From assembly GCA_044228875.1 (NCBI GenBank), contig JBGAUA010000006.1:1-56962 (forward strand): a stretch of 56,962 nucleotides of DNA. The letters run 5' to 3'. The notes under the pieces were generated by a model. The model worked only from the letters and a program-made list of their open reading frames with translations. It made no database searches and was not told the origin of the DNA. The translations under genes and the position numbers were made by a program. This document shows positions 1 through 56,962 of this stretch, piece after piece. How positions within the stretch are numbered: the first letter of the stretch is position 1; the number at the start of each line of letters is the position of its first letter. The DNA comes from Anaerolineae bacterium (GTDB taxonomy: Bacteria > Chloroflexota > Anaerolineae > Epilineales > Epilineaceae).

Positions 1-50
1 TGGAAGGGTCGGAGGCTACGATCGGGGAGACCCTTGATGAAGCGTGGTGA
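1..50 (+). CDS. Antitoxin of the PemK/MazF module (3' end only, truncated by window start)
   Basis: Frame 3 reads EGSEATIGETLDEAW* (TGA 48-50). This acidic C-terminus overlaps the toxin start, as in addiction-module antitoxins. Confidence 0.6.
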   Translation, partial: EGSEATIGETLDEAW

Positions 51-360
51 GGTCTGGTGGGTGGATTTCGCCGGCGCACAGGGCGGCGAGATCCAGAAGC
101 GGCGGCCGGCGGTCATCCTCAGCAACGACCAGGCCAACCAACATCTCAACCGAGTCCAACTGGTTCCGCTCAGTTCGCGGGTGGAGCGCGTCTTCCCCAG
201 CGAGGCCTTGGTACAGCTGGATGGCCGCCCCTGCAAGGCCATGGCCGACCAATTGACCACAGCCAGGAAGACGCGTCTTCTCCGCCGGGCCGGCGAGCTG
301 CGAGCCGGCGACCTGGAAGCGGTAGAGCGGGCAGTGCGCTTGCAGCTGGGACTGAATTGA
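37..360 (+). CDS. Type II toxin, PemK/MazF family endoribonuclease
   Basis: MKRGEVWWV..GGEIQKRRPAVILSND..N..LNRVQLVPLSS..ADQLTT, the PemK/MazF signature. ATG at 37. Confidence 0.93.
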   Translation: MKRGEVWWVDFAGAQGGEIQKRRPAVILSNDQANQHLNRVQLVPLSSRVERVFPSEALVQLDGRPCKAMADQLTTARKTRLLRRAGELRAGDLEAVERAVRLQLGLN

Positions 361-392
361 CAGCGGACACCTCAGACCTCCCGCAAAAGACA

Positions 393-438
393 CCCCCTCT
401 CCCAGCCGTATTGGGAGAGGGGGCCGGGGGGTGAGGGC
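393..438. repeat. REP-like intergenic palindromic element
   Basis: Perfect 12-bp inverted repeat CCCCCTCTCCCA (393-404) / TGGGAGAGGGGG (412-423), followed by CCGGGGGGTGAGGG. It lies between convergent genes. Confidence 0.7.
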
Positions 439-443
439 GTCCC

Positions 444-3400
444 CTACCTACACGGCAAGCTCACCGCGATCCGCCGATAGATCGCCGCCAGATCCTCACC
501 CGTGGGAGCCAGGAAGGCGTAGCTGCCGTCGCGGGCCAGGGCGCGCAGGAAGGCGGTGTCGGCGTCGGCGCCCAGGCCCACCGTAAACACCGAGACATCC
601 GAGGCCCGAGCCAGGGCGGCGAGCTGCAAGGCCCGCGCCTCGGTGCCCTCGCTGGGGCGGCCATCGGTCAACAGCACCACCGCGCGGCGCGAGCCGTCGC
701 GGCCGCGCGATTCCAGCTCGCCCAAGGACTTCTCCAGGCCCAGGTCGATGCGCGTGCCGTTGCCCAGCACCAGTTGGTCCAGGCGGCGGCTGACGGCATC
801 GAAGTCCTGGGTGATCACGTACTCCCGCCGCGCCTGGCCGTCGAAGCTCACCAGGCCCACCCGGTCCGTGCGTGGCGCCATCTCGGTCAGCAGGCCGCGC
901 GCCGCGGCCACCGCGGCCGCCAGCTTGGTGCCCTGCATGGAAATGGAGCTGTCCAGGGCCAGCACCAGGTCAACCCCCGCCTGGCTCTTGACCAGACAGG
1001 CCTCCTTCAGGACCAGCGGCAGGTAGACCGTTCCCGGCACGGGAGGCGGCGTGGGCGAGGCCGGACCCAGCACCAGCACCTGGGGTACGGGGAAGTCAAA
1101 GCTGTAGCGCCGGCCGTCCGCCGTATAGCTGGCTGAGGCCAGACGGTTGGTGGGCAGGCGGCCCGCATGCAGCGGCGTCACCTTGAGGCTGAAGCGCAGC
1201 CCCCCCGCCGGCGCCACCGGCAACTGCCACGTCACCGAGCTGCTGTCCTGGGCGGCGGCAGGCGGCTGGATCGAGGCCGGGTCCAGGCGCACATCGGTGC
1301 TTGCCTCGTCGCGCACCGTCAGGTCAGTGGCAACCACCTCACCCACCGTTCCGCTGAGCTGGCTGTAGATGGCGTTCAGCTGGTCCGCCGATGGGGCGAA
1401 AAAGTAGCGCTCGGGCCCGCCGGCCATCGTCACGAGCAGCTCCGTGACCACGTCGTCGCCGAGGCCGACGACGTATACCAGCGCGCCCCGGCCCCGTGCG
1501 CGGGCCGCCGTGCGCAAGGCGTCGATATAGGGCTGGCCCTCGCGGGTGGGTTTGCCGTCCGTCATCAGGAGCAGAACCGGCATGGCCCCTGGCCGGCCGG
1601 CCTCCGCCAGGTGGTCCAGGGCCCGCTCCATGGCCGTGCCGATATCTGTGCTGCCGTCGGAGCGGATGCTGTCCAGGACGGCGCGCAAGGCCGCGCCGTC
1701 CCCGGTCAGGGGCTGGTCCAGCGACACCAGGTCTGAGAAGGAGACCAGGCCGGCGCGGTGGCGCGTGAGGTCCAGCTGGGAGACGAAGCGACTGGCCGCC
1801 GCCCGCGCCGCGTCCAGCTTGAGGCCGCTCATCGAACTGGAGCGGTCCAGCACCAGCATGATGTCCGCCTGCCGCTGCGTACCCGGCCGGCATTGGATGT
1901 CCAGGCCCAGCTCGATGGACACCGATTCCCCGAGGGTGACGATGTCCGGCGCGGCGCGCTTGCTGCCCGTCACCGTGCAGGGCGGCGTGGCCGGTGGGGT
2001 GGCCGTGGGCGGCGGGCCGCCCCCGGCCGGGTCGTAGACGAAGATGGACTCCGACGCCGCGTCGATGGCGTAGAGGCGCCCGCCGGCGCCGGCGGCGATG
2101 TCGCGCAACCTCACGTGGTCGCGGCCGGGCGCCGGGTCCGCCTGGATGAGGCCCAGCGGGGCGCCCGCGGCATTGAAGGCTGCGATCCGCCCGTCGGCCC
2201 GGAGGACATGGACGGTCCCGTCGGGTGCCACGGTGATGCGCTCGCCGCCCTGGTCGGGGGCGATCTCCCAGCCGCCGATGCGACGGCCCGTGGCGGCCTC
2301 GAAGCGGTGGACCAGGCGGTCGGCGCCGCCCACGCCCCAGAGCGAGCCGTCGGGTCCCCGGTCCAGGTCGTTCAACCAGCCGTAGGGCGCGTCGGCGGGG
2401 CGATGGGTCCGGATGGGGTCGCGCCGCGACGGATCCTGGTCGAAGACCGTCAGCTGGCGGCGCATGGCGTCGGTGGCGTAGACCGCGCCGCCGTCGGCGG
2501 CCAGGCCCAGGCCGCTCAGGCAGTCGCAGGCCTTGTCCCACACCCGTGCACCCGCGGCCGTCAGCTTGCGCAAGCCCACCGCGCCCTGCACTGGGGCCGA
2601 GGCCACATAGACCGTCCCGTCAGCCGCCACGGTCAGGTCTTCACCGCCGCCCAGGTCCAGCACAGCGTTCGGGCGGCCGTCGGCAGCCGCCAGGCGGCGG
2701 ACCGCGCCGAGACCCGCGTCGATGATCAGCACCGAGCCGTCCGGCGCCACATCCAGAGCGGCGGGCGACAGGAAGCTTGAATGGTCCAAGGGCCGGGCCA
2801 TGCTGGCGGCCAGCAGGCGGCCGCCGCCCAGATCAAGCTGCCGCAGGCCTTGGCGGCCGTCGGGGGATCCGCTGCCGCTGGTGATGGCCAGGCGCGAGCC
2901 GCCCACCGCCAGGCCACGTGCCGGGGCGAAGGACTCCCCGGCCGGCGGCAGGTCGGCTTGGCGGTCACCAGCGGCGCCGAAGACGGCGACGCGGTCGAGG
3001 ATCCCGCCGGCCACATCCGAGGGGTACAACACCAGCAGGCGACCCGTGGCGGCATCCGCGTCTACGGCGCGGGCCCCGTTCAAAGGCAGCACCCGGTCCA
3101 CCGGCAGCCCGCCGGCGCTGAAGACCTGCAGGCGGCCGTTGCCCGCGTCCACCACGGCGACGCGGCCGTCCGGCATGACCGCCAGGTCCTCCGGGTACTC
3201 CATCTGTCCCGTCGAGGAACCGGTGTCGCCCCAGCCGCCGAGCCAGGCGCCGCTGGGGCTGAAGCGGTCGATGAAGCCCCAGGGCAGCCGGCTGAGCACG
3301 TAGACCTCGCCGCTGCCGGGCGCCACCGCCACGGCATGCGGTGCGAAGCCGAAGTTGGGTCCGCCGGAGCGCCACTGCCCGACGGGGCTGCCGTTGAGAC

Positions 3401-3821
3401 GGAAGATGGCCACGCGGCGGTTGCCGCTGTCCACCACGTAGACGCGGTCGCGGCCCAGGTCAACGGCCAGATCCCGCGGGGCGCGCAACGCGGCGACCCC
3501 GTCGCCGCGCCCCCCGAAGCTGCTCAGGACCGTGCCAGAGGCATCGATGGTCACCACCCGGTCATGGCCCGTGTCGGCCACCAGGAAGCTGCCGCCGGCA
3601 CCGGCGGCCACGCCGCCGGGGTCCAACAGGCTCTCCGGCGCATGGCCGCCGCTCCAGACGGCGCTGCGCGACCAGGACTGGCCGCCCGATTGCGCACGCA
3701 GCGCTGTCGCGGGGCCTTCGGGGGCCGCGGCGAGCGTCAGGCCGAGAGCGGCGAGTAGGAGCGACAGGGCGCCGGGGCGCGGTGACGGAGGTGACAGGGC
3801 TTCGTGGGCAGGTGGCATCAT
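444..3821 (-). CDS. Secreted NHL-repeat beta-propeller / split Ig-like / double VWA protein (about 1125 aa)
   Basis: ATG 3821 with GAGGA upstream and a signal peptide (LSLLLAALGLTLAAA). NHL repeats (VADTGHDRV, VVDSGNRRV, VVDAGNGRLQ). Two MIDAS-complete VWA domains (DRSSSM..T..TDG; DSSISM..T..TDG), a PT-rich linker and the VYLPLVLK motif. Confidence 0.85.
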   Translation of the reverse strand: MMPPAHEALSPPSPRPGALSLLLAALGLTLAAAPEGPATALRAQSGGQSWSRSAVWSGGHAPESLLDPGGVAAGAGGSFLVADTGHDRVVTIDASGTVLSSFGGRGDGVAALRAPRDLAVDLGRDRVYVVDSGNRRVAIFRLNGSPVGQWRSGGPNFGFAPHAVAVAPGSGEVYVLSRLPWGFIDRFSPSGAWLGGWGDTGSSTGQMEYPEDLAVMPDGRVAVVDAGNGRLQVFSAGGLPVDRVLPLNGARAVDADAATGRLLVLYPSDVAGGILDRVAVFGAAGDRQADLPPAGESFAPARGLAVGGSRLAITSGSGSPDGRQGLRQLDLGGGRLLAASMARPLDHSSFLSPAALDVAPDGSVLIIDAGLGAVRRLAAADGRPNAVLDLGGGEDLTVAADGTVYVASAPVQGAVGLRKLTAAGARVWDKACDCLSGLGLAADGGAVYATDAMRRQLTVFDQDPSRRDPIRTHRPADAPYGWLNDLDRGPDGSLWGVGGADRLVHRFEAATGRRIGGWEIAPDQGGERITVAPDGTVHVLRADGRIAAFNAAGAPLGLIQADPAPGRDHVRLRDIAAGAGGRLYAIDAASESIFVYDPAGGGPPPTATPPATPPCTVTGSKRAAPDIVTLGESVSIELGLDIQCRPGTQRQADIMLVLDRSSSMSGLKLDAARAAASRFVSQLDLTRHRAGLVSFSDLVSLDQPLTGDGAALRAVLDSIRSDGSTDIGTAMERALDHLAEAGRPGAMPVLLLMTDGKPTREGQPYIDALRTAARARGRGALVYVVGLGDDVVTELLVTMAGGPERYFFAPSADQLNAIYSQLSGTVGEVVATDLTVRDEASTDVRLDPASIQPPAAAQDSSSVTWQLPVAPAGGLRFSLKVTPLHAGRLPTNRLASASYTADGRRYSFDFPVPQVLVLGPASPTPPPVPGTVYLPLVLKEACLVKSQAGVDLVLALDSSISMQGTKLAAAVAAARGLLTEMAPRTDRVGLVSFDGQARREYVITQDFDAVSRRLDQLVLGNGTRIDLGLEKSLGELESRGRDGSRRAVVLLTDGRPSEGTEARALQLAALARASDVSVFTVGLGADADTAFLRALARDGSYAFLAPTGEDLAAIYRRIAVSLPCR

Positions 3822-3883
3822 GGCTTCTGGTTCCTCGGGACAGGGGGCGTGGGACAAGGTAGAACGCTGTGGCGCGATGGGGG

Positions 3884-4258
3884 TTATTGACGATCCGGTC
3901 GCCGGCGCCGCAGGGTGGCCAGCGCTGCCAGAGCGCCCAGCCCGTCGATCACCACGTCCCGCGTCCGCCCTGTGCGCCCCGGCACGAAGGTCTGATGCCA
4001 TTCGTCGCTGGCCGCCCACAGCAGGCAGATGGCCAGGGCCTGCGCCTGGGCCGCCCCCGAGGGGCGCCCCTCGGGGGCCAGGGCCCGCAGCCAGAGCCGC
4101 AGGAGCACGGCATAGGCCAGGGCATGCAGGCTCTTCTTTACCATGAAGTCCATCCAACCAGCGCCCACCTGCGGGAGGTTCGGCCGGTCGCTGAAGGCGT
4201 AGATGAGGGCCATCCAGGCCAGGGGAGGCAGAGTACGGGCGGCCATCGGCGGCGTCAC
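3884..4258 (-). CDS. VanZ-family membrane protein
   Basis: WMALIYAFS..KSLHALAYAVL..ASDEWHQTFVPGRTG..DVVID. GTG start overlaps the upstream stop (GTGA). Confidence 0.88.
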   Translation of the reverse strand: MTPPMAARTLPPLAWMALIYAFSDRPNLPQVGAGWMDFMVKKSLHALAYAVLLRLWLRALAPEGRPSGAAQAQALAICLLWAASDEWHQTFVPGRTGRTRDVVIDGLGALAALATLRRRRPDRQ

Positions 4259-5480
4259 GGGCGTTCACCCGCGTACAGGTCCAGGACCGCCGGCGCCAGG
4301 AGCGACCAGCGAAAGTGCTCCCGCACCCGCGCCTGCGCCCCGGCCGCTAGGCGCGTCCGCAGGGCGGCATCGTCCAGCAGGTTGCTCACCGCCGCGGCGA
4401 AGGCCGCGGCGTCGCCCGGTGGGACCAGCCTGCCGCTCTGCCCGTCCACGATGACCTCCGCGCTCTGCCCCACGGCCGAGGCCACCACCGGCATGCCTGC
4501 CGCCAGCAGCTCCAGCAACTTGACGGAGGACTTGGTGCGGTTGACGAGGGTGTCGTCGAAGGGGTACAGGGCCAGGTCGGCGCTGGCCATGAGCGCGGCC
4601 AGCTGCGTCGGTTCCACCCAGCCGCGGTCGTCGATAGCGCCTTCCAGACCGCGCGCGGCGGCCAGACCCGGCAGACACCGCTCCTCCTGGAAGAGTCCCT
4701 GTCCGGCCACCAGCAGGCGCGTCTCGGGATGCCGCCGGCGAACGGCGGCCAGGACATCCAGCAGGAAGTCCAAGCCGAACTCGAAGAAGCGGGTGTAGAG
4801 GAGGAGGCTTGGGGATGGTGGCGGATCTGCGGCTTGCGGCCCCACGCTCTCGGCCTCCTCCTTCAAGGCTGCCGGGAGAGCCGGAGGCAAGGCGTCGTCG
4901 ATGGCGTTGGGCAGGTAGAGGACGCGGGTGGGCGGGACACCCAAGGACCAGGCGAGGGTTTCGAGAGCGCGGCTGGCCACGGTCACGGCGTCGGCGTGGC
5001 GTCCGAGGCCCGCGCGCTCCTGCCAGGCGAAGAAGCGCCGCTGCCAGGCGGGGTAGGGTTCGAGGTCGTTCCAGCCGCCGGCGCCTTCCCAATCGTCGGT
5101 GTCCAGGACGAGGCGCGGTGCGGTGCGTCCGGCAAGGCGGCGCCGGAGGCGCAGCAGGAAAAGGGCCAGATGGCTGTACGCCTTGGGCTTGAAGGCATGG
5201 ACGACGTCGGGCCCTAGAGCCAAGGCAAGGCGGGCCATGCGGACGGCGACCAGCAGGTGGCCGATGCCCGGCAGGCCCAGGCCACTGAGGGAGACGTTGA
5301 CCAGGCGCAGGCCTGGCACCTCGTCCTCCCAGGACCGATTGGCCTCCTCGGGCCGCTGCCAGGGCGGCATGATGACGGTGACCTCGTGCCCCAAGCGCGA
5401 CAGGGCGCGCGCAAGGGGCAGGGCCCTTGCGCGCATGGTGCCCTTGGGCGCGAGGCCGAAAGGCCCCAGGAAGACCAGCC

Positions 5481-5484
<4 letters not shown>
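4255..5484 (-). CDS. Glycosyltransferase family 4
   Basis: Starts MRLVFLG at ATG 5484, ATGA overlap with the glmS stop. GHEVTVI, KLLELLAAGMPVVASAVGQSAEVIVDGQSGRLV. Confidence 0.9.
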
Positions 5485-7331
<1,847 letters not shown>

Positions 7332-7468
7332 GGATCCCTCTCCAGTTCGTTGGCGCCGCGGACCACCGACTGTCGGCCGGCACGGCGTGGCTGGGGGCCG
7401 CCCCGCCAGACCCGTGGACGACAGGCGCCACGCGCCGCGTCGCCCCATCGATCGGGGACGGCCTTGAA

Positions 7469-7772
7469 CTGGCACCGCCGGCCTCTTGTCCCAACGGTCA
7501 CCCGCTGGTTTTGCGGTCGGCTCTGGTCTGCGCCAAGGCATCGCGCAGGGTTGGAGAGGGTCGTACCAGGGGCCGTGCCAGGCCCCGGAGGCATCCACCG
7601 ATCGATCGATCTTCACGGCGCTTGCGCCGCTTGGCCCGGAGCGTCCGGGAACCTCCACCTCGTCACCTCCCCCGCTCCGCCGACGGCCGCCACCCGCCGG
7701 AAAGATGTCGCGCCGTCTCAGGGGGGCGAGACCCCCGAAGCCGGGCGCGGCGCGCTGGGGAGACCTGGTGCT
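7469..7772 (-). ncRNA. glmS ribozyme (GlcN6P-activated self-cleaving riboswitch), expanded variant
   Basis: Minus strand, upstream of glmS: AGCACCAGGUCU, P1 (UCUCCCC/GGGGAGG), GACGAGGUGGAGGU..AUCGA..UCGGUGGAUGCCUCC, P3 GGGGCC-UGGCAC-GGCCCC with 3' GUGCCA pseudoknot partner, and P4 AAAA-CCAGCGG-GUGA-CCGUUGG-GACAA. Confidence 0.9.
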
Positions 7773-7915
7773 CGTCTGCCCTCTGTCAGGATGTGATGTG
7801 GATCGCTGGGCGGCTCCTTGGCGGCGCCGACGCATGGGCCAGTCCCTCGGCCCGGAAGAAGGAGATGATAGGGGGCGAGAACAGGGGCGGCAAGCGCTTC
7901 GCTTTGAACAGCGCG

Positions 7916-7921
7916 AGTATA
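7916..7921 (-). promoter_or_regulatory. Putative sigma70 -10 (TATACT) for the glmS leader
   Basis: TATACT on the minus strand about 145 nt upstream of the ribozyme cleavage site. No clear -35. Confidence 0.4.
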
Positions 7922-8014
7922 GCCTGCCTGCGCCAGCATTGAGTGTCCGTCATGGACGTTGCGGGTCGACAAGGGCGTGGGGCCGCCAGATCGGGACCAA
8001 GGCGCCGCGCCGCT

Positions 8015-9541
8015 TCAGCGCCCGGAAAGGATCCAACTCGGCCCGGACGCTGCCAGCCGCAACAGCGGCACCTCGCCTCCACCGACCAGGTCCTCCAGCC
8101 ACAGTCCCGTCTCGTCCGCGCGTGCCGCAAGCGTTCCGCCGGGAGCGATGGCCCAGTCGCCGGCGGCAGTGACGGAGCGCGCCAGGGGGCGGATACGCGG
8201 CGCGCCATCCGCCCCGTTGCCCGCCCGCAGGTCGATGGCGAGCAGACGGCGACCACCGGGATCCGCGGCGGCGGTCAACACCAGCAGCCGGCCGTCGGGC
8301 CGGGCGAAGACGGTCTGGGGGCGGCTCTCAGGCGGCAGCAGCCGATCCACCTGCAGGGGATCGTCCAAGGTAAGCAGCTGCAGGCCGGCGCCCGCCAGCC
8401 ATAGCGCGGGGCGGTCCGGCAGCCAGCCGACCGCTGCGGGGATCGGCAACGGCAGGTTCAGGATCCGCGGCGGGTCGACGCTCAAGTCCATGGCCAGCAG
8501 ATGGTCCTCGTCCGGCCTCTGCGCCGCATCGGGTTCATCCGCATCATCCGCGCGAGCCGGGCCGCGGGCCAGCAGCCAGCGCCCGTCGGCCGACCAACCG
8601 AGGGGCAGACCGCGGATGCCCATGTCCCGTGGCCGGCTGTCTCCCAGGCCCAGCAGGCGCAGCCGGCCGTCGGAATAGGCCAGGCGGCGGCCGTCGCGGG
8701 ACCAGACCAGGGCCTGGGCGGGCTGGGGGTCGACGATGGCGCTGCCGCCGCCCGGCAGGCGCAGGTGCAGGCCGCGTTGGCTGCTGAAGGCCACGGCTCC
8801 GGTAGCGCCCGCCGCGTACGTGATAACCCCCAGGTCCGGCGGGCTGAGCAGCTCCATGGGGCGGCCCGAACCCGGCAGGCGCCACAGCCCCGTGGGGCTG
8901 TCGGCCAGGAAGTAGAGATCGGCGGGCAGGATGCGCGGTGCCGCGGTGGCGGCGAACCGCCCGGCCCGGCCCGGTGCTGCGGGCGTTTCCTGGGGACGGA
9001 AGGCGGCCAGGGTGCCGGCGACGGAGGTAACGGCGCGTGGCGGCGTGGCCCGCGGCGCGGCGGTAGCCAGGATGATGGTCGGCCCGTCCTGGGCCACGTC
9101 AGGCCCGGGGGTGGGGGTAGGCCCCTGGACCAGCACCTGCACGGTGTTGCTGGGCGGCAGGTCCACGGCGAGCAGCCGGACATGGGCCTCGAAGGCGCGA
9201 GCTGCTTCGTAGCGGTGATCCAGTGTGAACACCCTGGCGGTCCGCCCTTCCACGCAGCCCTCGGCCGGCGCGATCACCACCTGGCCGTCGTCGCGGCTGT
9301 CGAGCACCCAGGCCACCGTGGGGCAGTCGAAGTTCGCGGCCTCGGGCGGCAACTCTCCAAGCAACCGCGCCGTGAACCGCACCTTTAGCGGCGCCGTTCC
9401 GCGCAACGGCTCGGCGCTGAGCTCCAGCCGCAGGGCGCCGGACGGGGCACCGGCATCCGGCGCAAGATCCGCGGACAAGTCCACCGGCTGGCAAGCGGCC
9501 AGAACGATGGCTGGAAGGAGGAGCCAGAACTGAACGCGCAT
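8015..9541 (-). CDS. Putative lipoprotein with PKD-like domain and TolB-like beta-propeller
   Basis: Lipobox LAAC, GTAPLKVRF PKD-like motif, PT linker, WSRDGRRLAY and WSADGRWLL repeats. Confidence 0.7.
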   Translation of the reverse strand: MRVQFWLLLPAIVLAACQPVDLSADLAPDAGAPSGALRLELSAEPLRGTAPLKVRFTARLLGELPPEAANFDCPTVAWVLDSRDDGQVVIAPAEGCVEGRTARVFTLDHRYEAARAFEAHVRLLAVDLPPSNTVQVLVQGPTPTPGPDVAQDGPTIILATAAPRATPPRAVTSVAGTLAAFRPQETPAAPGRAGRFAATAAPRILPADLYFLADSPTGLWRLPGSGRPMELLSPPDLGVITYAAGATGAVAFSSQRGLHLRLPGGGSAIVDPQPAQALVWSRDGRRLAYSDGRLRLLGLGDSRPRDMGIRGLPLGWSADGRWLLARGPARADDADEPDAAQRPDEDHLLAMDLSVDPPRILNLPLPIPAAVGWLPDRPALWLAGAGLQLLTLDDPLQVDRLLPPESRPQTVFARPDGRLLVLTAAADPGGRRLLAIDLRAGNGADGAPRIRPLARSVTAAGDWAIAPGGTLAARADETGLWLEDLVGGGEVPLLRLAASGPSWILSGR

Positions 9542-9555
9542 GAGCTAACGATAGC

Positions 9556-10005
9556 TCAGGCAGCCCCCCACACGGCGATCTCCTCCACGGAGATCAGCGG
9601 CCCCTGACCGATGCCCGGGCAGCGCAAAGCCTCCCACTCCCAGGTGGCGGCGTCGGTGAGCAGCTCCGGCCAGAAGGGGTAGCGGCGGCATTGCGCCGGT
9701 CGCGCCTCATAGACCCGGCAGCGCAGATCCTCGCCCAGAAAGGGACAGGCGCCGTCGGGCCCGTCGACCAGACGCAAGGCGCCGCGAACGTTGACCATCC
9801 AGCGGCGGCGGAAGGCGGCCTGCCCCATCGCCAGGGCCGCGGCCATCGCCCGTGCTTCCGCCCGATCCAGACGCACCTGCCCGGGCCGGCTGCAGCAGGC
9901 GCCGCAATCGGGCTGGCAGGCGAAGCGAAGGCCGGCGGCGGTGAAGGTCGGCGGGCGGCGCTGGGGAGCGGGAGCTGGCGGCTTGAGAGGGAAGGGAGCT
10001 GGCAT
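9556..10005 (-). CDS. YkgJ-family cysteine-cluster (CxxCxxCC) protein
   Basis: FACQPDCGACC..CPFL..CRVY..RPAQCRRYPFW. ATG 10005 lies 6 nt after TATCAT; alternative start 10074. Confidence 0.85.
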   Translation of the reverse strand: MPAPFPLKPPAPAPQRRPPTFTAAGLRFACQPDCGACCSRPGQVRLDRAEARAMAAALAMGQAAFRRRWMVNVRGALRLVDGPDGACPFLGEDLRCRVYEARPAQCRRYPFWPELLTDAATWEWEALRCPGIGQGPLISVEEIAVWGAA

Positions 10006-10138
10006 GGGGAGATGATAGGCCGTGCGGGCAAGGATCCGCTGGGTCAGGCGATCGAGGAGCGCCTGTGCATGCATCCCCCAATGGTCGCTGCAACCGATTG
10101 ATGGTCAGTTGCCGGCGAAGTCGGCCCGTCTCGGCCCC

Positions 10139-10975
10139 TCACCGCTCTGCCAGGAACCGCTCCACGGCCGTCATCACCCCGATCCGTCCCGCCAGGCAGT
10201 CGGCCTCGTAGTCGATCAGCCAGTGGTTGATCAGCGAGCGTGCGGTCTGTAGCTCGCGGAGCATCAGCCAGGTCAGGGGGCCGGCCTCATCCAGGAATCC
10301 GGTGTTCGCGAAGGATGCTTCGGCCGCGGCGCGGTCATAGTCCAGGCGGCGGATGTCCACCTGCCAGCCGCCGGCCCGCCAGGCGCAGCGCGCATAGGCG
10401 GCGCGAGGATCGCCATCGAAAGGCAGTCCTACAGAACCGGGATTGACGACGAGGGTGTCATCCACGCGCCGGAGGAGTGGCCGATGGGTATGCCCCGCGG
10501 CGAAGAGCCCCGGAGCCGGCCGGCCGACCCGCGCGCGGATGGTCTCGTCGCTGCTGTCCGGGTAGATCCCCTGGCGGGTGCCGAGCATGGAGGCATGGGT
10601 CACGCGCACCTCGCCGCCGTCGGGGGCGCCCAGGCTCAGGGCGAATGGCAGTTCGGCAAGCGCCGCCGCGGGCAGGCCCAGGCGGTGGTAGGTCCACAGG
10701 GAGCTCTGGGAGATGGAAAACTCGGGCGCCTCGGGCGCCAACGCCACCTGCTCCCGGCTTGCCACGTACTCCTCGTGGTTGCCCCGCAGCAGCCGCCAGC
10801 CCTCGCCCTCGGCCAGTGCCGTCAGCAGCGCCCAGCATTCCGCTGGACAGGGCCCGCGGTTGATCGCGTCGCCGGCGAAGACCACCGCATCCGGGCGCCA
10901 GGTGCGGATGTCCTCCAGGACCGCCTCGAAGGCCGGCAGGTTGGCGTGGATGTCGGAGAGGACGGCCAGCTTCAT
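10139..10975 (-). CDS. Metallophosphoesterase (calcineurin-like)
   Basis: MKLAVLSDIHAN, GD, GNHE, THA, GHTH, NPGSVG. Confidence 0.92.
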   Translation of the reverse strand: MKLAVLSDIHANLPAFEAVLEDIRTWRPDAVVFAGDAINRGPCPAECWALLTALAEGEGWRLLRGNHEEYVASREQVALAPEAPEFSISQSSLWTYHRLGLPAAALAELPFALSLGAPDGGEVRVTHASMLGTRQGIYPDSSDETIRARVGRPAPGLFAAGHTHRPLLRRVDDTLVVNPGSVGLPFDGDPRAAYARCAWRAGGWQVDIRRLDYDRAAAEASFANTGFLDEAGPLTWLMLRELQTARSLINHWLIDYEADCLAGRIGVMTAVERFLAER

Positions 10976-11072
10976 GGTAGGGCGCCTGGGGATGGGGCTG
11001 GGGCGATCGGCGCGGCGCAGTGGCCGGGCGGCCGTGGGTCGGTCCTTGCGGTCGCGAGGATGACTGCCGCCG

Positions 11073-14000
11073 TCAAGCCCCCCGCCGCCCCCCGGCCCCG
11101 CGCGGCGGAGCGGCTGGCACCTGCGGCGCCGCCACATCCACCATCCCGCGGCCCACCAGGCCGTCCAGGGCTTTGATGAGGCCCACGCAGTAGCGCGTCT
11201 GGTTGTTGGGGAAGTCCAGGTCCACCATACCCGCGCCATTCTTCACCCGCAGGCTGAAGCGGTCCTGGCCGCTGTAGCTGGTCAGCAGCTGGTAGACCTG
11301 TCCCAGCAGCTTGATGTCCGCCTGGTGGTCGGCGGAGCGGGGCACCTGGACCGTCAGCCGATAGGGCGCGGTGCCGCGCTCCGCATCGCCTTCCGGCGAG
11401 GCGGGGGGCGGCGCGGGTCGCGGGATGGCGGGCGACGTGTTCGGCGGCGGAATCACCGTCGCCGCAGCCGAAGGCGCTGCGGTCGGGACGGCCAGGGTCG
11501 ACGAATTCGCGGACCGTGCCGGGCTGGCGCCCTGCTGGAAGGGGGAGAGGTCGTCCTCTCCCGCCAGATCGCCCCAACTGGAAGGTTCCGCTTCCGCAGC
11601 CGGCGCGTCCAAGGGGGCGCCGTCACGGTCCGGGTCCACCGCGGGCGGGACGGCCGGGGCCGCTTCGGTCATCTCCGCTGCCAGCCGGAGTCGGACCTCC
11701 GGGTCGAATTCGCGAACCAGGTCGGCGATCACCTGCACCCGGTCCTCGCGCGCCTCCACCTTGCCGGCGATCTGCAGGATGGCGTCCGGACGCCACAGGT
11801 CCTTCGTCTCGGCGTAGATGCGCGGGAAGACCGTCACCTCGATCGCCCCCTGCAGGTCCTCCAGCCTGGCGAAGGCCATCGGCTGACCCTTCTTGGTCAT
11901 GATCACCCGCAGGTCCGTCACCATCCCGGCGATGGTCACCGGCCGGCCGTTCATCGGCGCTTCGATCTCGCCGATGAGGGTGGTCACCGCATCGTTGACC
12001 GCATCCGCAAGGCGCTGCAGCGGGTGGTCGCTGATGTACAGCCCGATCAACTCCTTCTCCGCCGCCAGGTCCTCGCGCGGGTTCTCGGCCACGTTGGGCA
12101 GTTGGCCCAGCACCGATGCCACCGCCAGGGGCTGGTCCGCCCCGAAAAGGCTCATCTGGCCGGCCTGGGCCGCCTGATGGTGGCCGCCCGAATAGCCCGT
12201 CAGCTTGTCCAGCACCGCCAACAGCTGGCCGCGCTTGCCGAAGGCGTCCAGGGCTCCGGCCTTGATCAGGCTCTCCAAGGCCCGTTTGCCCACCGCGCGC
12301 AGATCCACCCGCTGCGCGAGGTCGTCCAGGCTGGCGAAGGGACCTCCGGCGGTCCGTGCGCCGACGATCGGTTCGACGGGACCCTCGCCGACATTCTTCA
12401 CCGCTGCCAGCCCGAAGCGGATGCCGCGGCGGCGCTGCGGGGGCTGCCCCATGGCCGTCTGGCGAGCCTCCTCCACGGCGTCGAGGGTCTCGATGGTGAA
12501 GTCCATCTCCGAGTGGTTGACCGAGGGCGCCAGGAGGGCGATGCCCATGCGCCGGCAATCCGCGGTGATGAGGCCCACCTTCTCGACGTTTCCGCGCTCC
12601 ACCATGAGCAGGGCGGCCATGTACTCCACCGGGTAATGCGCCTTCAGATAGGCCGTCTGGCAGACGATGAGCGCGTAGTCGGCCGCGTGGGCCTTGTTGA
12701 AGCCGTAGCGGGCGAAGGTCTCGATATCGTCGAAGATGCCGCCCGCCGCCGCCGCCGGGATGCCACCCGCCACCGCCCCATCGACGAAGGTCTGGCGGTG
12801 CTCGAGCAGCTTCTCCTTGAGCTTCTTGCCCACCGCCTTGCGAATGGTGTCCGCCTCGCCGGCATTGTAGCCGGCGAGGTCGCGGGCGATCTGGATGATC
12901 TGCTCCTGGTAGACGATGATCCCGTAGGTCTCCGCCAGGATGGGCTCGAGGCCGGGGTGGCGATAGGACACCTTCTCCCGGCCGTGCAGGCGGGCGATGT
13001 AGGTGGGGATATATTCCATGGGCCCCGGACGGTACAGGGCGATGGCCGCCACCACGTGCTCGAAGCGGTGCGGGCGCATCTCACGCAGCATCTTACGCAT
13101 GCCCGCGCCCTCCACCTGAAAGACGCCCGTCACGTCGCCGGAGGTCAGCAGCTGGTAGATTCCCGGGTCGTCCAGGGGGATGTCGTCCAGGGTGTAGCGC
13201 TTGCCGTGGTAGCGTTCGATCATCTCCGCCGCGCGACGGAGCACCGTCAAGGTGGCCAGGCCCAGGAAGTCGACCTTGAGCAGGCCCAGGAGCTCCACGT
13301 CGCCCATGTTGAACTGCGTCACCGGCAGGATCTGGGTAATGTCCTCACCGCCGGCCGGACCGCTGTCGCGCGTGGGGCGGGCCAGGGGCAGATACTCCGT
13401 CAACGGCCGGTCGCTGATGACGACCCCGGCGGCATGGGTGCTGGCATGCCGGGTCACGCCTTCCAGGCTGCGGGCCGTGTCGATGAGCTGGGTCGCCTCC
13501 TCCTCGGTCTGGTAGATGTCGCGCAGCTCCGGGGTGAAGAACTCGCTGGGGGACTCCTCGGAGGGCGGCCGCAGGGCGTCGTCGATGGAGCATGGCTTGC
13601 CCGGCAGGGCCGGCACCAGTTTGGCGATGCGGTCCACGGTGGCCAGCTCCATGCCCAGGGCCCGGCCGGCGTCGCGGATGGCAGCCCGGGCGCCCATGGT
13701 CCCGAAGGTGATGATCTGGGCCACACGGTCATGTCCGTATTTCTGGAAGGCGTAGCGGATGAGCTGGTCGCGCTGGTCGTCGGGGAAGTCCAGGTCGATG
13801 TCCGGCATGGAGATGCGGCTGGGGTTGAGGAAGCGCTCGAAGATCAGCTGGTGGTGCAGCGGGTCCAGGTTGGTGATCTTGAGGGTGTAGGACACGATCG
13901 CACCGGCGCCAGAGCCGCGGACGTTCCACCACACGCCCTCCTGGCGGGCGTAGCGGCAGAGGTCCCAGACGATGAGGAAGTAGTCGTCGAAGCCCATCTG

Positions 14001-14993
14001 GCCGATGACCGACAGCTCGTAGTCCAGCCGGGCGCGCACCGGCGCGGGGAGGGCATCCGGCGAAGCTGCCCCATAGCGCTCACAGGCCCCCGCCTCGCAG
14101 AGCCGGCGCAGGAAGACCGCCGCCGTCTGTCCATCAGGTACCGGGAAGCGCGGCAGCTTGTAGGCGTTGAAGGTGAACGACACATCGCACATCTCGGCGA
14201 TGCGCGCGGTGTTGCTGATGGCCTCCGGCTGGCCGGGGAAGAGGGCCCGCATCTCCGCTTCGGTGCGCAGGTAGAAGCTGTCCCCGATCTTCATCCGCTT
14301 GGGATCGCTCATGGTGGTGCCAGTCTGGATGCACAGCAGCACCTCATGGGTCCGCGGATCCTTCTCGGTGGCGTAATGCACGTCGTTGGTGGCTACCAAG
14401 GGGATGTCCAGCGCCTTGGAGAAGTCCAGGAGCGCCGTGTTGAGCCGCGGGATGAACTCGATGTCGTGGTTCTGCAGCTCGATGAAGTAGCGGTCGCCGA
14501 AGACCTCCTTGTACCAGGCCAGGCTCTCCCGCGCGGCATCCAGCCGGCCGTCGATGATCTTGGAGGGGGCGTCGGCGCCGGGGCAGCCGGAGAAGACGAT
14601 CAGGCCCTCCTGGTACTGGGCCAGGAGCTCGCGATCGACGCGCGGGCGGTAGTAGAAGCCCTCCAGCTGCGCGCGGCTGACCAGCTGCAGGAGGTTGCGG
14701 TAGCCTATGGCGTTCTGGGCCAGCACCGTCAGGTGATAGGGCTTGCGGTCCTCCGGCTCGCGATCGAAGCGGGTGCGCCGCGCCACGTACAACTCGCAGC
14801 CGATGATGGGTTTGATGCCCTGCTTGATGGCCGCCTGGTAGAACTGCACAGCGCCGAACATCACCCCGTGATCGGTAAGGGCCAGGGCATCGAATCCGCG
14901 AGCCTTGGCCGCCTTCACCAGGTCCGGCACCCGCGCCAGCCCGTCCAGAAGGCTGTACTCGCTGTGCACGTGGAGGTGGGTGAAGCCGGGCAT
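11073..14993 (-). CDS. dnaE: DNA polymerase III alpha subunit
   Basis: FTHLHVHSEYSLLDG, RGSGAG, MPDIDLDF, STHAAGVVI, KVDFLGL, YGFNKAH, QMSLF clamp motif, OB fold. Alternative start 15017. Confidence 0.98.
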   Translation of the reverse strand: MPGFTHLHVHSEYSLLDGLARVPDLVKAAKARGFDALALTDHGVMFGAVQFYQAAIKQGIKPIIGCELYVARRTRFDREPEDRKPYHLTVLAQNAIGYRNLLQLVSRAQLEGFYYRPRVDRELLAQYQEGLIVFSGCPGADAPSKIIDGRLDAARESLAWYKEVFGDRYFIELQNHDIEFIPRLNTALLDFSKALDIPLVATNDVHYATEKDPRTHEVLLCIQTGTTMSDPKRMKIGDSFYLRTEAEMRALFPGQPEAISNTARIAEMCDVSFTFNAYKLPRFPVPDGQTAAVFLRRLCEAGACERYGAASPDALPAPVRARLDYELSVIGQMGFDDYFLIVWDLCRYARQEGVWWNVRGSGAGAIVSYTLKITNLDPLHHQLIFERFLNPSRISMPDIDLDFPDDQRDQLIRYAFQKYGHDRVAQIITFGTMGARAAIRDAGRALGMELATVDRIAKLVPALPGKPCSIDDALRPPSEESPSEFFTPELRDIYQTEEEATQLIDTARSLEGVTRHASTHAAGVVISDRPLTEYLPLARPTRDSGPAGGEDITQILPVTQFNMGDVELLGLLKVDFLGLATLTVLRRAAEMIERYHGKRYTLDDIPLDDPGIYQLLTSGDVTGVFQVEGAGMRKMLREMRPHRFEHVVAAIALYRPGPMEYIPTYIARLHGREKVSYRHPGLEPILAETYGIIVYQEQIIQIARDLAGYNAGEADTIRKAVGKKLKEKLLEHRQTFVDGAVAGGIPAAAAGGIFDDIETFARYGFNKAHAADYALIVCQTAYLKAHYPVEYMAALLMVERGNVEKVGLITADCRRMGIALLAPSVNHSEMDFTIETLDAVEEARQTAMGQPPQRRRGIRFGLAAVKNVGEGPVEPIVGARTAGGPFASLDDLAQRVDLRAVGKRALESLIKAGALDAFGKRGQLLAVLDKLTGYSGGHHQAAQAGQMSLFGADQPLAVASVLGQLPNVAENPREDLAAEKELIGLYISDHPLQRLADAVNDAVTTLIGEIEAPMNGRPVTIAGMVTDLRVIMTKKGQPMAFARLEDLQGAIEVTVFPRIYAETKDLWRPDAILQIAGKVEAREDRVQVIADLVREFDPEVRLRLAAEMTEAAPAVPPAVDPDRDGAPLDAPAAEAEPSSWGDLAGEDDLSPFQQGASPARSANSSTLAVPTAAPSAAATVIPPPNTSPAIPRPAPPPASPEGDAERGTAPYRLTVQVPRSADHQADIKLLGQVYQLLTSYSGQDRFSLRVKNGAGMVDLDFPNNQTRYCVGLIKALDGLVGRGMVDVAAPQVPAAPPRGAGGRRGA

Positions 14994-15069
14994 GGGGCGT
15001 GCCTCGTGGGAGATCATGGAGCGGGCGCCGGGCGCGCCGGGAGTCGCGGCGGCGGGAGGGGGGATGCGG

Positions 15070-15078
15070 ATTATAACA
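15070..15078 (-). promoter_or_regulatory. Extended -10 promoter of dnaE
   Basis: TGTTATAAT on the minus strand upstream of dnaE. Confidence 0.7.
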
Positions 15079-15243
15079 TGGAACGCCTGTTCGGGGGGCG
15101 GCGAAGGGCGGCGCATCGATCGGCCTGGAATTGCCAGCCGCTCCAGGTCGCTCTACGATCTCCGGCCGCCATCGCTCCAAGCCAGGAAGCTCGGTGGTTC
15201 GAGGTATCCAAGCCAGCCCCCCACCTACCCCGTGATCCCTGCC

Positions 15244-16848
15244 ATGCACGCCATTCTTCTGCCGGCCCTCGGCCTGCTCAACGTCGCCTGCCTGACCTTC
15301 GTCGCCGTCTATGCCCTCCGGCTGATGGTCCTGACCGCCTTCGCCCTGCGCTCGGCGCCGCAGGGTCTACCGGCGATGGTGGGCGACACCGGGCTGCCCT
15401 TTGTCACCGTCCAGCTGCCCCTGTACAACGAGCCGGCCGTCGCTCGGCGGGTCATCGACGCGGCCTGCGCCCTGGACTGGCCGACCGACCGGCTGGAGAT
15501 CCAGATCCTGGACGATTCGACCGACCATACCCGGCGGATCGTGGACCGGCAGGCGTTGCGCTGGCGGCAGAACGGTCGGACGGTGAACGTGATCCGTCGC
15601 GCGGACCGGGAGGGCTTCAAGGCCGGGGCCCTGCGGCAGGGCACCGCCGTGGCCCAAGGCGAGTTCATCGCCATCTTCGACGCGGACTTCCTGCCGGCGG
15701 CTGACTTCCTCCGCCGGGCCATGCCCTACTTCGGCCCGCGAACCTGCGCCGTCCAGGCGCGCTGGTCTCACCTCAACGATTGCGAGAACCTCCTTACCCG
15801 CGTCCAGGCCCTGGCCCTGGACGGCTACTTCATGATCGAGCAGCGCGTGCTGAGCGAACGCCGGGGCTTCCTGACCTTCAACGGCAGCGCCGGGATCTGG
15901 CGCAAGGCCGCCATCGTGGATGCCGGAGACTGGAGCGGTGATACCGTCGCGGAGGACACCGACCTCAGCTATCGGGCCCTCCTGGCCGGCTGGAGAATCC
16001 ACTTCGTCTCCCAACTGGATGTGCCCGCGGAGCTGCCGGCCTCCATTCCGGGCCTCAAGACCCAGCAATACCGGTGGGCCGCGGGCACCACCCAGGTGCT
16101 GCTGAAGCTCGCCCGGCCCATCCTTCGCTCTGGGGAAAGCCGTTGGCGCAAGGCCGTCGCCCTGTCCACCCTCGGTCGGCACCTCTCCCACATCGTCATG
16201 CTCCTCCTGCTGCTGAGCGCGCCGGCGATGTGGCTGGCGCCGCTGCCATTGGGCGTCGCGGGCGGCGCTTTCTGGCTCATCCCCCTGTCCGCCCTGAGCT
16301 TCTACGGTCTGGCCCAACGCTCGTTGTACGCCGACTGGAAGCAGCGTCTCCTGATCTACCCCCTGGCCATGATCCTCAACCTGGGCATGTCGGCCAACAA
16401 CGCCGTGGCCGTGCTTGCCGCCTTGGCAGGGCGACGGCCCGCCTTTGAGCGGACGGAGAAGCGCGGCGCGGCGGAGGATCGGCCGCGTTCAGGAGGCCGG
16501 CAGGGACCGGGTGGATCCGGGGCGGCCTTCCGTCGCGGCCGGGTGGTGGCCCTGCTGGAGCTGTCGCTGGGCGCCTATGCCACCGCCGGCCTGGGCCTGG
16601 CCCTGGCGCAAGGGGCTTGGGGCCCGGCGCTCCTGCTGGGCCTGTTCAGCGCCGGTTACACGCTGGTGATCGGTCTGGGCCTGGTGGATCGCCTGCGCGG
16701 CTCCCAGATCTCCCTGGGCCGACGTTGGGCGGGGGAATGGACGAGGCGCCGGGGCCGGTTGGACGTTTCGCATGTGGTCGCGCCGGGCTTCCACAGCCCG
16801 ACCGTCCATCCGCTCGACGATGCTGAGACGGCTCGGGCGGACCAGTGA
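15244..16848 (+). CDS. Processive glycosyltransferase family 2 (cellulose-synthase-like, CslA-type)
   Basis: VTVQLPLYNE, LDDS, GFKAGAL, FDADF, FNGSAGIWR, AED, QQYRW (D,D,D,QxxRW). Several TM helices. Confidence 0.88.
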   Translation: MHAILLPALGLLNVACLTFVAVYALRLMVLTAFALRSAPQGLPAMVGDTGLPFVTVQLPLYNEPAVARRVIDAACALDWPTDRLEIQILDDSTDHTRRIVDRQALRWRQNGRTVNVIRRADREGFKAGALRQGTAVAQGEFIAIFDADFLPAADFLRRAMPYFGPRTCAVQARWSHLNDCENLLTRVQALALDGYFMIEQRVLSERRGFLTFNGSAGIWRKAAIVDAGDWSGDTVAEDTDLSYRALLAGWRIHFVSQLDVPAELPASIPGLKTQQYRWAAGTTQVLLKLARPILRSGESRWRKAVALSTLGRHLSHIVMLLLLLSAPAMWLAPLPLGVAGGAFWLIPLSALSFYGLAQRSLYADWKQRLLIYPLAMILNLGMSANNAVAVLAALAGRRPAFERTEKRGAAEDRPRSGGRQGPGGSGAAFRRGRVVALLELSLGAYATAGLGLALAQGAWGPALLLGLFSAGYTLVIGLGLVDRLRGSQISLGRRWAGEWTRRRGRLDVSHVVAPGFHSPTVHPLDDAETARADQ

Positions 16849-16906
16849 CCGGACAGGCACGCGTCGGTGGATGTGTGACCTTCGGCACCCTCAACGGATA
16901 GCGGCT

Positions 16907-17488
16907 TCAGCCCACCTCGTCCAGCCCCTCGTTGGGCCGGTAGGCGCGGCCGGTGCGCAGGGCGCGGCCTACCTTGACGTACTTCGCCGCCCAGCGACGC
17001 CCCGGGTCGGTCTCCTCGGGACGGAGGGTGCGCTTGACCTGTGCCGGCAGGCCGGCGACCAGACTGCCCGGAGGCACCCGCATGCCCTCAGGCACCAAGG
17101 CTCCGGCGGCGACGATGCTGCCGCGGCCGATGACCGCGCCGTTGAGTACCCTGGCCCCCATGCCGATCAGGCAGCAGTCCTCCACCACGCAGCCGTGCAG
17201 GAGGGCCATGTGGCCCACCGTCACCTCGCGCCCCACGATGCAGGGCCATTCATCGGCCACGTGGAGCATGGAGAGGTCCTGGATGTTGCTGCCTTCGCCC
17301 ACCTCCACCCGGTTGATGTCGCCGCGCAACACCGCGTTGAACAGCACCGTGACCCGGGCATGGATGACCACCTCGCCCACCAGGACCACGCCAGGCGCCA
17401 GCCAGGCATCCGCGGCCACCTGGGGCAGCGTGTCGCCGTAGGGCAGGAGCAGGGCCGAAGGCAGATCGGGAACGGTCATGACGGTCAT
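16907..17488 (-). CDS. Gamma carbonic anhydrase family (left-handed beta-helix)
   Basis: AVLRGDIN, SNIQD, LHV, VGHMALLHGC (three His ligands), AGLPA. ATGA overlap with the upstream stop. Confidence 0.92.
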   Translation of the reverse strand: MTVMTVPDLPSALLLPYGDTLPQVAADAWLAPGVVLVGEVVIHARVTVLFNAVLRGDINRVEVGEGSNIQDLSMLHVADEWPCIVGREVTVGHMALLHGCVVEDCCLIGMGARVLNGAVIGRGSIVAAGALVPEGMRVPPGSLVAGLPAQVKRTLRPEETDPGRRWAAKYVKVGRALRTGRAYRPNEGLDEVG

Positions 17489-19396
17489 CCCCTTCCGGGC
17501 AAGGCCGCGCGACGGGCCGCCGTCGACCAGCGGCGCAGCGGCGGACCCAGCCGTTCGATGAGCGCGCGGCGGTGATCGTAGGCCCATTCGGCCAGGAGCA
17601 GCACAAAGGCCATCGCGGCCAGGGGCCGCCAGAGCTCGCGTCGGCCGGGCGACGGGAGCGAGATGGGCGCGGAGGCGTCGCCGGCGGCTGTTCCGGCCGT
17701 GGCCAGCGGGTTTCGCGGACGGATGTCCAAAGGGCGCGTCGAGACCATGTTGACGGCGAAGGCCGTCTCCTCCGGGCCGTCGGGGCCGGTCGCCAGCACG
17801 CGGTAGAGGCCGACGCGGCCCGTGCCGGCGAACGCCGCCTGCCCCGAAGCGATCGTGAGCGCCGTCTCCTCGCCCGCCGGGTCGATGATCCGCGCGGCTT
17901 CAACGCCGGGCGCCAGCCGCAGGGCCAGCGGTTCGCCGAGCGCCGCCTCGCGCGGCGGTTCCACCAGGCCCCGGGGTGTCAGGTTCTCCACGGCCGCGGC
18001 GATGAAGAGCGGGAAGGCCGGCAGGAGCGGCAGGTCGGAGTCCCGGAGGTCGAAGGCCATCAGGAGGGCTCGCTGGCCGTTCAGGTGGCCCTCGGCCACG
18101 AGGGGCCAGGTGACGCCGTCCGCCTGGGCGGTCACCAAGGGCGTCCAGCCCGGGCCCAGCGCCAAGGCCTGTGCCCGCAGGATGGCCGCTTCGGCGAAGC
18201 CGGTGTCGGCCAGGAGGGGGTGCGCGGGATCGGAGATCACCGGCTGTGGCAGCTCGAGGACCCGGTCCGTCGGACGCAGGGCGTCGGGACTGCCGAGGGC
18301 CAAGGGCCCGCGGGGCGCCACCAGCAGGAGGGGGCAGTCCGGCAGCCGCGCCGGCAGCAGCCCGTCCAGCACCGCCAGATCGATGAGGCCCCAAGGCCGA
18401 TCCACCTCCGCCGCGTCCAGGTTGCGCACGCTCGCCACCGCCGGCAGGAGCCCCAAGGCGATCTCGAGGAAGCGGTTGCCCTCGCCCACCAGGGCCAGTC
18501 GCAGCGGGCGGCTCCGCGGCCGGACCACCCAGGCTTCGTCGTCCAGGGGCAGGGCGTCAGGCTGGTCGAAAGCGACCCGCACCTGCGATGTCTCGGGCGG
18601 GAGGTCCAAGGTGAAGCCGCTGAAGCCGCCCGGCGGCAGGTCCAGGTCCCGGGCGTCCAGGAGCCGCCCGTCCACCTCCACCAGCAGCCGCCGCCGCGCG
18701 GACTGCCGGCCCCCGTTGCCCGCCTGCGCGAAGAGCAGCGGCCCCTGATCGGTGGGACCTTCCGTCAGGCTCAAGGCGCTGATGGCCTGGTTGACCGACG
18801 CCTCGCCCAGGGGATCGAAGCGCAGCGCCAGGCCGGCCGGCGGTGGCCCGTCCAGGTCGAAGGCGCCGTCGGAGTAAAGGATCACCGTCATCCCCGGCTG
18901 GCCCAGGGCCAGAGACCGTCAGGCCCTCCAGGACCCGGCGGATGCGGCCGGGATCCGTCTCGCCGGCGACCAGCAGCTCCGGATGCGCGTCGAACGCGAT
19001 CAACGTGAACCGCGCGCCGGGCCGGCCCTCCACCAACGCCAGGATGCGGCGCCGCGCCGCGGCCAGGCGGTTGGGGGCCAGATCGGTAGCGGCCATGGTC
19101 GCCGAACGGTCCACGAGGAGGATCAGGTGCTCGCCGCTGACCGCCTGGCGGCTGGACAGCCAGGGGCGGGACAGGGCCAGGACCAGCAGGCTCAGCGCGA
19201 GCAGCTGCAGGAGGAGGAGGGGGCTGCGGCGCAGCGGTCTCCAGGGCCGGGCCGCCGGCGGATCCTGCCGCACCTCGCGCCACAGGAAGAGGGAGGGCAC
19301 CCGCAGCGCCGCCTGGCGCGGGCGCAGCATGTGCAGGGCCAGGACCAGACCCAGCAGGGCGCTCAGGCCCAGGGCCGCGGGAGCCAGCAAGCCCAT
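17485..19396 (-). pseudogene. BatA-N/VWA membrane protein, frameshifted near 18905-18920 (pseudogene or assembly error)
   Basis: The N-half (19396) has BatA-like PSLFLW..LLLLQLLAL..LALSRP and VWA DRSATM. The C-half continues in another frame (LALGQPGMTVILYSDG) and ends with a TM segment LLLAEW. The C-frame has TGA at 18919-18921. Confidence 0.75.
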
Positions 19397-19443
19397 GGGG
19401 CGTCAGCCGGCGCTGACCGACGGAGGTCCGGCTCGACCGCCCC

Positions 19444-20682
19444 TCACGGCCATTGGCCGCGCCCGACGAGGGGAAAGACGATGCGGGCGCGGTCCTCCCC
19501 GCCTTCGGGCGTCGGTGTGGGCTCGGTTGCCTGCCCGGTCGGCGCGGCCGTGGGATCGGGACCCTCGCCCGGCGTCGGCGTGGGCGTGCGGGTGGCCGGC
19601 CGCGGCGTGGGCGTGACCGAGGGAGGCAGTGTGGCCGTTGGCGACGGCGTGGCGGAGGCCGGCGGGGGCAAGGCGGTCACGGTGGCGGGATGGGCGCCGC
19701 GGCGGCGCTGCATCTGCTCCCATTCCACCACACCCCGTTGGCCGCCGGTGGGGCTGAGGCGCTGGATGGACCACCGAGGCCGCACCTCGATGATGGCGTA
19801 GAGGCTGCCATCCGGTCCGGTGGCCAGCTTCCAGCAGCGCCCGGTTACCTTGAAGCCGCCGTCGGGGCTGCCGTCGGGCTTGAAGCGCTCGACGCGGCTG
19901 TTGTCGCCCACGCCCTCGTGTACGGGGATGAAGATCCGCCCGTCGGGCGCCACGGCGATGCCCGTGGGCACCGCCGGGAGCTTCCAGGATCCGGCCAGTC
20001 CACCGTCGATGCTGTAGCGCATCACGCGAGGGTCGTCGGGATCGTCGTAGACCACGTAGCGGATGCCGTCCGCGCCGAGGGCCATGTCCAGGGCCCAGGG
20101 CTCGATGACCATGCGGTCCAGGGCTGCGCCGCCGGGGCTGTAGCGCCGGATCTCGGTGTAGCCGGCATCACCGGCGATCAGAATGTCGATGGTGCCGTCC
20201 TTCTCGACGCCGATCGAGCGCACGTAGTCCACCTCGCCGAGCCCGAGATCCCAGGCCACCACCTGTTCCATGGCATCGCTCAGACGGCTGATGAGGCTGA
20301 GTGCGGGCAGGTCCGGCTGATCGGGGATGGGAATGGACAGGTCCATGACCATCCCGCCGCCGGGCATCCCCGCCAGATCGTGGATGTCACCGATGCTCAT
20401 GAAGCCCCCTCGCCAGGCCAGGCCGGAGGAGTACCGATCCAGCCCGATCTGTCCGGTGTCCGTGCCCATGGTCACCCAGACGTCGCCGACCTCGTCCGCC
20501 GCCAGATTGGTGGGGAAGTCCGGCACCGCTGCATGGGCCGCCGGCGGCGTTGACGGTGACGCGCCCGACCAAGGCCATCCACCGAGGAAGATCAGGGCGC
20601 ATCCGACGGCCAGGACGGTCAGCCCGCGTCCGCGGTCGGCAACGGTCGTCGTCATGCGGGGGTCCTCCGGCGTCTGCCTCAT
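19444..20682 (-). CDS. Secreted beta-propeller (NHL/SMP-30-like) protein with PT-rich tail
   Basis: GGAGG RBS, signal peptide, repeats such as PTGIAVAPDGRIFI and LATGPDGSLY, TP-rich linker, C-terminal RIVFPLVGR. Confidence 0.75.
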   Translation of the reverse strand: MRQTPEDPRMTTTVADRGRGLTVLAVGCALIFLGGWPWSGASPSTPPAAHAAVPDFPTNLAADEVGDVWVTMGTDTGQIGLDRYSSGLAWRGGFMSIGDIHDLAGMPGGGMVMDLSIPIPDQPDLPALSLISRLSDAMEQVVAWDLGLGEVDYVRSIGVEKDGTIDILIAGDAGYTEIRRYSPGGAALDRMVIEPWALDMALGADGIRYVVYDDPDDPRVMRYSIDGGLAGSWKLPAVPTGIAVAPDGRIFIPVHEGVGDNSRVERFKPDGSPDGGFKVTGRCWKLATGPDGSLYAIIEVRPRWSIQRLSPTGGQRGVVEWEQMQRRRGAHPATVTALPPPASATPSPTATLPPSVTPTPRPATRTPTPTPGEGPDPTAAPTGQATEPTPTPEGGEDRARIVFPLVGRGQWP

Positions 20683-20759
20683 GGTCTGCCTCCCGGGGTT
20701 CTGTGGTGCGGCCGCCCGCTCAACGCCGAGCCCGCTTGCTCCGAACGCGGTGCACGGGC

Positions 20760-21956
20760 TCAGAGTTCGGCGCGCAGAGCCGCCAACAAAGCGGCCACGT
20801 CTTCTTCGCCATTGTAGCCTTGGATCGAGACGCGGAGAATCGGCCGGTTCTGCCAGAGATAGAGCGGCAGCTCCACGCGATGGCGCTCATAGAGGCGCTC
20901 CTTTAGGCTCAGCACGTCCGCGTCCGCAGGCAGCTGCACGGCGACCATCTGCCCCAGTAGATCCGGATGCGGCGCCTGCAGGGCCTGGACGCCGGGCAGG
21001 CCGAGCAGGGATTCCCGGGCCGCCATGACCAGGCGTCGACAACGCTGGCGCACCGCGTCCCAGTTGCGTTCCGCCTGGAAGTCCAGGGCGGCGGGCACGG
21101 TCAGGAAGGGGGTGACGTCCCGCGTCCCCCAGAACTCGATCTGGTCGATGAAGGGCGAGGGACCGTGGATCTCCGGCTCCCAGCCCCAACTGATGACCAG
21201 CGGTTCCAGCAGGCCCTGGGCTTCTGGTCGGGCGTGGAGGAAGGCGGCGCCCTTGGGGGCGCAGGCCCACTTGTGGAAGTTGCCGGTGTAGAAGTCGGCA
21301 CCGACGGCTTCCAGGTCCACGTCCAGGTGCGACGGCGCGTGGGCGCCGTCGATCAAGGTCAGGATCCCCGCCTCGCGGGCCCGGCGGCAGATCTCGGCCA
21401 CCGGCAGGATCAGCGCGGTCGGCGAGGTGATGTGGCTGAGGAACAGTACACGGGTGCGCGGCGTCACGGCGGCCCAGAGGGTCTCCACCAGGGATTCGGG
21501 AGATTCCACGGGTACCGGGACCGCCGCCAGGCGGTAGCTGAAGCCGCCCCGAGCGGCCAGGTAGTTCCAGGTCCGGTCGCAAGCCCCGTACTCGTGGTCG
21601 CAGCCGAGCACCTCGTCGCCCGGGCCCAGCCGCGCCGCCAGACTGCGGGCGACCACGTTCACGCCCACGGTGCTGTTGATCACCCAGACCAGGTCGAGCG
21701 GCCGGGCCCCCAGGACTTCGGCGATGCGGTTGCGCGCGACCTCCATGAGCTGGGGATAGCGCCGGGCGATGAAAAGCACCGGCTGGCGCTCCATCTCCCC
21801 GATCCAAGCGGCCTGGGCGGCCAGCACCGGCCGGGGGCAGGCACCGAAGGACCCATGGTTCAGGAAGACGACGTCGGGATCCAGGGCGAACTCGGCGCGC
21901 AATGCCTCAGGGGAGGGCAGGGGCAAAGCGGGGAGGGACGGCGAGGGCGGCGTCAT
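20760..21956 (-). CDS. Class V PLP enzyme (isopenicillin N epimerase / C-S lyase-like)
   Basis: FLNHGSFGACP, SHITSPTA, IDGAHAP, FYTGNFHKW (PLP Lys), GTRD. ATGA overlap with the fabV stop. Confidence 0.88.
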   Translation of the reverse strand: MTPPSPSLPALPLPSPEALRAEFALDPDVVFLNHGSFGACPRPVLAAQAAWIGEMERQPVLFIARRYPQLMEVARNRIAEVLGARPLDLVWVINSTVGVNVVARSLAARLGPGDEVLGCDHEYGACDRTWNYLAARGGFSYRLAAVPVPVESPESLVETLWAAVTPRTRVLFLSHITSPTALILPVAEICRRAREAGILTLIDGAHAPSHLDVDLEAVGADFYTGNFHKWACAPKGAAFLHARPEAQGLLEPLVISWGWEPEIHGPSPFIDQIEFWGTRDVTPFLTVPAALDFQAERNWDAVRQRCRRLVMAARESLLGLPGVQALQAPHPDLLGQMVAVQLPADADVLSLKERLYERHRVELPLYLWQNRPILRVSIQGYNGEEDVAALLAALRAEL

Positions 21957-23164
21957 GCCGAGCCGCTTCCCGGCTCCCAGTCGAGGTCCGTCTCCACCGG
22001 CAGCGAATAGTCCACGCCGGCCACGTCGAAGCCGAAACATTGGCGGAAATAGCACTGGAAGCGCGCGAAGCAGCCCCATTCGGCAAGGCGCTCCGTCGTG
22101 GCCTTGGACCAGAGCTCCAGCACCTCCGCCTGCACCGCCGGGGCCATCTCCAGGTCGTCCAGGCGGATGCGGCCCTCTTCGTCCGTCTTGGGTTTCAGAC
22201 CCGGCCCCAGGTGGTCGGCCAGGAGGCGCGAGGCCTGCTCCAGCGGCCCTTCATGGGTGCCGGCGCGCTTCATGACGTCGAAGAGCAGGCTCATGTAGAG
22301 GGGCACGGCCGGGATGGCCGCCGAAGCCTGCGTGACGATGGACTTGTTGATGGAGACGTAGCAGCCGCCGCCGAGAGCCCTGTCCAGGGTCTGGTTGAGG
22401 CTGGCGCAGGTCACCTCCAGGTCAGCCTTGGCATGGCCGATGGTGCCGTAGCGGTAGATGGGCCAGGTCACTTCGGGACCGAGGTAGGAGTAGGCCACCA
22501 CCCGCGCGCCGGGGGCCAGAAGCCCGGCGCCCAGGAGGGCCTCTACCCAGCGACGGAGGTCGGCCCCGCCCATCACGGCGACCGTCTCGGCGATCTCCTG
22601 GGGCGTGGCGACCTCCAGGGCCACCTCCTCCACCTCTTCGGTGTTCAGGTTGACGGACTTGATCGGAAGCTGCCGGCCGACCGTCTTGAGCACCGACTGG
22701 TAGATCTGGCCGGTCTCCGGATCCTGGCGCTTGGGCGCCGCCAGGCTGTAGACCAAAAGGTCCACGGGGCCGAAGCCTGCCCGCAGCCGGTCCATGGCCT
22801 GGGCCAGGATCTCGTTGGAGAAGGCGTCGCCGTTCAGGGTTTCCGCCCGCAGGCCGACTTCCCGCGCCTCGCGATGGAAGGCCCTGGTGTTGTACCAGCC
22901 GGCCGAAGCGGTGCGATCGCCCTTTGGTGGCCGTTCGAAGCAGACCCCCAGGCTGGACATGCCGTAGCCCAAGGCGCCGGCAATGCGGGTGGCCAGGCCG
23001 TAACCCGTTGAGGAGCCCAGCACCAGGAGGTTCCCGCCGCTCCAGGCGGCGGGTTCCCGACGAACCTCCGCCACCTGCCGCGCCACCTGGGCGGCGCAGC
23101 CTTCGGGATGGGCCGTGGTGCACACGAAGCCTCGGATTCGGGGCTGGACAACCTGCTCAGGCAT
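21953..23164 (-). CDS. fabV: Enoyl-ACP reductase FabV / trans-2-enoyl-CoA reductase
   Basis: PRIRGFVCTTAHPEGC, GSSTGYGLA, TASAGWYN, GDAFS, YSLAAP, VMGG, catalytic Y-x8-K (YRYGTIGHAK), TQASAAIP. Confidence 0.95.
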   Translation of the reverse strand: MPEQVVQPRIRGFVCTTAHPEGCAAQVARQVAEVRREPAAWSGGNLLVLGSSTGYGLATRIAGALGYGMSSLGVCFERPPKGDRTASAGWYNTRAFHREAREVGLRAETLNGDAFSNEILAQAMDRLRAGFGPVDLLVYSLAAPKRQDPETGQIYQSVLKTVGRQLPIKSVNLNTEEVEEVALEVATPQEIAETVAVMGGADLRRWVEALLGAGLLAPGARVVAYSYLGPEVTWPIYRYGTIGHAKADLEVTCASLNQTLDRALGGGCYVSINKSIVTQASAAIPAVPLYMSLLFDVMKRAGTHEGPLEQASRLLADHLGPGLKPKTDEEGRIRLDDLEMAPAVQAEVLELWSKATTERLAEWGCFARFQCYFRQCFGFDVAGVDYSLPVETDLDWEPGSGSA

Positions 23165-24488
23165 GATGAGCCTCCACGGAAGCGGCGAGGGTTGCGGCGG
23201 CGGGCAGATCCGGCGCGTCGTCGAGCAGGGGACGGAACAGCCCATCCGGACCCACCGCGCTGACCACGGCTTCGGCCACTTGATCGGCGGCGCGAGCCAG
23301 GATGGGGACCTGCCGCGCCGCTGCGGCGCTGAGGCCGGCCCCACCGTGCTCGCGGGAGAGGGCGAAGAGCGCCTCGTAGGCGTCGAAGCAGCGCTGGGGG
23401 TCGAAGATGGCCAGGGCTGCCGTCTGCCGCGCACGGTAGGCGGGAAGCCGAGCAGCCACCTCCAGGATGCCCTTGGCGAGGGCCGCGGGGTCGCCGGCTC
23501 GGGTGATGACGCCCATCCCGGTCACGCGCACGATCTCCCGCGCCCCGGGGATGTCGGCGGTCACCAGGGGCGCGCCGCTGCGCACGGCTTCGATCTGGGT
23601 GGAGGGGAAGCAGTCGGAGCGGCTGGGCAGGGCGAAGCAGTCGATCATCCCGTAGAAGTCGGCCAAGGCCTGCGGTTCGGTCAGGAGGCCGAGGAAGGTG
23701 AAGTGGTCGGCCAGGGCCTCCACCTCGGCCCGGTGGCGCTCGAAGAAGCCCTCGTAGCTGATCTCCCGAACCCCGGCGAACACGAAATGGGCATCGGGCC
23801 GCGCTGCCAGCACCTGGGGAACAGCCCGGAAGAGGAAGTCAAAGCCCTTCTCCTCGACGAAGCGTCCGGCGAAGCCCACCAGGAAGCGCTCCTCCAGGCC
23901 CAACTGCCGGCGCCAGGCGGCGCATGCCGCTGGGTCGGGCGGCGGAAGGTCCACGGGGGCGTAGATGAAGTGCAGCTTGGCTTCCAAGGGCGCGAGCAGG
24001 CGGCTGGAGGCGGCATAGTCGCGGGTCTGGGGGATGAGGCCGGTGGCCATGCGGCCGGCCGCGCCGGTCATCTGGTAATAAAGCCGCTCCAGAGGGGCCT
24101 TGAGCCGGCCGGTTGGCAGCACCAGGTCGCCGTTGTGGGTGAGGAAGACGGAGGCGCCGGCCTGGCGGGCCAGGGCGGTGGCAGGATAGACCTCCGGGAA
24201 GGGGATGTGGATGCTGACGGCATCGATGGCCTCCTCCCGCAAGAGGCGCCGCAGCCGCGGCAGGAGACCGGGGGCGATGAGCGAGCGGCTGACGCTGAAG
24301 CGCGGTTCCACGCGATGCACCCGGACGCCGCCGATGACCTCCTCGAGGGGCAAGTCGGGATCGTGCCGCACGGCCAGGGCATGCACCTCATGTCCCCGCG
24401 CGGCCAGACCTTCGGCGATCCGCCCGGCGTAGCGGGTCAGCCCGGTCCAGTGGGGGTAGTAGTAGGTGAGGAGGAAGAGTATGCGCAT
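23157..24488 (-). CDS. Glycosyltransferase family 4
   Basis: MRILFLLTYYYPHWTG, FAGRFVEEKG, LPSRSDCFPSTQIEA..G.P.V. Confidence 0.9.
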   Translation of the reverse strand: MRILFLLTYYYPHWTGLTRYAGRIAEGLAARGHEVHALAVRHDPDLPLEEVIGGVRVHRVEPRFSVSRSLIAPGLLPRLRRLLREEAIDAVSIHIPFPEVYPATALARQAGASVFLTHNGDLVLPTGRLKAPLERLYYQMTGAAGRMATGLIPQTRDYAASSRLLAPLEAKLHFIYAPVDLPPPDPAACAAWRRQLGLEERFLVGFAGRFVEEKGFDFLFRAVPQVLAARPDAHFVFAGVREISYEGFFERHRAEVEALADHFTFLGLLTEPQALADFYGMIDCFALPSRSDCFPSTQIEAVRSGAPLVTADIPGAREIVRVTGMGVITRAGDPAALAKGILEVAARLPAYRARQTAALAIFDPQRCFDAYEALFALSREHGGAGLSAAAARQVPILARAADQVAEAVVSAVGPDGLFRPLLDDAPDLPAAATLAASVEAHHA

Positions 24489-24504
24489 GGGGGAGGGTCG
24501 GCCA

Positions 24505-24533
24505 ATCGTATCGCGGGGCGATGGGGCTGTCAA
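24505..24533 (-). promoter_or_regulatory. sigma70 promoter of the GT4-fabV-aminotransferase operon
   Basis: TTGACA (24533-24528), 17-nt spacer, TACGAT (24510-24505). Confidence 0.8.
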
Positions 24534-24574
24534 AGGGCCCTCGTAGACGCCCGGACTTGAATGCCGCCGTCCGC

Positions 24575-26848
24575 TCAGCGCGGGCGTAGCAGCCGAGGTA
24601 CGTAGATGAGCCGCTTGCCCGGCTGCAAGGTGCGGGTAGGTCGCGCGGAAGGGGTGGCGCTGGCGGTCGTGGGTCTGTCCGACGGCGTCGCGGTGGGCAG
24701 AGCCTCGGTGGGCGTCGGCTCCCTACGGGTGCTCGTGGGCGTGGGTGTTGCGGGGGACAAGGTCGCCGTGGCGCTGGCCGTGGGCGTCGCGCTGGGAGCC
24801 GCGGTGTCCGTGGGCATCGCTGTGGGCGTCATCGTCGGCGCCACGGGCGCGCCGCCCCAGCGGTAGAGCTGCAGGCGGTTGTTGCCGCTGTCCACCACCA
24901 GTACGCGGCCGTCGCGGTTGGCGGCCACACCCAGGGGCCGGTCCACCAGGCCCGGACCGCCGCCCGCCCCGTCGGCGAAGACAGCCACCACCGCGTCAGC
25001 GAGCGGCTTCTCCGGAGAAGGCGAGCGGAATACCGTCACGCGCCGGAGATTGAAATCGTCGTTCTCCAACAGGTACAGGTACCGGCCGTCCGAGGAAAGG
25101 GACATAGGCCCCCGCAGGAAGCCCGGCGGCACGTCGCCCCGCTCGGGTGCCTCGGCCTCCCAGCGGTGGACCAGGAACCCCTCCAAGGTGTAGGCGCTCA
25201 GGCGCGCCTGCCCACGCTCGATCACGTACAAGAGGCCGTCCGGACCCACCGTCAGATCCCGGGGATACTCCAGCGCGTCCTTGCCCGCGCTGCCGAAGCT
25301 TCCGATGAGTTCCCCCGTCGGGCTGCGCCGCACGATGCGGTTGTTGCCCGTGTCGGCGATGTAGACGGTGCCGTCCGCGTCTACCGCTACGCCCTCCGGT
25401 CCGTCCAGCCCTTCAGCGCTGCGTTGCCGCTGACCCGTGCCGAACGCACCCAGAGGCGTGCCATCGGCCATGAAGATGTGGACCAGGTGGCGATTCGGAT
25501 CCGCCACATAGACCTTCAAGGCGTCACGCTCCGGCCCCGTTCGCCAGAGGGCCAGACCGGCCGGCTCGCCCATGTCCATGTCCGGGGCGCCGAAGAGGTA
25601 CAACGGTGAGAAGTCCTGCGCGGCGTCCAACACCTGGATGCGCCGGTTGCCGCTGTCGCTGACGACCAGCAACTGGTCGTCCAGAGCGACGGCTCGCGGC
25701 CGGTCGAACTGGCCCGGGTCGCGGCCGAGCCCGGCCAATGAGGTGATGCTGCCGCCGTCCGGTGGCAGCAGCATCAGGCCGGCATCGCCACTGTCCAACG
25801 GGTCGGTGCCGGCATAGGGGTTGCTGAGGATTGCGTCGCCGCCAGGAAGGAAGGCGGCTCCCTGAAGATGCAGCTGCAGGCGCGGGTCCACGCCGGCCAG
25901 GCCCAGGGCCGGGCCGAGGAGCTTGCCGTCCGGACCGGAGCGCCAGAGCCGCGGGCTGGTGTAGGAGGGCTCGAAGTCGCGGATGATGAAGCGTCCGTCC
26001 GTGCTCACGGCGATGCCGGAGGGCTTGTTGAGCTTGTCCTCGACCCGGCTGCCCAAGCTGCTCACCTGGCGCTTCAGCGTGCCGTCCCGGGCGAAGACGA
26101 CCAGCCGGTTGCGGTTGGTGTCCGCCACCCAGACCTCGTCGTCCGGTCCGATGGCCACGTCCCGCGGATGGTTGAGTTTGTGCGGGTCGCTGCCCGGGCC
26201 ACCCAGGGTGCCCAGCCACAAGCTGCCGTCGGGGGTGAAGATCTCGATGTCGCTGGCTCCCTCATCCGCCACGTAGACGTTCCCGCGGCTGTCCACGGAG
26301 AGGCCGATGGGGTTGAGAAAGAGCCCGGGGCCCTTGCCGGGACCGCCCCATTCCTGGAAGGGCTTGTTCTCGCAATGGGCCTTGACACAGAACTTGTCGT
26401 CCAGCCGGTACTGCAGCACCACGGAACGCCCGGCATCGACGACGTAGACGTACTTGCCGTCGGGGCTGACCGCCACATCGCGGGGCTGCCAGAACTGCCC
26501 GTAGTTCTCGCCGCGGCGCCCCCACCAGCCCAGATAGGGTTCGGCCGAGGGTTGGAAGACCTGGATCCGGGCGTTTCCGGTATCCACCACGAAGATCCGG
26601 CTGCCGTCCGGCGTCGTCGCCACGCCCATGGGCAGGTTGAGCTGCCCTCCCTTGGCCACGGCGTCGATGACGCGCACGAAGGTGGGGCCCTTCGCGGCTT
26701 CGGCCTCATCCTGGCCCGGCGCCGCCACCGCCCAGCCCCTCGCCCCCGTCAAGGTGGCGACGGCCACGCCCAGTACCAGCAGGTGCGCTACGAAGCGACA
26801 CCTTGCCGAACGGACAGACCGATGGTTGTGTGGGAAATCGCTGATCAT
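24575..26848 (-). CDS. Secreted NHL-repeat (double beta-propeller) protein with PT-rich tail
   Basis: Many NHL repeats (GQFWQPRDVAV, VYIADTGNNRI, VVDSGNNRLQ), a signal-like N-terminus, TP linker and C-terminal LIYVPRLLR. Start uncertain. Confidence 0.82.
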   Translation of the reverse strand: MISDFPHNHRSVRSARCRFVAHLLVLGVAVATLTGARGWAVAAPGQDEAEAAKGPTFVRVIDAVAKGGQLNLPMGVATTPDGSRIFVVDTGNARIQVFQPSAEPYLGWWGRRGENYGQFWQPRDVAVSPDGKYVYVVDAGRSVVLQYRLDDKFCVKAHCENKPFQEWGGPGKGPGLFLNPIGLSVDSRGNVYVADEGASDIEIFTPDGSLWLGTLGGPGSDPHKLNHPRDVAIGPDDEVWVADTNRNRLVVFARDGTLKRQVSSLGSRVEDKLNKPSGIAVSTDGRFIIRDFEPSYTSPRLWRSGPDGKLLGPALGLAGVDPRLQLHLQGAAFLPGGDAILSNPYAGTDPLDSGDAGLMLLPPDGGSITSLAGLGRDPGQFDRPRAVALDDQLLVVSDSGNRRIQVLDAAQDFSPLYLFGAPDMDMGEPAGLALWRTGPERDALKVYVADPNRHLVHIFMADGTPLGAFGTGQRQRSAEGLDGPEGVAVDADGTVYIADTGNNRIVRRSPTGELIGSFGSAGKDALEYPRDLTVGPDGLLYVIERGQARLSAYTLEGFLVHRWEAEAPERGDVPPGFLRGPMSLSSDGRYLYLLENDDFNLRRVTVFRSPSPEKPLADAVVAVFADGAGGGPGLVDRPLGVAANRDGRVLVVDSGNNRLQLYRWGGAPVAPTMTPTAMPTDTAAPSATPTASATATLSPATPTPTSTRREPTPTEALPTATPSDRPTTASATPSARPTRTLQPGKRLIYVPRLLRPR

Positions 26849-27038
26849 CCGTGGGCGTACCGGTTGCCCACCGTTCGGGTCGTTGCGGCGCCGGGAGGGC
26901 GCCTCCGCAACGATCGGCAGGGCGGGCAATCCTGAGGGCAAGGCCACCGAACACCCTTGGGCAGGGGGCGGAGGCGACGAGGACCCGAGCGATGATGCTT
27001 GACTGGGAAGAGAGCCAGGGGGGGCGCCAGGAACGAAC

Positions 27039-27088
27039 CTGACGAACAAGACCATTAACATTATACTGCCCGCACCTGCCGGTGTCTA
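27039..27088. promoter_or_regulatory. Overlapping divergent sigma70 promoters sharing the -10 region
   Basis: Plus: CTGACG (27039-44), 17 nt, TATACT (27062-67). Minus: TAGACA (27088-83), 17 nt, TATAAT (27065-60). Confidence 0.7.
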
Positions 27089-27164
27089 CAGCCACGACCG
27101 AGTCGCGTGCCAAGGTCGCGCGCGGAGGCCTGATCACCACGCGCCGGAACCAGGAAGGTGTGCC

Positions 27165-28757
27165 ATGTTCCGTATCCGCATTCCCGCTCGTGCCGGCCGG
27201 CCGGCACCGGTTGCCCTGGGCGCCGGAATCGCGCTGGCCCTGGCCTTCACCGCCACCAGCCGGTCGCAGGAACCGCCCGCCGCTAGGCTCTGGTTGCCGG
27301 CGCTCCTGTCGCGCGCGCCCATTCCCACGCCGGAGCCGCCAGGCACGCTCGCCCCGACGGCGCCGACCACCGCCACCAGCATTCCCCCGTCGGCGATCCC
27401 GCCGACGGCCACGTCCGGCGCAGTCCCTTCGTCTTCGCCCAACCCGACGTCCTCCCCTGTGCCGCTTCCCAGCGCCGGTCCTACCTCCGAAGCGGAGGCC
27501 TGCGGCGCCATCCGGTCCTTCGAGGATGGCCTGTCGCCGCAACGCGAACTGCACGTGTCCGAACGCGGTGACGACGCCACGGGCGACGGGTCGCCCGGGC
27601 GACCCTTCCGCAGCCTGGTCCCGGCGGCCCGGGCCGCGCGTCCCGGTACCGCCATCCGTCTGCACGCCGGCAGCTACGCCGCGGGCGTCTACCTGGAGAA
27701 CCTGCGCGGAACGGCTGCGGCACCCATCTGGCTGGGCGGGATGCCCGGCGAGGAGCGACCGCGTCTTCTGGGCGGGGCCAACGCCCTGCACCTGGTCCGG
27801 CCCGCCTGGCTGGTGGTCCACGACCTGGATGTCAGCGGCCAGAGCGCCAACGGGATCAACGCCGATGACGCCGGCGCGGTGACCGAGCCCCAGGCAGCCG
27901 GCCCGCTCATCTTCCGCGGCCTGGCCATCGCGCAGGTGGGCGGCAGCGGCAACCAGGACTGCCTGAAGCTCAGCGGCATCCATGGCGTCCTGGTGAGGGA
28001 TTCCACCTTCACCCGTTGTGGCGGCACCGGCTCGGCCATCGACATGGTGGGCGTCCACCAGGCTCTGGTGGCGCGCAACCATTTCCAGGACTTGTCCGGC
28101 AACGCGGTGCAGGCGAAAGGCGGCTCGGCCGACGTGGAGATCCGCTGGAACCACATGCTGCGGGCCGGTGAGCGGGCAGTCAACATGGGCGGATCCACTG
28201 GCCTGGAGTTCTTCCGCCCCCCCCTGGACCGTGCTGCGGAGAACGCCGAGGCGAGGCGCGTCACGGTACTGGCCAACCGCATCGAGGGCGGCGTCACCCC
28301 CTGGGCCTTCGTGGGCTGCGTGGACTGCCTGGTCGCGCAGAACACGGTCATCGAACCCACGCGCTGGCTGATGCGCATCCTGCAGGAAACCAGCAGCCAG
28401 GGCGAGTTCCGCTTCGCCCCGACGCGCGACGGCCAGGTGCTCAACAACCTCTTCGTCTTCCGCCGCGGCCAGATCAGGGCCGATGTGAACGTGGGGGGCG
28501 GCACCGCGCCGGAGACCTTCCGCTTTCGGAACAACCTGTGGTACGCGGTGGACGATCCCGGACGCTCGACGCCCAGCCTGCCCGTGGCGGAGACGGGCGG
28601 CGTCGTGGGTCGCGACCCGCTGTTGGGCGCCGCAGGCGCCATCTCGCGCGGCAGTCCGGCCCTGGGCGCCGGCTTGCCGGGCTCCTGGGCGCCGGGCGAC
28701 CTGATCGGCACCTGCTGGGCCGATCCGCCGGCCATCGGCGCCCGCGAGGGGCGTTGA
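27165..28757 (+). CDS. Secreted right-handed parallel beta-helix (pectin-lyase-like) protein
   Basis: GGAAGG RBS, signal peptide, RLWLPALLSR then PT linker, GDDATGDGS..PFRSL, DCLKLSG, AVQAKGGS, Asn-ladder repeats. Confidence 0.8.
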   Translation: MFRIRIPARAGRPAPVALGAGIALALAFTATSRSQEPPAARLWLPALLSRAPIPTPEPPGTLAPTAPTTATSIPPSAIPPTATSGAVPSSSPNPTSSPVPLPSAGPTSEAEACGAIRSFEDGLSPQRELHVSERGDDATGDGSPGRPFRSLVPAARAARPGTAIRLHAGSYAAGVYLENLRGTAAAPIWLGGMPGEERPRLLGGANALHLVRPAWLVVHDLDVSGQSANGINADDAGAVTEPQAAGPLIFRGLAIAQVGGSGNQDCLKLSGIHGVLVRDSTFTRCGGTGSAIDMVGVHQALVARNHFQDLSGNAVQAKGGSADVEIRWNHMLRAGERAVNMGGSTGLEFFRPPLDRAAENAEARRVTVLANRIEGGVTPWAFVGCVDCLVAQNTVIEPTRWLMRILQETSSQGEFRFAPTRDGQVLNNLFVFRRGQIRADVNVGGGTAPETFRFRNNLWYAVDDPGRSTPSLPVAETGGVVGRDPLLGAAGAISRGSPALGAGLPGSWAPGDLIGTCWADPPAIGAREGR

Positions 28758-28780
28758 CGACGCGCCCCCCGGGGTCGTCA
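28755..28780 (+). terminator. Possible stem-loop after the beta-helix gene
   Basis: TGACGAC..GTCGTCA inverted repeat. No U-tract. Confidence 0.3.
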
Positions 28781-28800
28781 GCGGTCGCGGGTGTCGGGGA

Positions 28801-28809
28801 TGCTAGAAT
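28801..28809 (+). promoter_or_regulatory. Extended -10 placed for a leaderless transcript
   Basis: TGCTAGAAT ends 6 nt before ATG 28816. No SD. Confidence 0.65.
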
Positions 28810-28815
28810 CGCAGC

Positions 28816-30081
28816 ATGACCCCTCTTCCGGCGGCCCGACGCTCGGCGACCTGCCTTCTGCTCCTGGGTCTCCTGTCGGCGGCGGCCTGCCGCCGTTCCG
28901 GCGATCCGCGCGTTGGCGGCAACGCCTCTCCCGACGCTCCGCGAGGGGGCACGGTGGCCGGCTCGCCCGCGGACCGGCCGTCCTTCGGGATGGGAGAGCT
29001 GCCGGGCCGCCTGGTCGTCATGGCCATCGACACCGCCGGGCAGCGCAATCTGGCCCTCCAACTGGACGCCTCCTCCGGCGAATGGCAGCTACTCTGGACG
29101 ACCTCGGCGATGGGCAACGTCACGGACTGGTCGCCGGCGCCGGATGGCAAACGGGTGGTCTACCGCATCATCCAGCGCTCGAGCCCCACCGACGCCGTCG
29201 AGGCCCTGGTCGTCCGCGAGCTGGCGGCGGGGGCGCCGGCGCGCGTCCTGACCGTCGTGGACGCGAGCAAGGAGCGCCTGGCCGGCTTCGTCTGGGCGCC
29301 TGACGGCTCGAGCGTGGGCTTCGGCCTGCAGGCGCTTTCGTCCGCGGGAAGCGGCAAGGGGGCCGGCTGGTCGCTGCACGCGGTGTCGCCGGGAGATCTG
29401 GGGAACGGCTCGAGCGGCACGCCCGAGACCGCGGCGGCGGAAGTCCTCTGGCAGGCGTCTTCACCGCCCGACCAGCCGTTGTCGCTGGTCCTTGCCGCCT
29501 ATGACCCACAGCGCGGTCGTGCCGTGGTTTCACAGCTTGCCGCGGACAGCGGGATCATCGCCTCCCTCCGGCTCATCGATCTGGTCGATCGGCGCGAGCT
29601 GACCGCCTTGCCCGTCACGATCGCCGGCCTAACGCCCGCGCCCGGCCCCGGCGGGCTGGCCCTGCCGGAGGGGGCTCCGTTGGCCGATCGCCTGCGCCTC
29701 CTGGACCTGCCGACCGGCACGGTGCGCGAGCGATTCCGGATGCCCGCAGGCGGCAGCCTGGGGCGCCCCCTGTGGTCCGCCGACGGCCGGCGTCTGGCCC
29801 TGGCCGGCCACCCCGATGGCGCGGACAGCGGCCATACCGCGATCCTGGTCCTGGACCCGGCGTCGACCGCGGCCGCGCCGGACCTGCGATTCGACATCCC
29901 GGGCGGCGGCGGAGCCCCCCTGGCCTTCAGCCCCGACGCCCGCTGGCTCCTGGCGCAGGCGGGCGGCGACGGCGAGGCCTTCGGCTCGCGCCTGACGCTG
30001 CTGCCCCTGGCGGGAGGGGATCCCGTCAGCGCCTCCTTTGCCGTCCCTCCGGACAGCTGGGCCCTCAGCTGGCTGCCCTGA
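28816..30081 (+). CDS. Putative lipoprotein with TolB/PD40-like beta-propeller
   Basis: Lipobox-like AAAC, repeats SPAPDGKRVVY, WAPDGSSVGF, WSADGRRLA, FSPDARWLL. Confidence 0.7.
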   Translation: MTPLPAARRSATCLLLLGLLSAAACRRSGDPRVGGNASPDAPRGGTVAGSPADRPSFGMGELPGRLVVMAIDTAGQRNLALQLDASSGEWQLLWTTSAMGNVTDWSPAPDGKRVVYRIIQRSSPTDAVEALVVRELAAGAPARVLTVVDASKERLAGFVWAPDGSSVGFGLQALSSAGSGKGAGWSLHAVSPGDLGNGSSGTPETAAAEVLWQASSPPDQPLSLVLAAYDPQRGRAVVSQLAADSGIIASLRLIDLVDRRELTALPVTIAGLTPAPGPGGLALPEGAPLADRLRLLDLPTGTVRERFRMPAGGSLGRPLWSADGRRLALAGHPDGADSGHTAILVLDPASTAAAPDLRFDIPGGGGAPLAFSPDARWLLAQAGGDGEAFGSRLTLLPLAGGDPVSASFAVPPDSWALSWLP

Positions 30082-30100
30082 CGGCCAGGCCCATCGGCGA

Positions 30101-31525
30101 ATGCTCTTTCCCACCTTCGGCTTCGCGCTCTTCTTTGCCATCGTCTACCCCGTCAGTTGGGTCTTGGCGCGACGGTCGACCGCCTGGCGTGGCTTCGTCC
30201 TGGCGGTCAGCTATGTCTTCTACGGCGCCTTCGACTGGGGCCACAGCTACGTCGGCCTGCAGTACACCGCCCTCCTGGCGGTCTCGACCCTGGTCAACGC
30301 CGCCCTGGCCCGCGGCATCCACCGCGCCTTGCCGGGCAGTCCGGCCAGGCGGCTGGCCCTCGCCGCCGCCCTGCTGTTCAACCTGGGCATCCTGGCCTGG
30401 TTCAAGTACGCCCTCTTCCTGGCCCAGACAGGCAACGACCTCCTGCGCTGGCTGGAGGTCTCCGACCGGATTCCGCTGGTCAAACTGGCGCTGCCGGTGG
30501 GCATCAGCTTCTTCACCTTCCAGGCCATCAGCTACGCCGTCGACGTCTACCGCGGGCTGGCGCCGGTGGCCACGCTCGACTTCGCGGTCTATCTGGCCTT
30601 CTTCCCTCACGTGGTGGCCGGTCCCATCGTCCGCGCCATCGAGTTCGTGCCGCAGCTGGCGCAGGAGCGGCGGCTGACGAAGGCCGATGCCAGCCGCGCG
30701 GCCTGGCTGATCGGCGGCGGGCTTTTCAAGAAGGTGGTGGTGTCCAGCTACCTGGCCACCGCGCTGGTGGATCCGGTCTTCGGCGCGCCGGAGCGCTTCA
30801 GCGCCGTGGAGATCCTGGCCGCCATCTACGGCTACGCCGTGCAGATCTTCGCCGACTTCAGCGGCTATACGGACATGGCCATCGGCCTGGCCCTGCTTCT
30901 CGGTATCCGCTTTCCGCAGAACTTCGACCGTCCCTATGCCGCGGCCAGCATCCAGGACTTCTGGCGCCGCTGGCATATGACCCTGAGCCGCTGGCTGCGC
31001 GACTACCTCTACATCCCGCTGGGCGGAAGCAGGAAGGGCGGACTGCGGACCTACGCGAACCTGATGATCACCATGACCCTGGGCGGCTTGTGGCACGGGG
31101 CGTCCCTGACCTTCGTGGCCTGGGGGTTGTGGCAGGGCCTTGGCCTGGCGGCGGAACGGGCCTGGGGCCGGGGTGGCCGGCGGCAGGTCCTGGGGCGCCT
31201 GACCACCTTTCACTTCATCTGCCTGGGATGGGTGCTCTTTCGCGCCCAGGGCCGCGGGCTGGAGGGCTTCCAGTTGGCCGGAACCCTGCTGACGCGCCTG
31301 GCCACGGCCTGGACGGTGCCGCCGGCGACCGTCATCGGACCACTGCTGGTGGCCGTGGCCATGATCTTCTGGCAACAGCTGCCCGGGCGGTCCATGACCG
31401 GACTGGAACGAGGCTTCGGCCGGCTGCCCCTGGTCGTCCAGGGCGCCGCCCTGGGGGCCTTCATCTTCCTCTGCATCATGCTCGGCCCGCGCGGCGTGGC
31501 CCCCTACATCTACTTCCAGTTCTGA
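30101..31525 (+). CDS. MBOAT O-acyltransferase (AlgI/PatA family)
   Basis: LPVGISFFTFQAISY, GPIVR, DFSGYTDMAIG, FWRRWHMTLSRWLRDYLYIPLGG, GLWHG, C-terminal YIYFQF. Confidence 0.95.
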   Translation: MLFPTFGFALFFAIVYPVSWVLARRSTAWRGFVLAVSYVFYGAFDWGHSYVGLQYTALLAVSTLVNAALARGIHRALPGSPARRLALAAALLFNLGILAWFKYALFLAQTGNDLLRWLEVSDRIPLVKLALPVGISFFTFQAISYAVDVYRGLAPVATLDFAVYLAFFPHVVAGPIVRAIEFVPQLAQERRLTKADASRAAWLIGGGLFKKVVVSSYLATALVDPVFGAPERFSAVEILAAIYGYAVQIFADFSGYTDMAIGLALLLGIRFPQNFDRPYAAASIQDFWRRWHMTLSRWLRDYLYIPLGGSRKGGLRTYANLMITMTLGGLWHGASLTFVAWGLWQGLGLAAERAWGRGGRRQVLGRLTTFHFICLGWVLFRAQGRGLEGFQLAGTLLTRLATAWTVPPATVIGPLLVAVAMIFWQQLPGRSMTGLERGFGRLPLVVQGAALGAFIFLCIMLGPRGVAPYIYFQF

Positions 31526-31535
31526 GCCAGCGCCC

Positions 31536-32762
31536 ATGTCCAGGACCTCGAGGCGAGAGCCCAGGCAGCAGCCCTCCACCGTCCGGCCTCCGGAGCCAGA
31601 TGCTCAATGGCCGGTGCTCGCCGCCATCTGGCTGGGCCTCCTGGTGGTGGCGGTCCTGGCCTCCGGCCGCCTGTCGGACCTGGCAGAGCGGCAGCCCTTC
31701 GGTGCCCGTCGCCGCCTCCTCCTGGGCAGCGCCCAAGCCTGGCAGTCCGCCGTCCAGGCCACCCGGCTGGACGCGCCGGAGCGGGCCTTCAACCGGCTGG
31801 CCGCCGATGTGGCCGCCGGGCCCCTGGGCGCCTGGGGACTGGGTCGGGCCGCGGCCTCCAGATCCTCGGTACCAGCGCGGGCGACCGATTCCTTGGCGGG
31901 TCCTCCCGCCGGCCCGTCGCCGACCCCCACGGGCGCGACGGCCGCCCCCAGCCCGACGGCGACCTTCGTCCCCCTGCGCACCGTCACCTTGGCGGACCCG
32001 CTGCGCGTCCTGGTCATCGGGGATTCCTTTGCCGAGCCTATCGGCTACGAGCTGCAGCGACGCTCCGGCCTGGGCGAACCGCTGAGCGCTCGGCTCGATT
32101 TCAAGATCGCCACCGCCCTCACCCGCCCGGACTACTTCGACTGGCCGGCCCGGCTGGGGGAGCTCATGGCCGCCGAGCCGCATCCGGAGGCCTTGGTGGC
32201 CGTCTTCGGCGGCAACGAGAACCAGAACATGCTCAGCCCCACCGACAATGCCCTGTGGACGGTGGGGGACCCCAACTGGGAGGAAGCGTACCAGCGCCGC
32301 GTGGCGGCCATGATGGACCTCGGCCGGAGACCCGACCTGCGCCTCTACTGGATCGGCATGCCCCCGATGGAGGATGACAGCCACATGGCGGCCGCCCGCG
32401 CCATCAACAAGGTGGTCCCGATGGCGGCGGCGACCCGCCCTTGGGTGCGCTTCGTGCCCAGCTGGGACCTTTTCGCCGGGCCGGACGGCGGCTTCACCCC
32501 CTTCCAACGCGATGCTTCGGGCGAGGAGGTCGTCATCCGTCAGGCGGATGGCGTGCACCTCACCCGCCCGGCCTCGGACCGCTTGACCGCCGCGGTCCTC
32601 GAGGCGATCAAGCGCGACTGGCGCCTGGTCACCCCGACGCCGACCGCATCGCCCACCGTGACGACCATGCCGTCGGCCACCGCCGACGCGCCGCCGGCTA
32701 GCCCGCCGGCAAGGAACACTGGGCAACCGACAGGGCGGCCGTCACCCCGACCGGCGCCTTGA
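31536..32762 (+). CDS. SGNH/GDSL-fold protein (DUF459/PatB-like), membrane anchored
   Basis: N-terminal TM, VIGDSF (catalytic Ser), LTRPDYFDWP, GGNE, DGVH. Directly follows the MBOAT gene. Confidence 0.85.
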   Translation: MSRTSRREPRQQPSTVRPPEPDAQWPVLAAIWLGLLVVAVLASGRLSDLAERQPFGARRRLLLGSAQAWQSAVQATRLDAPERAFNRLAADVAAGPLGAWGLGRAAASRSSVPARATDSLAGPPAGPSPTPTGATAAPSPTATFVPLRTVTLADPLRVLVIGDSFAEPIGYELQRRSGLGEPLSARLDFKIATALTRPDYFDWPARLGELMAAEPHPEALVAVFGGNENQNMLSPTDNALWTVGDPNWEEAYQRRVAAMMDLGRRPDLRLYWIGMPPMEDDSHMAAARAINKVVPMAAATRPWVRFVPSWDLFAGPDGGFTPFQRDASGEEVVIRQADGVHLTRPASDRLTAAVLEAIKRDWRLVTPTPTASPTVTTMPSATADAPPASPPARNTGQPTGRPSPRPAP

Positions 32763-32787
32763 CCCCCGAACCGACGCAGGGCCGCCC

Positions 32788-34602
32788 TCAGCGTCTGGGC
32801 GCGTTCGCCGTCAGCCAGACCCTCTGCATCCGCGGCAGCACGAGGGGGGGGATGCTGAACCCCTGCACATAGGGCGCCACCAGCCAGGCCTCGCGGCCGG
32901 TGAAGAGGGGTACCCAAGGAGCGTCCTCCAGCATCAGTCGCTCCGCCGCCTGATAGTCGGCGATTCGCCGGCCCTCGTCGGGTTCCACCCGCGCTCGCTC
33001 CAAGAGGGCATCCGCCTCGGCATTGGCGTAGCCGCCATGGTTCAAGGCGCTGCCCGAATGCAGCAGCACGTCCAGAAAGTCCTGGGCGTCCGGGTAGTCG
33101 GCGCTCCATCCCATCGCGAAGAAGGGGTAGCGGCCGGCCGTCAGCTCCGCCTCGAACAGGTCCCAGGACGCCTGCTCGATCTGGACGGACAGCCCCAAGA
33201 CCTCGTTGATGCTGTCCACCACCGCCGCCATCAGCGGATCCCCGCCGCCGCCGCTGGCGAAGAGGACGATCGGTGGCACCGACTCCGGGCCGCCGTAGCG
33301 GGAAGCCGCCAATGCTGCCCGCGCAGCCTCCGGATCGAAGCGGTAGGGACTGAGGTCGGGGTCGTGGCCGGGCAGGCCGGGGGGCAGCAGGCCCCAGACC
33401 GGGACCGCGGTCCCTTGCAGGAGCACCCGTGACAGCCGCTCCTTGTCCACCGCCAGATTGAAGGCTCGCCGCAGGTGCACGTCATCGAAGGGGGGGACGC
33501 GGACGTCGAAGCCCATATAGCTCAGCCCCAGTTCGCCAACACCCAGCTGCAGCTGGTCCGACAAGGGGTTCAGCGGATCGGCCACGCGTTGGATGTCGCT
33601 GGTGCCGACCCCGATCGCGTCCAACTCCCCGGCCTCATAACGGGTCTCCGCCGAGATGGGCCGGAGATCGAAGACGACCTGGTCCAGGTACGGGCCTTCG
33701 CCGTAGTAGTCCGGATGGCGCTCCAACACGATCCGCTCGTCTTCGGTCCATTCGGTCAGCCGGAAGGGCCCGCTGCCATTGGGATGGCGGGCCCAATCCT
33801 GGTCTCTCTCCAGCTGTAGCGGGTCCAGGGCGAAGGCCGTGGGATAGGTGAGCTTGGCCAGGAAATAGGCCTTGGGCGAGTCGATGTCGATGACGACCGT
33901 GCGTGCGTCGGGGTTCTGGAGGCCGATCACCGTCTGCCGCTCGCCGGCCAGCTTCTCCAGGCAGCCGACGATGTCCCCCAGGTAGACCGGGGCGACCACC
34001 GACGCGGTTCTGGCATCGCAAGCGCGCTCGATGGCGAAGATGATGGCGTCGGAGGTGAGGGCGGCCCCGTCGTGAAACGTAACCCCTTCCCGCAGATGGA
34101 AGGTGTAGCGGCGACCGTCCTCGCTGAGCTCCCAACGCTCGGCCAGATCAGGGATCACCTGCAGTTCCGGCGACAAGGTGACCAGGCCGCTATAGATCTC
34201 GTACATGTACGACGCGGAGACGACGTCGCGCACAAGGGCCGGGTCAAGGGTGCTCGGCGCGCCCCCAGGCAGGACCAGGTTGCCGCCGCGGCGCGGTGCT
34301 CCTGGCACAGTGCCGTTCGCGGCGGCTCCGGTTGAAGCCGCTGGCGGAGGCGCTTCGGCCGTGGTCGCTGCCGTTCCACGGCCATCCTGCGAGGCCACAC
34401 GCCCCAGCAGCCAGGTCAAGGCCAGGGCCCACACGCCGCAGAAACAGATCAGGGCGAGCAGACCGCAGCAGCCCCAAAGCCAACGGCTGCGCGACGCTTT
34501 GACCGGCGTCGGTTCCCCGATCGCGGGCAACTGGCCCTTGGCCGGAGCGGACAGGCCTTCCGGCTCCGGCGTCTCCTGGTCGTCGGCGCCAAGCAGCGAC
34601 AT
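32788..34602 (-). CDS. Peptide/nickel ABC transporter substrate-binding protein (family 5)
   Basis: TLDPA, IYSGLV, PDLAERW, YTFHLREGVTFHDG, PNGSGPF, GWSADYPD. TGATG overlap with the upstream gene. Cys-rich TM anchor. Confidence 0.92.
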   Translation of the reverse strand: MSLLGADDQETPEPEGLSAPAKGQLPAIGEPTPVKASRSRWLWGCCGLLALICFCGVWALALTWLLGRVASQDGRGTAATTAEAPPPAASTGAAANGTVPGAPRRGGNLVLPGGAPSTLDPALVRDVVSASYMYEIYSGLVTLSPELQVIPDLAERWELSEDGRRYTFHLREGVTFHDGAALTSDAIIFAIERACDARTASVVAPVYLGDIVGCLEKLAGERQTVIGLQNPDARTVVIDIDSPKAYFLAKLTYPTAFALDPLQLERDQDWARHPNGSGPFRLTEWTEDERIVLERHPDYYGEGPYLDQVVFDLRPISAETRYEAGELDAIGVGTSDIQRVADPLNPLSDQLQLGVGELGLSYMGFDVRVPPFDDVHLRRAFNLAVDKERLSRVLLQGTAVPVWGLLPPGLPGHDPDLSPYRFDPEAARAALAASRYGGPESVPPIVLFASGGGGDPLMAAVVDSINEVLGLSVQIEQASWDLFEAELTAGRYPFFAMGWSADYPDAQDFLDVLLHSGSALNHGGYANAEADALLERARVEPDEGRRIADYQAAERLMLEDAPWVPLFTGREAWLVAPYVQGFSIPPLVLPRMQRVWLTANAPRR

Positions 34603-35144
34603 CAGTCCATCTCGATGCTGGCCAGATCCGCGGTCACCAGGCCGACCGCCATCAGGTCCGGCGCGGAGCCCCATTCCAGACGGTAGCGCTGCTCGTAACG
34701 CTCACTGCGCAGGGTGTCGCGGTCCATTCGCGGCCGCCGCACCCGGAAGACCCAGCCGGGATAGGCATCGACGCCGGCCGAAACCGGACCGGCCTGGCGC
34801 GCGATCTCGTCGTCGCTCAAGCGATCCCAGAGGCAACCGGTCGCGCAAGCCATCTCAGCTCCGGCGCCCCGTTGGGCCACCAGGATCGCGCCGAAGGAAA
34901 GGGCATAGGCCAGGCCGATCAGTGAACCCAGGGAGGCATAGGCATGACGCCGCCGCAGCCAGCCGGAGGGCCGGGGCGGTGTCAGCTCCTGCTCGATGCC
35001 TCGCCAGACCCGCCCACCGGGAGCGGCGTTGCGCGCCTCGTCCAAGCCACCCTTGAGCCAGACGGCCAGGTCGTCGTGACGCCAGCGCTCAACGCCCAGC
35101 CCGCCGGCGGGATCGCCGGGCCGATCAGTGGCTGAGGGGCGCAT
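34602..35144 (-). CDS. Putative membrane anti-sigma factor
   Basis: Overlaps the 3' end of the ECF sigma gene. APGGRVWRGIEQEL motif followed by one TM helix. Confidence 0.6.
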   Translation of the reverse strand: MRPSATDRPGDPAGGLGVERWRHDDLAVWLKGGLDEARNAAPGGRVWRGIEQELTPPRPSGWLRRRHAYASLGSLIGLAYALSFGAILVAQRGAGAEMACATGCLWDRLSDDEIARQAGPVSAGVDAYPGWVFRVRRPRMDRDTLRSERYEQRYRLEWGSAPDLMAVGLVTADLASIEMD

Positions 35145-35793
35145 GGGCCAACGTCTCCGAAAACGGCAGGTCCACCCGAGTGCCGGCTTCCATGATCTCC
35201 CGCAAGCGCACGCGGCCGTAATGCAAGCGGGACTTGACGGTGCCGGCCGGGAGCGCCAGGGTGGCGGCGATCTCGTGCAGGTCCATGTCCTGCAAGTAGA
35301 AGAGGATGACCACGATGCGCTGTTTGAAGGGCAGCAGATTGATGGCCTCGGCGATGCCCAGAGCCTGATCGCCATCCACGGTCTGGCGCTCGGGCGAGGC
35401 CGAGCCGGACGGCAGCCGTCGCAACAGGTCGTCATCGGCGCTGGATTCGTGGCGACGGCGGGCGCACCAGTCGTAGCACAGGTTGATCACGATGCGGTGC
35501 AGCCAGGGCCTGAGGCTGGCACCCGCCGGGAGCTGCACGCGCTCGAGGTAGCGGTAGGCGCGCAGGAAGGTCTCCTGAAGCAACTCCTCCGCCGCGCCGC
35601 GCTCATGCGTGATGGCCACCGCGGTGCGGAAGAGCGGCTCTTTGTATCGGCCATACAGAAGGGCGAAGGCGTCGCGGTCGCCGCGGAGCACCGCGGCCAC
35701 GCAGGTTGCGTCGTCGGGCGCCGCACCGGACGGGTCGGAGGGGTTGGGGGACATCTCGCGCGCCGCTGTAGTCATGATCATCCCTCTGCTCAT
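35125..35793 (-). CDS. ECF RNA polymerase sigma factor
   Basis: GDRDAFALL, AEELLQETFLRAY, WLHRIVINLCYD, EIAATLALPAGTVKSRLHYGR. Alternative start 35775. Confidence 0.93.
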   Translation of the reverse strand: MSRGMIMTTAAREMSPNPSDPSGAAPDDATCVAAVLRGDRDAFALLYGRYKEPLFRTAVAITHERGAAEELLQETFLRAYRYLERVQLPAGASLRPWLHRIVINLCYDWCARRRHESSADDDLLRRLPSGSASPERQTVDGDQALGIAEAINLLPFKQRIVVILFYLQDMDLHEIAATLALPAGTVKSRLHYGRVRLREIMEAGTRVDLPFSETLAHAPLSH

Positions 35794-35987
35794 GAGGTCA
35801 CTATAGCATGGGTTCCGACCGGGGCGGCCGCCCGTTGCGACGGCCGACAGGTCCGGTCCAATCTGTCTTGACCTCCATAACGGCGACGGCCGCGCCGCGG
35901 TTCACCGGCGGCGGGCGGACCGTCTTCCGGGTCACGACGCGGTCACACCTTTCCCCTCTCCACCGTCACAATGATACGATGAACGTC

Positions 35988-36548
35988 ATGACCCTCGATC
36001 CACGATCCGCCGAGGCTCGCGATCGGGCGCCCACCTTGGGTGATCCGGCGCTTGAGTCGCTGTTTGTGGGTCTCGTCCGCGACTACCAGCAGCGGATCTT
36101 CAACTACCTGCTGCGGATCGTGGGCGACACCGGGGCGGCTGAGGACCTCTGCCAGGAGGTCTACCTGCGCGCCTACCGCTCACTGGCGCGCCTCGACAGC
36201 GCGGCCAACCATCGCGCCTGGCTGTATCGCATCGCCACCAACGCGGCCATGGACGAGCTGCGCCGCCGCAAGCGGCGACCATGGGACGTCCTGGGCCTGA
36301 CCAACCTGCTGCGGGCTCCCAGCCCCAGCGAGGACGAGCGACTGAACCGGGTGGTCCTTGACCAGGCCATGCTCAGGATCGGCGCCGAGCACCGCGCGGT
36401 GCTGTCCTTGTTCGAGTACGCCGGCCTTACGGCGCCGCAGGTCGCGGAGGTGCTCGGCATCACGCCCGAGGCGGCGCGCAAGCGGCGCCAGCGGGCTCGC
36501 GAGGCTCTGGCAGCCGTTCTGGGCGTCGAAAGAGACGGTGGCGCGTGA
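35988..36548 (+). CDS. ECF RNA polymerase sigma factor
   Basis: AEDLCQEVYLRAY, WLYRIATNAAMDELRRR, QVAEVLGITPEAARKRRQRAR. TGATACGAT ends 7 nt before ATG 35988. Confidence 0.92.
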   Translation: MTLDPRSAEARDRAPTLGDPALESLFVGLVRDYQQRIFNYLLRIVGDTGAAEDLCQEVYLRAYRSLARLDSAANHRAWLYRIATNAAMDELRRRKRRPWDVLGLTNLLRAPSPSEDERLNRVVLDQAMLRIGAEHRAVLSLFEYAGLTAPQVAEVLGITPEAARKRRQRAREALAAVLGVERDGGA

Positions 36549-37756
36549 GCTGCGGTCGCGTTCAGGCCCTCATGGGCGTCCCCGCCGAACTGGACCGGGC
36601 GGAGCGGCTGCTCCTGTCGCACCACCTTCGGGACTGCGCGGCCTGCCGCGAAGCGATGTTCGAGGAGGAGCGCGTGCGCGCCTTCCTGGCCGGCCTGCCG
36701 GAGCTGCCTGTTCCTTCGCGCCTGATGGCCGACCTGATGGCCATTCCCACGGCCGCCCAGGCGCGGCCCGCCGTCGCCGTGGGGCGCTGGCTGCTGGGCC
36801 TGGGGCTGGCCATCGGTCTGTGGGGTCTGGCCGGACGGCTGATCGGCCGCCCGATCCCCCCGCCGGCGGCTCCGGCGCCGGTCGCCGCCCCTTCGCGCCT
36901 TGCCGCCTCCATGGCCACCGCGACGGCGTCGACCGCCGGGCCGCGCGAGGCGACGAACCGGGCTACCCCGGTCGGCGTCGCGGAAGCAGCCGCCTCCGAT
37001 CGCCCTCCGACCGACCGACCGCCGCGCCCGGTAGCGCCGCGCCCGGTAGGGGTGGAGGGCGGCCGATCGCGGACTGCCGCGCCCGATTCCCTGTCCGGCG
37101 CCGATGCGTCTGACGCCGGTTCCGACAGCGCACCGAACCAGAGCCAGCCGTCCGAGCCGCCGCCGGTGCCTTCGGACGAGCCGGCGCCGACCGCCCCGCC
37201 CTTGCCCCGACCATCGGACGCGCCGCCGGTCTGCATCGAAGTGGCCTTCGAGGCCTTCCTGGATCTGGCCGGCGACGGCGGACGCGCCTGCCCCGGCTGC
37301 GACGGCCGCTTCGACGAGGCCGATGCGGCCGCCGCGGCCGCCACCGGCCTCACCTTGCCCGGCGCGGCGGTCTACTGGATCGACGCCACCGGCGATAACG
37401 GCGCGGAAGGCATCCTCCTGACCGGTGAAGGGGCGATCGCCCGCACGGGTAGCCAGACGCTCTGCGGAACGATGCCGATCACCGTCGGCCTGTCCATCGG
37501 CCTGTCGGAGCTCTTCGATCTCTGCCCGATCACGCCCGCCCGGCCCACCTTGACCGTCCAGGACAGCGGCAGCACTGTTCGCTGGGCCGTCGGTCGGTCT
37601 GAATGCCCCGTTCCGACCGCGACGCCGCCCGATGGCGCCCCCCAGGAGACTCCGGCCGCGCCTCAGCCCACCAGCGCACCCGCGGCCGCTCCCGATCCGC
37701 TGCTCAGCGAGCAGCCCCCTTCAGCCACCCTCGGGACGCGAGGCCACCAGCCGTGA
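36545..37756 (+). CDS. Zinc-binding anti-sigma (ZAS) membrane protein with extracellular Cys-rich domain
   Basis: GTGA overlap with the sigma gene, HLRDCAAC (HxxxCxxC), TM, Pro/Ala linker, C-terminal domain FLDLAGDG..CPGCDGRFD. Confidence 0.8.
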   Translation: MSCGRVQALMGVPAELDRAERLLLSHHLRDCAACREAMFEEERVRAFLAGLPELPVPSRLMADLMAIPTAAQARPAVAVGRWLLGLGLAIGLWGLAGRLIGRPIPPPAAPAPVAAPSRLAASMATATASTAGPREATNRATPVGVAEAAASDRPPTDRPPRPVAPRPVGVEGGRSRTAAPDSLSGADASDAGSDSAPNQSQPSEPPPVPSDEPAPTAPPLPRPSDAPPVCIEVAFEAFLDLAGDGGRACPGCDGRFDEADAAAAAATGLTLPGAAVYWIDATGDNGAEGILLTGEGAIARTGSQTLCGTMPITVGLSIGLSELFDLCPITPARPTLTVQDSGSTVRWAVGRSECPVPTATPPDGAPQETPAAPQPTSAPAAAPDPLLSEQPPSATLGTRGHQP

Positions 37757-37851
37757 AGGCTTCGACGGCGGACACATCCACCACGGAGCCTGGTCCGTCC
37801 AGGCCCGCACTTTACAGGCATGGTATCCTCTAAGGACTTGAGCGCCTTGTC

Positions 37852-39021
37852 ATGATCCCGACCGTCGGCCTCACCTCACGCGTCCATCGGCTCGCGATCG
37901 CGGCCTTGTGGTCGTTCGTGCTGGTGCCGGGCCTGGGGCTTATCCTGCTCCTGGCGGCCGACGCGAAGACATTGCATGCGCAGGCTACGGGCGCGCCCAG
38001 CCCTTGCCGCCTGGACGTCCGCCTGGATCTCAGCAACAAGCTGGCCTGTCCGCTTGACACCGTCACGCTCACCCTGAGCATCCAGGCTTCCTGTCCCATG
38101 GAAGCGGATGGTCGCCGGAGCGAGGTGGTGGGGGTCGAGCTGGAAAACCCGCTGGCGGCCAACCTGCGTGGCAGCAGCGGGACGCTCGGGGGCGAGGGTG
38201 AATCCGAAGGCATCCACAGCCTGGGTCCGGTGCCGGGCGAAGGGCTTCAGTGGCAGCTGCGCCTCCTGGCACTGCGGAGTGGCGTCTACCCTGTGGGACA
38301 GGACATGCGGCTCCGGCTGCGCGACGACCGCGGACGAAGCGCCGAAGCCTCCGTCCGCGATTCGATTGACCTGGTGGTCAACCCCTGCGGCTATGGCGGC
38401 GAAGACCGGCTGCGACAGGTCTTCCTGCCGCTGGCGCAGCATCCGAGATGCCAGGTCAGCCAGGAGGCGGCCGATATCGTCCTGGCCATCGACCGGTCTA
38501 CGAGCATGGGCAGGACGGGGGTAGCCATGACCCTGTCCCAGGCACGGTCCTTCATCGAGAGCGTCAACCTGGAACGCGATCGGGTGGCCCTGCTGGCTTT
38601 CGACCGCGAGCCACAGCTGATCAGCGGCCTCACCCAGGATCGCGCCCTGCTCCTGGCCGCCTTGCAGGGCGTCGGCCCCGGCCGCCTGACGGCGATCGAC
38701 CGGGCCATCGAGGCGGGGATGGGCATCCTGGGAGCGGGCGGTGACGGCCGCCGCCGGGTGCTGGCCCTGGTCTCCGACGGCCATCAGACCGGCCTCGGCG
38801 ATGAAGCCGCGGTTCGCGCCGCGGCGCTTCGCGCCCGGCGCTCGGGCATCCGCATCCTCACCCTGGCTGTTGACGGCGAGGACGTGGACCCCAACTGGAA
38901 GCTTCTGCGTGACCTGACGGAGAACGCCTCCCGCAGCATCCGGCTGAACAGCGGCGCCGACGAGGCCTCCCTCAGCCGCGCCTATCGCGAGTTGGCCGAA
39001 CTGTCCGGCTGTCTCGACTGA
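37852..39021 (+). CDS. Secreted Ig-like + VWA domain protein
   Basis: Signal/TM segment, Cys-bracketed beta domain, VFLPLAQH motif, VWA DRSTSM..T..SDG. TGGTATCCT extended -10 at 37821-37829. Confidence 0.82.
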   Translation: MIPTVGLTSRVHRLAIAALWSFVLVPGLGLILLLAADAKTLHAQATGAPSPCRLDVRLDLSNKLACPLDTVTLTLSIQASCPMEADGRRSEVVGVELENPLAANLRGSSGTLGGEGESEGIHSLGPVPGEGLQWQLRLLALRSGVYPVGQDMRLRLRDDRGRSAEASVRDSIDLVVNPCGYGGEDRLRQVFLPLAQHPRCQVSQEAADIVLAIDRSTSMGRTGVAMTLSQARSFIESVNLERDRVALLAFDREPQLISGLTQDRALLLAALQGVGPGRLTAIDRAIEAGMGILGAGGDGRRRVLALVSDGHQTGLGDEAAVRAAALRARRSGIRILTLAVDGEDVDPNWKLLRDLTENASRSIRLNSGADEASLSRAYRELAELSGCLD

Positions 39022-39047
39022 ACTCGACCGGGCCTGGCCGGCCGAGG

Positions 39048-39818
39048 CTAACGTGGGCCGTGAGGCCCGAAGTAGCGCTGCGGCGCCACCGCCGGCTGCC
39101 CGGCCGTGAAGAGGCGGATGAGCAGCAGGCCGGCGATGAAACCGCCGATATGGGCGGCATAGGCGATACCGTCTCCCCCGCCCCGCAATGAGGCGTAACC
39201 GCTGAGCAACTGGAAGGCGAACCACAGCCCAACAGCGGCGACGGCCGGCACATCCACCACCGAGCGGAGCACGAGCATGCGCACGCGGCGGTGGGGATAG
39301 AGCATCAGGTAGGCGCCCTGCACGCCGGAGATGGCGCCGGAGGCGCCCAGGCTGGGGATGGTGGGATCCCCGCCCAAGACAGCGGTGCTGAAGATGAAAG
39401 ACAGGGATGCGATCACCCCGACGACGAGGTAGAAGAGCAGGTAGCGCCCGTGTCCCAGCCGGTTCTCGATGTTGTCGCCGAAGATCCACAGGTACAGCAT
39501 GTTGCCGAAGAGATGGGCGATGCCGCCGTGCATGAACAGGCTGGCCAGAAGCGTGAGGTAGACGGAAACGGGCGTGGGCTGCAAGCCCGGCACGATGAAG
39601 GTCTGGCCGGAAGCCGGATCCCGGACCGTCTGGTCTGCCGTCACCAGGTCGCGTCCGCCGAGGATCTCCGCCGGCACGGTGGACCAGGCCATGGTGAAAC
39701 GCTGGTCGGCCCCCATCCCTTGGAAGACCACGAAGACCAGGACGCAGACGGCGATCAAGCCGAGGTTGACCAGCGGGAAGATGACGCGATCGCTGTTGTC
39801 GTCGCCGAGAGGCATCAT
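39048..39818 (-). CDS. Rhomboid-family intramembrane serine protease
   Basis: SLFMHGGIAHLFGNMLYLWIFGDNIE, GASGAI (Ser), AHIGGF (His). Confidence 0.95.
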   Translation of the reverse strand: MMPLGDDNSDRVIFPLVNLGLIAVCVLVFVVFQGMGADQRFTMAWSTVPAEILGGRDLVTADQTVRDPASGQTFIVPGLQPTPVSVYLTLLASLFMHGGIAHLFGNMLYLWIFGDNIENRLGHGRYLLFYLVVGVIASLSFIFSTAVLGGDPTIPSLGASGAISGVQGAYLMLYPHRRVRMLVLRSVVDVPAVAAVGLWFAFQLLSGYASLRGGGDGIAYAAHIGGFIAGLLLIRLFTAGQPAVAPQRYFGPHGPR

Positions 39819-39888
39819 GGGGGCTGACCCTTTCTGATCGATCCGAAGGCGCCGGGTGCTGAAGGCGGAAGCATTGTACCGCAGGCGA

Positions 39889-40125
39889 TCAACCCCAGAG
39901 GAGCAGCCCCAGACCCAGCAAGCCCAACAGCCATGCACCCAGGCGCAGCCGATCCGCCGCGCGCAGCGCACGGCCCCAACGGGCATGCTCTGCCCGACCT
40001 CGGTCCAGGCGCCGCCGATCCGCTGGTTCGTGGCCCAGGCCGTGGCGCAGCCACCAGGCCTTGCGGCAGAAGGCGAACCCGGCCAGCTCGCTGGCGCTGC
40101 GGTAACGGCGGGGCGTTGGCTTCAT
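39889..40125 (-). CDS. Small membrane protein resembling the Cas4/PD-(D/E)xK N-terminal segment
   Basis: SASELAGFAFCRKAWWL..G..H then a C-terminal hydrophobic helix. Fills the gap between rhomboid and yeeE. Confidence 0.7.
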   Translation of the reverse strand: MKPTPRRYRSASELAGFAFCRKAWWLRHGLGHEPADRRRLDRGRAEHARWGRALRAADRLRLGAWLLGLLGLGLLLWG

Positions 40126-40198
40126 CGCATCCCGATACTACAATCGCCGACACGGATCCTGAAATGCGGGGCCGCCGGACGGCCAAGGAGGCAATCCC

Positions 40199-40699
40199 AT
40201 GTTGCTGCTCAACCAACTGACCCCCTGGCCCTGGTGGCTGGCGGGCGGCGCCATCGCCCTCGTCACCCTGATCCTGCTGTGGACCACAGGACGTCGCCTG
40301 GGAATCTCCTCCGGCTACGAAAACCTCTGCGCCCTGGTCAGCGACCAGCCCTATTTCAAGCGCGAAGCCCTGCGGGGCCCGGGCAGCTGGCGTCTGCCCT
40401 TCCTCGCCGGGCTGCTGCTCGGCGGCCTGTTCTCGGCGCTCCTGAGCGGCGGCTGGCATCCCACCTGGTCCCTCGGTCTGTGGGATCAGGCGGTCGGCGC
40501 CGGCCCCCTGGCCAAGAGCCTGTGGATGTTCGCCGGGGGCCTGCTGATCGGGGTGGGCACGCGCATCGCGGGGGGCTGCACCAGCGGTCACGGGGTCTTT
40601 GGCGTGGCGCACCTCGAAAGGGCCAGTTGGCTGGCGATGCTCTGCTTCCTGGCCAGCGGCATGTTGACCACCTTCGTCGTCCACCGCTTGATCTTCTAG
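40199..40699 (+). CDS. YeeE/YedE thiosulfate/sulfur transporter, first half
   Basis: AAGGAGG RBS, LGISSG, GTRIAGGCTSGHG. Confidence 0.9.
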   Translation: MLLLNQLTPWPWWLAGGAIALVTLILLWTTGRRLGISSGYENLCALVSDQPYFKREALRGPGSWRLPFLAGLLLGGLFSALLSGGWHPTWSLGLWDQAVGAGPLAKSLWMFAGGLLIGVGTRIAGGCTSGHGVFGVAHLERASWLAMLCFLASGMLTTFVVHRLIF

Positions 40700-40710
40700 G
40701 AGCCACGGCC

Positions 40711-41157
40711 ATGCGCCAGAACGCGATCTTCCTGATCCTGGGCACGTCCTTCGGCTTCGCGCTCAGCCGCGGCGGGGCCACCGACTACGACGTCATCCAG
40801 CGTATGTTCCTGCTGGAGAGCTTTCAACTCTACGGTATCCTCGGCACCGCGGTCCTGATCACCGGCCTGGGCCTGCGCTGGATGGAGGCGCGCGGTCGCC
40901 GCATGGGTGGCGCGCCGCTTGCCATCCGCTCCAAGCCCTTCAACCGCGGAACCATCGCCGGCAGCCTGCTCTTCGGGGTGGGCTGGTCGATGACCGGGAG
41001 GTGCCCGGGGCCGGTGCTGGTGAACATCGGCGAGGGCAAGCTCTACGCCCTGCCGGCCTTCGCCGGCGTCCTGGCCGGCACCTGGTTGGTGGGCCGCTTC
41101 TACGACCGCCTGAGGATTCCGATGGGCCTGCCGCCGGCCGCAGAGCGGGAGGGCTGA
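40711..41157 (+). CDS. YeeE/YedE sulfur transporter, second half
   Basis: AGGAG RBS, LFGVGWSMTGRCPGP motif, TM helices. Confidence 0.88.
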   Translation: MRQNAIFLILGTSFGFALSRGGATDYDVIQRMFLLESFQLYGILGTAVLITGLGLRWMEARGRRMGGAPLAIRSKPFNRGTIAGSLLFGVGWSMTGRCPGPVLVNIGEGKLYALPAFAGVLAGTWLVGRFYDRLRIPMGLPPAAEREG

Positions 41158-41168
41158 GACAGCAAGAA

Positions 41169-41276
41169 GGGGGGCGGGGCGGGCGGGGGGCCCCCCCCCG
41201 CGCGCGCCCCCCCGCCGGGCCCGGGCCCCCGGGGGGCCGGGGCCCCCCCGCACGCGGGGCGCCGGCGCGCGCGCCG
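41169..41276. other. 108-nt almost pure G/C tract, possibly low-quality sequence
   Basis: Only one non-GC base (A41252). Many G and C homopolymer runs. Confidence 0.6.
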
Positions 41277-41312
41277 TCGCCCTCTCGTTACCCGGGTGAG
41301 ACCCAGCCGTCT

Positions 41313-44300
41313 TCAGAGTAGCGGCGACGCCTCCGCCGCCCGCGGGTCAGCGGACGGAGCCGGCGCAGGCTCAACCGGCGGTGGCGCCGGCGCTTCGGCC
41401 GGCGCTGGCCGGTCCTGGGCATCCCCGCCGGTCAGGCGGTCCAGGAGGCTGTAGATCACCGGTACGATCACCAGGGTGAGAACGGTGGAGGCCAGGAGGC
41501 CGCCGATCACCGTCGTGGCCAGCTCCGAGGCGATGAGCGCGCCCTCCGTGAACCCGATGGCTTGCGGGATCAAGGCGATGATGGTGGCGATTGCGGTCAT
41601 GACGATGGGTCTGAGGCGGTGCCGGCCGCCCTCCATGAGCGCCGTCTTGGCATCCATCCCCTCTGCGCGGTACTGCTGCACCAGATCCACCAGCACGATG
41701 GCGTTGGTGGTGACGATGCCGATCAGCATCATCATGCCGATGAGGCTCGACATGCTGATGGCCCGGTCCGTGATCGCCAGGGCCGCCAGGGCGCCCGAGA
41801 CGGCGAAGGGCAGGCTGAAGAGGATGGTGAACGGGTGCACCAATGAGCCGAAGGTCAGCACCATGATCAGGTAGACGATGAGGATCGAGATGGGCAGGGC
41901 GATCAGCATGTCGCGGAAGCCTTCACGCTGCTGGCGGCTCTCGGCTCCGGCGCCCACTGTCACGTCCTCGTCCAGATCCTCGTCCTGCACCACCTCCGCG
42001 ATGATCTTGTCCGCCTGGTCCAGGACGCCGAAGGTGTCCTGGGTGGTGATCTCGCCGCTGATGACCACGGCGCGCTCGCCGTCGATGCGCGTGACCTGCA
42101 CCGGCCCGGGTCCCTCGGTGATCGTGGCCACCGCCTCCAGCGGCACGGCGCCCTGCGGGCCGTTGATCACCAAGGTCCGCAGCCCGTCCACCTCGCCGAC
42201 CATGTCCGACGGGTAGCGGGCGAAGACCTCGAGGGTCTCCGTGGTGTCACCGTCCACCAGTTCCACGTCGCCCAGATCGGCGCCCTCGATCATCTCGCGG
42301 AGGGCCAGCCCCACCTGGATGGTGCTCAGACCCTTGGCCACGGCCTTTGCCGGGTCCACCTGCACCTGGATCACCGAGCGGGCTTCGCTGAGGTTGCTGG
42401 TCAGGTTGATGATGGGCAGTTCGGTGAACTTGGGGTTCTCCGTCCAGTTGTCCTCGTCTTCAAGGGCCTCCAGAATGCGGTCGTTGGCGTCGCGCAGAGC
42501 GGCGGCGTCGTCGCTCTTGATCTGCAGGTCGTAACGGCTGCCCTGCGGGCCGCCGCCTGAACCGGCCGTGACCGTGAAGACCACATCGTCCTCGTCGGCG
42601 ATCATGCCGTCGTCCACCAGGTCCCCGCGCAAGCCGTCGAGCTCGTCGCGCAGCTCGGCGGCCATGGCCTGGGCGTCTACCTTCGGCGCGAACCATTCGG
42701 CCAGGAGCCCCCCGGAGCCTTCATCCGCGGCCTCCTCGTCGCCTTCGTCCTCGGACGTCGCGCCTCCTGCCTCCGCCTTGTCGATGGAGGCGAAGAAGTA
42801 GGCCCTGGCGCTGTCACCGCCCGAGAACTGGCCGAAGAACTGGCTGCCGCGGCCCACGGTCGTCTCCACGGTGTCGACGCCGTCCCAGTCCATCAGCAGA
42901 TCCTCCACGTCCTGAGACACCGCGTCGGTCGTGGCGAGATCGGTACCCGGCGGCAGGGCCATCTCCACTTGGATGGCGGCCTCGCCGAAGCTGGGCAGGA
43001 AGGTCTTGTCCACCAGCCCCACGAGCGACAGGCTGCCGACGAAGAAGACGAGGGCCATCAGGAGGGTCAGGAAACGGTGCTCGAGGGCCCAGCGCAGGGT
43101 CGGGGTGTACAGGCGCAGGAGCAGGCCCTCGTGGTCCTCGGGCAGGTTGTCGCGGCGCATCAGCCGCCCCGCCACCAGGGGCACCACGGTCAGGGCGACC
43201 AGGAGGCTGGCCAGCAAGGCATAGGAGGCCGTGAAGGCGAAGGGCTTGAAGAACTCGCTGGTGATGCCGCCGACCAGGCCCAAAGGCAGGAACACCGCCA
43301 CCGTCACCAGGGTGGCCGCGGTGATGGCGGTGCTCACCTCGCGGGTGCCGCGGATGACGGCGTCCCGCACCGGCTCGCCGGCCTGGATGTGGCGGTAGAT
43401 GTTCTCGATCACCACGATGGCATCGTCCACCACGCGGCCGATGGCGATGGTGAGGCCGGCCAGCGACAGGATGTTGAGGGTCAGCCCTTGCATGCGCATG
43501 AGGAGCAGGGCCACGACGATGGAGATGGGGATGCTGATGGCCGTGACCAAGGTGGAGCGCACGGAGAAGTTGAGGAAGATGAGGATGACCAGGACGGCGA
43601 ACAGGCCGCCCAGGATGCCCTCGTTGCGCACGCCCTTCAGGCTGTCCTTGATGAAGGTGCCCTGCTCGAAGACCACATTGAACTTCAGGTCCTCGTCCAG
43701 GTCGCCGCTCTCCTCCAGTTCCGTCAGCCTGGCCAGCACGGCATCGACCACCGACACGGTGTTGGCGCTCTGGTCCTTGTAGAGGATGAGGCTCAGCGAC
43801 GGATCGCCGTCGGTGCGGTTGAAGGTCTCGGCAGGCTCCAACGCGCGGCTGACCTCGGCCACATCGCCCACGCGGACCGTGCCGTCTTCGGCCTGCATCA
43901 GGCGGCGACCGCCCGCCATGGGCGACCGCGTATCGCTCAGGCGGCGCAGGACGGCCGTGCGCAGGCTCGAGGGAAGAGCGCTGAGGACGGACGCCGGGAT
44001 CCGGCGCAGGACCGTCTCCGGGATCTGGTCGATCGCGGCGGGGTCGAGTCTGTCCAGCAGATCGGGCGCCGCGCGCAAGGCGCCGTCCACTGCCGCGGGA
44101 TCCAGGTTGCCCAGCAAGGCCACGACGGCTTCCTGGTCCAAGCGCGCCAGGGCCTCCGGCGCGGCTGCCACCAAGCCCGCGATCAGGTCGGGATCAAGGG
44201 CTCCCAGGAGCTCCGGTGAGCCGCGGAGCAGTTCGTCCACCAAGATCGGGTCCAACTGGCTCACCAGGTCCGGCGCAGCGGACAGCAGACCGTTGATCAC

Positions 44301-45824
44301 CGAAGGGTCCAACTGCGACAGCAGCTGGGGCGCCGACTGGAGCACGGCCTCGATGGTGGCCGGGTCCAAGGCCCGCGCCAGATCGGGGTTGGCGCCGAGG
44401 ATGTCGGAGACGACCTGGGGATCCAGTTCGCCGAGGAGTTCCGGCGCGGCCCGCAGCAGCTGGTCCAGCATCGCTGGGTCCAGTTGGGCCAGGAGTTCCG
44501 GCGCGGCCCTGACCAAGGGCTCGATGGACGCGGAATCCTGTTCGGCGATCAGTCCGGCCAGGCCGCCGGCGGCCTGACCGGACGCCGCGGCCGCACGGGC
44601 GGACGTACCGCCTACCTCCGGCGCGGCGGACGCCACGGTGGGCTCGGCATCGTCGGAGGAACCGTCGTCGGCGGGCGCGTCCAGGCGTTCGCGCAGCCGC
44701 CGGCGGATGTCCGCCGGCAGGGCGTCCAGAACCGCCTCGGTCACCGGCGACGGGCCGCCCGGCGGCACCTGCCGGATGACGTCGTCGGCGATCTGCTGCA
44801 GGAGGTCCGGGCGGGCCGCCTGCAGGGTCCTCACGGCGTCCGGCGTCAGATCACGCGTGGTGGCATAGCCCAGGGCCACCACCTCCGCCGGCAGCCTGAT
44901 GGCCAGGAGGGTGCGGCTCTGTCGCGAGGACGTGCGCTCCGGCGTTGCGGTGGCCGTCCTGACGCGGGCGCCGGTTGAGGGACGGTCGGCAGCGGGGGTC
45001 GGGCTCGAAGCCTCGGGGTCGCCGGCGCCGGGAGCCTGTCCGCCGGGAGCGCCGCCGGGCGGTCCACCCTGGCCACCGCCGAGGGCCAGGTTGGCCAGGT
45101 CGGTCTCGCTGCTCAGGCGATGGACCACCTGCAGGGGGATGGTCTTGCCGTCCACTTCCAGGCTGCCGGCCGGGAAGCTGAGGTCGTTGGCCTGCAGGGC
45201 GCCCTTGATGGCACCCAGGCTCTGGTTTCTCGCGTTCAGCCGGACAGGATCGATGTCGATGAAGATCTTTTCCTCACGACCGCCGGCCAGGGCCACGCTG
45301 CTGACGCCCTCGATGCCCTCCAACTCCTCCAGCACCTGGTCCTTGACGATGCGCTGCAGCTCTGCCGTATCCAGATCGCCGTCGGCGCCGCGCACGGAGG
45401 CCTGGACCACGGGCAGGTCGCTGAAGCTGAACAGGACCACCTGCGGGTCCTCGGCGTCTTCGGGCAACGCCACGTCCTTCAGCTCGGCCTCGATGGCATC
45501 ACGCAATTCGTCCTGGGTGGTGCCGTACTCGGCTCTCAGAGTGGTGGCGGCGAAGCTCTCCGACGCGGAGGAACTGACCTCCACCACCTGCACATCGGTG
45601 ATGCCCTCCAAGGCCGACTCGATGGGTTCGACGACCGAGTTGGTGATCTCATCGGCCGAGGCGCCGGGCCACAAGGTGACCACCGTGGCCTGCGGGAACT
45701 CCACCTGGGGCACCAACTCCTGGTTGAGGTCGGCGGCGGCGAAGACGCCACCGGCCAGGAGGAAGAAGGTGATCAACAGGGTGATCGACGGGCGCTCCAA
45801 GGCCAAGCGTGTCAAACGGTTCAT
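41313..45824 (-). CDS. RND efflux transporter permease (AcrB/SwrC type) with large insertion, 1503 aa
   Basis: GAGGAG RBS, WPGASADEI, GRVVDDAIVVIENI, GIVTTNAIVLVD, RLRPIVMT. About 400 extra residues in the first extracytoplasmic loop. Confidence 0.95.
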   Translation of the reverse strand: MNRLTRLALERPSITLLITFFLLAGGVFAAADLNQELVPQVEFPQATVVTLWPGASADEITNSVVEPIESALEGITDVQVVEVSSSASESFAATTLRAEYGTTQDELRDAIEAELKDVALPEDAEDPQVVLFSFSDLPVVQASVRGADGDLDTAELQRIVKDQVLEELEGIEGVSSVALAGGREEKIFIDIDPVRLNARNQSLGAIKGALQANDLSFPAGSLEVDGKTIPLQVVHRLSSETDLANLALGGGQGGPPGGAPGGQAPGAGDPEASSPTPAADRPSTGARVRTATATPERTSSRQSRTLLAIRLPAEVVALGYATTRDLTPDAVRTLQAARPDLLQQIADDVIRQVPPGGPSPVTEAVLDALPADIRRRLRERLDAPADDGSSDDAEPTVASAAPEVGGTSARAAAASGQAAGGLAGLIAEQDSASIEPLVRAAPELLAQLDPAMLDQLLRAAPELLGELDPQVVSDILGANPDLARALDPATIEAVLQSAPQLLSQLDPSVINGLLSAAPDLVSQLDPILVDELLRGSPELLGALDPDLIAGLVAAAPEALARLDQEAVVALLGNLDPAAVDGALRAAPDLLDRLDPAAIDQIPETVLRRIPASVLSALPSSLRTAVLRRLSDTRSPMAGGRRLMQAEDGTVRVGDVAEVSRALEPAETFNRTDGDPSLSLILYKDQSANTVSVVDAVLARLTELEESGDLDEDLKFNVVFEQGTFIKDSLKGVRNEGILGGLFAVLVILIFLNFSVRSTLVTAISIPISIVVALLLMRMQGLTLNILSLAGLTIAIGRVVDDAIVVIENIYRHIQAGEPVRDAVIRGTREVSTAITAATLVTVAVFLPLGLVGGITSEFFKPFAFTASYALLASLLVALTVVPLVAGRLMRRDNLPEDHEGLLLRLYTPTLRWALEHRFLTLLMALVFFVGSLSLVGLVDKTFLPSFGEAAIQVEMALPPGTDLATTDAVSQDVEDLLMDWDGVDTVETTVGRGSQFFGQFSGGDSARAYFFASIDKAEAGGATSEDEGDEEAADEGSGGLLAEWFAPKVDAQAMAAELRDELDGLRGDLVDDGMIADEDDVVFTVTAGSGGGPQGSRYDLQIKSDDAAALRDANDRILEALEDEDNWTENPKFTELPIINLTSNLSEARSVIQVQVDPAKAVAKGLSTIQVGLALREMIEGADLGDVELVDGDTTETLEVFARYPSDMVGEVDGLRTLVINGPQGAVPLEAVATITEGPGPVQVTRIDGERAVVISGEITTQDTFGVLDQADKIIAEVVQDEDLDEDVTVGAGAESRQQREGFRDMLIALPISILIVYLIMVLTFGSLVHPFTILFSLPFAVSGALAALAITDRAISMSSLIGMMMLIGIVTTNAIVLVDLVQQYRAEGMDAKTALMEGGRHRLRPIVMTAIATIIALIPQAIGFTEGALIASELATTVIGGLLASTVLTLVIVPVIYSLLDRLTGGDAQDRPAPAEAPAPPPVEPAPAPSADPRAAEASPLL
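44025..44507 (-). repeat. Intragenic 57-nt / 19-aa tandem repeats in the RND transporter
   Basis: Seven consecutive units like AAPELLAQLDPAMLDQLLR, plus two partial units. Confidence 0.9.
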
Positions 45825-45866
45825 GAGCCCAAGCTCCTCAAATAGGGGGGAATTAATGCAGCACTA

Positions 45867-45905
45867 ACTCAGGCTGAGTCTATCGCTTCCAGCCCCGCGC
45901 GTCAA
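45867..45905 (-). promoter_or_regulatory. RND promoter with overlapping palindromic operator
   Basis: TTGACG (45905-45900), 17 nt, TAGACT (45882-45877). Palindrome ACTCAG-G-CTGAGT at 45867-45879. Confidence 0.7.
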
Positions 45906-45985
45906 CTGTTCAGCGCCGCGAGTCGGCACATTCGGCTCCTGGGGTAGAATGCACCCGTCCCGTCCATCCCACAGGAGGTCTATCG

Positions 45986-46558
45986 GTGCGCGCTCGAACC
46001 TCTGTCTTCATCGCCACCAGCGTCGACGGATTCATCGCCCGTCCCGACGGGAGCATCGACTGGCTGCTGGCGGCGAGCGAGCCGGCGGCGGAAGGAGAGG
46101 TCGCGGCGGGCGAGGATTATGGCTACGCCGCTTTCATCGCCACCGTGGACGCTCTGGTGATGGGCCGCGGCTCCTGGGAACAGGTGCTGTCCTTCCCCGA
46201 ATGGCCCTACGGGAATCTGCCGGTGACGGTGCTCAGCAGCCGCGATGTCCGCATCCCGCCGGAATTGGCGGACCGGGTGTCGCGCGACGGAGGCGAGCCC
46301 GCGGCGCTGCTGTCGCGCCTGGGCGCGGCGGGTCGCCGCCATCTCTACATCGATGGCGGCGTCACCATCCAGCGCTTCCTGGCCGCCGGCCTGATCGACG
46401 AGCTGATCATCACCCGCATCCCCGTCCTCCTGGGTGAAGGCCGGCCGCTCTTCGGCCCCCTGGGCGCGGACGTCTCCTTGGAGCACCAGGACACGCGGTC
46501 CTATGCGAGCGGGCTGGTGCAGAGCCGCTACAGGGTGAGGCTGCCATCACCGGACTGA
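45986..46558 (+). CDS. Dihydrofolate reductase-like / RibD C-terminal domain protein
   Basis: AGGAGG RBS with GTG start, IATSVDGFIARPDGSIDWL, VMGR, YIDGG, IPVLLGEG. Confidence 0.92.
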   Translation: MRARTSVFIATSVDGFIARPDGSIDWLLAASEPAAEGEVAAGEDYGYAAFIATVDALVMGRGSWEQVLSFPEWPYGNLPVTVLSSRDVRIPPELADRVSRDGGEPAALLSRLGAAGRRHLYIDGGVTIQRFLAAGLIDELIITRIPVLLGEGRPLFGPLGADVSLEHQDTRSYASGLVQSRYRVRLPSPD

Positions 46559-46583
46559 CGCGAGAGGCAGCCGGCGAAGGCGG

Positions 46584-48257
<1,674 letters not shown>

Positions 48258-48552
48258 GGGACTTCCTCCGGCGAGGGAACGGAACGGGGCGAAGGTGGAG
48301 CCGTGGTCTTTCGACGGAGCATTCTATCCAATCCGCGCGCAATTCCGTCGCGGTGGTCTCCTCCGACCGCCGCCACCGGAGTTCCGGTCCCTCGCTCGCG
48401 GCTCCGGTTGACGTATAATCCACCGCGATCGCGGGCCGCTCGCCCGACGGCGCGCCACGGCTGACGCGGTCGCTAGCCCCCATCTCGAAGAACCCGGCGA
48501 CGTCGTTTGCGGCTGATGGCCGGGTGTTTGGCGTTTGGAAAGTTGCCCGCGG

Positions 48553-50310
48553 ATGGTCGACGCTCGCAAGCTGCAATTGGCCGGCCTGTGTCTTCTGGGT
48601 CTGGCCTTGGGATCGCTGGCCTATGCCTGGCTGCGCGGGGTGGAGGAGCGCGCCGCTGGGCGGGCCCTGGCGGACCGTGCCCAGGCCGGGGCCCAGGCCG
48701 TCGACAGCCTGCTGCGGGGCGCGGCGCAGCGGGTTCGCCTGGCCGGCCAGCTCCCTCCCCGCGGCCGTCCCGGACTGGGCGACCTGGTGGCGGATGAGCC
48801 GGCGATGGCGGAGTTGCTGCGATTCGGCATGGACGGACGGGTCCTGGACCGGGCGGGCGGGCCGCCGCTCCTCGCGGCGCGGCCGGGCCAGCAGGAGGCG
48901 TCCTGGTACCTGTGGGCGCGCGCCGGCCGCCCCTTCGTCGGCCAGCTGCCGGACGCGGGCGCCGCCCGGCCGGATCTGGTCTTGTCCCTGCCGACCTCCG
49001 ATGGCGGCGTGGTGGCCGCGCGAATCACCGGGGCAACCCTCAAGACGCTCCTGGACGCGGAGGCTCCAGACCTCGGCCGCTGGCTGCTGGTGGACGATGC
49101 CGGCCGCCTCCTGGCGCGCTCCGGCGACGAGGCCCCGGCCGGGCTGGGATCGCGCCTTGCCGGCGAACCGGGGCTGGACCTCGCCCTGGCCGGCGGCGAC
49201 GACTGGTCGGGCGTGGTTCCGCGGAACGGCGCCGCCACCCTGGCTGCCGCGCGGCGGTTGCCGGCCTCCTGGCTATCGGGCGACGCGGCGAGGGAACCGG
49301 TGCCGCGCTGGATGGTCTATGTCGATGCCCCACGGTCGGCGCTCCTGCCCGCCAGCCGACAGCTGGCGACCACGCTGGCCCTGGGCCTGGCCCTTCTGGT
49401 CCTGGGGCTGCTGGGCAGCGCCCTCTGGCGTGGCGAGCGGTTTGCACCGGCCGCCGTGGCGCCACGGCCGCCAGGACCGGCGAGCGCCGGCCTGCCGGGC
49501 GACCGGGACATCTCCCGCGAGGATCTGGACAGCGTTCTGCGGCGCTTGGACGCCATGGTGGTCCGGGCCAAGGAGGTGGACCGCCTCAAGAGCGAGTTCC
49601 TGGCCACCATCAGCCACGAGCTGCGCACCCCGCTCAACTCGGTGATCGGCTACGCGGAGCTGATCCTCAGCGGGGTCAACGGCCCGGTGGACGAGGAGAC
49701 CCGCCAGGACGTGAAGGCCATCCACGACAACGGGCAGGTGCTGCTGCGCATCGTCAACGACCTTCTGGACCTGGCCAAGATCGAAGCGGACCGGCTGGAG
49801 CTGGATCTGGTGCAGCTGGACCCCGCCGCCCTGCTGCAGGACGCCGCCGGCGCCTGGCGGAAGGCGGCGGAGACGAAGGGGCTCGGCCTCACCTGGGAAG
49901 CCGAGCCCGGCCTGCCCCGCGTCTGGGGCGATTCGGCGCGTCTGCACCAGGTGCTCTCCAACCTGCTCTCCAACGCCATCAAGTTCACCGAGCACGGCAG
50001 CGTGCATCTTGCCGCTCGCGCCGCCGGGCCGGAGATCGCCATCGTCGTGAGCGACACCGGTCAGGGCATCGCCGCCGAGGATCGGGAAACCATCTTCGAG
50101 CGCTTCCGACAGCTGGACGGCTCCTTCACCCGCCGCGCGGGCGGCACGGGATTGGGCCTGGCCATCAGCCGCCACCTGGTGCGCATGCACGGTGGGCGCA
50201 TCGAGGTGGACAGCGAGCCGGGACGGGGCGCCGCCTTCACGGTCTTCCTCCCGGTGGAGGAACAGCTGACGCACATGCGGGGGCGTCGGGTGGGGCCGCT
50301 GCTGTGGTGA
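48553..50310 (+). CDS. Membrane sensor histidine kinase
   Basis: Two TM segments around a Cache-like sensor region, EFLATISHELRTPLN, NLLSNAIKFT, DTGQGI, GTGLGL. TATAAT at 48414-48419. Confidence 0.92.
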   Translation: MVDARKLQLAGLCLLGLALGSLAYAWLRGVEERAAGRALADRAQAGAQAVDSLLRGAAQRVRLAGQLPPRGRPGLGDLVADEPAMAELLRFGMDGRVLDRAGGPPLLAARPGQQEASWYLWARAGRPFVGQLPDAGAARPDLVLSLPTSDGGVVAARITGATLKTLLDAEAPDLGRWLLVDDAGRLLARSGDEAPAGLGSRLAGEPGLDLALAGGDDWSGVVPRNGAATLAAARRLPASWLSGDAAREPVPRWMVYVDAPRSALLPASRQLATTLALGLALLVLGLLGSALWRGERFAPAAVAPRPPGPASAGLPGDRDISREDLDSVLRRLDAMVVRAKEVDRLKSEFLATISHELRTPLNSVIGYAELILSGVNGPVDEETRQDVKAIHDNGQVLLRIVNDLLDLAKIEADRLELDLVQLDPAALLQDAAGAWRKAAETKGLGLTWEAEPGLPRVWGDSARLHQVLSNLLSNAIKFTEHGSVHLAARAAGPEIAIVVSDTGQGIAAEDRETIFERFRQLDGSFTRRAGGTGLGLAISRHLVRMHGGRIEVDSEPGRGAAFTVFLPVEEQLTHMRGRRVGPLLW

Positions 50311-50485
50311 GCCGCAGCACCTGGGCGACCCTCCGTCCTGGCGCCCGCGACGGCCGGCGCCCGCCGGAGCCATGCCCGCCGTGAAACGCACCGGAGCCGG
50401 ATGGTCCGGCGGCCGGCGCCCTGGCGCCCGCGACGGAAGCGCTCGGTTCTTGGATCGGCTCAGGGGCCATGCCCCTGGAACGACA

Positions 50486-50533
50486 ACGCGGGCACGGTGC
50501 CCGAACCAACGGTTCGGGTACGCGTGCCCGCGT
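50486..50533. terminator. Long hairpin between convergent genes
   Basis: ACGCGGGCACGGTGCCCGAACC-AAC-GGTTCGGGTACGCGTGCCCGCGT: about 22 bp with one bulge and one G-U pair. Confidence 0.55.
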
Positions 50534-50553
50534 CGCGGCGTGTGCGGTCGGGG

Positions 50554-52347
50554 TCAGGGTTGGCCGGTGGCGGCCGGTGGGGCCTCTCCCTCTGCGGGCG
50601 CGTCGGCATCCGGGGCCGCAGAATCAGGCGCGGCAGCGTCCGGCGCGGAGGGGTCGGCCGCGCTCGGCGCGACCGTGCCGATGCTGATGCTCCCCTGGCT
50701 ACCCAGCCCGGCGATGTCGATCGTCGGAGCCGCCGGAGCGTTCAAGAAGTCGTTCATGTAGGTGACGAACCAGTCGGGTTCGGCCGGGATCTTGTCGTCG
50801 AAGGGGAACTTGTCGATCTTGGCGCGCCTGGCCTCGTCGGTCTTGGCGTCCTTGATCATGGTCAGCCAGTCCTGGACCGCGTTGTCGCGCCGGGTCGTCA
50901 ACTCCGTCTTGTCGACGGCCCGCGCGGCATCCACGTTCTTGGCATGGATGACCAGGAAGCCGTTGGACGACTGCAGCGCCGCGGACACGCCACCGGCCTT
51001 CAGCTGCAGCAACTGATCCAGCTCCGCCTCGTCGGTCAGGCCGAAGTCGGTGTCCGTTTTCAAGCCGTGGCGGGTCAGCCACTTGGCTTCCGCACTCGCG
51101 GCGCTGGCGAAGGGGTCCGGCGTGGGCGTGGGGACGGTCGTGGCCGCCGCGGTGGGCGCCTCAGGGGCCACTGCGGTGCCGTCGGCGGGGGCGTCAACGG
51201 CTGTCGGCGCGGCCACGTCGGCGGCCGCTTCCGTCCCGGCCGCCTCGGCGGTGGCCGTGGCCTGCAGGAAGATCGGACCGCCCTCGCCGGTGGCTTCGGG
51301 GCTCGGCTCGGGGCTGCCGGCGGCAGCATCGTCACCGGCCGCGTCATCGGCAGCCGCCTCGTCGCCGGCCGGGTCGGCGGCGTCAGCTGCCGGTTCCTCC
51401 CGGGGACCGAACTGGCTGACCAGATCCGCCCAGCTGGCGCCGCCGGCGGCCGCCTTGGCTGCGGCCTCGGCGCTGGCCTTGTCCACGAAGCGCAGGAACT
51501 CGGCTTCCAGCTGCGGCTCCTTGTCCGCGATCTCCGCGCCCATGGCCTTGTTGAGGTTCTCCCGCAGGACGGCTTCGCGGATGACCTTGAGGTACTCGGC
51601 CCGGCTCAGGCCGATCTGCTGCAGACCCGGCTCCACTTCCCGGCGGACCGCGCCATCGAACTTGCTGGCGGGGACGGCGGCCACGACGGTCGCACGCTCA
51701 GCCGTCGCCAGGGCGATGGCCTCCTCGCTCATCACGGTAGGCGTGGGCATGGGCGTGGACGACGCCGCGGAGGTGGCCTTGACCTCCACCGTCGCCGTCG
51801 CGCTCGGCAGGGGGGTGGGCGAACCCAGCAGGGCCAGGCTCAGCCGTGAATCGTTGTTGATGAGGTAGCTCTGGATGTCCGCTTCCGTCACCGTGACGCC
51901 ACGCTTCTCGGCTTCCATGCGCACCAGCGCCTCGTCCACCAGCAGATCCTGCACCGCCGTGCCCACGCCGTCGCGCTGGTTCTTGGCCATGGAGTTCAGG
52001 ATGCTGGGGTCGCTGATCGACAGACCCTTGAGGTTCTGGAGATTCTGGATGATCTGGTTGCGCTGGTACTGCACGCGCGGGACGAAGTCCTGGGCGGTGA
52101 TGGTCTCGGAGGGGCCGTCCTGGCCCAAGGTGACCTTGGCGATGGGCTGGCGAGGCTTGTACCAGCCCTCCCAGTACGCGCCGAAACCCACGATGAGAGC
52201 GATCAGGACCAGGACCGGGAGCAGTACCGCCAGCAGGCTCTTGCTCTGCTGGCGTTCCATGCGCTCATGTAGGAGTCGCTTGCGGATCTCGACGGGCGAT
52301 TCCTGCTTCGTCAGGCCGGCCAGGCGGCGGCGCTTGCCGGAAGCCAT
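50554..52347 (-). CDS. Membrane-anchored SurA/PrsA-like foldase
   Basis: N-terminal TM, QPIAKV, LVDEALVRMEAEKRGVTVTEADI, degenerate parvulin (QLKAGGVSAALQSSNGFLVI). Confidence 0.8.
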   Translation of the reverse strand: MASGKRRRLAGLTKQESPVEIRKRLLHERMERQQSKSLLAVLLPVLVLIALIVGFGAYWEGWYKPRQPIAKVTLGQDGPSETITAQDFVPRVQYQRNQIIQNLQNLKGLSISDPSILNSMAKNQRDGVGTAVQDLLVDEALVRMEAEKRGVTVTEADIQSYLINNDSRLSLALLGSPTPLPSATATVEVKATSAASSTPMPTPTVMSEEAIALATAERATVVAAVPASKFDGAVRREVEPGLQQIGLSRAEYLKVIREAVLRENLNKAMGAEIADKEPQLEAEFLRFVDKASAEAAAKAAAGGASWADLVSQFGPREEPAADAADPAGDEAAADDAAGDDAAAGSPEPSPEATGEGGPIFLQATATAEAAGTEAAADVAAPTAVDAPADGTAVAPEAPTAAATTVPTPTPDPFASAASAEAKWLTRHGLKTDTDFGLTDEAELDQLLQLKAGGVSAALQSSNGFLVIHAKNVDAARAVDKTELTTRRDNAVQDWLTMIKDAKTDEARRAKIDKFPFDDKIPAEPDWFVTYMNDFLNAPAAPTIDIAGLGSQGSISIGTVAPSAADPSAPDAAAPDSAAPDADAPAEGEAPPAATGQP

Positions 52348-52358
52348 TGCCGCCCCCC

Positions 52359-52778
52359 TCAGGAACGCCCGCCGTAAAGGCGGACGTGATCGGGCGTGTA
52401 GGGCAGGAGCGCCATGTAACGTGCCAGCTTGACGGCACGGGTGATCCGGTGCTGGCTGATGGCGTCGACGCGGCTACGACGGCGCGAGCGGATGCGCCCG
52501 CCCTCATCCACGAAGCGCTCCAGGACGTCGATGTTCCGGTAGTTGATGCTCTTGGGGTCGGTGTGCATGGGGGCGCCACGGCCGCGCGAGCGGCCGCCGT
52601 AGCTGCCACCACCACCACCACCGCCGTAGGAGGAGCCGCCGCGGTCACCGCCGCCGCCGTAGGAGGAGCCGCCGCGATCGCCGCCGCCGCCGTAGCCGCT
52701 GCGGCCACCGCGGCCGCTCGGCGGGCCGTAGGATCCGCCGGCGCCGCCGGAGGGTGAAGTGGGAGAGGGACTGGTCAT
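52359..52778 (-). CDS. rpsR: 30S ribosomal protein bS18 with Gly-rich N-terminal extension
   Basis: INYRNIDVLERFVDEGGRI..RAVKLARYMALLPY. GGAG RBS. Located after rpsF-ssb. Confidence 0.93.
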   Translation of the reverse strand: MTSPSPTSPSGGAGGSYGPPSGRGGRSGYGGGGDRGGSSYGGGGDRGGSSYGGGGGGGSYGGRSRGRGAPMHTDPKSINYRNIDVLERFVDEGGRIRSRRRSRVDAISQHRITRAVKLARYMALLPYTPDHVRLYGGRS

Positions 52779-52823
52779 GATCGGATACTCCACGTTGGGT
52801 GTAGGGTCTGATTGGGTGATGGT

Positions 52824-53162
52824 CTAGGCTTGGGGGTTCAGGGACAGCACCTGGGCGGCCACGATCTCCGTCTGCTGGTGCTGGCGACCTTCGGAATCCG
52901 TCCAGCCGCGCACCTGCAGCCGACCCTCGACGTAGGCCGGGAGGCCGCCGCTCAAGGTCTGATCGCAGCGCTCGGCCAACTCGCCCCAGGCGACGACGTT
53001 GAAGCTGTCGATGGCGCTCTGCGGCTGGCCTTCCGGGCCGGTCCAGTTGCGCGGGACGGTGAGGATGAAGGTGGCCACCACCACGCCGGACGGGGCGCGG
53101 CGGGTCTCTGGGTCACCGGCCAGCTGGCCGATCAGGGTGACGCGATTGAGGCCTTGGTGCAT
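52824..53162 (-). CDS. ssb: Single-stranded DNA-binding protein, OB fold only
   Basis: LNRVTLIG..DPE, VVAWGELAE, YVEGRLQ..W.D, TEIVA. Located between rpsF and rpsR. Confidence 0.88.
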   Translation of the reverse strand: MHQGLNRVTLIGQLAGDPETRRAPSGVVVATFILTVPRNWTGPEGQPQSAIDSFNVVAWGELAERCDQTLSGGLPAYVEGRLQVRGWTDSEGRQHQQTEIVAAQVLSLNPQA

Positions 53163-53250
53163 GACGAGCGGGCTCCCGCTGGATCCCATCCCCGCTATCC
53201 GCCGGCGGCCGGTCGGCCTGCCGGAAATGGATCGGGGCTAAGGCGGTGGA

Positions 53251-53583
53251 TCAGGCTTCGTCGGTGCGCAGCACCATGTGGCGGATGACGCTCTCGTCAT
53301 AGCGGACGCCCCGGTCAAGCGCCTCGAGGGTCGCCGGCGTGCCGCTGAAGGTGAAGATGGCGTAGTAGCCCTCGTTGCGCCCCTTGATGGGGTAGGTCAG
53401 GCGGCGCGTCTTCCAGCCTTCCGTCGTGGCGACGATCGTGCCCTTGCGATCGACCATCTGGCCGCTCTCGCCCATCTCGGCGCCGTTCTCGGTGAGCAGG
53501 CCGGTCACCTTGCCCACGAACCCGTTGACGCCCTCATCACCCAGGCCGGGCTGCAGAATGAACATGGCTTCGTATGGATGCAT
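53251..53583 (-). CDS. rpsF: 30S ribosomal protein bS6
   Basis: YEAMFILQP, W..RRLTYPI...NEGYY, DESVIRHMV. Alternative start 53604. Confidence 0.93.
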   Translation of the reverse strand: MHPYEAMFILQPGLGDEGVNGFVGKVTGLLTENGAEMGESGQMVDRKGTIVATTEGWKTRRLTYPIKGRNEGYYAIFTFSGTPATLEALDRGVRYDESVIRHMVLRTDEA

Positions 53584-53595
53584 CGCTAGGAAAGT

Positions 53596-53633
53596 CCTTT
53601 CCATGGGTTTGCCCCCGGTATGGGGCAGAAAGG
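53596..53633 (-). ncRNA. S6:S18 ribosomal protein leader (autoregulatory)
   Basis: CCUUUC-UGCCCC-loop-GGGGCA-AACCCAUG-GAAAGG: two stems with a CCC-containing 3' bulge. The outer stem sequesters the AAGG SD of rpsF. Confidence 0.65.
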
Positions 53634-53892
53634 TAGGTCTGTCGCGGTCATCGCTGCGACCGGACCCAGAACCTGGAGATTAATAGCACGGGAGCGGCGA
53701 AGGACCAAGCCGACGCCCAGAAGAGACCGCCCGGCGGTCCTGCGCCCCGCAGGCGGCCATCCGCGCCAGCGCACCGTAACACCTGCGACTGCTGAGCGGT
53801 TAATCGTATGCTAACCGCGCGACGACCGACGACCATGGGGCGCCGCGCTTGTTGCCATATCGGCGTCGTCAAACGCCTGGGGGCTCGAATCC

Positions 53893-56800
53893 ATGAATGC
53901 TCCGCACCGGCTGTCTCGGTTGTCACGGCCGCGCGCTCGCGCCGCCGGGCTCAGCGCTGTCCTCGCGTTGGGCTTTCTCGCCGCGATCTCCGCAGCCGGC
54001 GAGCGCCCCCTGCGTGCCCAACCGGCGCCGCCCGCACTCAACTACCGCCTGCAGGCCACCTGGGAGAGCCAGCCGCCAGCTACCCATGTGGCCCTGGAAT
54101 GGCCGGAAGGGCATGTCAGCGGTGGTCTGGGGCAGAACCCCGAAAGTCGCGAGATCCTGGTCACCGACCTGAGCGACCACAGCCTGCGCGTCTACGCCCC
54201 CGACGGCCGTTTCCTGCGCCGCCTGGCCGGCTTCGGCATCGGCCCCGGCCAGCTGGCCGAACCTCGCGATGTGGACGGCCTGCCCGGCGGGCGCCTGGCG
54301 GTGGCCGACACGGGCAACAACCGCGTGCAGGTGCTGGCGGCCGACGGCGCGCCCCTGGCCAGCTGGGCGGTCAACGGGCCGCAGGGCCTGGAGGTGGTGC
54401 GCGACTGGATCTACGTCGTCTCCCGCCCCGACCGGCGGGTCTACGGCTTCAACGCCGATGGCGTCCTGCAGCGCAGCATCGACCTGAGCGGCCGCCTGAG
54501 CGCGCCGGAAGGCCTGGCCTACCGCGGCGACATGACCGGCGGCGGCGCGGGCGAACGCCCTACGGCCACCTTCGTGGTGGCCGACCCTCAGAGCGGCCAG
54601 GCCCTGGGCGTGCGCGACGAGGGCACGCAGCAGGTGACCCTCCTCGCCGCCCCGCCGCGCATGGTCATCGCCGCTCCCTGGTCCTACCAGGACGCACAGT
54701 ACTGGCTGATCGGCGCGGAGGCCAAGGGGCTGGTGATCAGCCATCCCAGCGGCGAGGTCGCGGCCGAACTGACCTTTGATCGCGTCGCCGACATCGAAAC
54801 CCTGTCCGACGGACCGGTGCTGTTGGCGGCAGGCTCGCAGGGCCTGGCCCTGGTGCCGGACCTGGCCTACGTCCTGCGGCAGGAGACCGACACCTTCGGG
54901 CGCCTGCTGGCCCCGCGGCGCATCGGGGTGGGAGCGGACGTGGTGCTGGGCGACGGGGCGCCGCGGGCCCAGATCTGGAGCCTGAGCGGCCATCCGCTGG
55001 CGGACCTGCGCTTCGACGCCGGCGACCCGCCCACGGTGCCGGAAGAAGACATCGCCGCCCCGGCGGACGTGGCGGCCGCCGGCCCCTGGCGCTTCGCGCT
55101 GTGGCGCAGCGGTCGCATCCGCCGCCTGGACCCAGCCACGGGTCTGGCGCCCACCTGGGCGCCGGAGGCCGGCGGAAGCCGCTGGATGGTGGGCCTGGGC
55201 GCGGCGGGCGACAGTCTGGCCAGCTTCGACCTGGCCAACCAGCAGGTGGTCTTCTTCGACCCCAACCTGCAGCCCACGGGCTTCTGGCCCACGGCGGCCG
55301 CCGGCTTCCTGGGCGCCGCGGACCTGGCGCTCTCGGCCGAGCGGGTGTTCATCATCGACCGCTACCGTTACCGCCTGACGGTCTGGAGTCGCGACGGACA
55401 GCTGCTGGCCCAGCAGACGATGGCCGCCCATCCGGAGCGGGTAGCCGCCGACGCCCAGGGCCGGGCCTTCGTCCTCACCCGCTCCGGCTGGGTGCTGGCC
55501 TTCGACGCCGCCGGCGCCCCCTTGGGCGCCTGGCCGGTGAAGGCGGGCGACGCCGAGCCCTCCGACCTGGCCCTGGACGGCGCGGGCCTGCTCTACGTGG
55601 CCGACGCCAAGGGCTTCGTGCAGGTCTTCGCCCCCGACACGGGCACGCCCGCCGGCCTGCCGCAGTTCGGCGGCGGGGGGCGCTGCGGGGCCATCGCCTT
55701 CAAGAGCGCGCAGCCCACGGAGGTGGAGCTTGGCCAGCCGGTGGAGGTGCAGCTGGTGGTCGACGGCAGCTGCCCCAGCGAGGACCAGAACGTGGACGTG
55801 GTCCTGACCCTGGACCGCTCGGGCTCGATGTACGGCCGCAAGATGCAGAGCGCACGGGACGGGGCCATCAACTTCGTCCTGAACGTGGACGGGCCGCGCT
55901 CGCGGGTGGGGGTGACCACCTTCTCCAACGGCGCGGAGGAGGTGGTGCCCTTGACGGAGGAGCGGGTGCGGGCCATCCGCGGCATCGCCGGCGTGGTGGC
56001 GGGCGGCAGCACGAACATCGTCGAGGGCCTGAGCCAGGCGCGGCAGACGATGAACCGGGCGGTGGTGCGCCCGGACCTGACCCGGGTGATCATCTTCCTG
56101 TCGGATGGGCGCCATTCCATCGGCGCGGTGCCCATCCGCCAGCTGGACGACGTGATCGCGGCCACCCGCAGTGACGGCATCCGCGTCTTCACGATCGGCC
56201 TGGGCGGCGACGCCGACCGCGACACGCTCCGCCGCATGGCCACGGACGCCACGCATTTCTACGTCAGCCCCACGGAGGACGAGCTGGGCGAGATCTACCA
56301 GCAGATCGCCGGGCGCATCGCGGCCACGCCGCTGTTCAAGGCGGTGGTGGTGAAGGACCGGGTGCCGGGCAACATGCAGTTCCTGCCGGGCACGGGTCGC
56401 CCCGTCGAGCCTGCCTGGGACGAGGCCTCGCGCACCCTCAGCTGGGATCTGGGCATGGTGCCGGAGCCGGGCTTCCGCCTGACCTACCAGCTGCTGCCCC
56501 TGCGCCCGGGGCTCTGGCCGACGAACGTGGACGCCTGGACGGAGCACGTGGACGGCCGCGACGCGCCGGGCCGGCTGGACTTCCCGGTGCCCTATGTGCG
56601 GATCAAGGGCTTCCTGCCCACCGATACGCCCACGCCAACGGACACGCCGAGCGCGACAGCCACGCCGACGGACACGCCCTCGCCCACGGTGACGCCGACT
56701 GCCACCCCCACCCTGACGCCGACGAGCAGCCCCACCCCCACGCACACCCTCACCGCCACGCCCAGCCCGCGGCCCAGCCGCACGCCCACGCGGCGGCCCA

Positions 56801-56962
56801 GGCCCATCTTCCTGCCCTTCGCCATGGTGGACCGCTGCACGCCGCAGACGCGGCTGAGCGACATCGTCCTGGTGCTGGACAGCAGCTCCAGCATGGAGTT
56901 CCCCACCCATGCGGGCGGCCCGAAGAAGCGCGAGGCGATGGTGGCGGCGGCCTCGGCCTTCC
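53893..56962 (+). CDS. Secreted NHL-repeat / split Ig-like / double VWA protein (partial, runs off the window; absent from the ORF track)
   Basis: Frame 1 from ATG 53893: signal peptide ([20 protein letters not shown]), NHL ([11 protein letters not shown]), VWA DRSGSM at 55813, PT linker, IFLPFAMV, second VWA DSSSSM. No stop before the window end. Confidence 0.88.

Follow-up and report, generated by a model that had tools for sequence, protein, structure and literature searches.

A VWA domain inserted into a predicted CnaA-like sandwich with a conserved and evolutionarily coupled Lys/Asp/Asn triad in an expanded protein family of Chloroflexota

We analyzed a stretch of 56,962 nucleotides (contig JBGAUA010000006.1 of assembly GCA_044228875.1, here called the window) from an Anaerolineae bacterium of the family Epilineaceae. 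The gene under study lies close to one end of the window on the minus strand. The database record of its product has the same length of 1125 aa (P0152) and homologues begin similarly; sequence databases name such proteins merely 'VWA domain-containing' or 'ChlD/YncE'. Neighboring genes are of housekeeping type (GT4 glycosyltransferase, GlmS, DnaE), plus a MazF-like gene. The features of the gene, and a second member of the same family, are:

444..3821, minus strand: complete gene with its ATG at 3821, encoding 1125 aa before the stop (translation)
3693..3821, minus strand: signal-peptide-like or anchor segment, N-terminal, residues 1-43, hydrophobic core at about 16-34
2022..3674, minus strand: NHL-repeat beta-propeller region, residues ~50-600 (Pfam NHL, 1.9e-18)
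1980..2021, minus strand: Pro/Thr-rich linker, residues 601-614 (sequence)
1884..1979, minus strand: pre-VWA hairpin, predicted strands A and B of the split sandwich, residues 615-646 (AF2 model, hhalign)
1347..1883, minus strand: inserted VWA domain 1 (VWA1), residues 647-825, complete MIDAS
1083..1346, minus strand: post-VWA sandwich part, residues 826-913, six predicted strands (AF2 model, VIA-wide comparison, hhalign)
999..1082, minus strand: second Pro-rich linker, residues 914-941 (sequence)
447..998, minus strand: VWA domain 2 (VWA2), residues 942-1125 (Pfam stretches 945-1099)
498..512, minus strand: literal LAPTG, residues 1104-1108, inside VWA2 (matches the LA.TG sortase expression given in PMC12617251)
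53815..56961, plus strand: second family member, NHL followed by the module at ~55684-56598, running off the window end

The MazF-like gene, at the edge of the window (1-360, plus strand), encodes a PemK/MazF-like toxin domain (1.1e-22); it lies directly downstream of the studied gene and on the opposite strand. An 828-aa NHL-repeat propeller protein (24575-27061, minus strand; NHL 2.6e-52) has no VWA cassette and corresponds to the 'head' alone. A single VWA domain (6.6e-14) is found in a 389-aa ORF (37852-39021, plus strand), which adjoins a rhomboid protease gene (39048-39986, minus strand); this VWA weakly resembles the one of the module (C282:38446-38886, E 2.5e-10). At the thresholds applied, Pfam gave nothing for several long ORFs (8015-9541, 17485-19008 and 27165-32085), some of which may be spurious overlapping frames in DNA of 70% GC.

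The N-terminal segment is predicted to be a signal peptide or anchor from hydropathy (Kyte-Doolittle 19-residue maximum of 1.68 at residue 16). It is followed by the propeller region, in which Pfam NHL (PF01436) matched three stretches with 65.9 bits at a cut-off of 20, accompanied by weak TEN_NHL and SGL matches in Pfam and a ScyF-like NHL entry in NCBIfam. Propellers therefore stand upstream of the module, to which the initial annotation had taken them to be fused. Pfam VWA (PF00092) was placed at 653-820 and again at 951-1099, the first domain scoring 166.2 bits at a cut-off of 23.8. Its MIDAS is formed by D659-x-S661-x-S663 (1833-1847), T725 (1647-1649) and D755 (1557-1559). VWA2 is bracketed by Cys942 (996-998) and Cys1124 (450-452), both in columns conserved to at least 90%. 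This resembles vWF A domains, in which a disulfide joins the N- to the C-terminal end. The protein ends in LPCR without a hydrophobic tail; a cysteine lies within the final 4 residues in 73 of 128 homologue records, and the ending PC[RK] is found in most homologues.

Neither an LPXTG-type signal with hydrophobic tail nor a pilin/sortase operon was found, and the four sortase genes of the genome are all located on other contigs. The LAPTG within VWA2 was considered as a sorting signal and rejected: it occurs in 0 of 128 homologues, is followed by 17 residues and lacks a hydrophobic tail. GBS104-like_Ig (PF21426) was likewise absent from the protein, its flanks and the homologues searched with Pfam. 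Since sorting signal, operon and PF21426 match are all missing, the protein is not a sortase-pilus adhesin. The lack of a sortase signal had been anticipated in the initial annotation, which also called the module pilus-tip-adhesin-like; that label holds for the fold, while pilin operon and sortase substrate tail are absent.

VWA1 is flanked by two short beta segments. The hairpin ahead of it contains Cys615 (1977-1979), Lys621 (1959-1961) and Cys644 (1890-1892); residues 615-644, which include Lys621, read CTVTGSKRAAPDIVTLGESVSIELGLDIQC. The part behind it contains Asp838 (1308-1310) in the string LTVRDE, Trp865 (1227-1229) in VTW, and Thr891 (1149-1151) next to Asn892 (1146-1148) in GRLPTN. 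These strings and codon positions, on which the proposal of a covalently locked domain had been built, proved exact on the translation of 444-3821 of the minus strand. We modeled the module with AF2 from a 79-row alignment (pLDDT 96.0, pTM 0.87). Two strands (model residues 6-15 and 25-35) precede the VWA domain and six follow it, so that the VWA is predicted to be inserted between strands B and C; the pre-VWA strands lie in blocks of pLDDT 90-98. In the model Lys621 is located on the first strand and Asp838 on the first post-VWA strand, and the penultimate strand begins with Asn892. According to the rule for CnaA-like domains described in PMC12617251, Lys lies on the first strand and Asn on the penultimate strand, with Asp as catalyst; the modeled strand positions of Lys and Asn agree with this class. 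A VIA-wide structural comparison of the post-VWA part returned CnaA-type isopeptide domains as top matches, and SpaC, PitA, RrgA and GBS104 were among the top Foldseek matches listed. Model, whole-module superpositions and VIA-wide comparison agree that both flanks make up one sandwich, which bears out the claim that the VWA interrupts a single beta domain.

We then assessed the relationship to DUF11. The Pfam model (PF01345) did not match the full-length protein at E <= 1, which we counted against the favored explanation, nor the gene in a six-frame genome scan at E <= 10. When each flank was searched alone, DUF11, GBS104-like_Ig and newer isopeptide-domain families were all without a match at E <= 10; the newer families did not match the full-length protein either. 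Weak DUF11 matches were present in 3 of 59 homologues (best 0.0033), and in the genome scan five paralogues showed weak matches in the post-VWA part, beginning at about profile position 32. The family profile with the VWA excised aligned by hhalign with 17 DUF11 domains encoded elsewhere in this genome (96.9%, E 1.3e-10, 95 collinear columns), the alignment breaking at the B-C loop. Lys fell on Lys and Asp on Asp; Asn892 came to lie one column beside the DUF11 Asn, a displacement counted against the assignment. Control alignments gave E 0.2 for the reversed profile, E 0.066 for the best of 20 column shuffles and E 0.67 for the VWA part. Taken separately, the pre-VWA hairpin matched DUF11 strands A-B (78.5%, E 1.7e-5, Lys on Lys) and the post-VWA part matched DUF11 as well (94%, E 1.4e-7). 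The profiles thus support a DUF11/CLIPPER-like nature of the split sandwich, though the Pfam HMM misses it. The DUF11-like fold of the initial annotation, and the search without the VWA by which it was to be checked, accordingly find support from the family profile and none from Pfam on the flanks. The genome contains 27 DUF11 matches, 17 of them above the cut-off (contigs C283, C261, C292 and C239). Several stand in tandem within very long ORFs (1720 and 2518 aa), and most show the canonical K...D...N together with additional Cys pairs.

Residues 610-915 were searched against 1.84 billion representative proteins, which yielded 423 matches at E <= 1e-30. The nearest named records belong to Ca. 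Epilinea brevis (90% identity), also the nearest named relative of the window's family, and to a Caldilineae MAG (63%). For conservation we aligned the query with 128 whole-module rows among the best 150 of the 423 matches (MAFFT), leaving out 22 partial or multi-VWA rows. Within these 129 rows the triad is kept at K 121, D 124 and N 116. Cys644 and Trp865 are invariant (129/129) and Cys615 is present in 128, so the added Cys pair of the earlier reading, which lies at the foot of the A-B hairpin, is near-invariant. The MIDAS residues D659, S661, S663, T725 and D755 are kept in 125-129 rows.

For coupling, the 129 aligned rows were combined with 39 further paralogues (n = 168). Lys and Asn occur together in 143 rows, Lys only in 6 and Asn only in none, while 19 have neither. 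Asp is present in all 149 rows bearing Lys. Out of 44,253 column pairs ranked by APC-corrected mutual information, K-N took rank 3, K-D rank 19 and D-N rank 43. Among the 40 paralogues, 28 carry KDN, and both K and N are absent in 11 of the remaining 12. On a FastTree tree the K state changes 13 times and the N state 17 times; N follows K in about 5 independent pairs and opposes it in 0, with 6 pairs supported at all, which leaves the sign test underpowered (p ~0.06). Lys, Asp and Asn are thus conserved and three-way coupled in evolution, which supports the triad of the first reading of the sequence, and they occupy canonical CnaA positions, with Lys and Asn on the first and penultimate strands. 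Where Lys is lost it is typically replaced by R, H or Q and Asn by G or S, and Glu appears at the Asp site only in rows without Lys (e.g. R...E...G/S). Such K-less members (19/168) include C11:34820-37531 and C271:17485-20262 as well as copies on contigs C274 and C50. Judged from their residues, these variants look as if an R-E pair, apparently non-covalent, had replaced the triad, with a small residue leaving space for it. Five paralogues retain the triad and the Cys pair and have lost the MIDAS of the inserted VWA (C151, C210:22548-26213, C260, C265 and C291; loci L062, L063, L056, L058 and L053). Since these MIDAS-decayed copies are still KDN, the triad has its role in the sandwich rather than in binding the metal, and selection seems to act on a lock of the sandwich regardless of the metal site.

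The same data bear on whether the three residues react. In the same split CnaA-like sandwich Lys621, Asp838 and Asn892 could form a buried cluster of salt bridge and hydrogen bonds, with no isopeptide anywhere in the family. The bond in this family is indeed inferred rather than directly shown, some DUF11 domains are described as free of isopeptide bonds (PMC12617251), and the 19 of 168 relatives without K and N often have an R-E pair instead. Against such a cluster, Asp accompanies every Lys and Asn never occurs without it, a pattern expected if the three residues share one function. The residues moreover sit at canonical CnaA positions with a Thr-Asn motif as in Mfa5, RrgA and GBS104, and the same constellation is described as spontaneously reactive in characterized homologous folds. 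We therefore regard a purely non-covalent cluster as unlikely.

It may also be asked whether the sandwich descends from the ancient arrangement of a VWA plus beta-sandwich seen in ArnB, Sec23-24, 4FX5, ITIH and the integrin-beta hybrid domain, its match to K/D/N being coincidental. The best whole-module superpositions were obtained with 4FX5 (a VWA protein of Catenulispora acidiphila) and ArnB (8S05/5A8J), which like the module consist of two strands, a VWA and a sandwich; this was counted against the isopeptide reading. To our knowledge no isopeptide is known in either. The isolated beta part had no Foldseek match at E <= 0.001, and phmmer with the module against the PDB found VWA domains alone, the match to 8S05 reaching slightly beyond the VWA. 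We consider this alternative improbable. That the pattern arose by chance in a high-GC ORF, or that the ORF is no real gene, would fit a window whose GC content is 68-75% and in which spurious overlapping frames are numerous, but is effectively refuted by the strong Pfam domains, the AF2 model and the 423 representative clusters. Near-identical copies of the gene also recur in metagenomes of sludge from at least 6 studies, and contigs of one RNA library cover parts of it.

These contigs, from a single metatranscriptomic library, also include intergenic DNA and the neighboring gene, and transcription is therefore not proven; we rejected them as proof. In the genome (3.9 Mb in 315 contigs, 87% complete) the module occurs in 40 near-full copies, that of the studied gene included. 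By a hand sum of their lengths, the ORFs with the module add up to ~114 kb, which is ~3% of the genome. A scan for related loci with the single protein had given 7 loci, only 2 of them true relatives. The second member in the window (53815-56961) shows the signature C-K-C-D-W-N and the MIDAS DSSTD. NHL propellers are present in at least 10 of 39 scanned paralogue ORFs; numerous proteins about 600 aa long consist of the cassette alone. Matches at E <= 1e-25 number 17-54 in each of the 16 other genomes belonging to the window's family, with no more than 66 candidates scored in any genome. In sister families 15 of 18 genomes have 1-3 matches (range 0-3), and none was found with a single query at E <= 1e-30 in 200 other genomes sampled across the phylum.

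Short filaments of Ca. Epilinea have been described to attach to other Chloroflexota filaments by an unclear adhesion mechanism (PMC10746286). The cassette of a MIDAS-bearing VWA in an isopeptide- and disulfide-locked CLIPPER-like sandwich, followed by VWA2, might be a lineage-specific, sortase-independent adhesin platform with interchangeable heads (NHL, other or none) that attaches short filaments to Chloroflexota filaments and activated-sludge flocs. We put this forward as a tentative possibility.

For the module itself we favor a covalently lockable stalk-and-head of the RrgA/GBS104/Mfa5 type as the probable explanation, with a Lys621-Asn892 isopeptide that we infer from position, homology and covariation. 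The B-C loop of a CnaA/CLIPPER(DUF11)-like sandwich would be replaced by the MIDAS-bearing VWA. After export and folding, the buried amine of Lys621 on strand A would attack the side-chain amide of Asn892 on the penultimate strand, which would belong to the opposite sheet. Asp838 would act as catalytic acid and Thr891 would position Asn892, ammonia being lost. The resulting bond would fasten the isolated N-terminal hairpin of 30 residues to the body of the sandwich across the 179-residue VWA insert, and a disulfide Cys615-Cys644 would shut the hairpin at its neck, where the chain departs toward the VWA. Force acting between the propellers at the N-terminus and VWA2 at the C-terminus would then run through the cross-link and bypass VWA1, whose metal site may bind an acidic ligand. 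The locked module should resist heat and proteases. The protein would be secreted without sortase or T9SS tail as one of ~40 paralogues that share the cassette of VWA-in-sandwich plus VWA2 and vary in their heads.

If the bond forms, it would widen the host and architectural range of VWA-in-CnaA modules. The split module is invisible to present Pfam models, and surveys that map predicted isopeptides onto Pfam entries may overlook split domains. Through its family-restricted expansion the module becomes a concrete, testable candidate for how Ca. Epilinea-like filaments attach, and it could also serve as a stable, compact display scaffold. In full-text searches the only literature we found connecting isopeptides with Chloroflexota is a 2025 survey (PMC12617251); its accessible text and supplement count isopeptide domains of this phylum and leave VWA and NHL unmentioned.

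VWA-in-CnaA isopeptide modules are already established in RrgA, GBS104, SpaC, PitA and Mfa5. CLIPPER/DUF11 domains (PF01345; PDB 9IFR, K715/D748/N806; PMC12617251) are described as contiguous stalk repeats, whereas the module here is a single copy, split by a 179-residue VWA and undetected by the Pfam HMM. The sortase-pilus tip adhesins (RrgA D2/D3, GBS104 N2 (PF21426), SpaC, PitA) have LPXTG signals, pilin motifs, sortase operons and large VWA arm insertions; our protein differs in having neither sorting signal nor PF21426 match. Domains D1-D2 of Mfa5 from Porphyromonas gingivalis (PDB 6TO1) share the K/D/N arrangement. Domain D2 is reported to comprise 105-135 and 423-544 with the VWA between strands B and C, and a K111-N518 isopeptide with D432 and the helper T517 has been demonstrated experimentally (PMC12617251, PMC7835359). 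We compared a profile of 40 post-VWA segments with PDB sequences and obtained 6 matches, all at E >= 0.098. The P-T-N motif of the family fell on positions 500-501 of the Mfa5 chain, which correspond to Thr517-Asn518 under an offset of 17 deduced from the construct description; at E 0.1 this is suggestive, not significant, and similarity in sequence is marginal. Mfa5 is described as a tip protein of type-V fimbriae; it ends in a T9SS domain, its VWA bears an ARM2 subdomain and its D3 is CnaB-like (PMC7835359). In the protein studied here, NHL propellers precede the module and a second VWA follows it; a Cys pair is added, paralogues number in the dozens, and there is no fimbrial operon. Self-locking VWA-bearing isopeptide domains were previously known from Gram-positive sortase pili and one Bacteroidota fimbrial protein; what is new is the apparent presence of the same device in Chloroflexota, outside pilus systems and combined with NHL propellers, a second VWA and a predicted extra disulfide.

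Follow-up and report, generated by a model that had tools for sequence, protein, structure and literature searches.

The YLP box, a short hydrophobic motif around a Leu-Pro core, is found on exported proteins in one lineage of Chloroflexota and is joined there to many unrelated secreted-type domains; nearly all of its carriers are exported. Six real copies of the box lie in the window, i.e., the whole stretch of 56,962 nucleotides that was analysed. The motif is not new: NCBIfam already curates it as ‘YLP-box putative sorting motif’, a name given to both NF053834 (‘ultrashort_CTERM’) and NF050076 (‘sort_motif_YLP’). Added here are copies at mature N-termini, the use of either end within one protein family, the link with a Cys-VWA module, a family-dense distribution and the coexistence with LPXTG signals.

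Six copies of the YLP box in the window

All six peptides pointed out by the first-pass annotation are found in the window translations, and each host protein starts with a hydrophobic signal-like segment. Two of the boxes are C-terminal. P0002 (19444..20682, minus strand) consists of a signal-like N-terminus, a weak NHL-like propeller, a Pro/Thr-rich linker of 57 aa (19507..19677, minus) and the box IVFPLVGR (19459..19482, minus; 6.4 bits with our PSSM), which is followed by GQWP and the stop codon, eight residues separating Pro from the stop. P0003 (24575..26848, minus strand) has a signal peptide, NHL propellers, a 67-aa Pro/Thr-rich linker (24638..24838, minus) and the box IYVPRLLR (24584..24607, minus; 16.7 bits), ending with PR and the stop codon, six residues after Pro. 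The box of P0004 (27165..28757, plus strand) is N-terminal: LWLPALLS (27288..27311, plus; 18.1 bits), at residue 45 and about 12 residues past the likely signal-peptidase site, stands between the signal peptide and a 55-aa Pro/Thr-rich linker (27324..27488, plus), downstream of which comes a right-handed β-helix.

The remaining three copies are internal and precede a VWA domain. P0001 (444..3821, minus strand, in a reading frame open up to 4268) contains a signal peptide, an NHL propeller and a first VWA domain; its box VYLPLVLK (1005..1028, minus; 18.9 bits) sits between a short Pro/Thr stretch and a second, C-terminal and Cys-stapled VWA domain. In P0007 (37852..39021, plus strand), the signal peptide and an Ig-like sandwich are followed by the box VFLPLAQH (38419..38442, plus; 8.2 bits), placed 15 residues ahead of the MIDAS Asp of a VWA domain flanked by two Cys. 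P0008 (53893..56961, plus strand) has a signal peptide, an NHL region, a first VWA domain, a 63-aa Pro/Thr-rich linker (56611..56799, plus), the box IFLPFAMV (56806..56829, plus; 7.0 bits) and a second VWA domain that is cut by the window end. The fixed spacing LP-x6-C-x7/8-D[IL]VL, claimed earlier for the pre-VWA sites, is present at all three: the translations read LP-x6-C-x8-DLVL in P0001 and LP-x6-C-x7-DIVL in P0007 and P0008. A Pro/Thr-rich stretch indeed adjoins the box at five of the six sites, the exception being P0007, which has no such linker.

The weak sites of P0002, P0007 and P0008 (6.4–8.2 bits) are on a par with a chance match in urocanase at 6.9 bits; they are credible only through their context and not by score. 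For P0002 this context is the 57-aa linker, the C-terminal position and the retention of the box in a same-genus orthologue. In P0007, residues L192 and P193 of the box are invariant in 11/11 homologues.

Abundance and consensus in the source genome

The genome was gene-called within this analysis, giving 2963 predicted proteins. Its boxes, eight to ten residues long, follow the consensus R-[LVI]-[WYF]-L-P-x-[LV]-x-[RK]. With a PSSM trained on the same genome, so that the counts are partly circular, we find 183 sites of at least 12 bits against 16.2 in shuffles; 118 of them, on 118/2963 proteins, lie at most 25 residues from the C-terminus, against 1.2 in shuffles. Lowering the threshold to 6 bits gives 160 proteins with a C-terminal tag (14.4 ± 1.9 in shuffles). 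A strict regex, free of this circularity, matches 477 sites genome-wide versus 320 ± 12 in shuffles, and 77 versus 13.4 ± 3.2 in the last 20 aa of proteins. The C-terminal tag is borne by roughly one protein in 25 (~4%), and by ~6% when internal and N-terminal copies are included.

Among the 118 C-terminal tags, position −1 is Leu in 107, Pro being fixed by construction of the matrix. At position −2, 86 tags have an aromatic residue (W, Y or F); W, F, L and H each match Y in frequency at this position in the source genome. Basic residues flank the core upstream in 92/118 and downstream in 99/118 tags, acidic residues follow it in 33/118, and no preference for T-G at +2/+3 is seen among these tags. 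Most of the proteins (89/118) end 0–3 residues past position +4, and in 117/118 the tail beyond this position has 0–12 residues; in none of the 118 does a TM helix follow the box. An extreme C-terminal position without TM helix is true of P0002, P0003 and the 118 proteins genome-wide, and false for P0004 and the three pre-VWA sites.

Exported cargo and Pro/Thr-rich spacer

A signal-like start is present in 93/118 tagged proteins versus 44% of all proteins, as judged by a crude predictor that over-calls, to the point of this 44%. Ten of the other 25 tagged proteins are cut at contig ends and two have twin-arginine starts. Pfam domains were matched in 24 of 40 representatives, and in 22 cases they are of secreted type: S8, M6, M14, M60, C25, trypsin, CotH, LVIVD, NHL, Kelch, A2M and BNR. 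A few tagged proteins seem to be cytoplasmic or are plainly false matches, among them the C-terminus of a histidine kinase and a PPDK-like protein. The stretch upstream of the box contains at least 40% P/T/S in 54/118 tagged proteins and in 38/2331 other ones.

The regex of the first-pass annotation, applied to the proteome, hits 183/1307 signal-peptide-like proteins versus 82/1656 others (odds ratio 3.1, p = 1.5e-17), and 74/280 of its sites adjoin a PTS-rich stretch, versus 2.4% of random positions. With this enrichment, and with the 118 tagged proteins falling into 84 unrelated clusters, the earlier idea of a portable tag on unrelated exported proteins holds.

N-terminal copies and the Cys-VWA module

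The three placements described in the window recur genome-wide, as C-terminal, N-terminal and pre-VWA sites. Within the β-helix family to which P0004 belongs, the box follows the signal peptide in close homologues and is C-terminal instead in 6/120; two proteins of the source genome have a box at each end. The N-terminal class is small, with 17/43 non-VWA internal sites in the first 90 residues versus 23% expected under an even spread, and its main support is conservation within one family, the β-helix family of P0004.

In the VWA proteins, the box heads a Cys-stapled C-terminal module: 17/18 paralogous modules have one Cys after the box and another in the last 12 residues. The distance from the box to the MIDAS Asp is fixed in this family at 13, 15 or 17 residues, from which it is possible that the box packs to some extent on the VWA core. 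About 22–26 proteins of the source genome carry the box in cis with a disulfide-stapled VWA module. The AlphaFold2 model of P0007, based on an 11-sequence alignment, places the box between the Ig-like sandwich and the VWA domain, in a coil within residues 181–198 with pLDDT below 50; the first VWA strand is made by residues 207–214. The model thus gives the box no confident structure: neither a strand of one of these two folds nor the β-strand docking on a common scaffold that the first-pass annotation put forward can be read from it.

Conservation and distribution in relatives

The C-terminal box of P0002 is conserved in a same-genus orthologue (RARIVFPVVGRGSWP). That of P0003 is kept in a same-genus orthologue as well, and reads RLFLPRAYR in two same-family homologues at 40–42% identity; the box of P0004 is conserved at the N-terminus of close homologues. 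Orthologues keep their tags while the linkers diverge, the tag codons vary synonymously and nothing is conserved past the stop codon; selection thus acts on the level of protein and not of DNA. Back-translated IUPAC DNA patterns, with or without the stop codon, matched the source genome no more often than the same patterns reversed, and were dropped as a means to profile the tag across genomes. Lineage variants of the box exist, LYLP[LI][IV][VM]K and, from a related family, LLLP[IV]LADRxY. Such a fixed core with lineage variants suggests a specific recognition of the box.

On small samples per genome, the box is dense in the family of the source genome and sparse elsewhere in the phylum. The closest homologues are named Anaerolineae or Ardenticatenales, depending on the source. 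At their C-terminal slot, homologues of the M14 peptidase have either a Pro/Thr-rich linker and the box, or a Ca-loop-like motif D-x-N-x-x-G-x-G-D-G-x-I-D, or nothing. A dockerin reading of the alternative C-termini is a likeness by eye only: Pfam Dockerin_1 has no match in 4/4 tested at E ≤ 0.001.

Gene-neighbour enrichment within ±2 genes of the tagged ones gave no convincing family, the best being a DUF1501 partner at an uncorrected p of 0.018. Neither these neighbourhoods nor a sortase survey of 41 relatives yielded a receptor, scaffold or enzyme for the box.

Comparison with known systems

The site at 1005..1028 passes NF053834 (cut-off 10) with 12.9 bits in a six-frame search and 14.7 bits as a 20-aa peptide; with NF050076 it scores 14.7 bits, slightly under the cut-off of 15. 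Two tails elsewhere in the source genome also match the NCBIfam YLP-box models. For the 20-aa peptides around 19459, 24584, 27288, 38419 and 56806, as for most sampled genome tails, no NCBIfam match was reported, HMMER filters dropping most matches above E ~0.1, so that weak ones would be missed. Both models have the same Y-L-P-L-hydrophobic-x-R/K core, at the extreme C-terminus and without TM helix. However, they catch only the canonical YLPL[VL]x[RK] form, and the ‘ultrashort C-terminal’ motif that they describe is here also N-terminal and pre-VWA. NF053834 was discarded as a genome profile, as its six-frame search gave only 6 sites in the source genome yet matched 10/14 control genomes; it is too short for specificity alone. 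A literature search at the level of titles and abstract openings found no paper on the YLP box and no published experiment.

The box shares with LPXTG signals of sortases the L-P core, the position at the end of a Pro/Thr-rich spacer of secreted proteins and the basic residues afterwards. It differs in having neither T-G nor a hydrophobic segment of ~20 residues, and in that it can be N-terminal; the combination of pentapeptide, TM segment and basic tail is not found. About five classical signals of this kind, counted by eye, coexist separately with the box in the source genome. That genome encodes four sortases, of which three resemble class F and start like lipoproteins, as well as two exosortase-family proteins, one of the generic EpsH type and XrtO. 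A sortase was rejected as the cognate enzyme: sortases occur in 41/41 relatives (1–8 matches each), tag-rich or tag-poor alike, and bear no relation to tag density, itself estimated from small samples.

Like the box, PEP-CTERM/exosortase, PGF-CTERM/archaeosortase and GlyGly-CTERM/rhombosortase signals are short motifs that one lineage has on exported proteins of many unrelated kinds, often past a Thr-rich region, and their scale is comparable, from some tens of proteins in a genome to around a hundred. In contrast to the box, they are C-terminal only and carry a TM helix and a basic, Arg-rich tail after the motif. The box has no TM helix, LPXTG or PEP features, in agreement with what was first noticed in the window, and no link of the EpsH-type and XrtO genes to it is shown. 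Finally, the lipobox anchor and the dockerin-cohesin pair resemble it in architecture, as terminal anchors on a cargo via a flexible linker; the box, however, lacks a Cys for lipidation, and counts eight residues where a dockerin is a domain of ~60.

Proposed function

To our knowledge, it is poorly understood how enzymes and adhesins that Chloroflexota secrete are kept on the cell surface. From its architecture and by analogy with other anchors, we tentatively propose that the YLP box is a near-terminal cell-envelope retention tag with a lineage-specific partner, with a probability of about 0.45. It is found 4–7 residues from the C-terminus, a few residues past the likely signal-peptidase site, or immediately ahead of a terminal VWA domain stapled by a disulfide, usually at the far end of a Pro/Thr-rich spacer. 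Once the protein is exported, the exposed hydrophobic-Pro core of the box would be bound non-covalently by an envelope component specific to the lineage, in all likelihood a receptor protein; the spacer would then allow the catalytic or adhesive domain to reach outward. Because it works at either end and has no membrane-spanning segment, the box probably does without the cleave-and-transfer chemistry of sortase and exosortase signals.

In a more speculative and rather unlikely version of the proposal, the box would be the ligand of an enzyme-independent surface display, Pro/Thr-spaced and usable at either protein end, whose non-covalent docking on a dedicated envelope receptor keeps 4–6% of the proteome on the cell surface in a monoderm lineage with a wall. 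The disulfide-stapled VWA module is a candidate for this receptor, since its presence in cis with the box is a domain-fusion hint of an interaction.

It is also unlikely that the box is processed by an enzyme of its own, a peptidase or transpeptidase that would cut there and link the protein covalently to lipid, peptidoglycan or some other polymer of the wall, in the manner of sortases, exosortases and archaeosortases with their signals. The NCBIfam wording of a ‘putative sorting motif’ and an ‘ultrashort_CTERM’, the strict L-P core as in LPXTG, a Pro/Thr-rich spacer before the box just as wall-spanning regions precede LPXTG, and the sortases and exosortase-family proteins of the genome speak for such an enzyme. 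However, with tails this short and no TM helix, nothing would hold the substrate at the membrane; no residue past the core is conserved in a manner comparable to T-G, and C-terminal acyl transfer leaves the N-terminal box of the same β-helix family unexplained. Classical LPXTG substrates exist apart from the tagged proteins, and sortases are present even in relatives without tags in the samples.

Direct anchoring at the lipid interface, in which the aromatic/Leu/Pro core partitions into the cytoplasmic membrane on its outer side while the flanking Arg/Lys contact anionic head groups, with no protein partner, is somewhat more doubtful. The frequent basic flanks and the aromatic residue at −2 fit with it, an orientation-independent function would suit the use of either terminus, and the box resembles Arg/Trp/Pro-rich interfacial peptides. 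Nevertheless, bulk partitioning requires neither a fixed residue order nor a near-invariant L-P, acidic residues follow the core in over a quarter of the tags, the LLLP[IV]LADRxY variant contains an Asp but lacks a basic pair at its flanks, and six hydrophobic residues would provide weak affinity only.

We regard as improbable a maturation or release site, at which a protease would free N-terminally tagged proteins from a leader and cut off the terminal VWA domain. The exact placement of internal copies at the junction of two domains, past a linker, and of N-terminal ones just past signal peptides would suit such a site, but for the 118/183 copies of at least 12 bits that stand 4–7 residues from the C-terminus cleavage would remove almost nothing, and the flanking Cys pair of the paralogous modules suggests that the box stays tied to the VWA domain.

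Chance, an ordinary strand belonging to the fold of each host protein, or the translation of a DNA repeat can be set aside almost entirely: the three window sites in the range of the urocanase match and the fixed spacing to the MIDAS strand are outweighed by a C-terminal excess of ~100-fold over shuffles, by disordered linkers of 30–70 residues that leave the box no fold to join, by its modelling as a low-confidence coil rather than a VWA strand in P0007, and by varied codon usage and the lack of conservation after the stop.

Use at either end, the absence of a TM helix, density in one family and coexistence with sortase signals distinguish the proposed retention tag from the signals of sortases, exosortases and rhombosortases, which bear a TM segment. 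In the source genome, one eight-residue tag marks many peptidases, propellers and adhesin-like proteins; if it suffices for display, the engineering of surface display would gain a very small handle.

Six window proteins with a YLP box

The six short hydrophobic-aromatic-L-P peptides named in the first-pass annotation are all recovered in the translations of six genes. The eight-residue cores of this motif, the YLP box, are VYLPLVLK in P0001 (gene 444-3821, minus strand; core 1005-1028), IVFPLVGR in P0002 (19444-20682, minus; core 19459-19482), IYVPRLLR in P0003 (24575-26848, minus; core 24584-24607), LWLPALLS in P0004 (27165-28757, plus; core 27288-27311), VFLPLAQH in P0007 (37852-39021, plus; core 38419-38442) and IFLPFAMV in P0008 (53893-56961, plus; core 56806-56829). 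As had been described, every protein has a signal-like hydrophobic N-terminal segment, a Pro/Thr-rich stretch adjoins the box in five of the six, and the three internal copies keep the spacing LP-x6-C-x7/8-D[IL]VL into the VWA MIDAS strand. Pfam places NHL propellers and VWA domains across P0001, P0003, P0007 and P0008; P0002 has only a sub-threshold NHL match, and P0004 a weak beta-helix match.

The motif is not new: it is already entered in NCBIfam as a YLP-box putative sorting motif. At a lax threshold, release 20 returned two models for the tails: NF053834 ('ultrashort_CTERM') spans 10 positions with a cut-off of 10 bits, NF050076 ('sort_motif_YLP') 11 positions with a cut-off of 15, and the description of each reads 'YLP-box putative sorting motif-containing protein'. 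The site at 1005-1028 scores 12.9-14.7 bits; no NCBIfam match was reported for the other five window sites or for most sampled tails. The tag of this genome is identical in kind to the curated box, but its form in this lineage is more degenerate, with W, F, L and H as common as Y. No paper on the YLP box was found in the literature listings searched.

A near-terminal signal on exported proteins

The YLP box is a peptide-level signal, portable among exported proteins and placed near a chain terminus. Across all 3.9 Mb of the genome (G000; 315 contigs, of which the window is C282; 2963 genes called with a simple purpose-made codon-bias caller), a strict regular expression finds 477 sites against 320 ± 12 in shuffled proteins, and 77 against 13.4 ± 3.2 at most 20 residues from the C-terminus; these counts are free of matrix-training circularity. 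Refining a position matrix on the matches near C-termini gave the consensus G/R-R-R-[LVI]-[WYF]-L-P-[LWR]-[LV]-x-[RK]. The matrix counts are partly circular, because it was trained on the same genome: 183 sites reach at least 12 bits (16.2 in shuffles), of which 118 lie within 25 residues of the C-terminus (1.2 in shuffles), and at 6 bits or more 160 proteins carry a C-terminal tag (14.4 in shuffles). In 89 of the 118, the protein ends 0-3 residues beyond position +4. Synonymous codons for the box Pro and Leu vary across the genome and no conservation was found in the DNA downstream of the stop codon of tagged genes; selection therefore acts on the peptide, and not on a DNA repeat. Weak box scores need context, given two chance look-alikes: the C-terminus of a urocanase in the window, LRIPMAERG (46590-46613, minus), scores 6.9 bits, and that of a histidine kinase, GTTFHIWLPALRA (G000 C251_15580_17022), passes both the strict expression and the 12-bit matrix.

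The 118 tagged proteins form 84 clusters, with no similarity detectable outside the tag. A crude predictor that over-calls assigns a signal-like start to 93 of them, compared with 44% of proteins overall; among the remaining 25, 10 are cut by contig ends and 2 have twin-arginine starts. Pfam matches were obtained for 24 of 40 scanned cluster representatives, 22 of them to typical extracytoplasmic families (S8, M6, M14, M60, C25, trypsin, CotH, LVIVD, NHL, Kelch, alpha-2-macroglobulin, BNR, cupredoxin) and two to other types (PPDK-like, molybdopterin oxidoreductase). At least 40% P/T/S occurs in the 40 residues upstream of the box in 54 of the 118, against 38 of 2331 other proteins. The two enrichments anticipated in the first-pass annotation are borne out: its own expression matches 183 of 1307 signal-like against 82 of 1656 other proteins (odds ratio 3.1), and a PTS-rich stretch lies beside 74 of 280 sites, compared with 2.4% for random positions.

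N-terminal and internal boxes

Placement at either end or internally, as seen in the window, holds genome-wide: besides the 118 C-terminal sites, 65 others reach at least 12 bits, 22 before a VWA MIDAS strand, 17 within 90 residues of the N-terminus and 26 elsewhere. Though few in number, the N-terminal boxes are conserved. Among P0004 homologues of the beta-helix family, a box of at least 10 bits follows an A-x-A-Q-type signal-peptide end in 12 of 120, several further sub-threshold N-terminal boxes are seen by eye among the closest 30, and in 6 of the 120 the box is at the C-terminus instead. Two proteins of the genome carry it both after the signal peptide and C-terminally (G000 C22 24888-27008, minus; C111 34991-38713, plus).

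The pre-VWA box module is widespread, the last 209 residues of P0001 giving 253 matches below 1e-30 among 1.84 billion representatives. In the best 150 of these, the box lies 13, 15 or 17 residues ahead of the terminal VWA MIDAS Asp; it scores at least 10 bits in 59, and further ones are seen by eye. A Cys follows the box in these modules, and 17 of the 18 paralogous modules of the genome have a second among their final 12 residues. Our inference is that the VWA domain forms a stapled insert and that the box comes to lie close to the chain end. In the P0007 family, L192 and P193 of the box are invariant in all 11 sequences, and in the AlphaFold2 model of P0007 the residues that join an Ig-like sandwich to the VWA fold, 181-198, are coil of low confidence.

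Conservation and distribution

In M14 peptidase homologues, the C-terminal slot is swapped between the box and other ends: of 120, 18 terminate in a PT linker and a box, many have instead a Ca-loop-like motif, dockerin-like by eye (Pfam Dockerin_1 matched 0 of 4 tested), and in myxobacterial homologues the chain stops directly after the domain. In a same-genus genome, the P0002 and P0003 orthologues have retained the box and their linkers have drifted; RLFLPRAYR is kept in same-family homologues at 40-42% identity.

Tag density is 3.3 per 100 kb in this genome. With the same matrix on samples of 100 kb each, which are small, three same-genus samples gave 0, 3 and 2 tags and same-family samples 2, 2 and 1; no credible tag appeared in samples of two same-order genomes of another family or of sixteen further genomes of the phylum. 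Two matches among the sixteen were judged spurious by eye, their ORFs being short (123 and 142 residues); a looser expression gave one plausible tag there, LIFLPLIMH. The unpublished genome G038 underlies none of these statements. Relatives also have variants of the tag: M14 homologues from same-order genomes of another family (f39; L167-L171) end in LLLP[IV]LADRxY or, more broadly, LLLP[IV]L[AM]D[RK]xY. This variant contains an acidic residue, lacks the flanking basic pair and is possibly a tag form specific to that lineage.

Genes around the window boxes

Between 4255 and 32762, genes of envelope-polysaccharide type alternate with the tagged NHL and beta-helix genes. They are two GT4 glycosyltransferases, a GlmS-like SIS+GATase protein, a GT2, a hexapeptide acyltransferase, an MBOAT O-acyltransferase followed by a DUF459 protein, and VanZ. 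The MBOAT/DUF459 pair comes just downstream of the beta-helix gene P0004, a gene order reminiscent of polysaccharide-modifying loci. The region 35125-37756 may be a sigma/anti-sigma unit: two ECF-type sigma-70 genes diverge (35125-35781, minus; 35979-36548, plus), and downstream of the second come a 394-residue protein without Pfam match and the box-VWA protein P0007. Adjacent to and convergent with P0007 is a rhomboid-family protease gene (39048-39818, minus), with a weak rhombosortase match (23.6 bits; cut-off 84). An AcrB-type RND transporter (41313-45824, minus) has 1503 residues against 1021 positions of the Pfam model, to which it matches in three separate stretches. Towards its N-terminal part, a Gly/Pro/Ala-rich segment includes a short Pro/Thr/Ser-rich run (residues 273-284).

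Sortases and a probable retention role

Unlike the LPXTG signal, the YLP box has no TM segment, and the two coexist in this genome: by eye, about five classical signals were counted ([LM]P.TG, hydrophobic helix, basic tail; G000 contigs C66, C183, C245, C271 and C2). Besides two exosortase-family proteins, the genome encodes four sortases (one class-E-like, three class-F-like), and in three of these four the N-terminus is lipoprotein-like, a Cys following the hydrophobic stretch. All 41 relatives searched have sortases, irrespective of sampled tag density, and no gene family is enriched among the neighbours of tagged genes in this genome. Covalent processing of the box by an enzyme is unlikely, and direct anchoring of the box in lipid slightly more so. 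That the box is a protease site is less likely still.

The docking tag of the first-pass annotation is a plausible, putative role. The YLP box probably retains proteins at the envelope by non-covalent recognition; it would act from either protein end, without a TM segment, from the distal end of a spacer. Its strict, lineage-varying residue order is as expected for a co-evolving partner.

Follow-up and report, generated by a model that had tools for sequence, protein, structure and literature searches.

Comparative analysis of the window, a stretch of 56,962 nt from an Anaerolineae bacterium (contig JBGAUA010000006.1), revealed an RNA element on the minus strand at positions 7772–7470 which is almost certainly a genuine, oversized glmS ribozyme. 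The best explanation as a whole comprises a glmS ribozyme with conserved peripheral domains, an internal anti-Shine-Dalgarno strand, a leader strand 5′ of the cut site and a masking of the ribosome binding site that would be driven by self-cleavage; we assign this complete reading a probability of roughly 0.55. New here is the predicted anti-Shine-Dalgarno strand, a pyrimidine strand inside the ribozyme that is complementary to the Shine-Dalgarno sequence of glmS.

The element is located in a 683-nt gap on the minus strand, which extends from the stop codon (8015) of an upstream open reading frame (508 aa, 8015–9541) to an open reading frame starting with MCGIVGY at 7331. The translation of the latter (5481–7331, minus strand, 616 aa) reads as GlmS, and the ribozyme ends 138 nt upstream of its start codon on the same strand. 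An MCGI start of a GlmS homologue was likewise found downstream of all 44 related leaders. GlmS is an Ntn amidotransferase and needs cysteine as its first residue once the methionine has been removed. A longer in-frame open reading frame (5481–7835, minus strand) spanning the whole leader was rejected as a real gene, because GlmS requires this N-terminal cysteine and the homologues all begin with MCGI; it was regarded as an artefact of GC-rich DNA. A Guanidine-II match on the plus strand (7410–7466) scored 17.8 bits, the cut-off being 32, and was taken as a chance match. Public metagenomic DNA runs, from sludge and bioreactors, also contain the stretch.

A consensus scan for promoters identified one promoter-like site, against 0.1 expected, with a −35 element TTGCCG, a spacer of 17 nt and a −10 element TATCAT (7893–7865, minus strand). 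The transcript may thus start near 7858, in which case about 85 nt of leader would precede the cut site. Contigs covering the 5′ untranslated region (UTR) came from the RNA libraries of four studies; as assembled contigs, these carry neither transcript ends nor strand. Two of the RNA-library contigs bridge the cut site, one of 507 nt (7302–7808) and one of 151 nt (7696–7846), and neither shows cleavage.

A complete set of glmS ribozyme blocks was read at 7772–7470, and every element of the core named in the initial annotation was found on the minus strand. The blocks A/GCRCC (the slash marks the cut), GACGAGG, GGAGG...CCUCC and AUCGA...UCGGYGGAUGCC are all present, and their columns do not vary among the 44 aligned leaders. 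Self-cleavage is predicted between A7772 and G7771 by homology to the A/GCRCC block, which is conserved in 41 of the 44 related leaders. The 5′ strand of P2.2, GCACC (7771–7767), follows immediately and pairs through CACC with GGUG (7599–7596). Behind P1, the core motif GACGAGG (7664–7658) and the 5′ strand of P2, GGAGG (7656–7652), occupy positions 7664–7652 in invariant columns that are also covered by an Rfam fragment; this strand of P2 pairs with CCUCC (7591–7587). The region 7610–7587, recognised from the alignment and an Rfam fragment, carries P2.1 (CGA-UCGA-UCG), the GGUG 3′ strand of P2.2 and the 3′ strand of P2, GGAUGCCUCC; within it the block AUCGAUCGAUCG occupies 7610–7599. P3 forms a hairpin at 7586–7569 whose loop UGGCAC (7580–7575) is complementary to GUGCCA (7475–7470), the 3′ strand of P3.1, which also terminates the ribozyme on its 3′ side. 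An Rfam fragment of 20.9 bits placed P4 and P4.1 at 7521–7477, where they carry a GUGA tetraloop and the internal loops AAAACC/GACAAGA.

Single-sequence folding energies in this GC-rich DNA were no better than those of shuffled sequences (z = +0.91 and −0.22), and structural support was therefore sought in comparison and not in energy. In an alignment of 28 sequences, P3 was paired in 94.3% and P4.1 in 96.8% of cases, six of the seven pairs of P4.1 being changed on both sides; P3.1 was paired in 71.2%, with a GC-to-CG swap in seven sequences. For P2.2, AGCACC occurs together with GGUGGAUGCC in every one of the 15 loci from the window's family, whereas the sister families combine AGCGCC with GGCGGAUGCC. 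The covariation of P2.2 to AGCACC/GGUG noticed earlier in the single sequence is thus a true compensatory exchange of a G-C for an A-U pair. By this comparison the canonical helices P1, P2, P2.1, P2.2, P3, P3.1, P4 and P4.1 are all intact, and we infer that the element is a working, GlcN6P-dependent glmS ribozyme in the 5′ UTR of glmS.

The length of 303 nt, set against 167 consensus positions in the Rfam model RF00234, agrees with the initial estimate of about twice the usual size, as does the poor score anticipated there for covariance models. An Rfam search of the whole window gave no match at the gathering score (37 bits for RF00234). With relaxed settings two glmS fragments appeared, the better one being that of 20.9 bits over P4/P4.1 (model positions 112–156) and the other reaching 11.3 bits over P2–P2.1 (model positions 49–88) with an insertion of 42 nt. 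A score below the cut-off is what a decayed relic without cleavage activity would give as well. This interpretation is hardly credible, since all invariant core blocks are intact, P2.2, P3, P3.1 and P4.1 are preserved by compensatory changes and the element is kept upstream of glmS in 14 of the 16 genomes of the family. The shortfall of the genuine ribozyme is attributed to its insertions and not to missing features. Full-length matches (model positions 1–167) at or above the cut-off were obtained for nine of 20 insert-bearing relatives, in which the model accommodated the insert as an insertion of 50–78 nt, and L064, L079 and L173 likewise passed. Among the other loci of the window's family just one of eight reached the cut-off; this family is difficult for the model because it combines the insert with a P1 of 64–167 nt, an altered P2.2 pair and additional sequence in the linker.

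The insert itself, a segment of 40 nt (7650–7611), is flanked directly by GGAGGU and AUCGA and folds as two hairpins. The initial annotation had described it in this form, and its extent and hairpin A (7649–7635, CCCGGA-CGC-UCCGGG), which is supported by folding and covariation, were retained. Hairpin B (7630–7615, GCGGCG-CAAG-CGCCGU) is predicted by folding to have six pairs closed by a tetraloop and not seven pairs with an AA loop as formerly drawn. The same two-hairpin module was found between P2 and P2.1, with compensatory changes, in 43 of 44 distinct leaders of Chloroflexota, the remaining one (L013) having hairpin A only. Its general layout after GGAGGUU consists of hairpin A, a linker of 4 nt (usually CUAA), a variable hairpin or branched domain, and GAA. 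Leaders from elsewhere form hairpin A as a stem of seven pairs with a GNRA-like tetraloop; in the window's family it is shorter, with five to six pairs and a loop of 3–5 nt, the tetraloop being lost. RNAalifold applied to hairpin A in all 29 distinct sequences returned no structure, because the shorter hairpin of the family was misaligned. The count was hence restricted to the 21 sequences from outside the family, leaving out its eight rows, and here all seven pairs were changed on both sides and 96.6% of the cells were paired. None of 500 shuffles reached this value, and slid controls gave 38–53%.

These results make it highly likely that the insert is a conserved structural periphery shared across the lineage. 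As the module recurs throughout the phylum, the idea of a structural subclass peculiar to this RNA is not supported, and neither is the novelty of the insertion: its commonness, which the initial annotation had itself named as telling against novelty, is evident from the 43 of 44 leaders and from the nine of 20 relatives that Rfam recognises. The same annotation suggested an altered ligand response or an extra input, and the two hairpins could accordingly act as a further sensor or bind a protein. Conservation does extend to hairpin A and to the short A-rich linkers beside it, and most lineages keep the GNRA-like tetraloop. We nevertheless consider this function very unlikely, since hairpin B is missing in L013 and elsewhere extends up to a branched domain of about 80 nt, the tetraloop is lost in the window's own family, and conservation is limited to helices, a GNRA loop being well suited to a tertiary contact. 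The variability of the second arm in particular disfavours a second aptamer and fits a structural periphery better.

The second enlarged domain is P1, which forms a branched structure at 7766–7665 in the minimum-energy fold, in good agreement with the range of about 7665–7763 proposed initially. It includes a hairpin at 7700–7680 with a loop of 7 nt (GUGGCGG) that is kept in the leaders of the window's family. P1 measures 64–167 nt in this family, whereas most sister-family loci have 26–36 nt, L026 being an exception with 118 nt. Comparison indicates that the long, branched P1 is also a conserved structural periphery and not a private oddity. A further hairpin, placed between P3 and P4 in the initial annotation, does exist in the local fold at 7548–7528; its place has to be specified as the interval between the pyrimidine tract, i.e. 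the anti-Shine-Dalgarno strand, and P4, and it was seen only in the window and in the same-genus relative L004.

DNA homologues of the element were detected in 26 of 41 related genomes, including 14 of the 16 in the window's family, and in all 26 a glmS start follows downstream. GACGAGG and GGAUGCC are about 30 nt apart in classical ribozymes and 48–129 nt apart in all of these homologues. A scan of named public contigs with a pattern of 17 bases gave at least 120 matches, mostly due to chance, and four of the 120 listed passed a strict filter. Among the matches listed, 18 loci were inspected and 14 proved to be real leaders, L121 having been added via a looser filter, and the same layout occurred in contigs labelled Anaerolineae, Anaerolineales, Bellilinea, Promineifilaceae, Roseiflexaceae and Chloroflexia. 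One of these loci (L112, labelled Anaerolineales) is identical to L026, a locus of the same order as the window. The labels of these relatives place the organism of the window in Chloroflexota, probably in the class Anaerolineae. Of 401 genomes drawn from the whole phylum, 18 matched a strict pattern, and these belong to at least eight families.

The linker between P3 and P4 comprises about 4 nt in classical glmS ribozymes. In the window it comprises about 47 nt (7568–7522, including the genus-specific hairpin) and carries the anti-Shine-Dalgarno strand CCCUCUCCA (7560–7552). This strand is the exact complement of the Shine-Dalgarno region UGGAGAGGG (7344–7336), whose end lies 4 nt ahead of the AUG as read directly from the sequence, so that nine Watson-Crick pairs can form. 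The Shine-Dalgarno sequence of the window, GGAGAGGG, is unusual and is matched exactly by CCCUCUCC. The linker–Shine-Dalgarno helix is present in both the minimum-energy and the centroid structure of the local fold of the window; in the full-length fold it has a probability of 0.05.

Several lines of comparative evidence point to this helix. When the best duplex of the Shine-Dalgarno region was searched across the whole 5′ UTR, it landed on the P3/P4 linker in 20 of 33 loci. The flanks of linker and Shine-Dalgarno sequence change together, as in CCCUCCUGA/UCAGGAGGG, UUCCUCCUGAGAG/UUCUCAGGAGGAA, GCUCUCCUGA/UCAGGAGAGC, UGCCCUCCCAU/AUGGGAGGGCA and UUCCCCUCC/GGAGGGGAA. With one representative per lineage, the summed duplex energy of the cognate pairings was −503.8, compared to −423.5 ± 13.1 for non-cognate pairings swapped between lineages, and none of 20000 permutations was as good. 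Scores of contiguous helices gave the same picture, with 0 of 100000 permutations as good as observed and 2 of 100000 for the family alone; as the lineages are related, such permutation counts overstate significance and are not true probabilities. In the 28-sequence alignment the helix was paired in 92.8%, with six of nine pairs changed on both sides, which is on a par with P4.1 and P3, whereas slid controls reached 33–55%; the window and L004 are two columns out of register in this alignment and therefore count partly as unpaired. In the permutation comparison no specific pairing was found in the distant lineages L020, L021, L051, L111, L121, L160 and L161, and the Chloroflexia-type leaders have no anti-Shine-Dalgarno linker and keep the short classical one. 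Altogether, the pairing between linker and Shine-Dalgarno sequence is very probably real. An anti-Shine-Dalgarno strand complementary to the gene's own Shine-Dalgarno sequence, with covariation, is also what characterises a platform that sequesters the ribosome binding site.

A second partner for the same linker was recognised on the other side of the cut site. In the relatives, leader bases 2–12 nt upstream of this site complement the 5′ part of the P3/P4 linker, and in most loci they form a helix of 5–10 contiguous pairs which ends 2–7 nt before the cut. Examples of leader/linker pairs are AGGGCAGA/UCUGCCCU, GAGCAGGC/GCCUGCUC, GGGGAUAGGA/UUCUAUCCUC, AGGGGAAGA/UCUUCCCCU and GGGAGAG/CUCUCCC, and among Anaerolineaceae-type leaders GGAGAAA/UUUCUCC, GAAGGAA/UUCCUUC and GGCAAAU/GUUUGCC. 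GGAG or GGAGG elements are visible by eye in many related leaders; in the window, a Shine-Dalgarno-like AAGGAG was read at 7819–7814, upstream of the cut site. The leader strand of the window, AGAGGG (7784–7779, i.e. −13 to −8 relative to the cut), mimics a Shine-Dalgarno sequence and is complementary to CCCUCU (7560–7555) of the linker. Its helix of six pairs lies wholly inside the Shine-Dalgarno site and has an energy of −8.6 kcal/mol, compared to −16.4 kcal/mol for the Shine-Dalgarno helix.

Leader pairing was scored as contiguous helices, RNAduplex being too noisy over long windows. Cognate pairs exceeded non-cognate pairs except in 12 of 100000 permutations. When only the part of the linker upstream of the Shine-Dalgarno site was scored, 11 of 100000 permutations were as good; within the window's family alone 754 of 100000 did as well, and the cognate leader score of the window itself ranks last (17 of 17). 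The leader helix is also present in some leaders without Shine-Dalgarno pairing. We conclude that leader pairing is likely to be real in the lineage. In 28 of 28 loci the leader site and the Shine-Dalgarno site on the linker overlap by 1–7 nt (3–7 nt in 27 of them), so that the two helices cannot both form fully. The three strands covary: the linker CUGCCC occurs with the leader and Shine-Dalgarno sequences GGGCAG and GGAGGG, and CUGCUC with GAGCAG and GGAGAGC.

One could argue that purine-rich Shine-Dalgarno and leader strands would pair with a pyrimidine tract resembling the tail of 16S rRNA in any leader, simply as a consequence of base composition. Non-cognate pairs do score high, with means of 18.2 versus 22.9 for the Shine-Dalgarno and 15.1 versus 17.8 for the leader pairing. 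Composition is a highly improbable explanation, however, as changes in the flanks and internal bases of one strand are accompanied by changes in the other, the above triplets being an example, and as the permutation and slid controls fall short of the observed values.

The overlap of the two sites leads to a possible mechanism. Before cleavage, the leader strand would compete for the anti-Shine-Dalgarno strand, so that some mRNAs would keep the ribosome binding site open. At high GlcN6P the ribozyme would cleave itself, whereby the leader would become a separate small fragment able to leave. Once it had gone, the anti-Shine-Dalgarno strand could close on the Shine-Dalgarno sequence, and the mRNA with its 5′-OH end, no longer protected by initiating ribosomes, would be left to RNase J. 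An RNase J is encoded in the genome of the window (563 bits; cut-off 400), and masking after cleavage would make sense in its presence. The coupling of masking to cleavage is a tentative proposal to which we give somewhat less than even odds. With still greater reserve we put forward the possibility that the glmS ribozyme acts here as a natural, cleavage-operated translational switch, in which the strand immediately 5′ of the cut would serve as an anti-anti-Shine-Dalgarno and cleavage would directly shut translation and strip the mRNA of protecting ribosomes before RNase J attacks.

The main competing explanation is an ordinary glmS ribozyme with RNase J decay as its sole output, the linker–Shine-Dalgarno helix acting as a constitutive damper of translation or as a long-range clamp that stabilises the P3–P4 domain, the leader helix being part of the architecture of the cut site, and neither helix depending on cleavage. 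It would be in accordance with the presence of RNase J, with the occurrence of the leader helix in leaders lacking Shine-Dalgarno pairing and with the prediction of the Shine-Dalgarno helix in both uncleaved and cleaved RNA at most loci. Nested folding of 20 uncleaved leaders gave this helix a probability of at least 0.75 in 13 of them and the leader helix at most 0.45; removal of the leader mostly caused no shift, and a clear rise of the Shine-Dalgarno helix was seen only in L018, L104 and L004. Nested folding is a weak test, because pseudoknots and tertiary structure are ignored, and its result does not support a switch. On the other hand, a permanent mask of 8–13 pairs (−13 to −21 kcal/mol) on an essential gene for cell wall precursors needs a route for opening, and an overlap of leader and Shine-Dalgarno sites in every one of the 28 loci is the layout of a strand-exchange switch. 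On balance we regard the ordinary ribozyme as the less likely explanation, and cleavage-driven masking is retained as part of the preferred reading.

With the classical glmS ribozyme (RF00234; Bacillus subtilis, B. anthracis, Thermoanaerobacter tengcongensis) the element shares the position in the 5′ UTR of glmS, the A/GCRCC cut site, the GACGAGG core, the double pseudoknot of P2, P2.1 and P2.2, P3 with P3.1, and P4 with P4.1 including a GNRA loop. It differs in its size (303 nt versus about 170 nt), the two-hairpin module of 40 nt between P2 and P2.1, the branched P1 of 102 nt, an A-U instead of a G-C pair in P2.2, the long P3/P4 linker with its anti-Shine-Dalgarno strand and the predicted pairing of bases 5′ of the cut site. 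Other glmS ribozymes of Chloroflexota, in contigs labelled Anaerolineae, Roseiflexaceae and Chloroflexia, have the same two-hairpin module and Rfam scores near or below the cut-off; in the window's family, by contrast, hairpin A is shorter and lacks the tetraloop, P1 is much larger and P2.2 contains the A-U pair. McCown, Roth and Breaker (2011, RNA 17:728) reportedly described glmS variants of Deinococcus-Thermus with additional stems in the catalytic core, which would likewise illustrate that natural glmS ribozymes tolerate extra core stems. A literature search covering papers other than the 2011 glmS survey returned none on Shine-Dalgarno pairing of a glmS ribozyme, and none on inserts of the Chloroflexi type or on glmS ribozymes before glnA.

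Engineered ribozyme switches usually free the Shine-Dalgarno sequence upon cleavage. Ribozyme-gated Shine-Dalgarno switches based on twister or hammerhead (for example PMC5052635) resemble the proposed system in that self-cleavage alters the strand paired with the Shine-Dalgarno sequence; those are synthetic, whereas the present element is natural and is predicted to mask the Shine-Dalgarno sequence once cleaved. Translational riboswitch platforms built from Shine-Dalgarno, anti-Shine-Dalgarno and anti-anti-Shine-Dalgarno strands are similar in having three mutually exclusive, covarying strands, but the trigger proposed here is an irreversible scission that detaches the competitor and not a refolding induced by ligand. 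For the classical glmS ribozyme, the output given in PMC11476745 and PMC6765202 is a 5′-OH RNA degraded by RNase J, and PMC11476745 and PMC9495366 discuss the ribozyme as an antibacterial target.

The comparison has consequences for the structure and the detection of these RNAs. Between P2 and P2.1, the catalytic core can accommodate additional structure that ranges from a single small hairpin to more than 100 nt. Most members of the window's family escape the standard Rfam model, namely the window and seven of the eight other loci tested, and surveys of glmS ribozymes in Chloroflexota are therefore undercounts. To our knowledge, no natural RNA except the glmS ribozyme acts as a riboswitch and a ribozyme at once, and we know of no lineage other than Bacillus, with its RNase J1, in which the route from cutting to repression has been worked out. 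For the Chloroflexota studied here, sequence comparison points to a second, translational output that may be built into the glmS ribozyme itself.

In Anaerolineaceae-type genomes, glmS-type ribozymes with the same two-hairpin insert, which lies between P2 and P2.1 of the core, were found upstream of genes other than glmS, namely glutamine synthetase genes or an open reading frame with a glutamate-synthase domain. These leader loci are L042, L059, L064, L153 (genome:contig G273:C4), L155 (G214:C3) and L156 (G265:C5), together with L079 and L154 (G416:C13). At L042, L064 and L153, the downstream gene was identified as glutamine synthetase by its Pfam domains Gln-synt_N and Gln-synt_C, the assignment of L059 and L155 is based on a similar N-terminus, and L156 is a candidate member of this group by its near-identical ribozyme core. 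The open reading frame following the ribozyme at L154 contains the glutamate-synthase domain. Full-length matches to the Rfam glmS model were obtained at L042 (43.8 bits), L064 (43.2 bits) and L079 (45.5 bits). A literature search revealed no paper on glmS-type ribozymes in front of glutamine synthetase or glutamate synthase genes.

The genomes with a ribozyme linked to one of these genes carry glmS at another locus. An Rfam scan of three such glmS loci returned a glmS match in two of them, L173 with 38.9 bits and L176 with 27.7 bits, the latter below the gathering cut-off of 37 bits; no glmS match was detected at L175. In the phylum sample, one genome (G294) contained the insert-bearing core pattern twice, on separate contigs (G294:C139:8156-8243 and G294:C157:7793-7871).

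On inspection by eye, the glnA/gltB-type leaders of L153, L154, L155, L059, L064 and L079 close with a terminator-like arrangement directly 5′ of the ribosome site, in which a U tract follows a GC-rich hairpin. The P3/P4 linker of these leaders, UCCCUUCC, has its complement in a downstream GGAAGGGC element and not in the Shine-Dalgarno (SD) sequence. At L155 and L156, a 6S RNA gene (positions 1270-1445; Rfam, 66 bits, cut-off 46.4) is located directly upstream of the glnA-type ribozyme leader.

In other leaders, L051 and L121 as well as L008, L020 and L022, the SD region is complementary instead to the 3′ strand of P2 and the start of P3, with 17 pairs in L051 and 11 in L121. Such a helix would be in competition with folding of the ribozyme itself.

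The expanded P1 of the window carries a hairpin in its 3′ branch (7680-7700, minus strand), which is kept throughout the window's family with a covarying stem and a 7-nt loop of the consensus GURGCGR (GUGGCGG in the window). This hairpin may be a tertiary-contact element standing in for the lost tetraloop of hairpin A.

The leaders of the window (7814-7819, minus strand) and of L018, L024, L026, L027, L108, L142 and L163-L171 contain an SD-like element, often GGAGGUGAU, that precedes the cut site by 20-60 nt and lies close to the likely 5′ end. It is reminiscent of 5′ stabiliser elements that bind ribosomes, and self-cleavage would separate it from the mRNA. Furthermore, an open reading frame starting with an ATG at 7835 (5481-7835, minus strand) runs in frame across the entire ribozyme and on into glmS. 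A gene caller could give glmS a false N-terminal extension of 168 amino acids, concealing the ribozyme leader.
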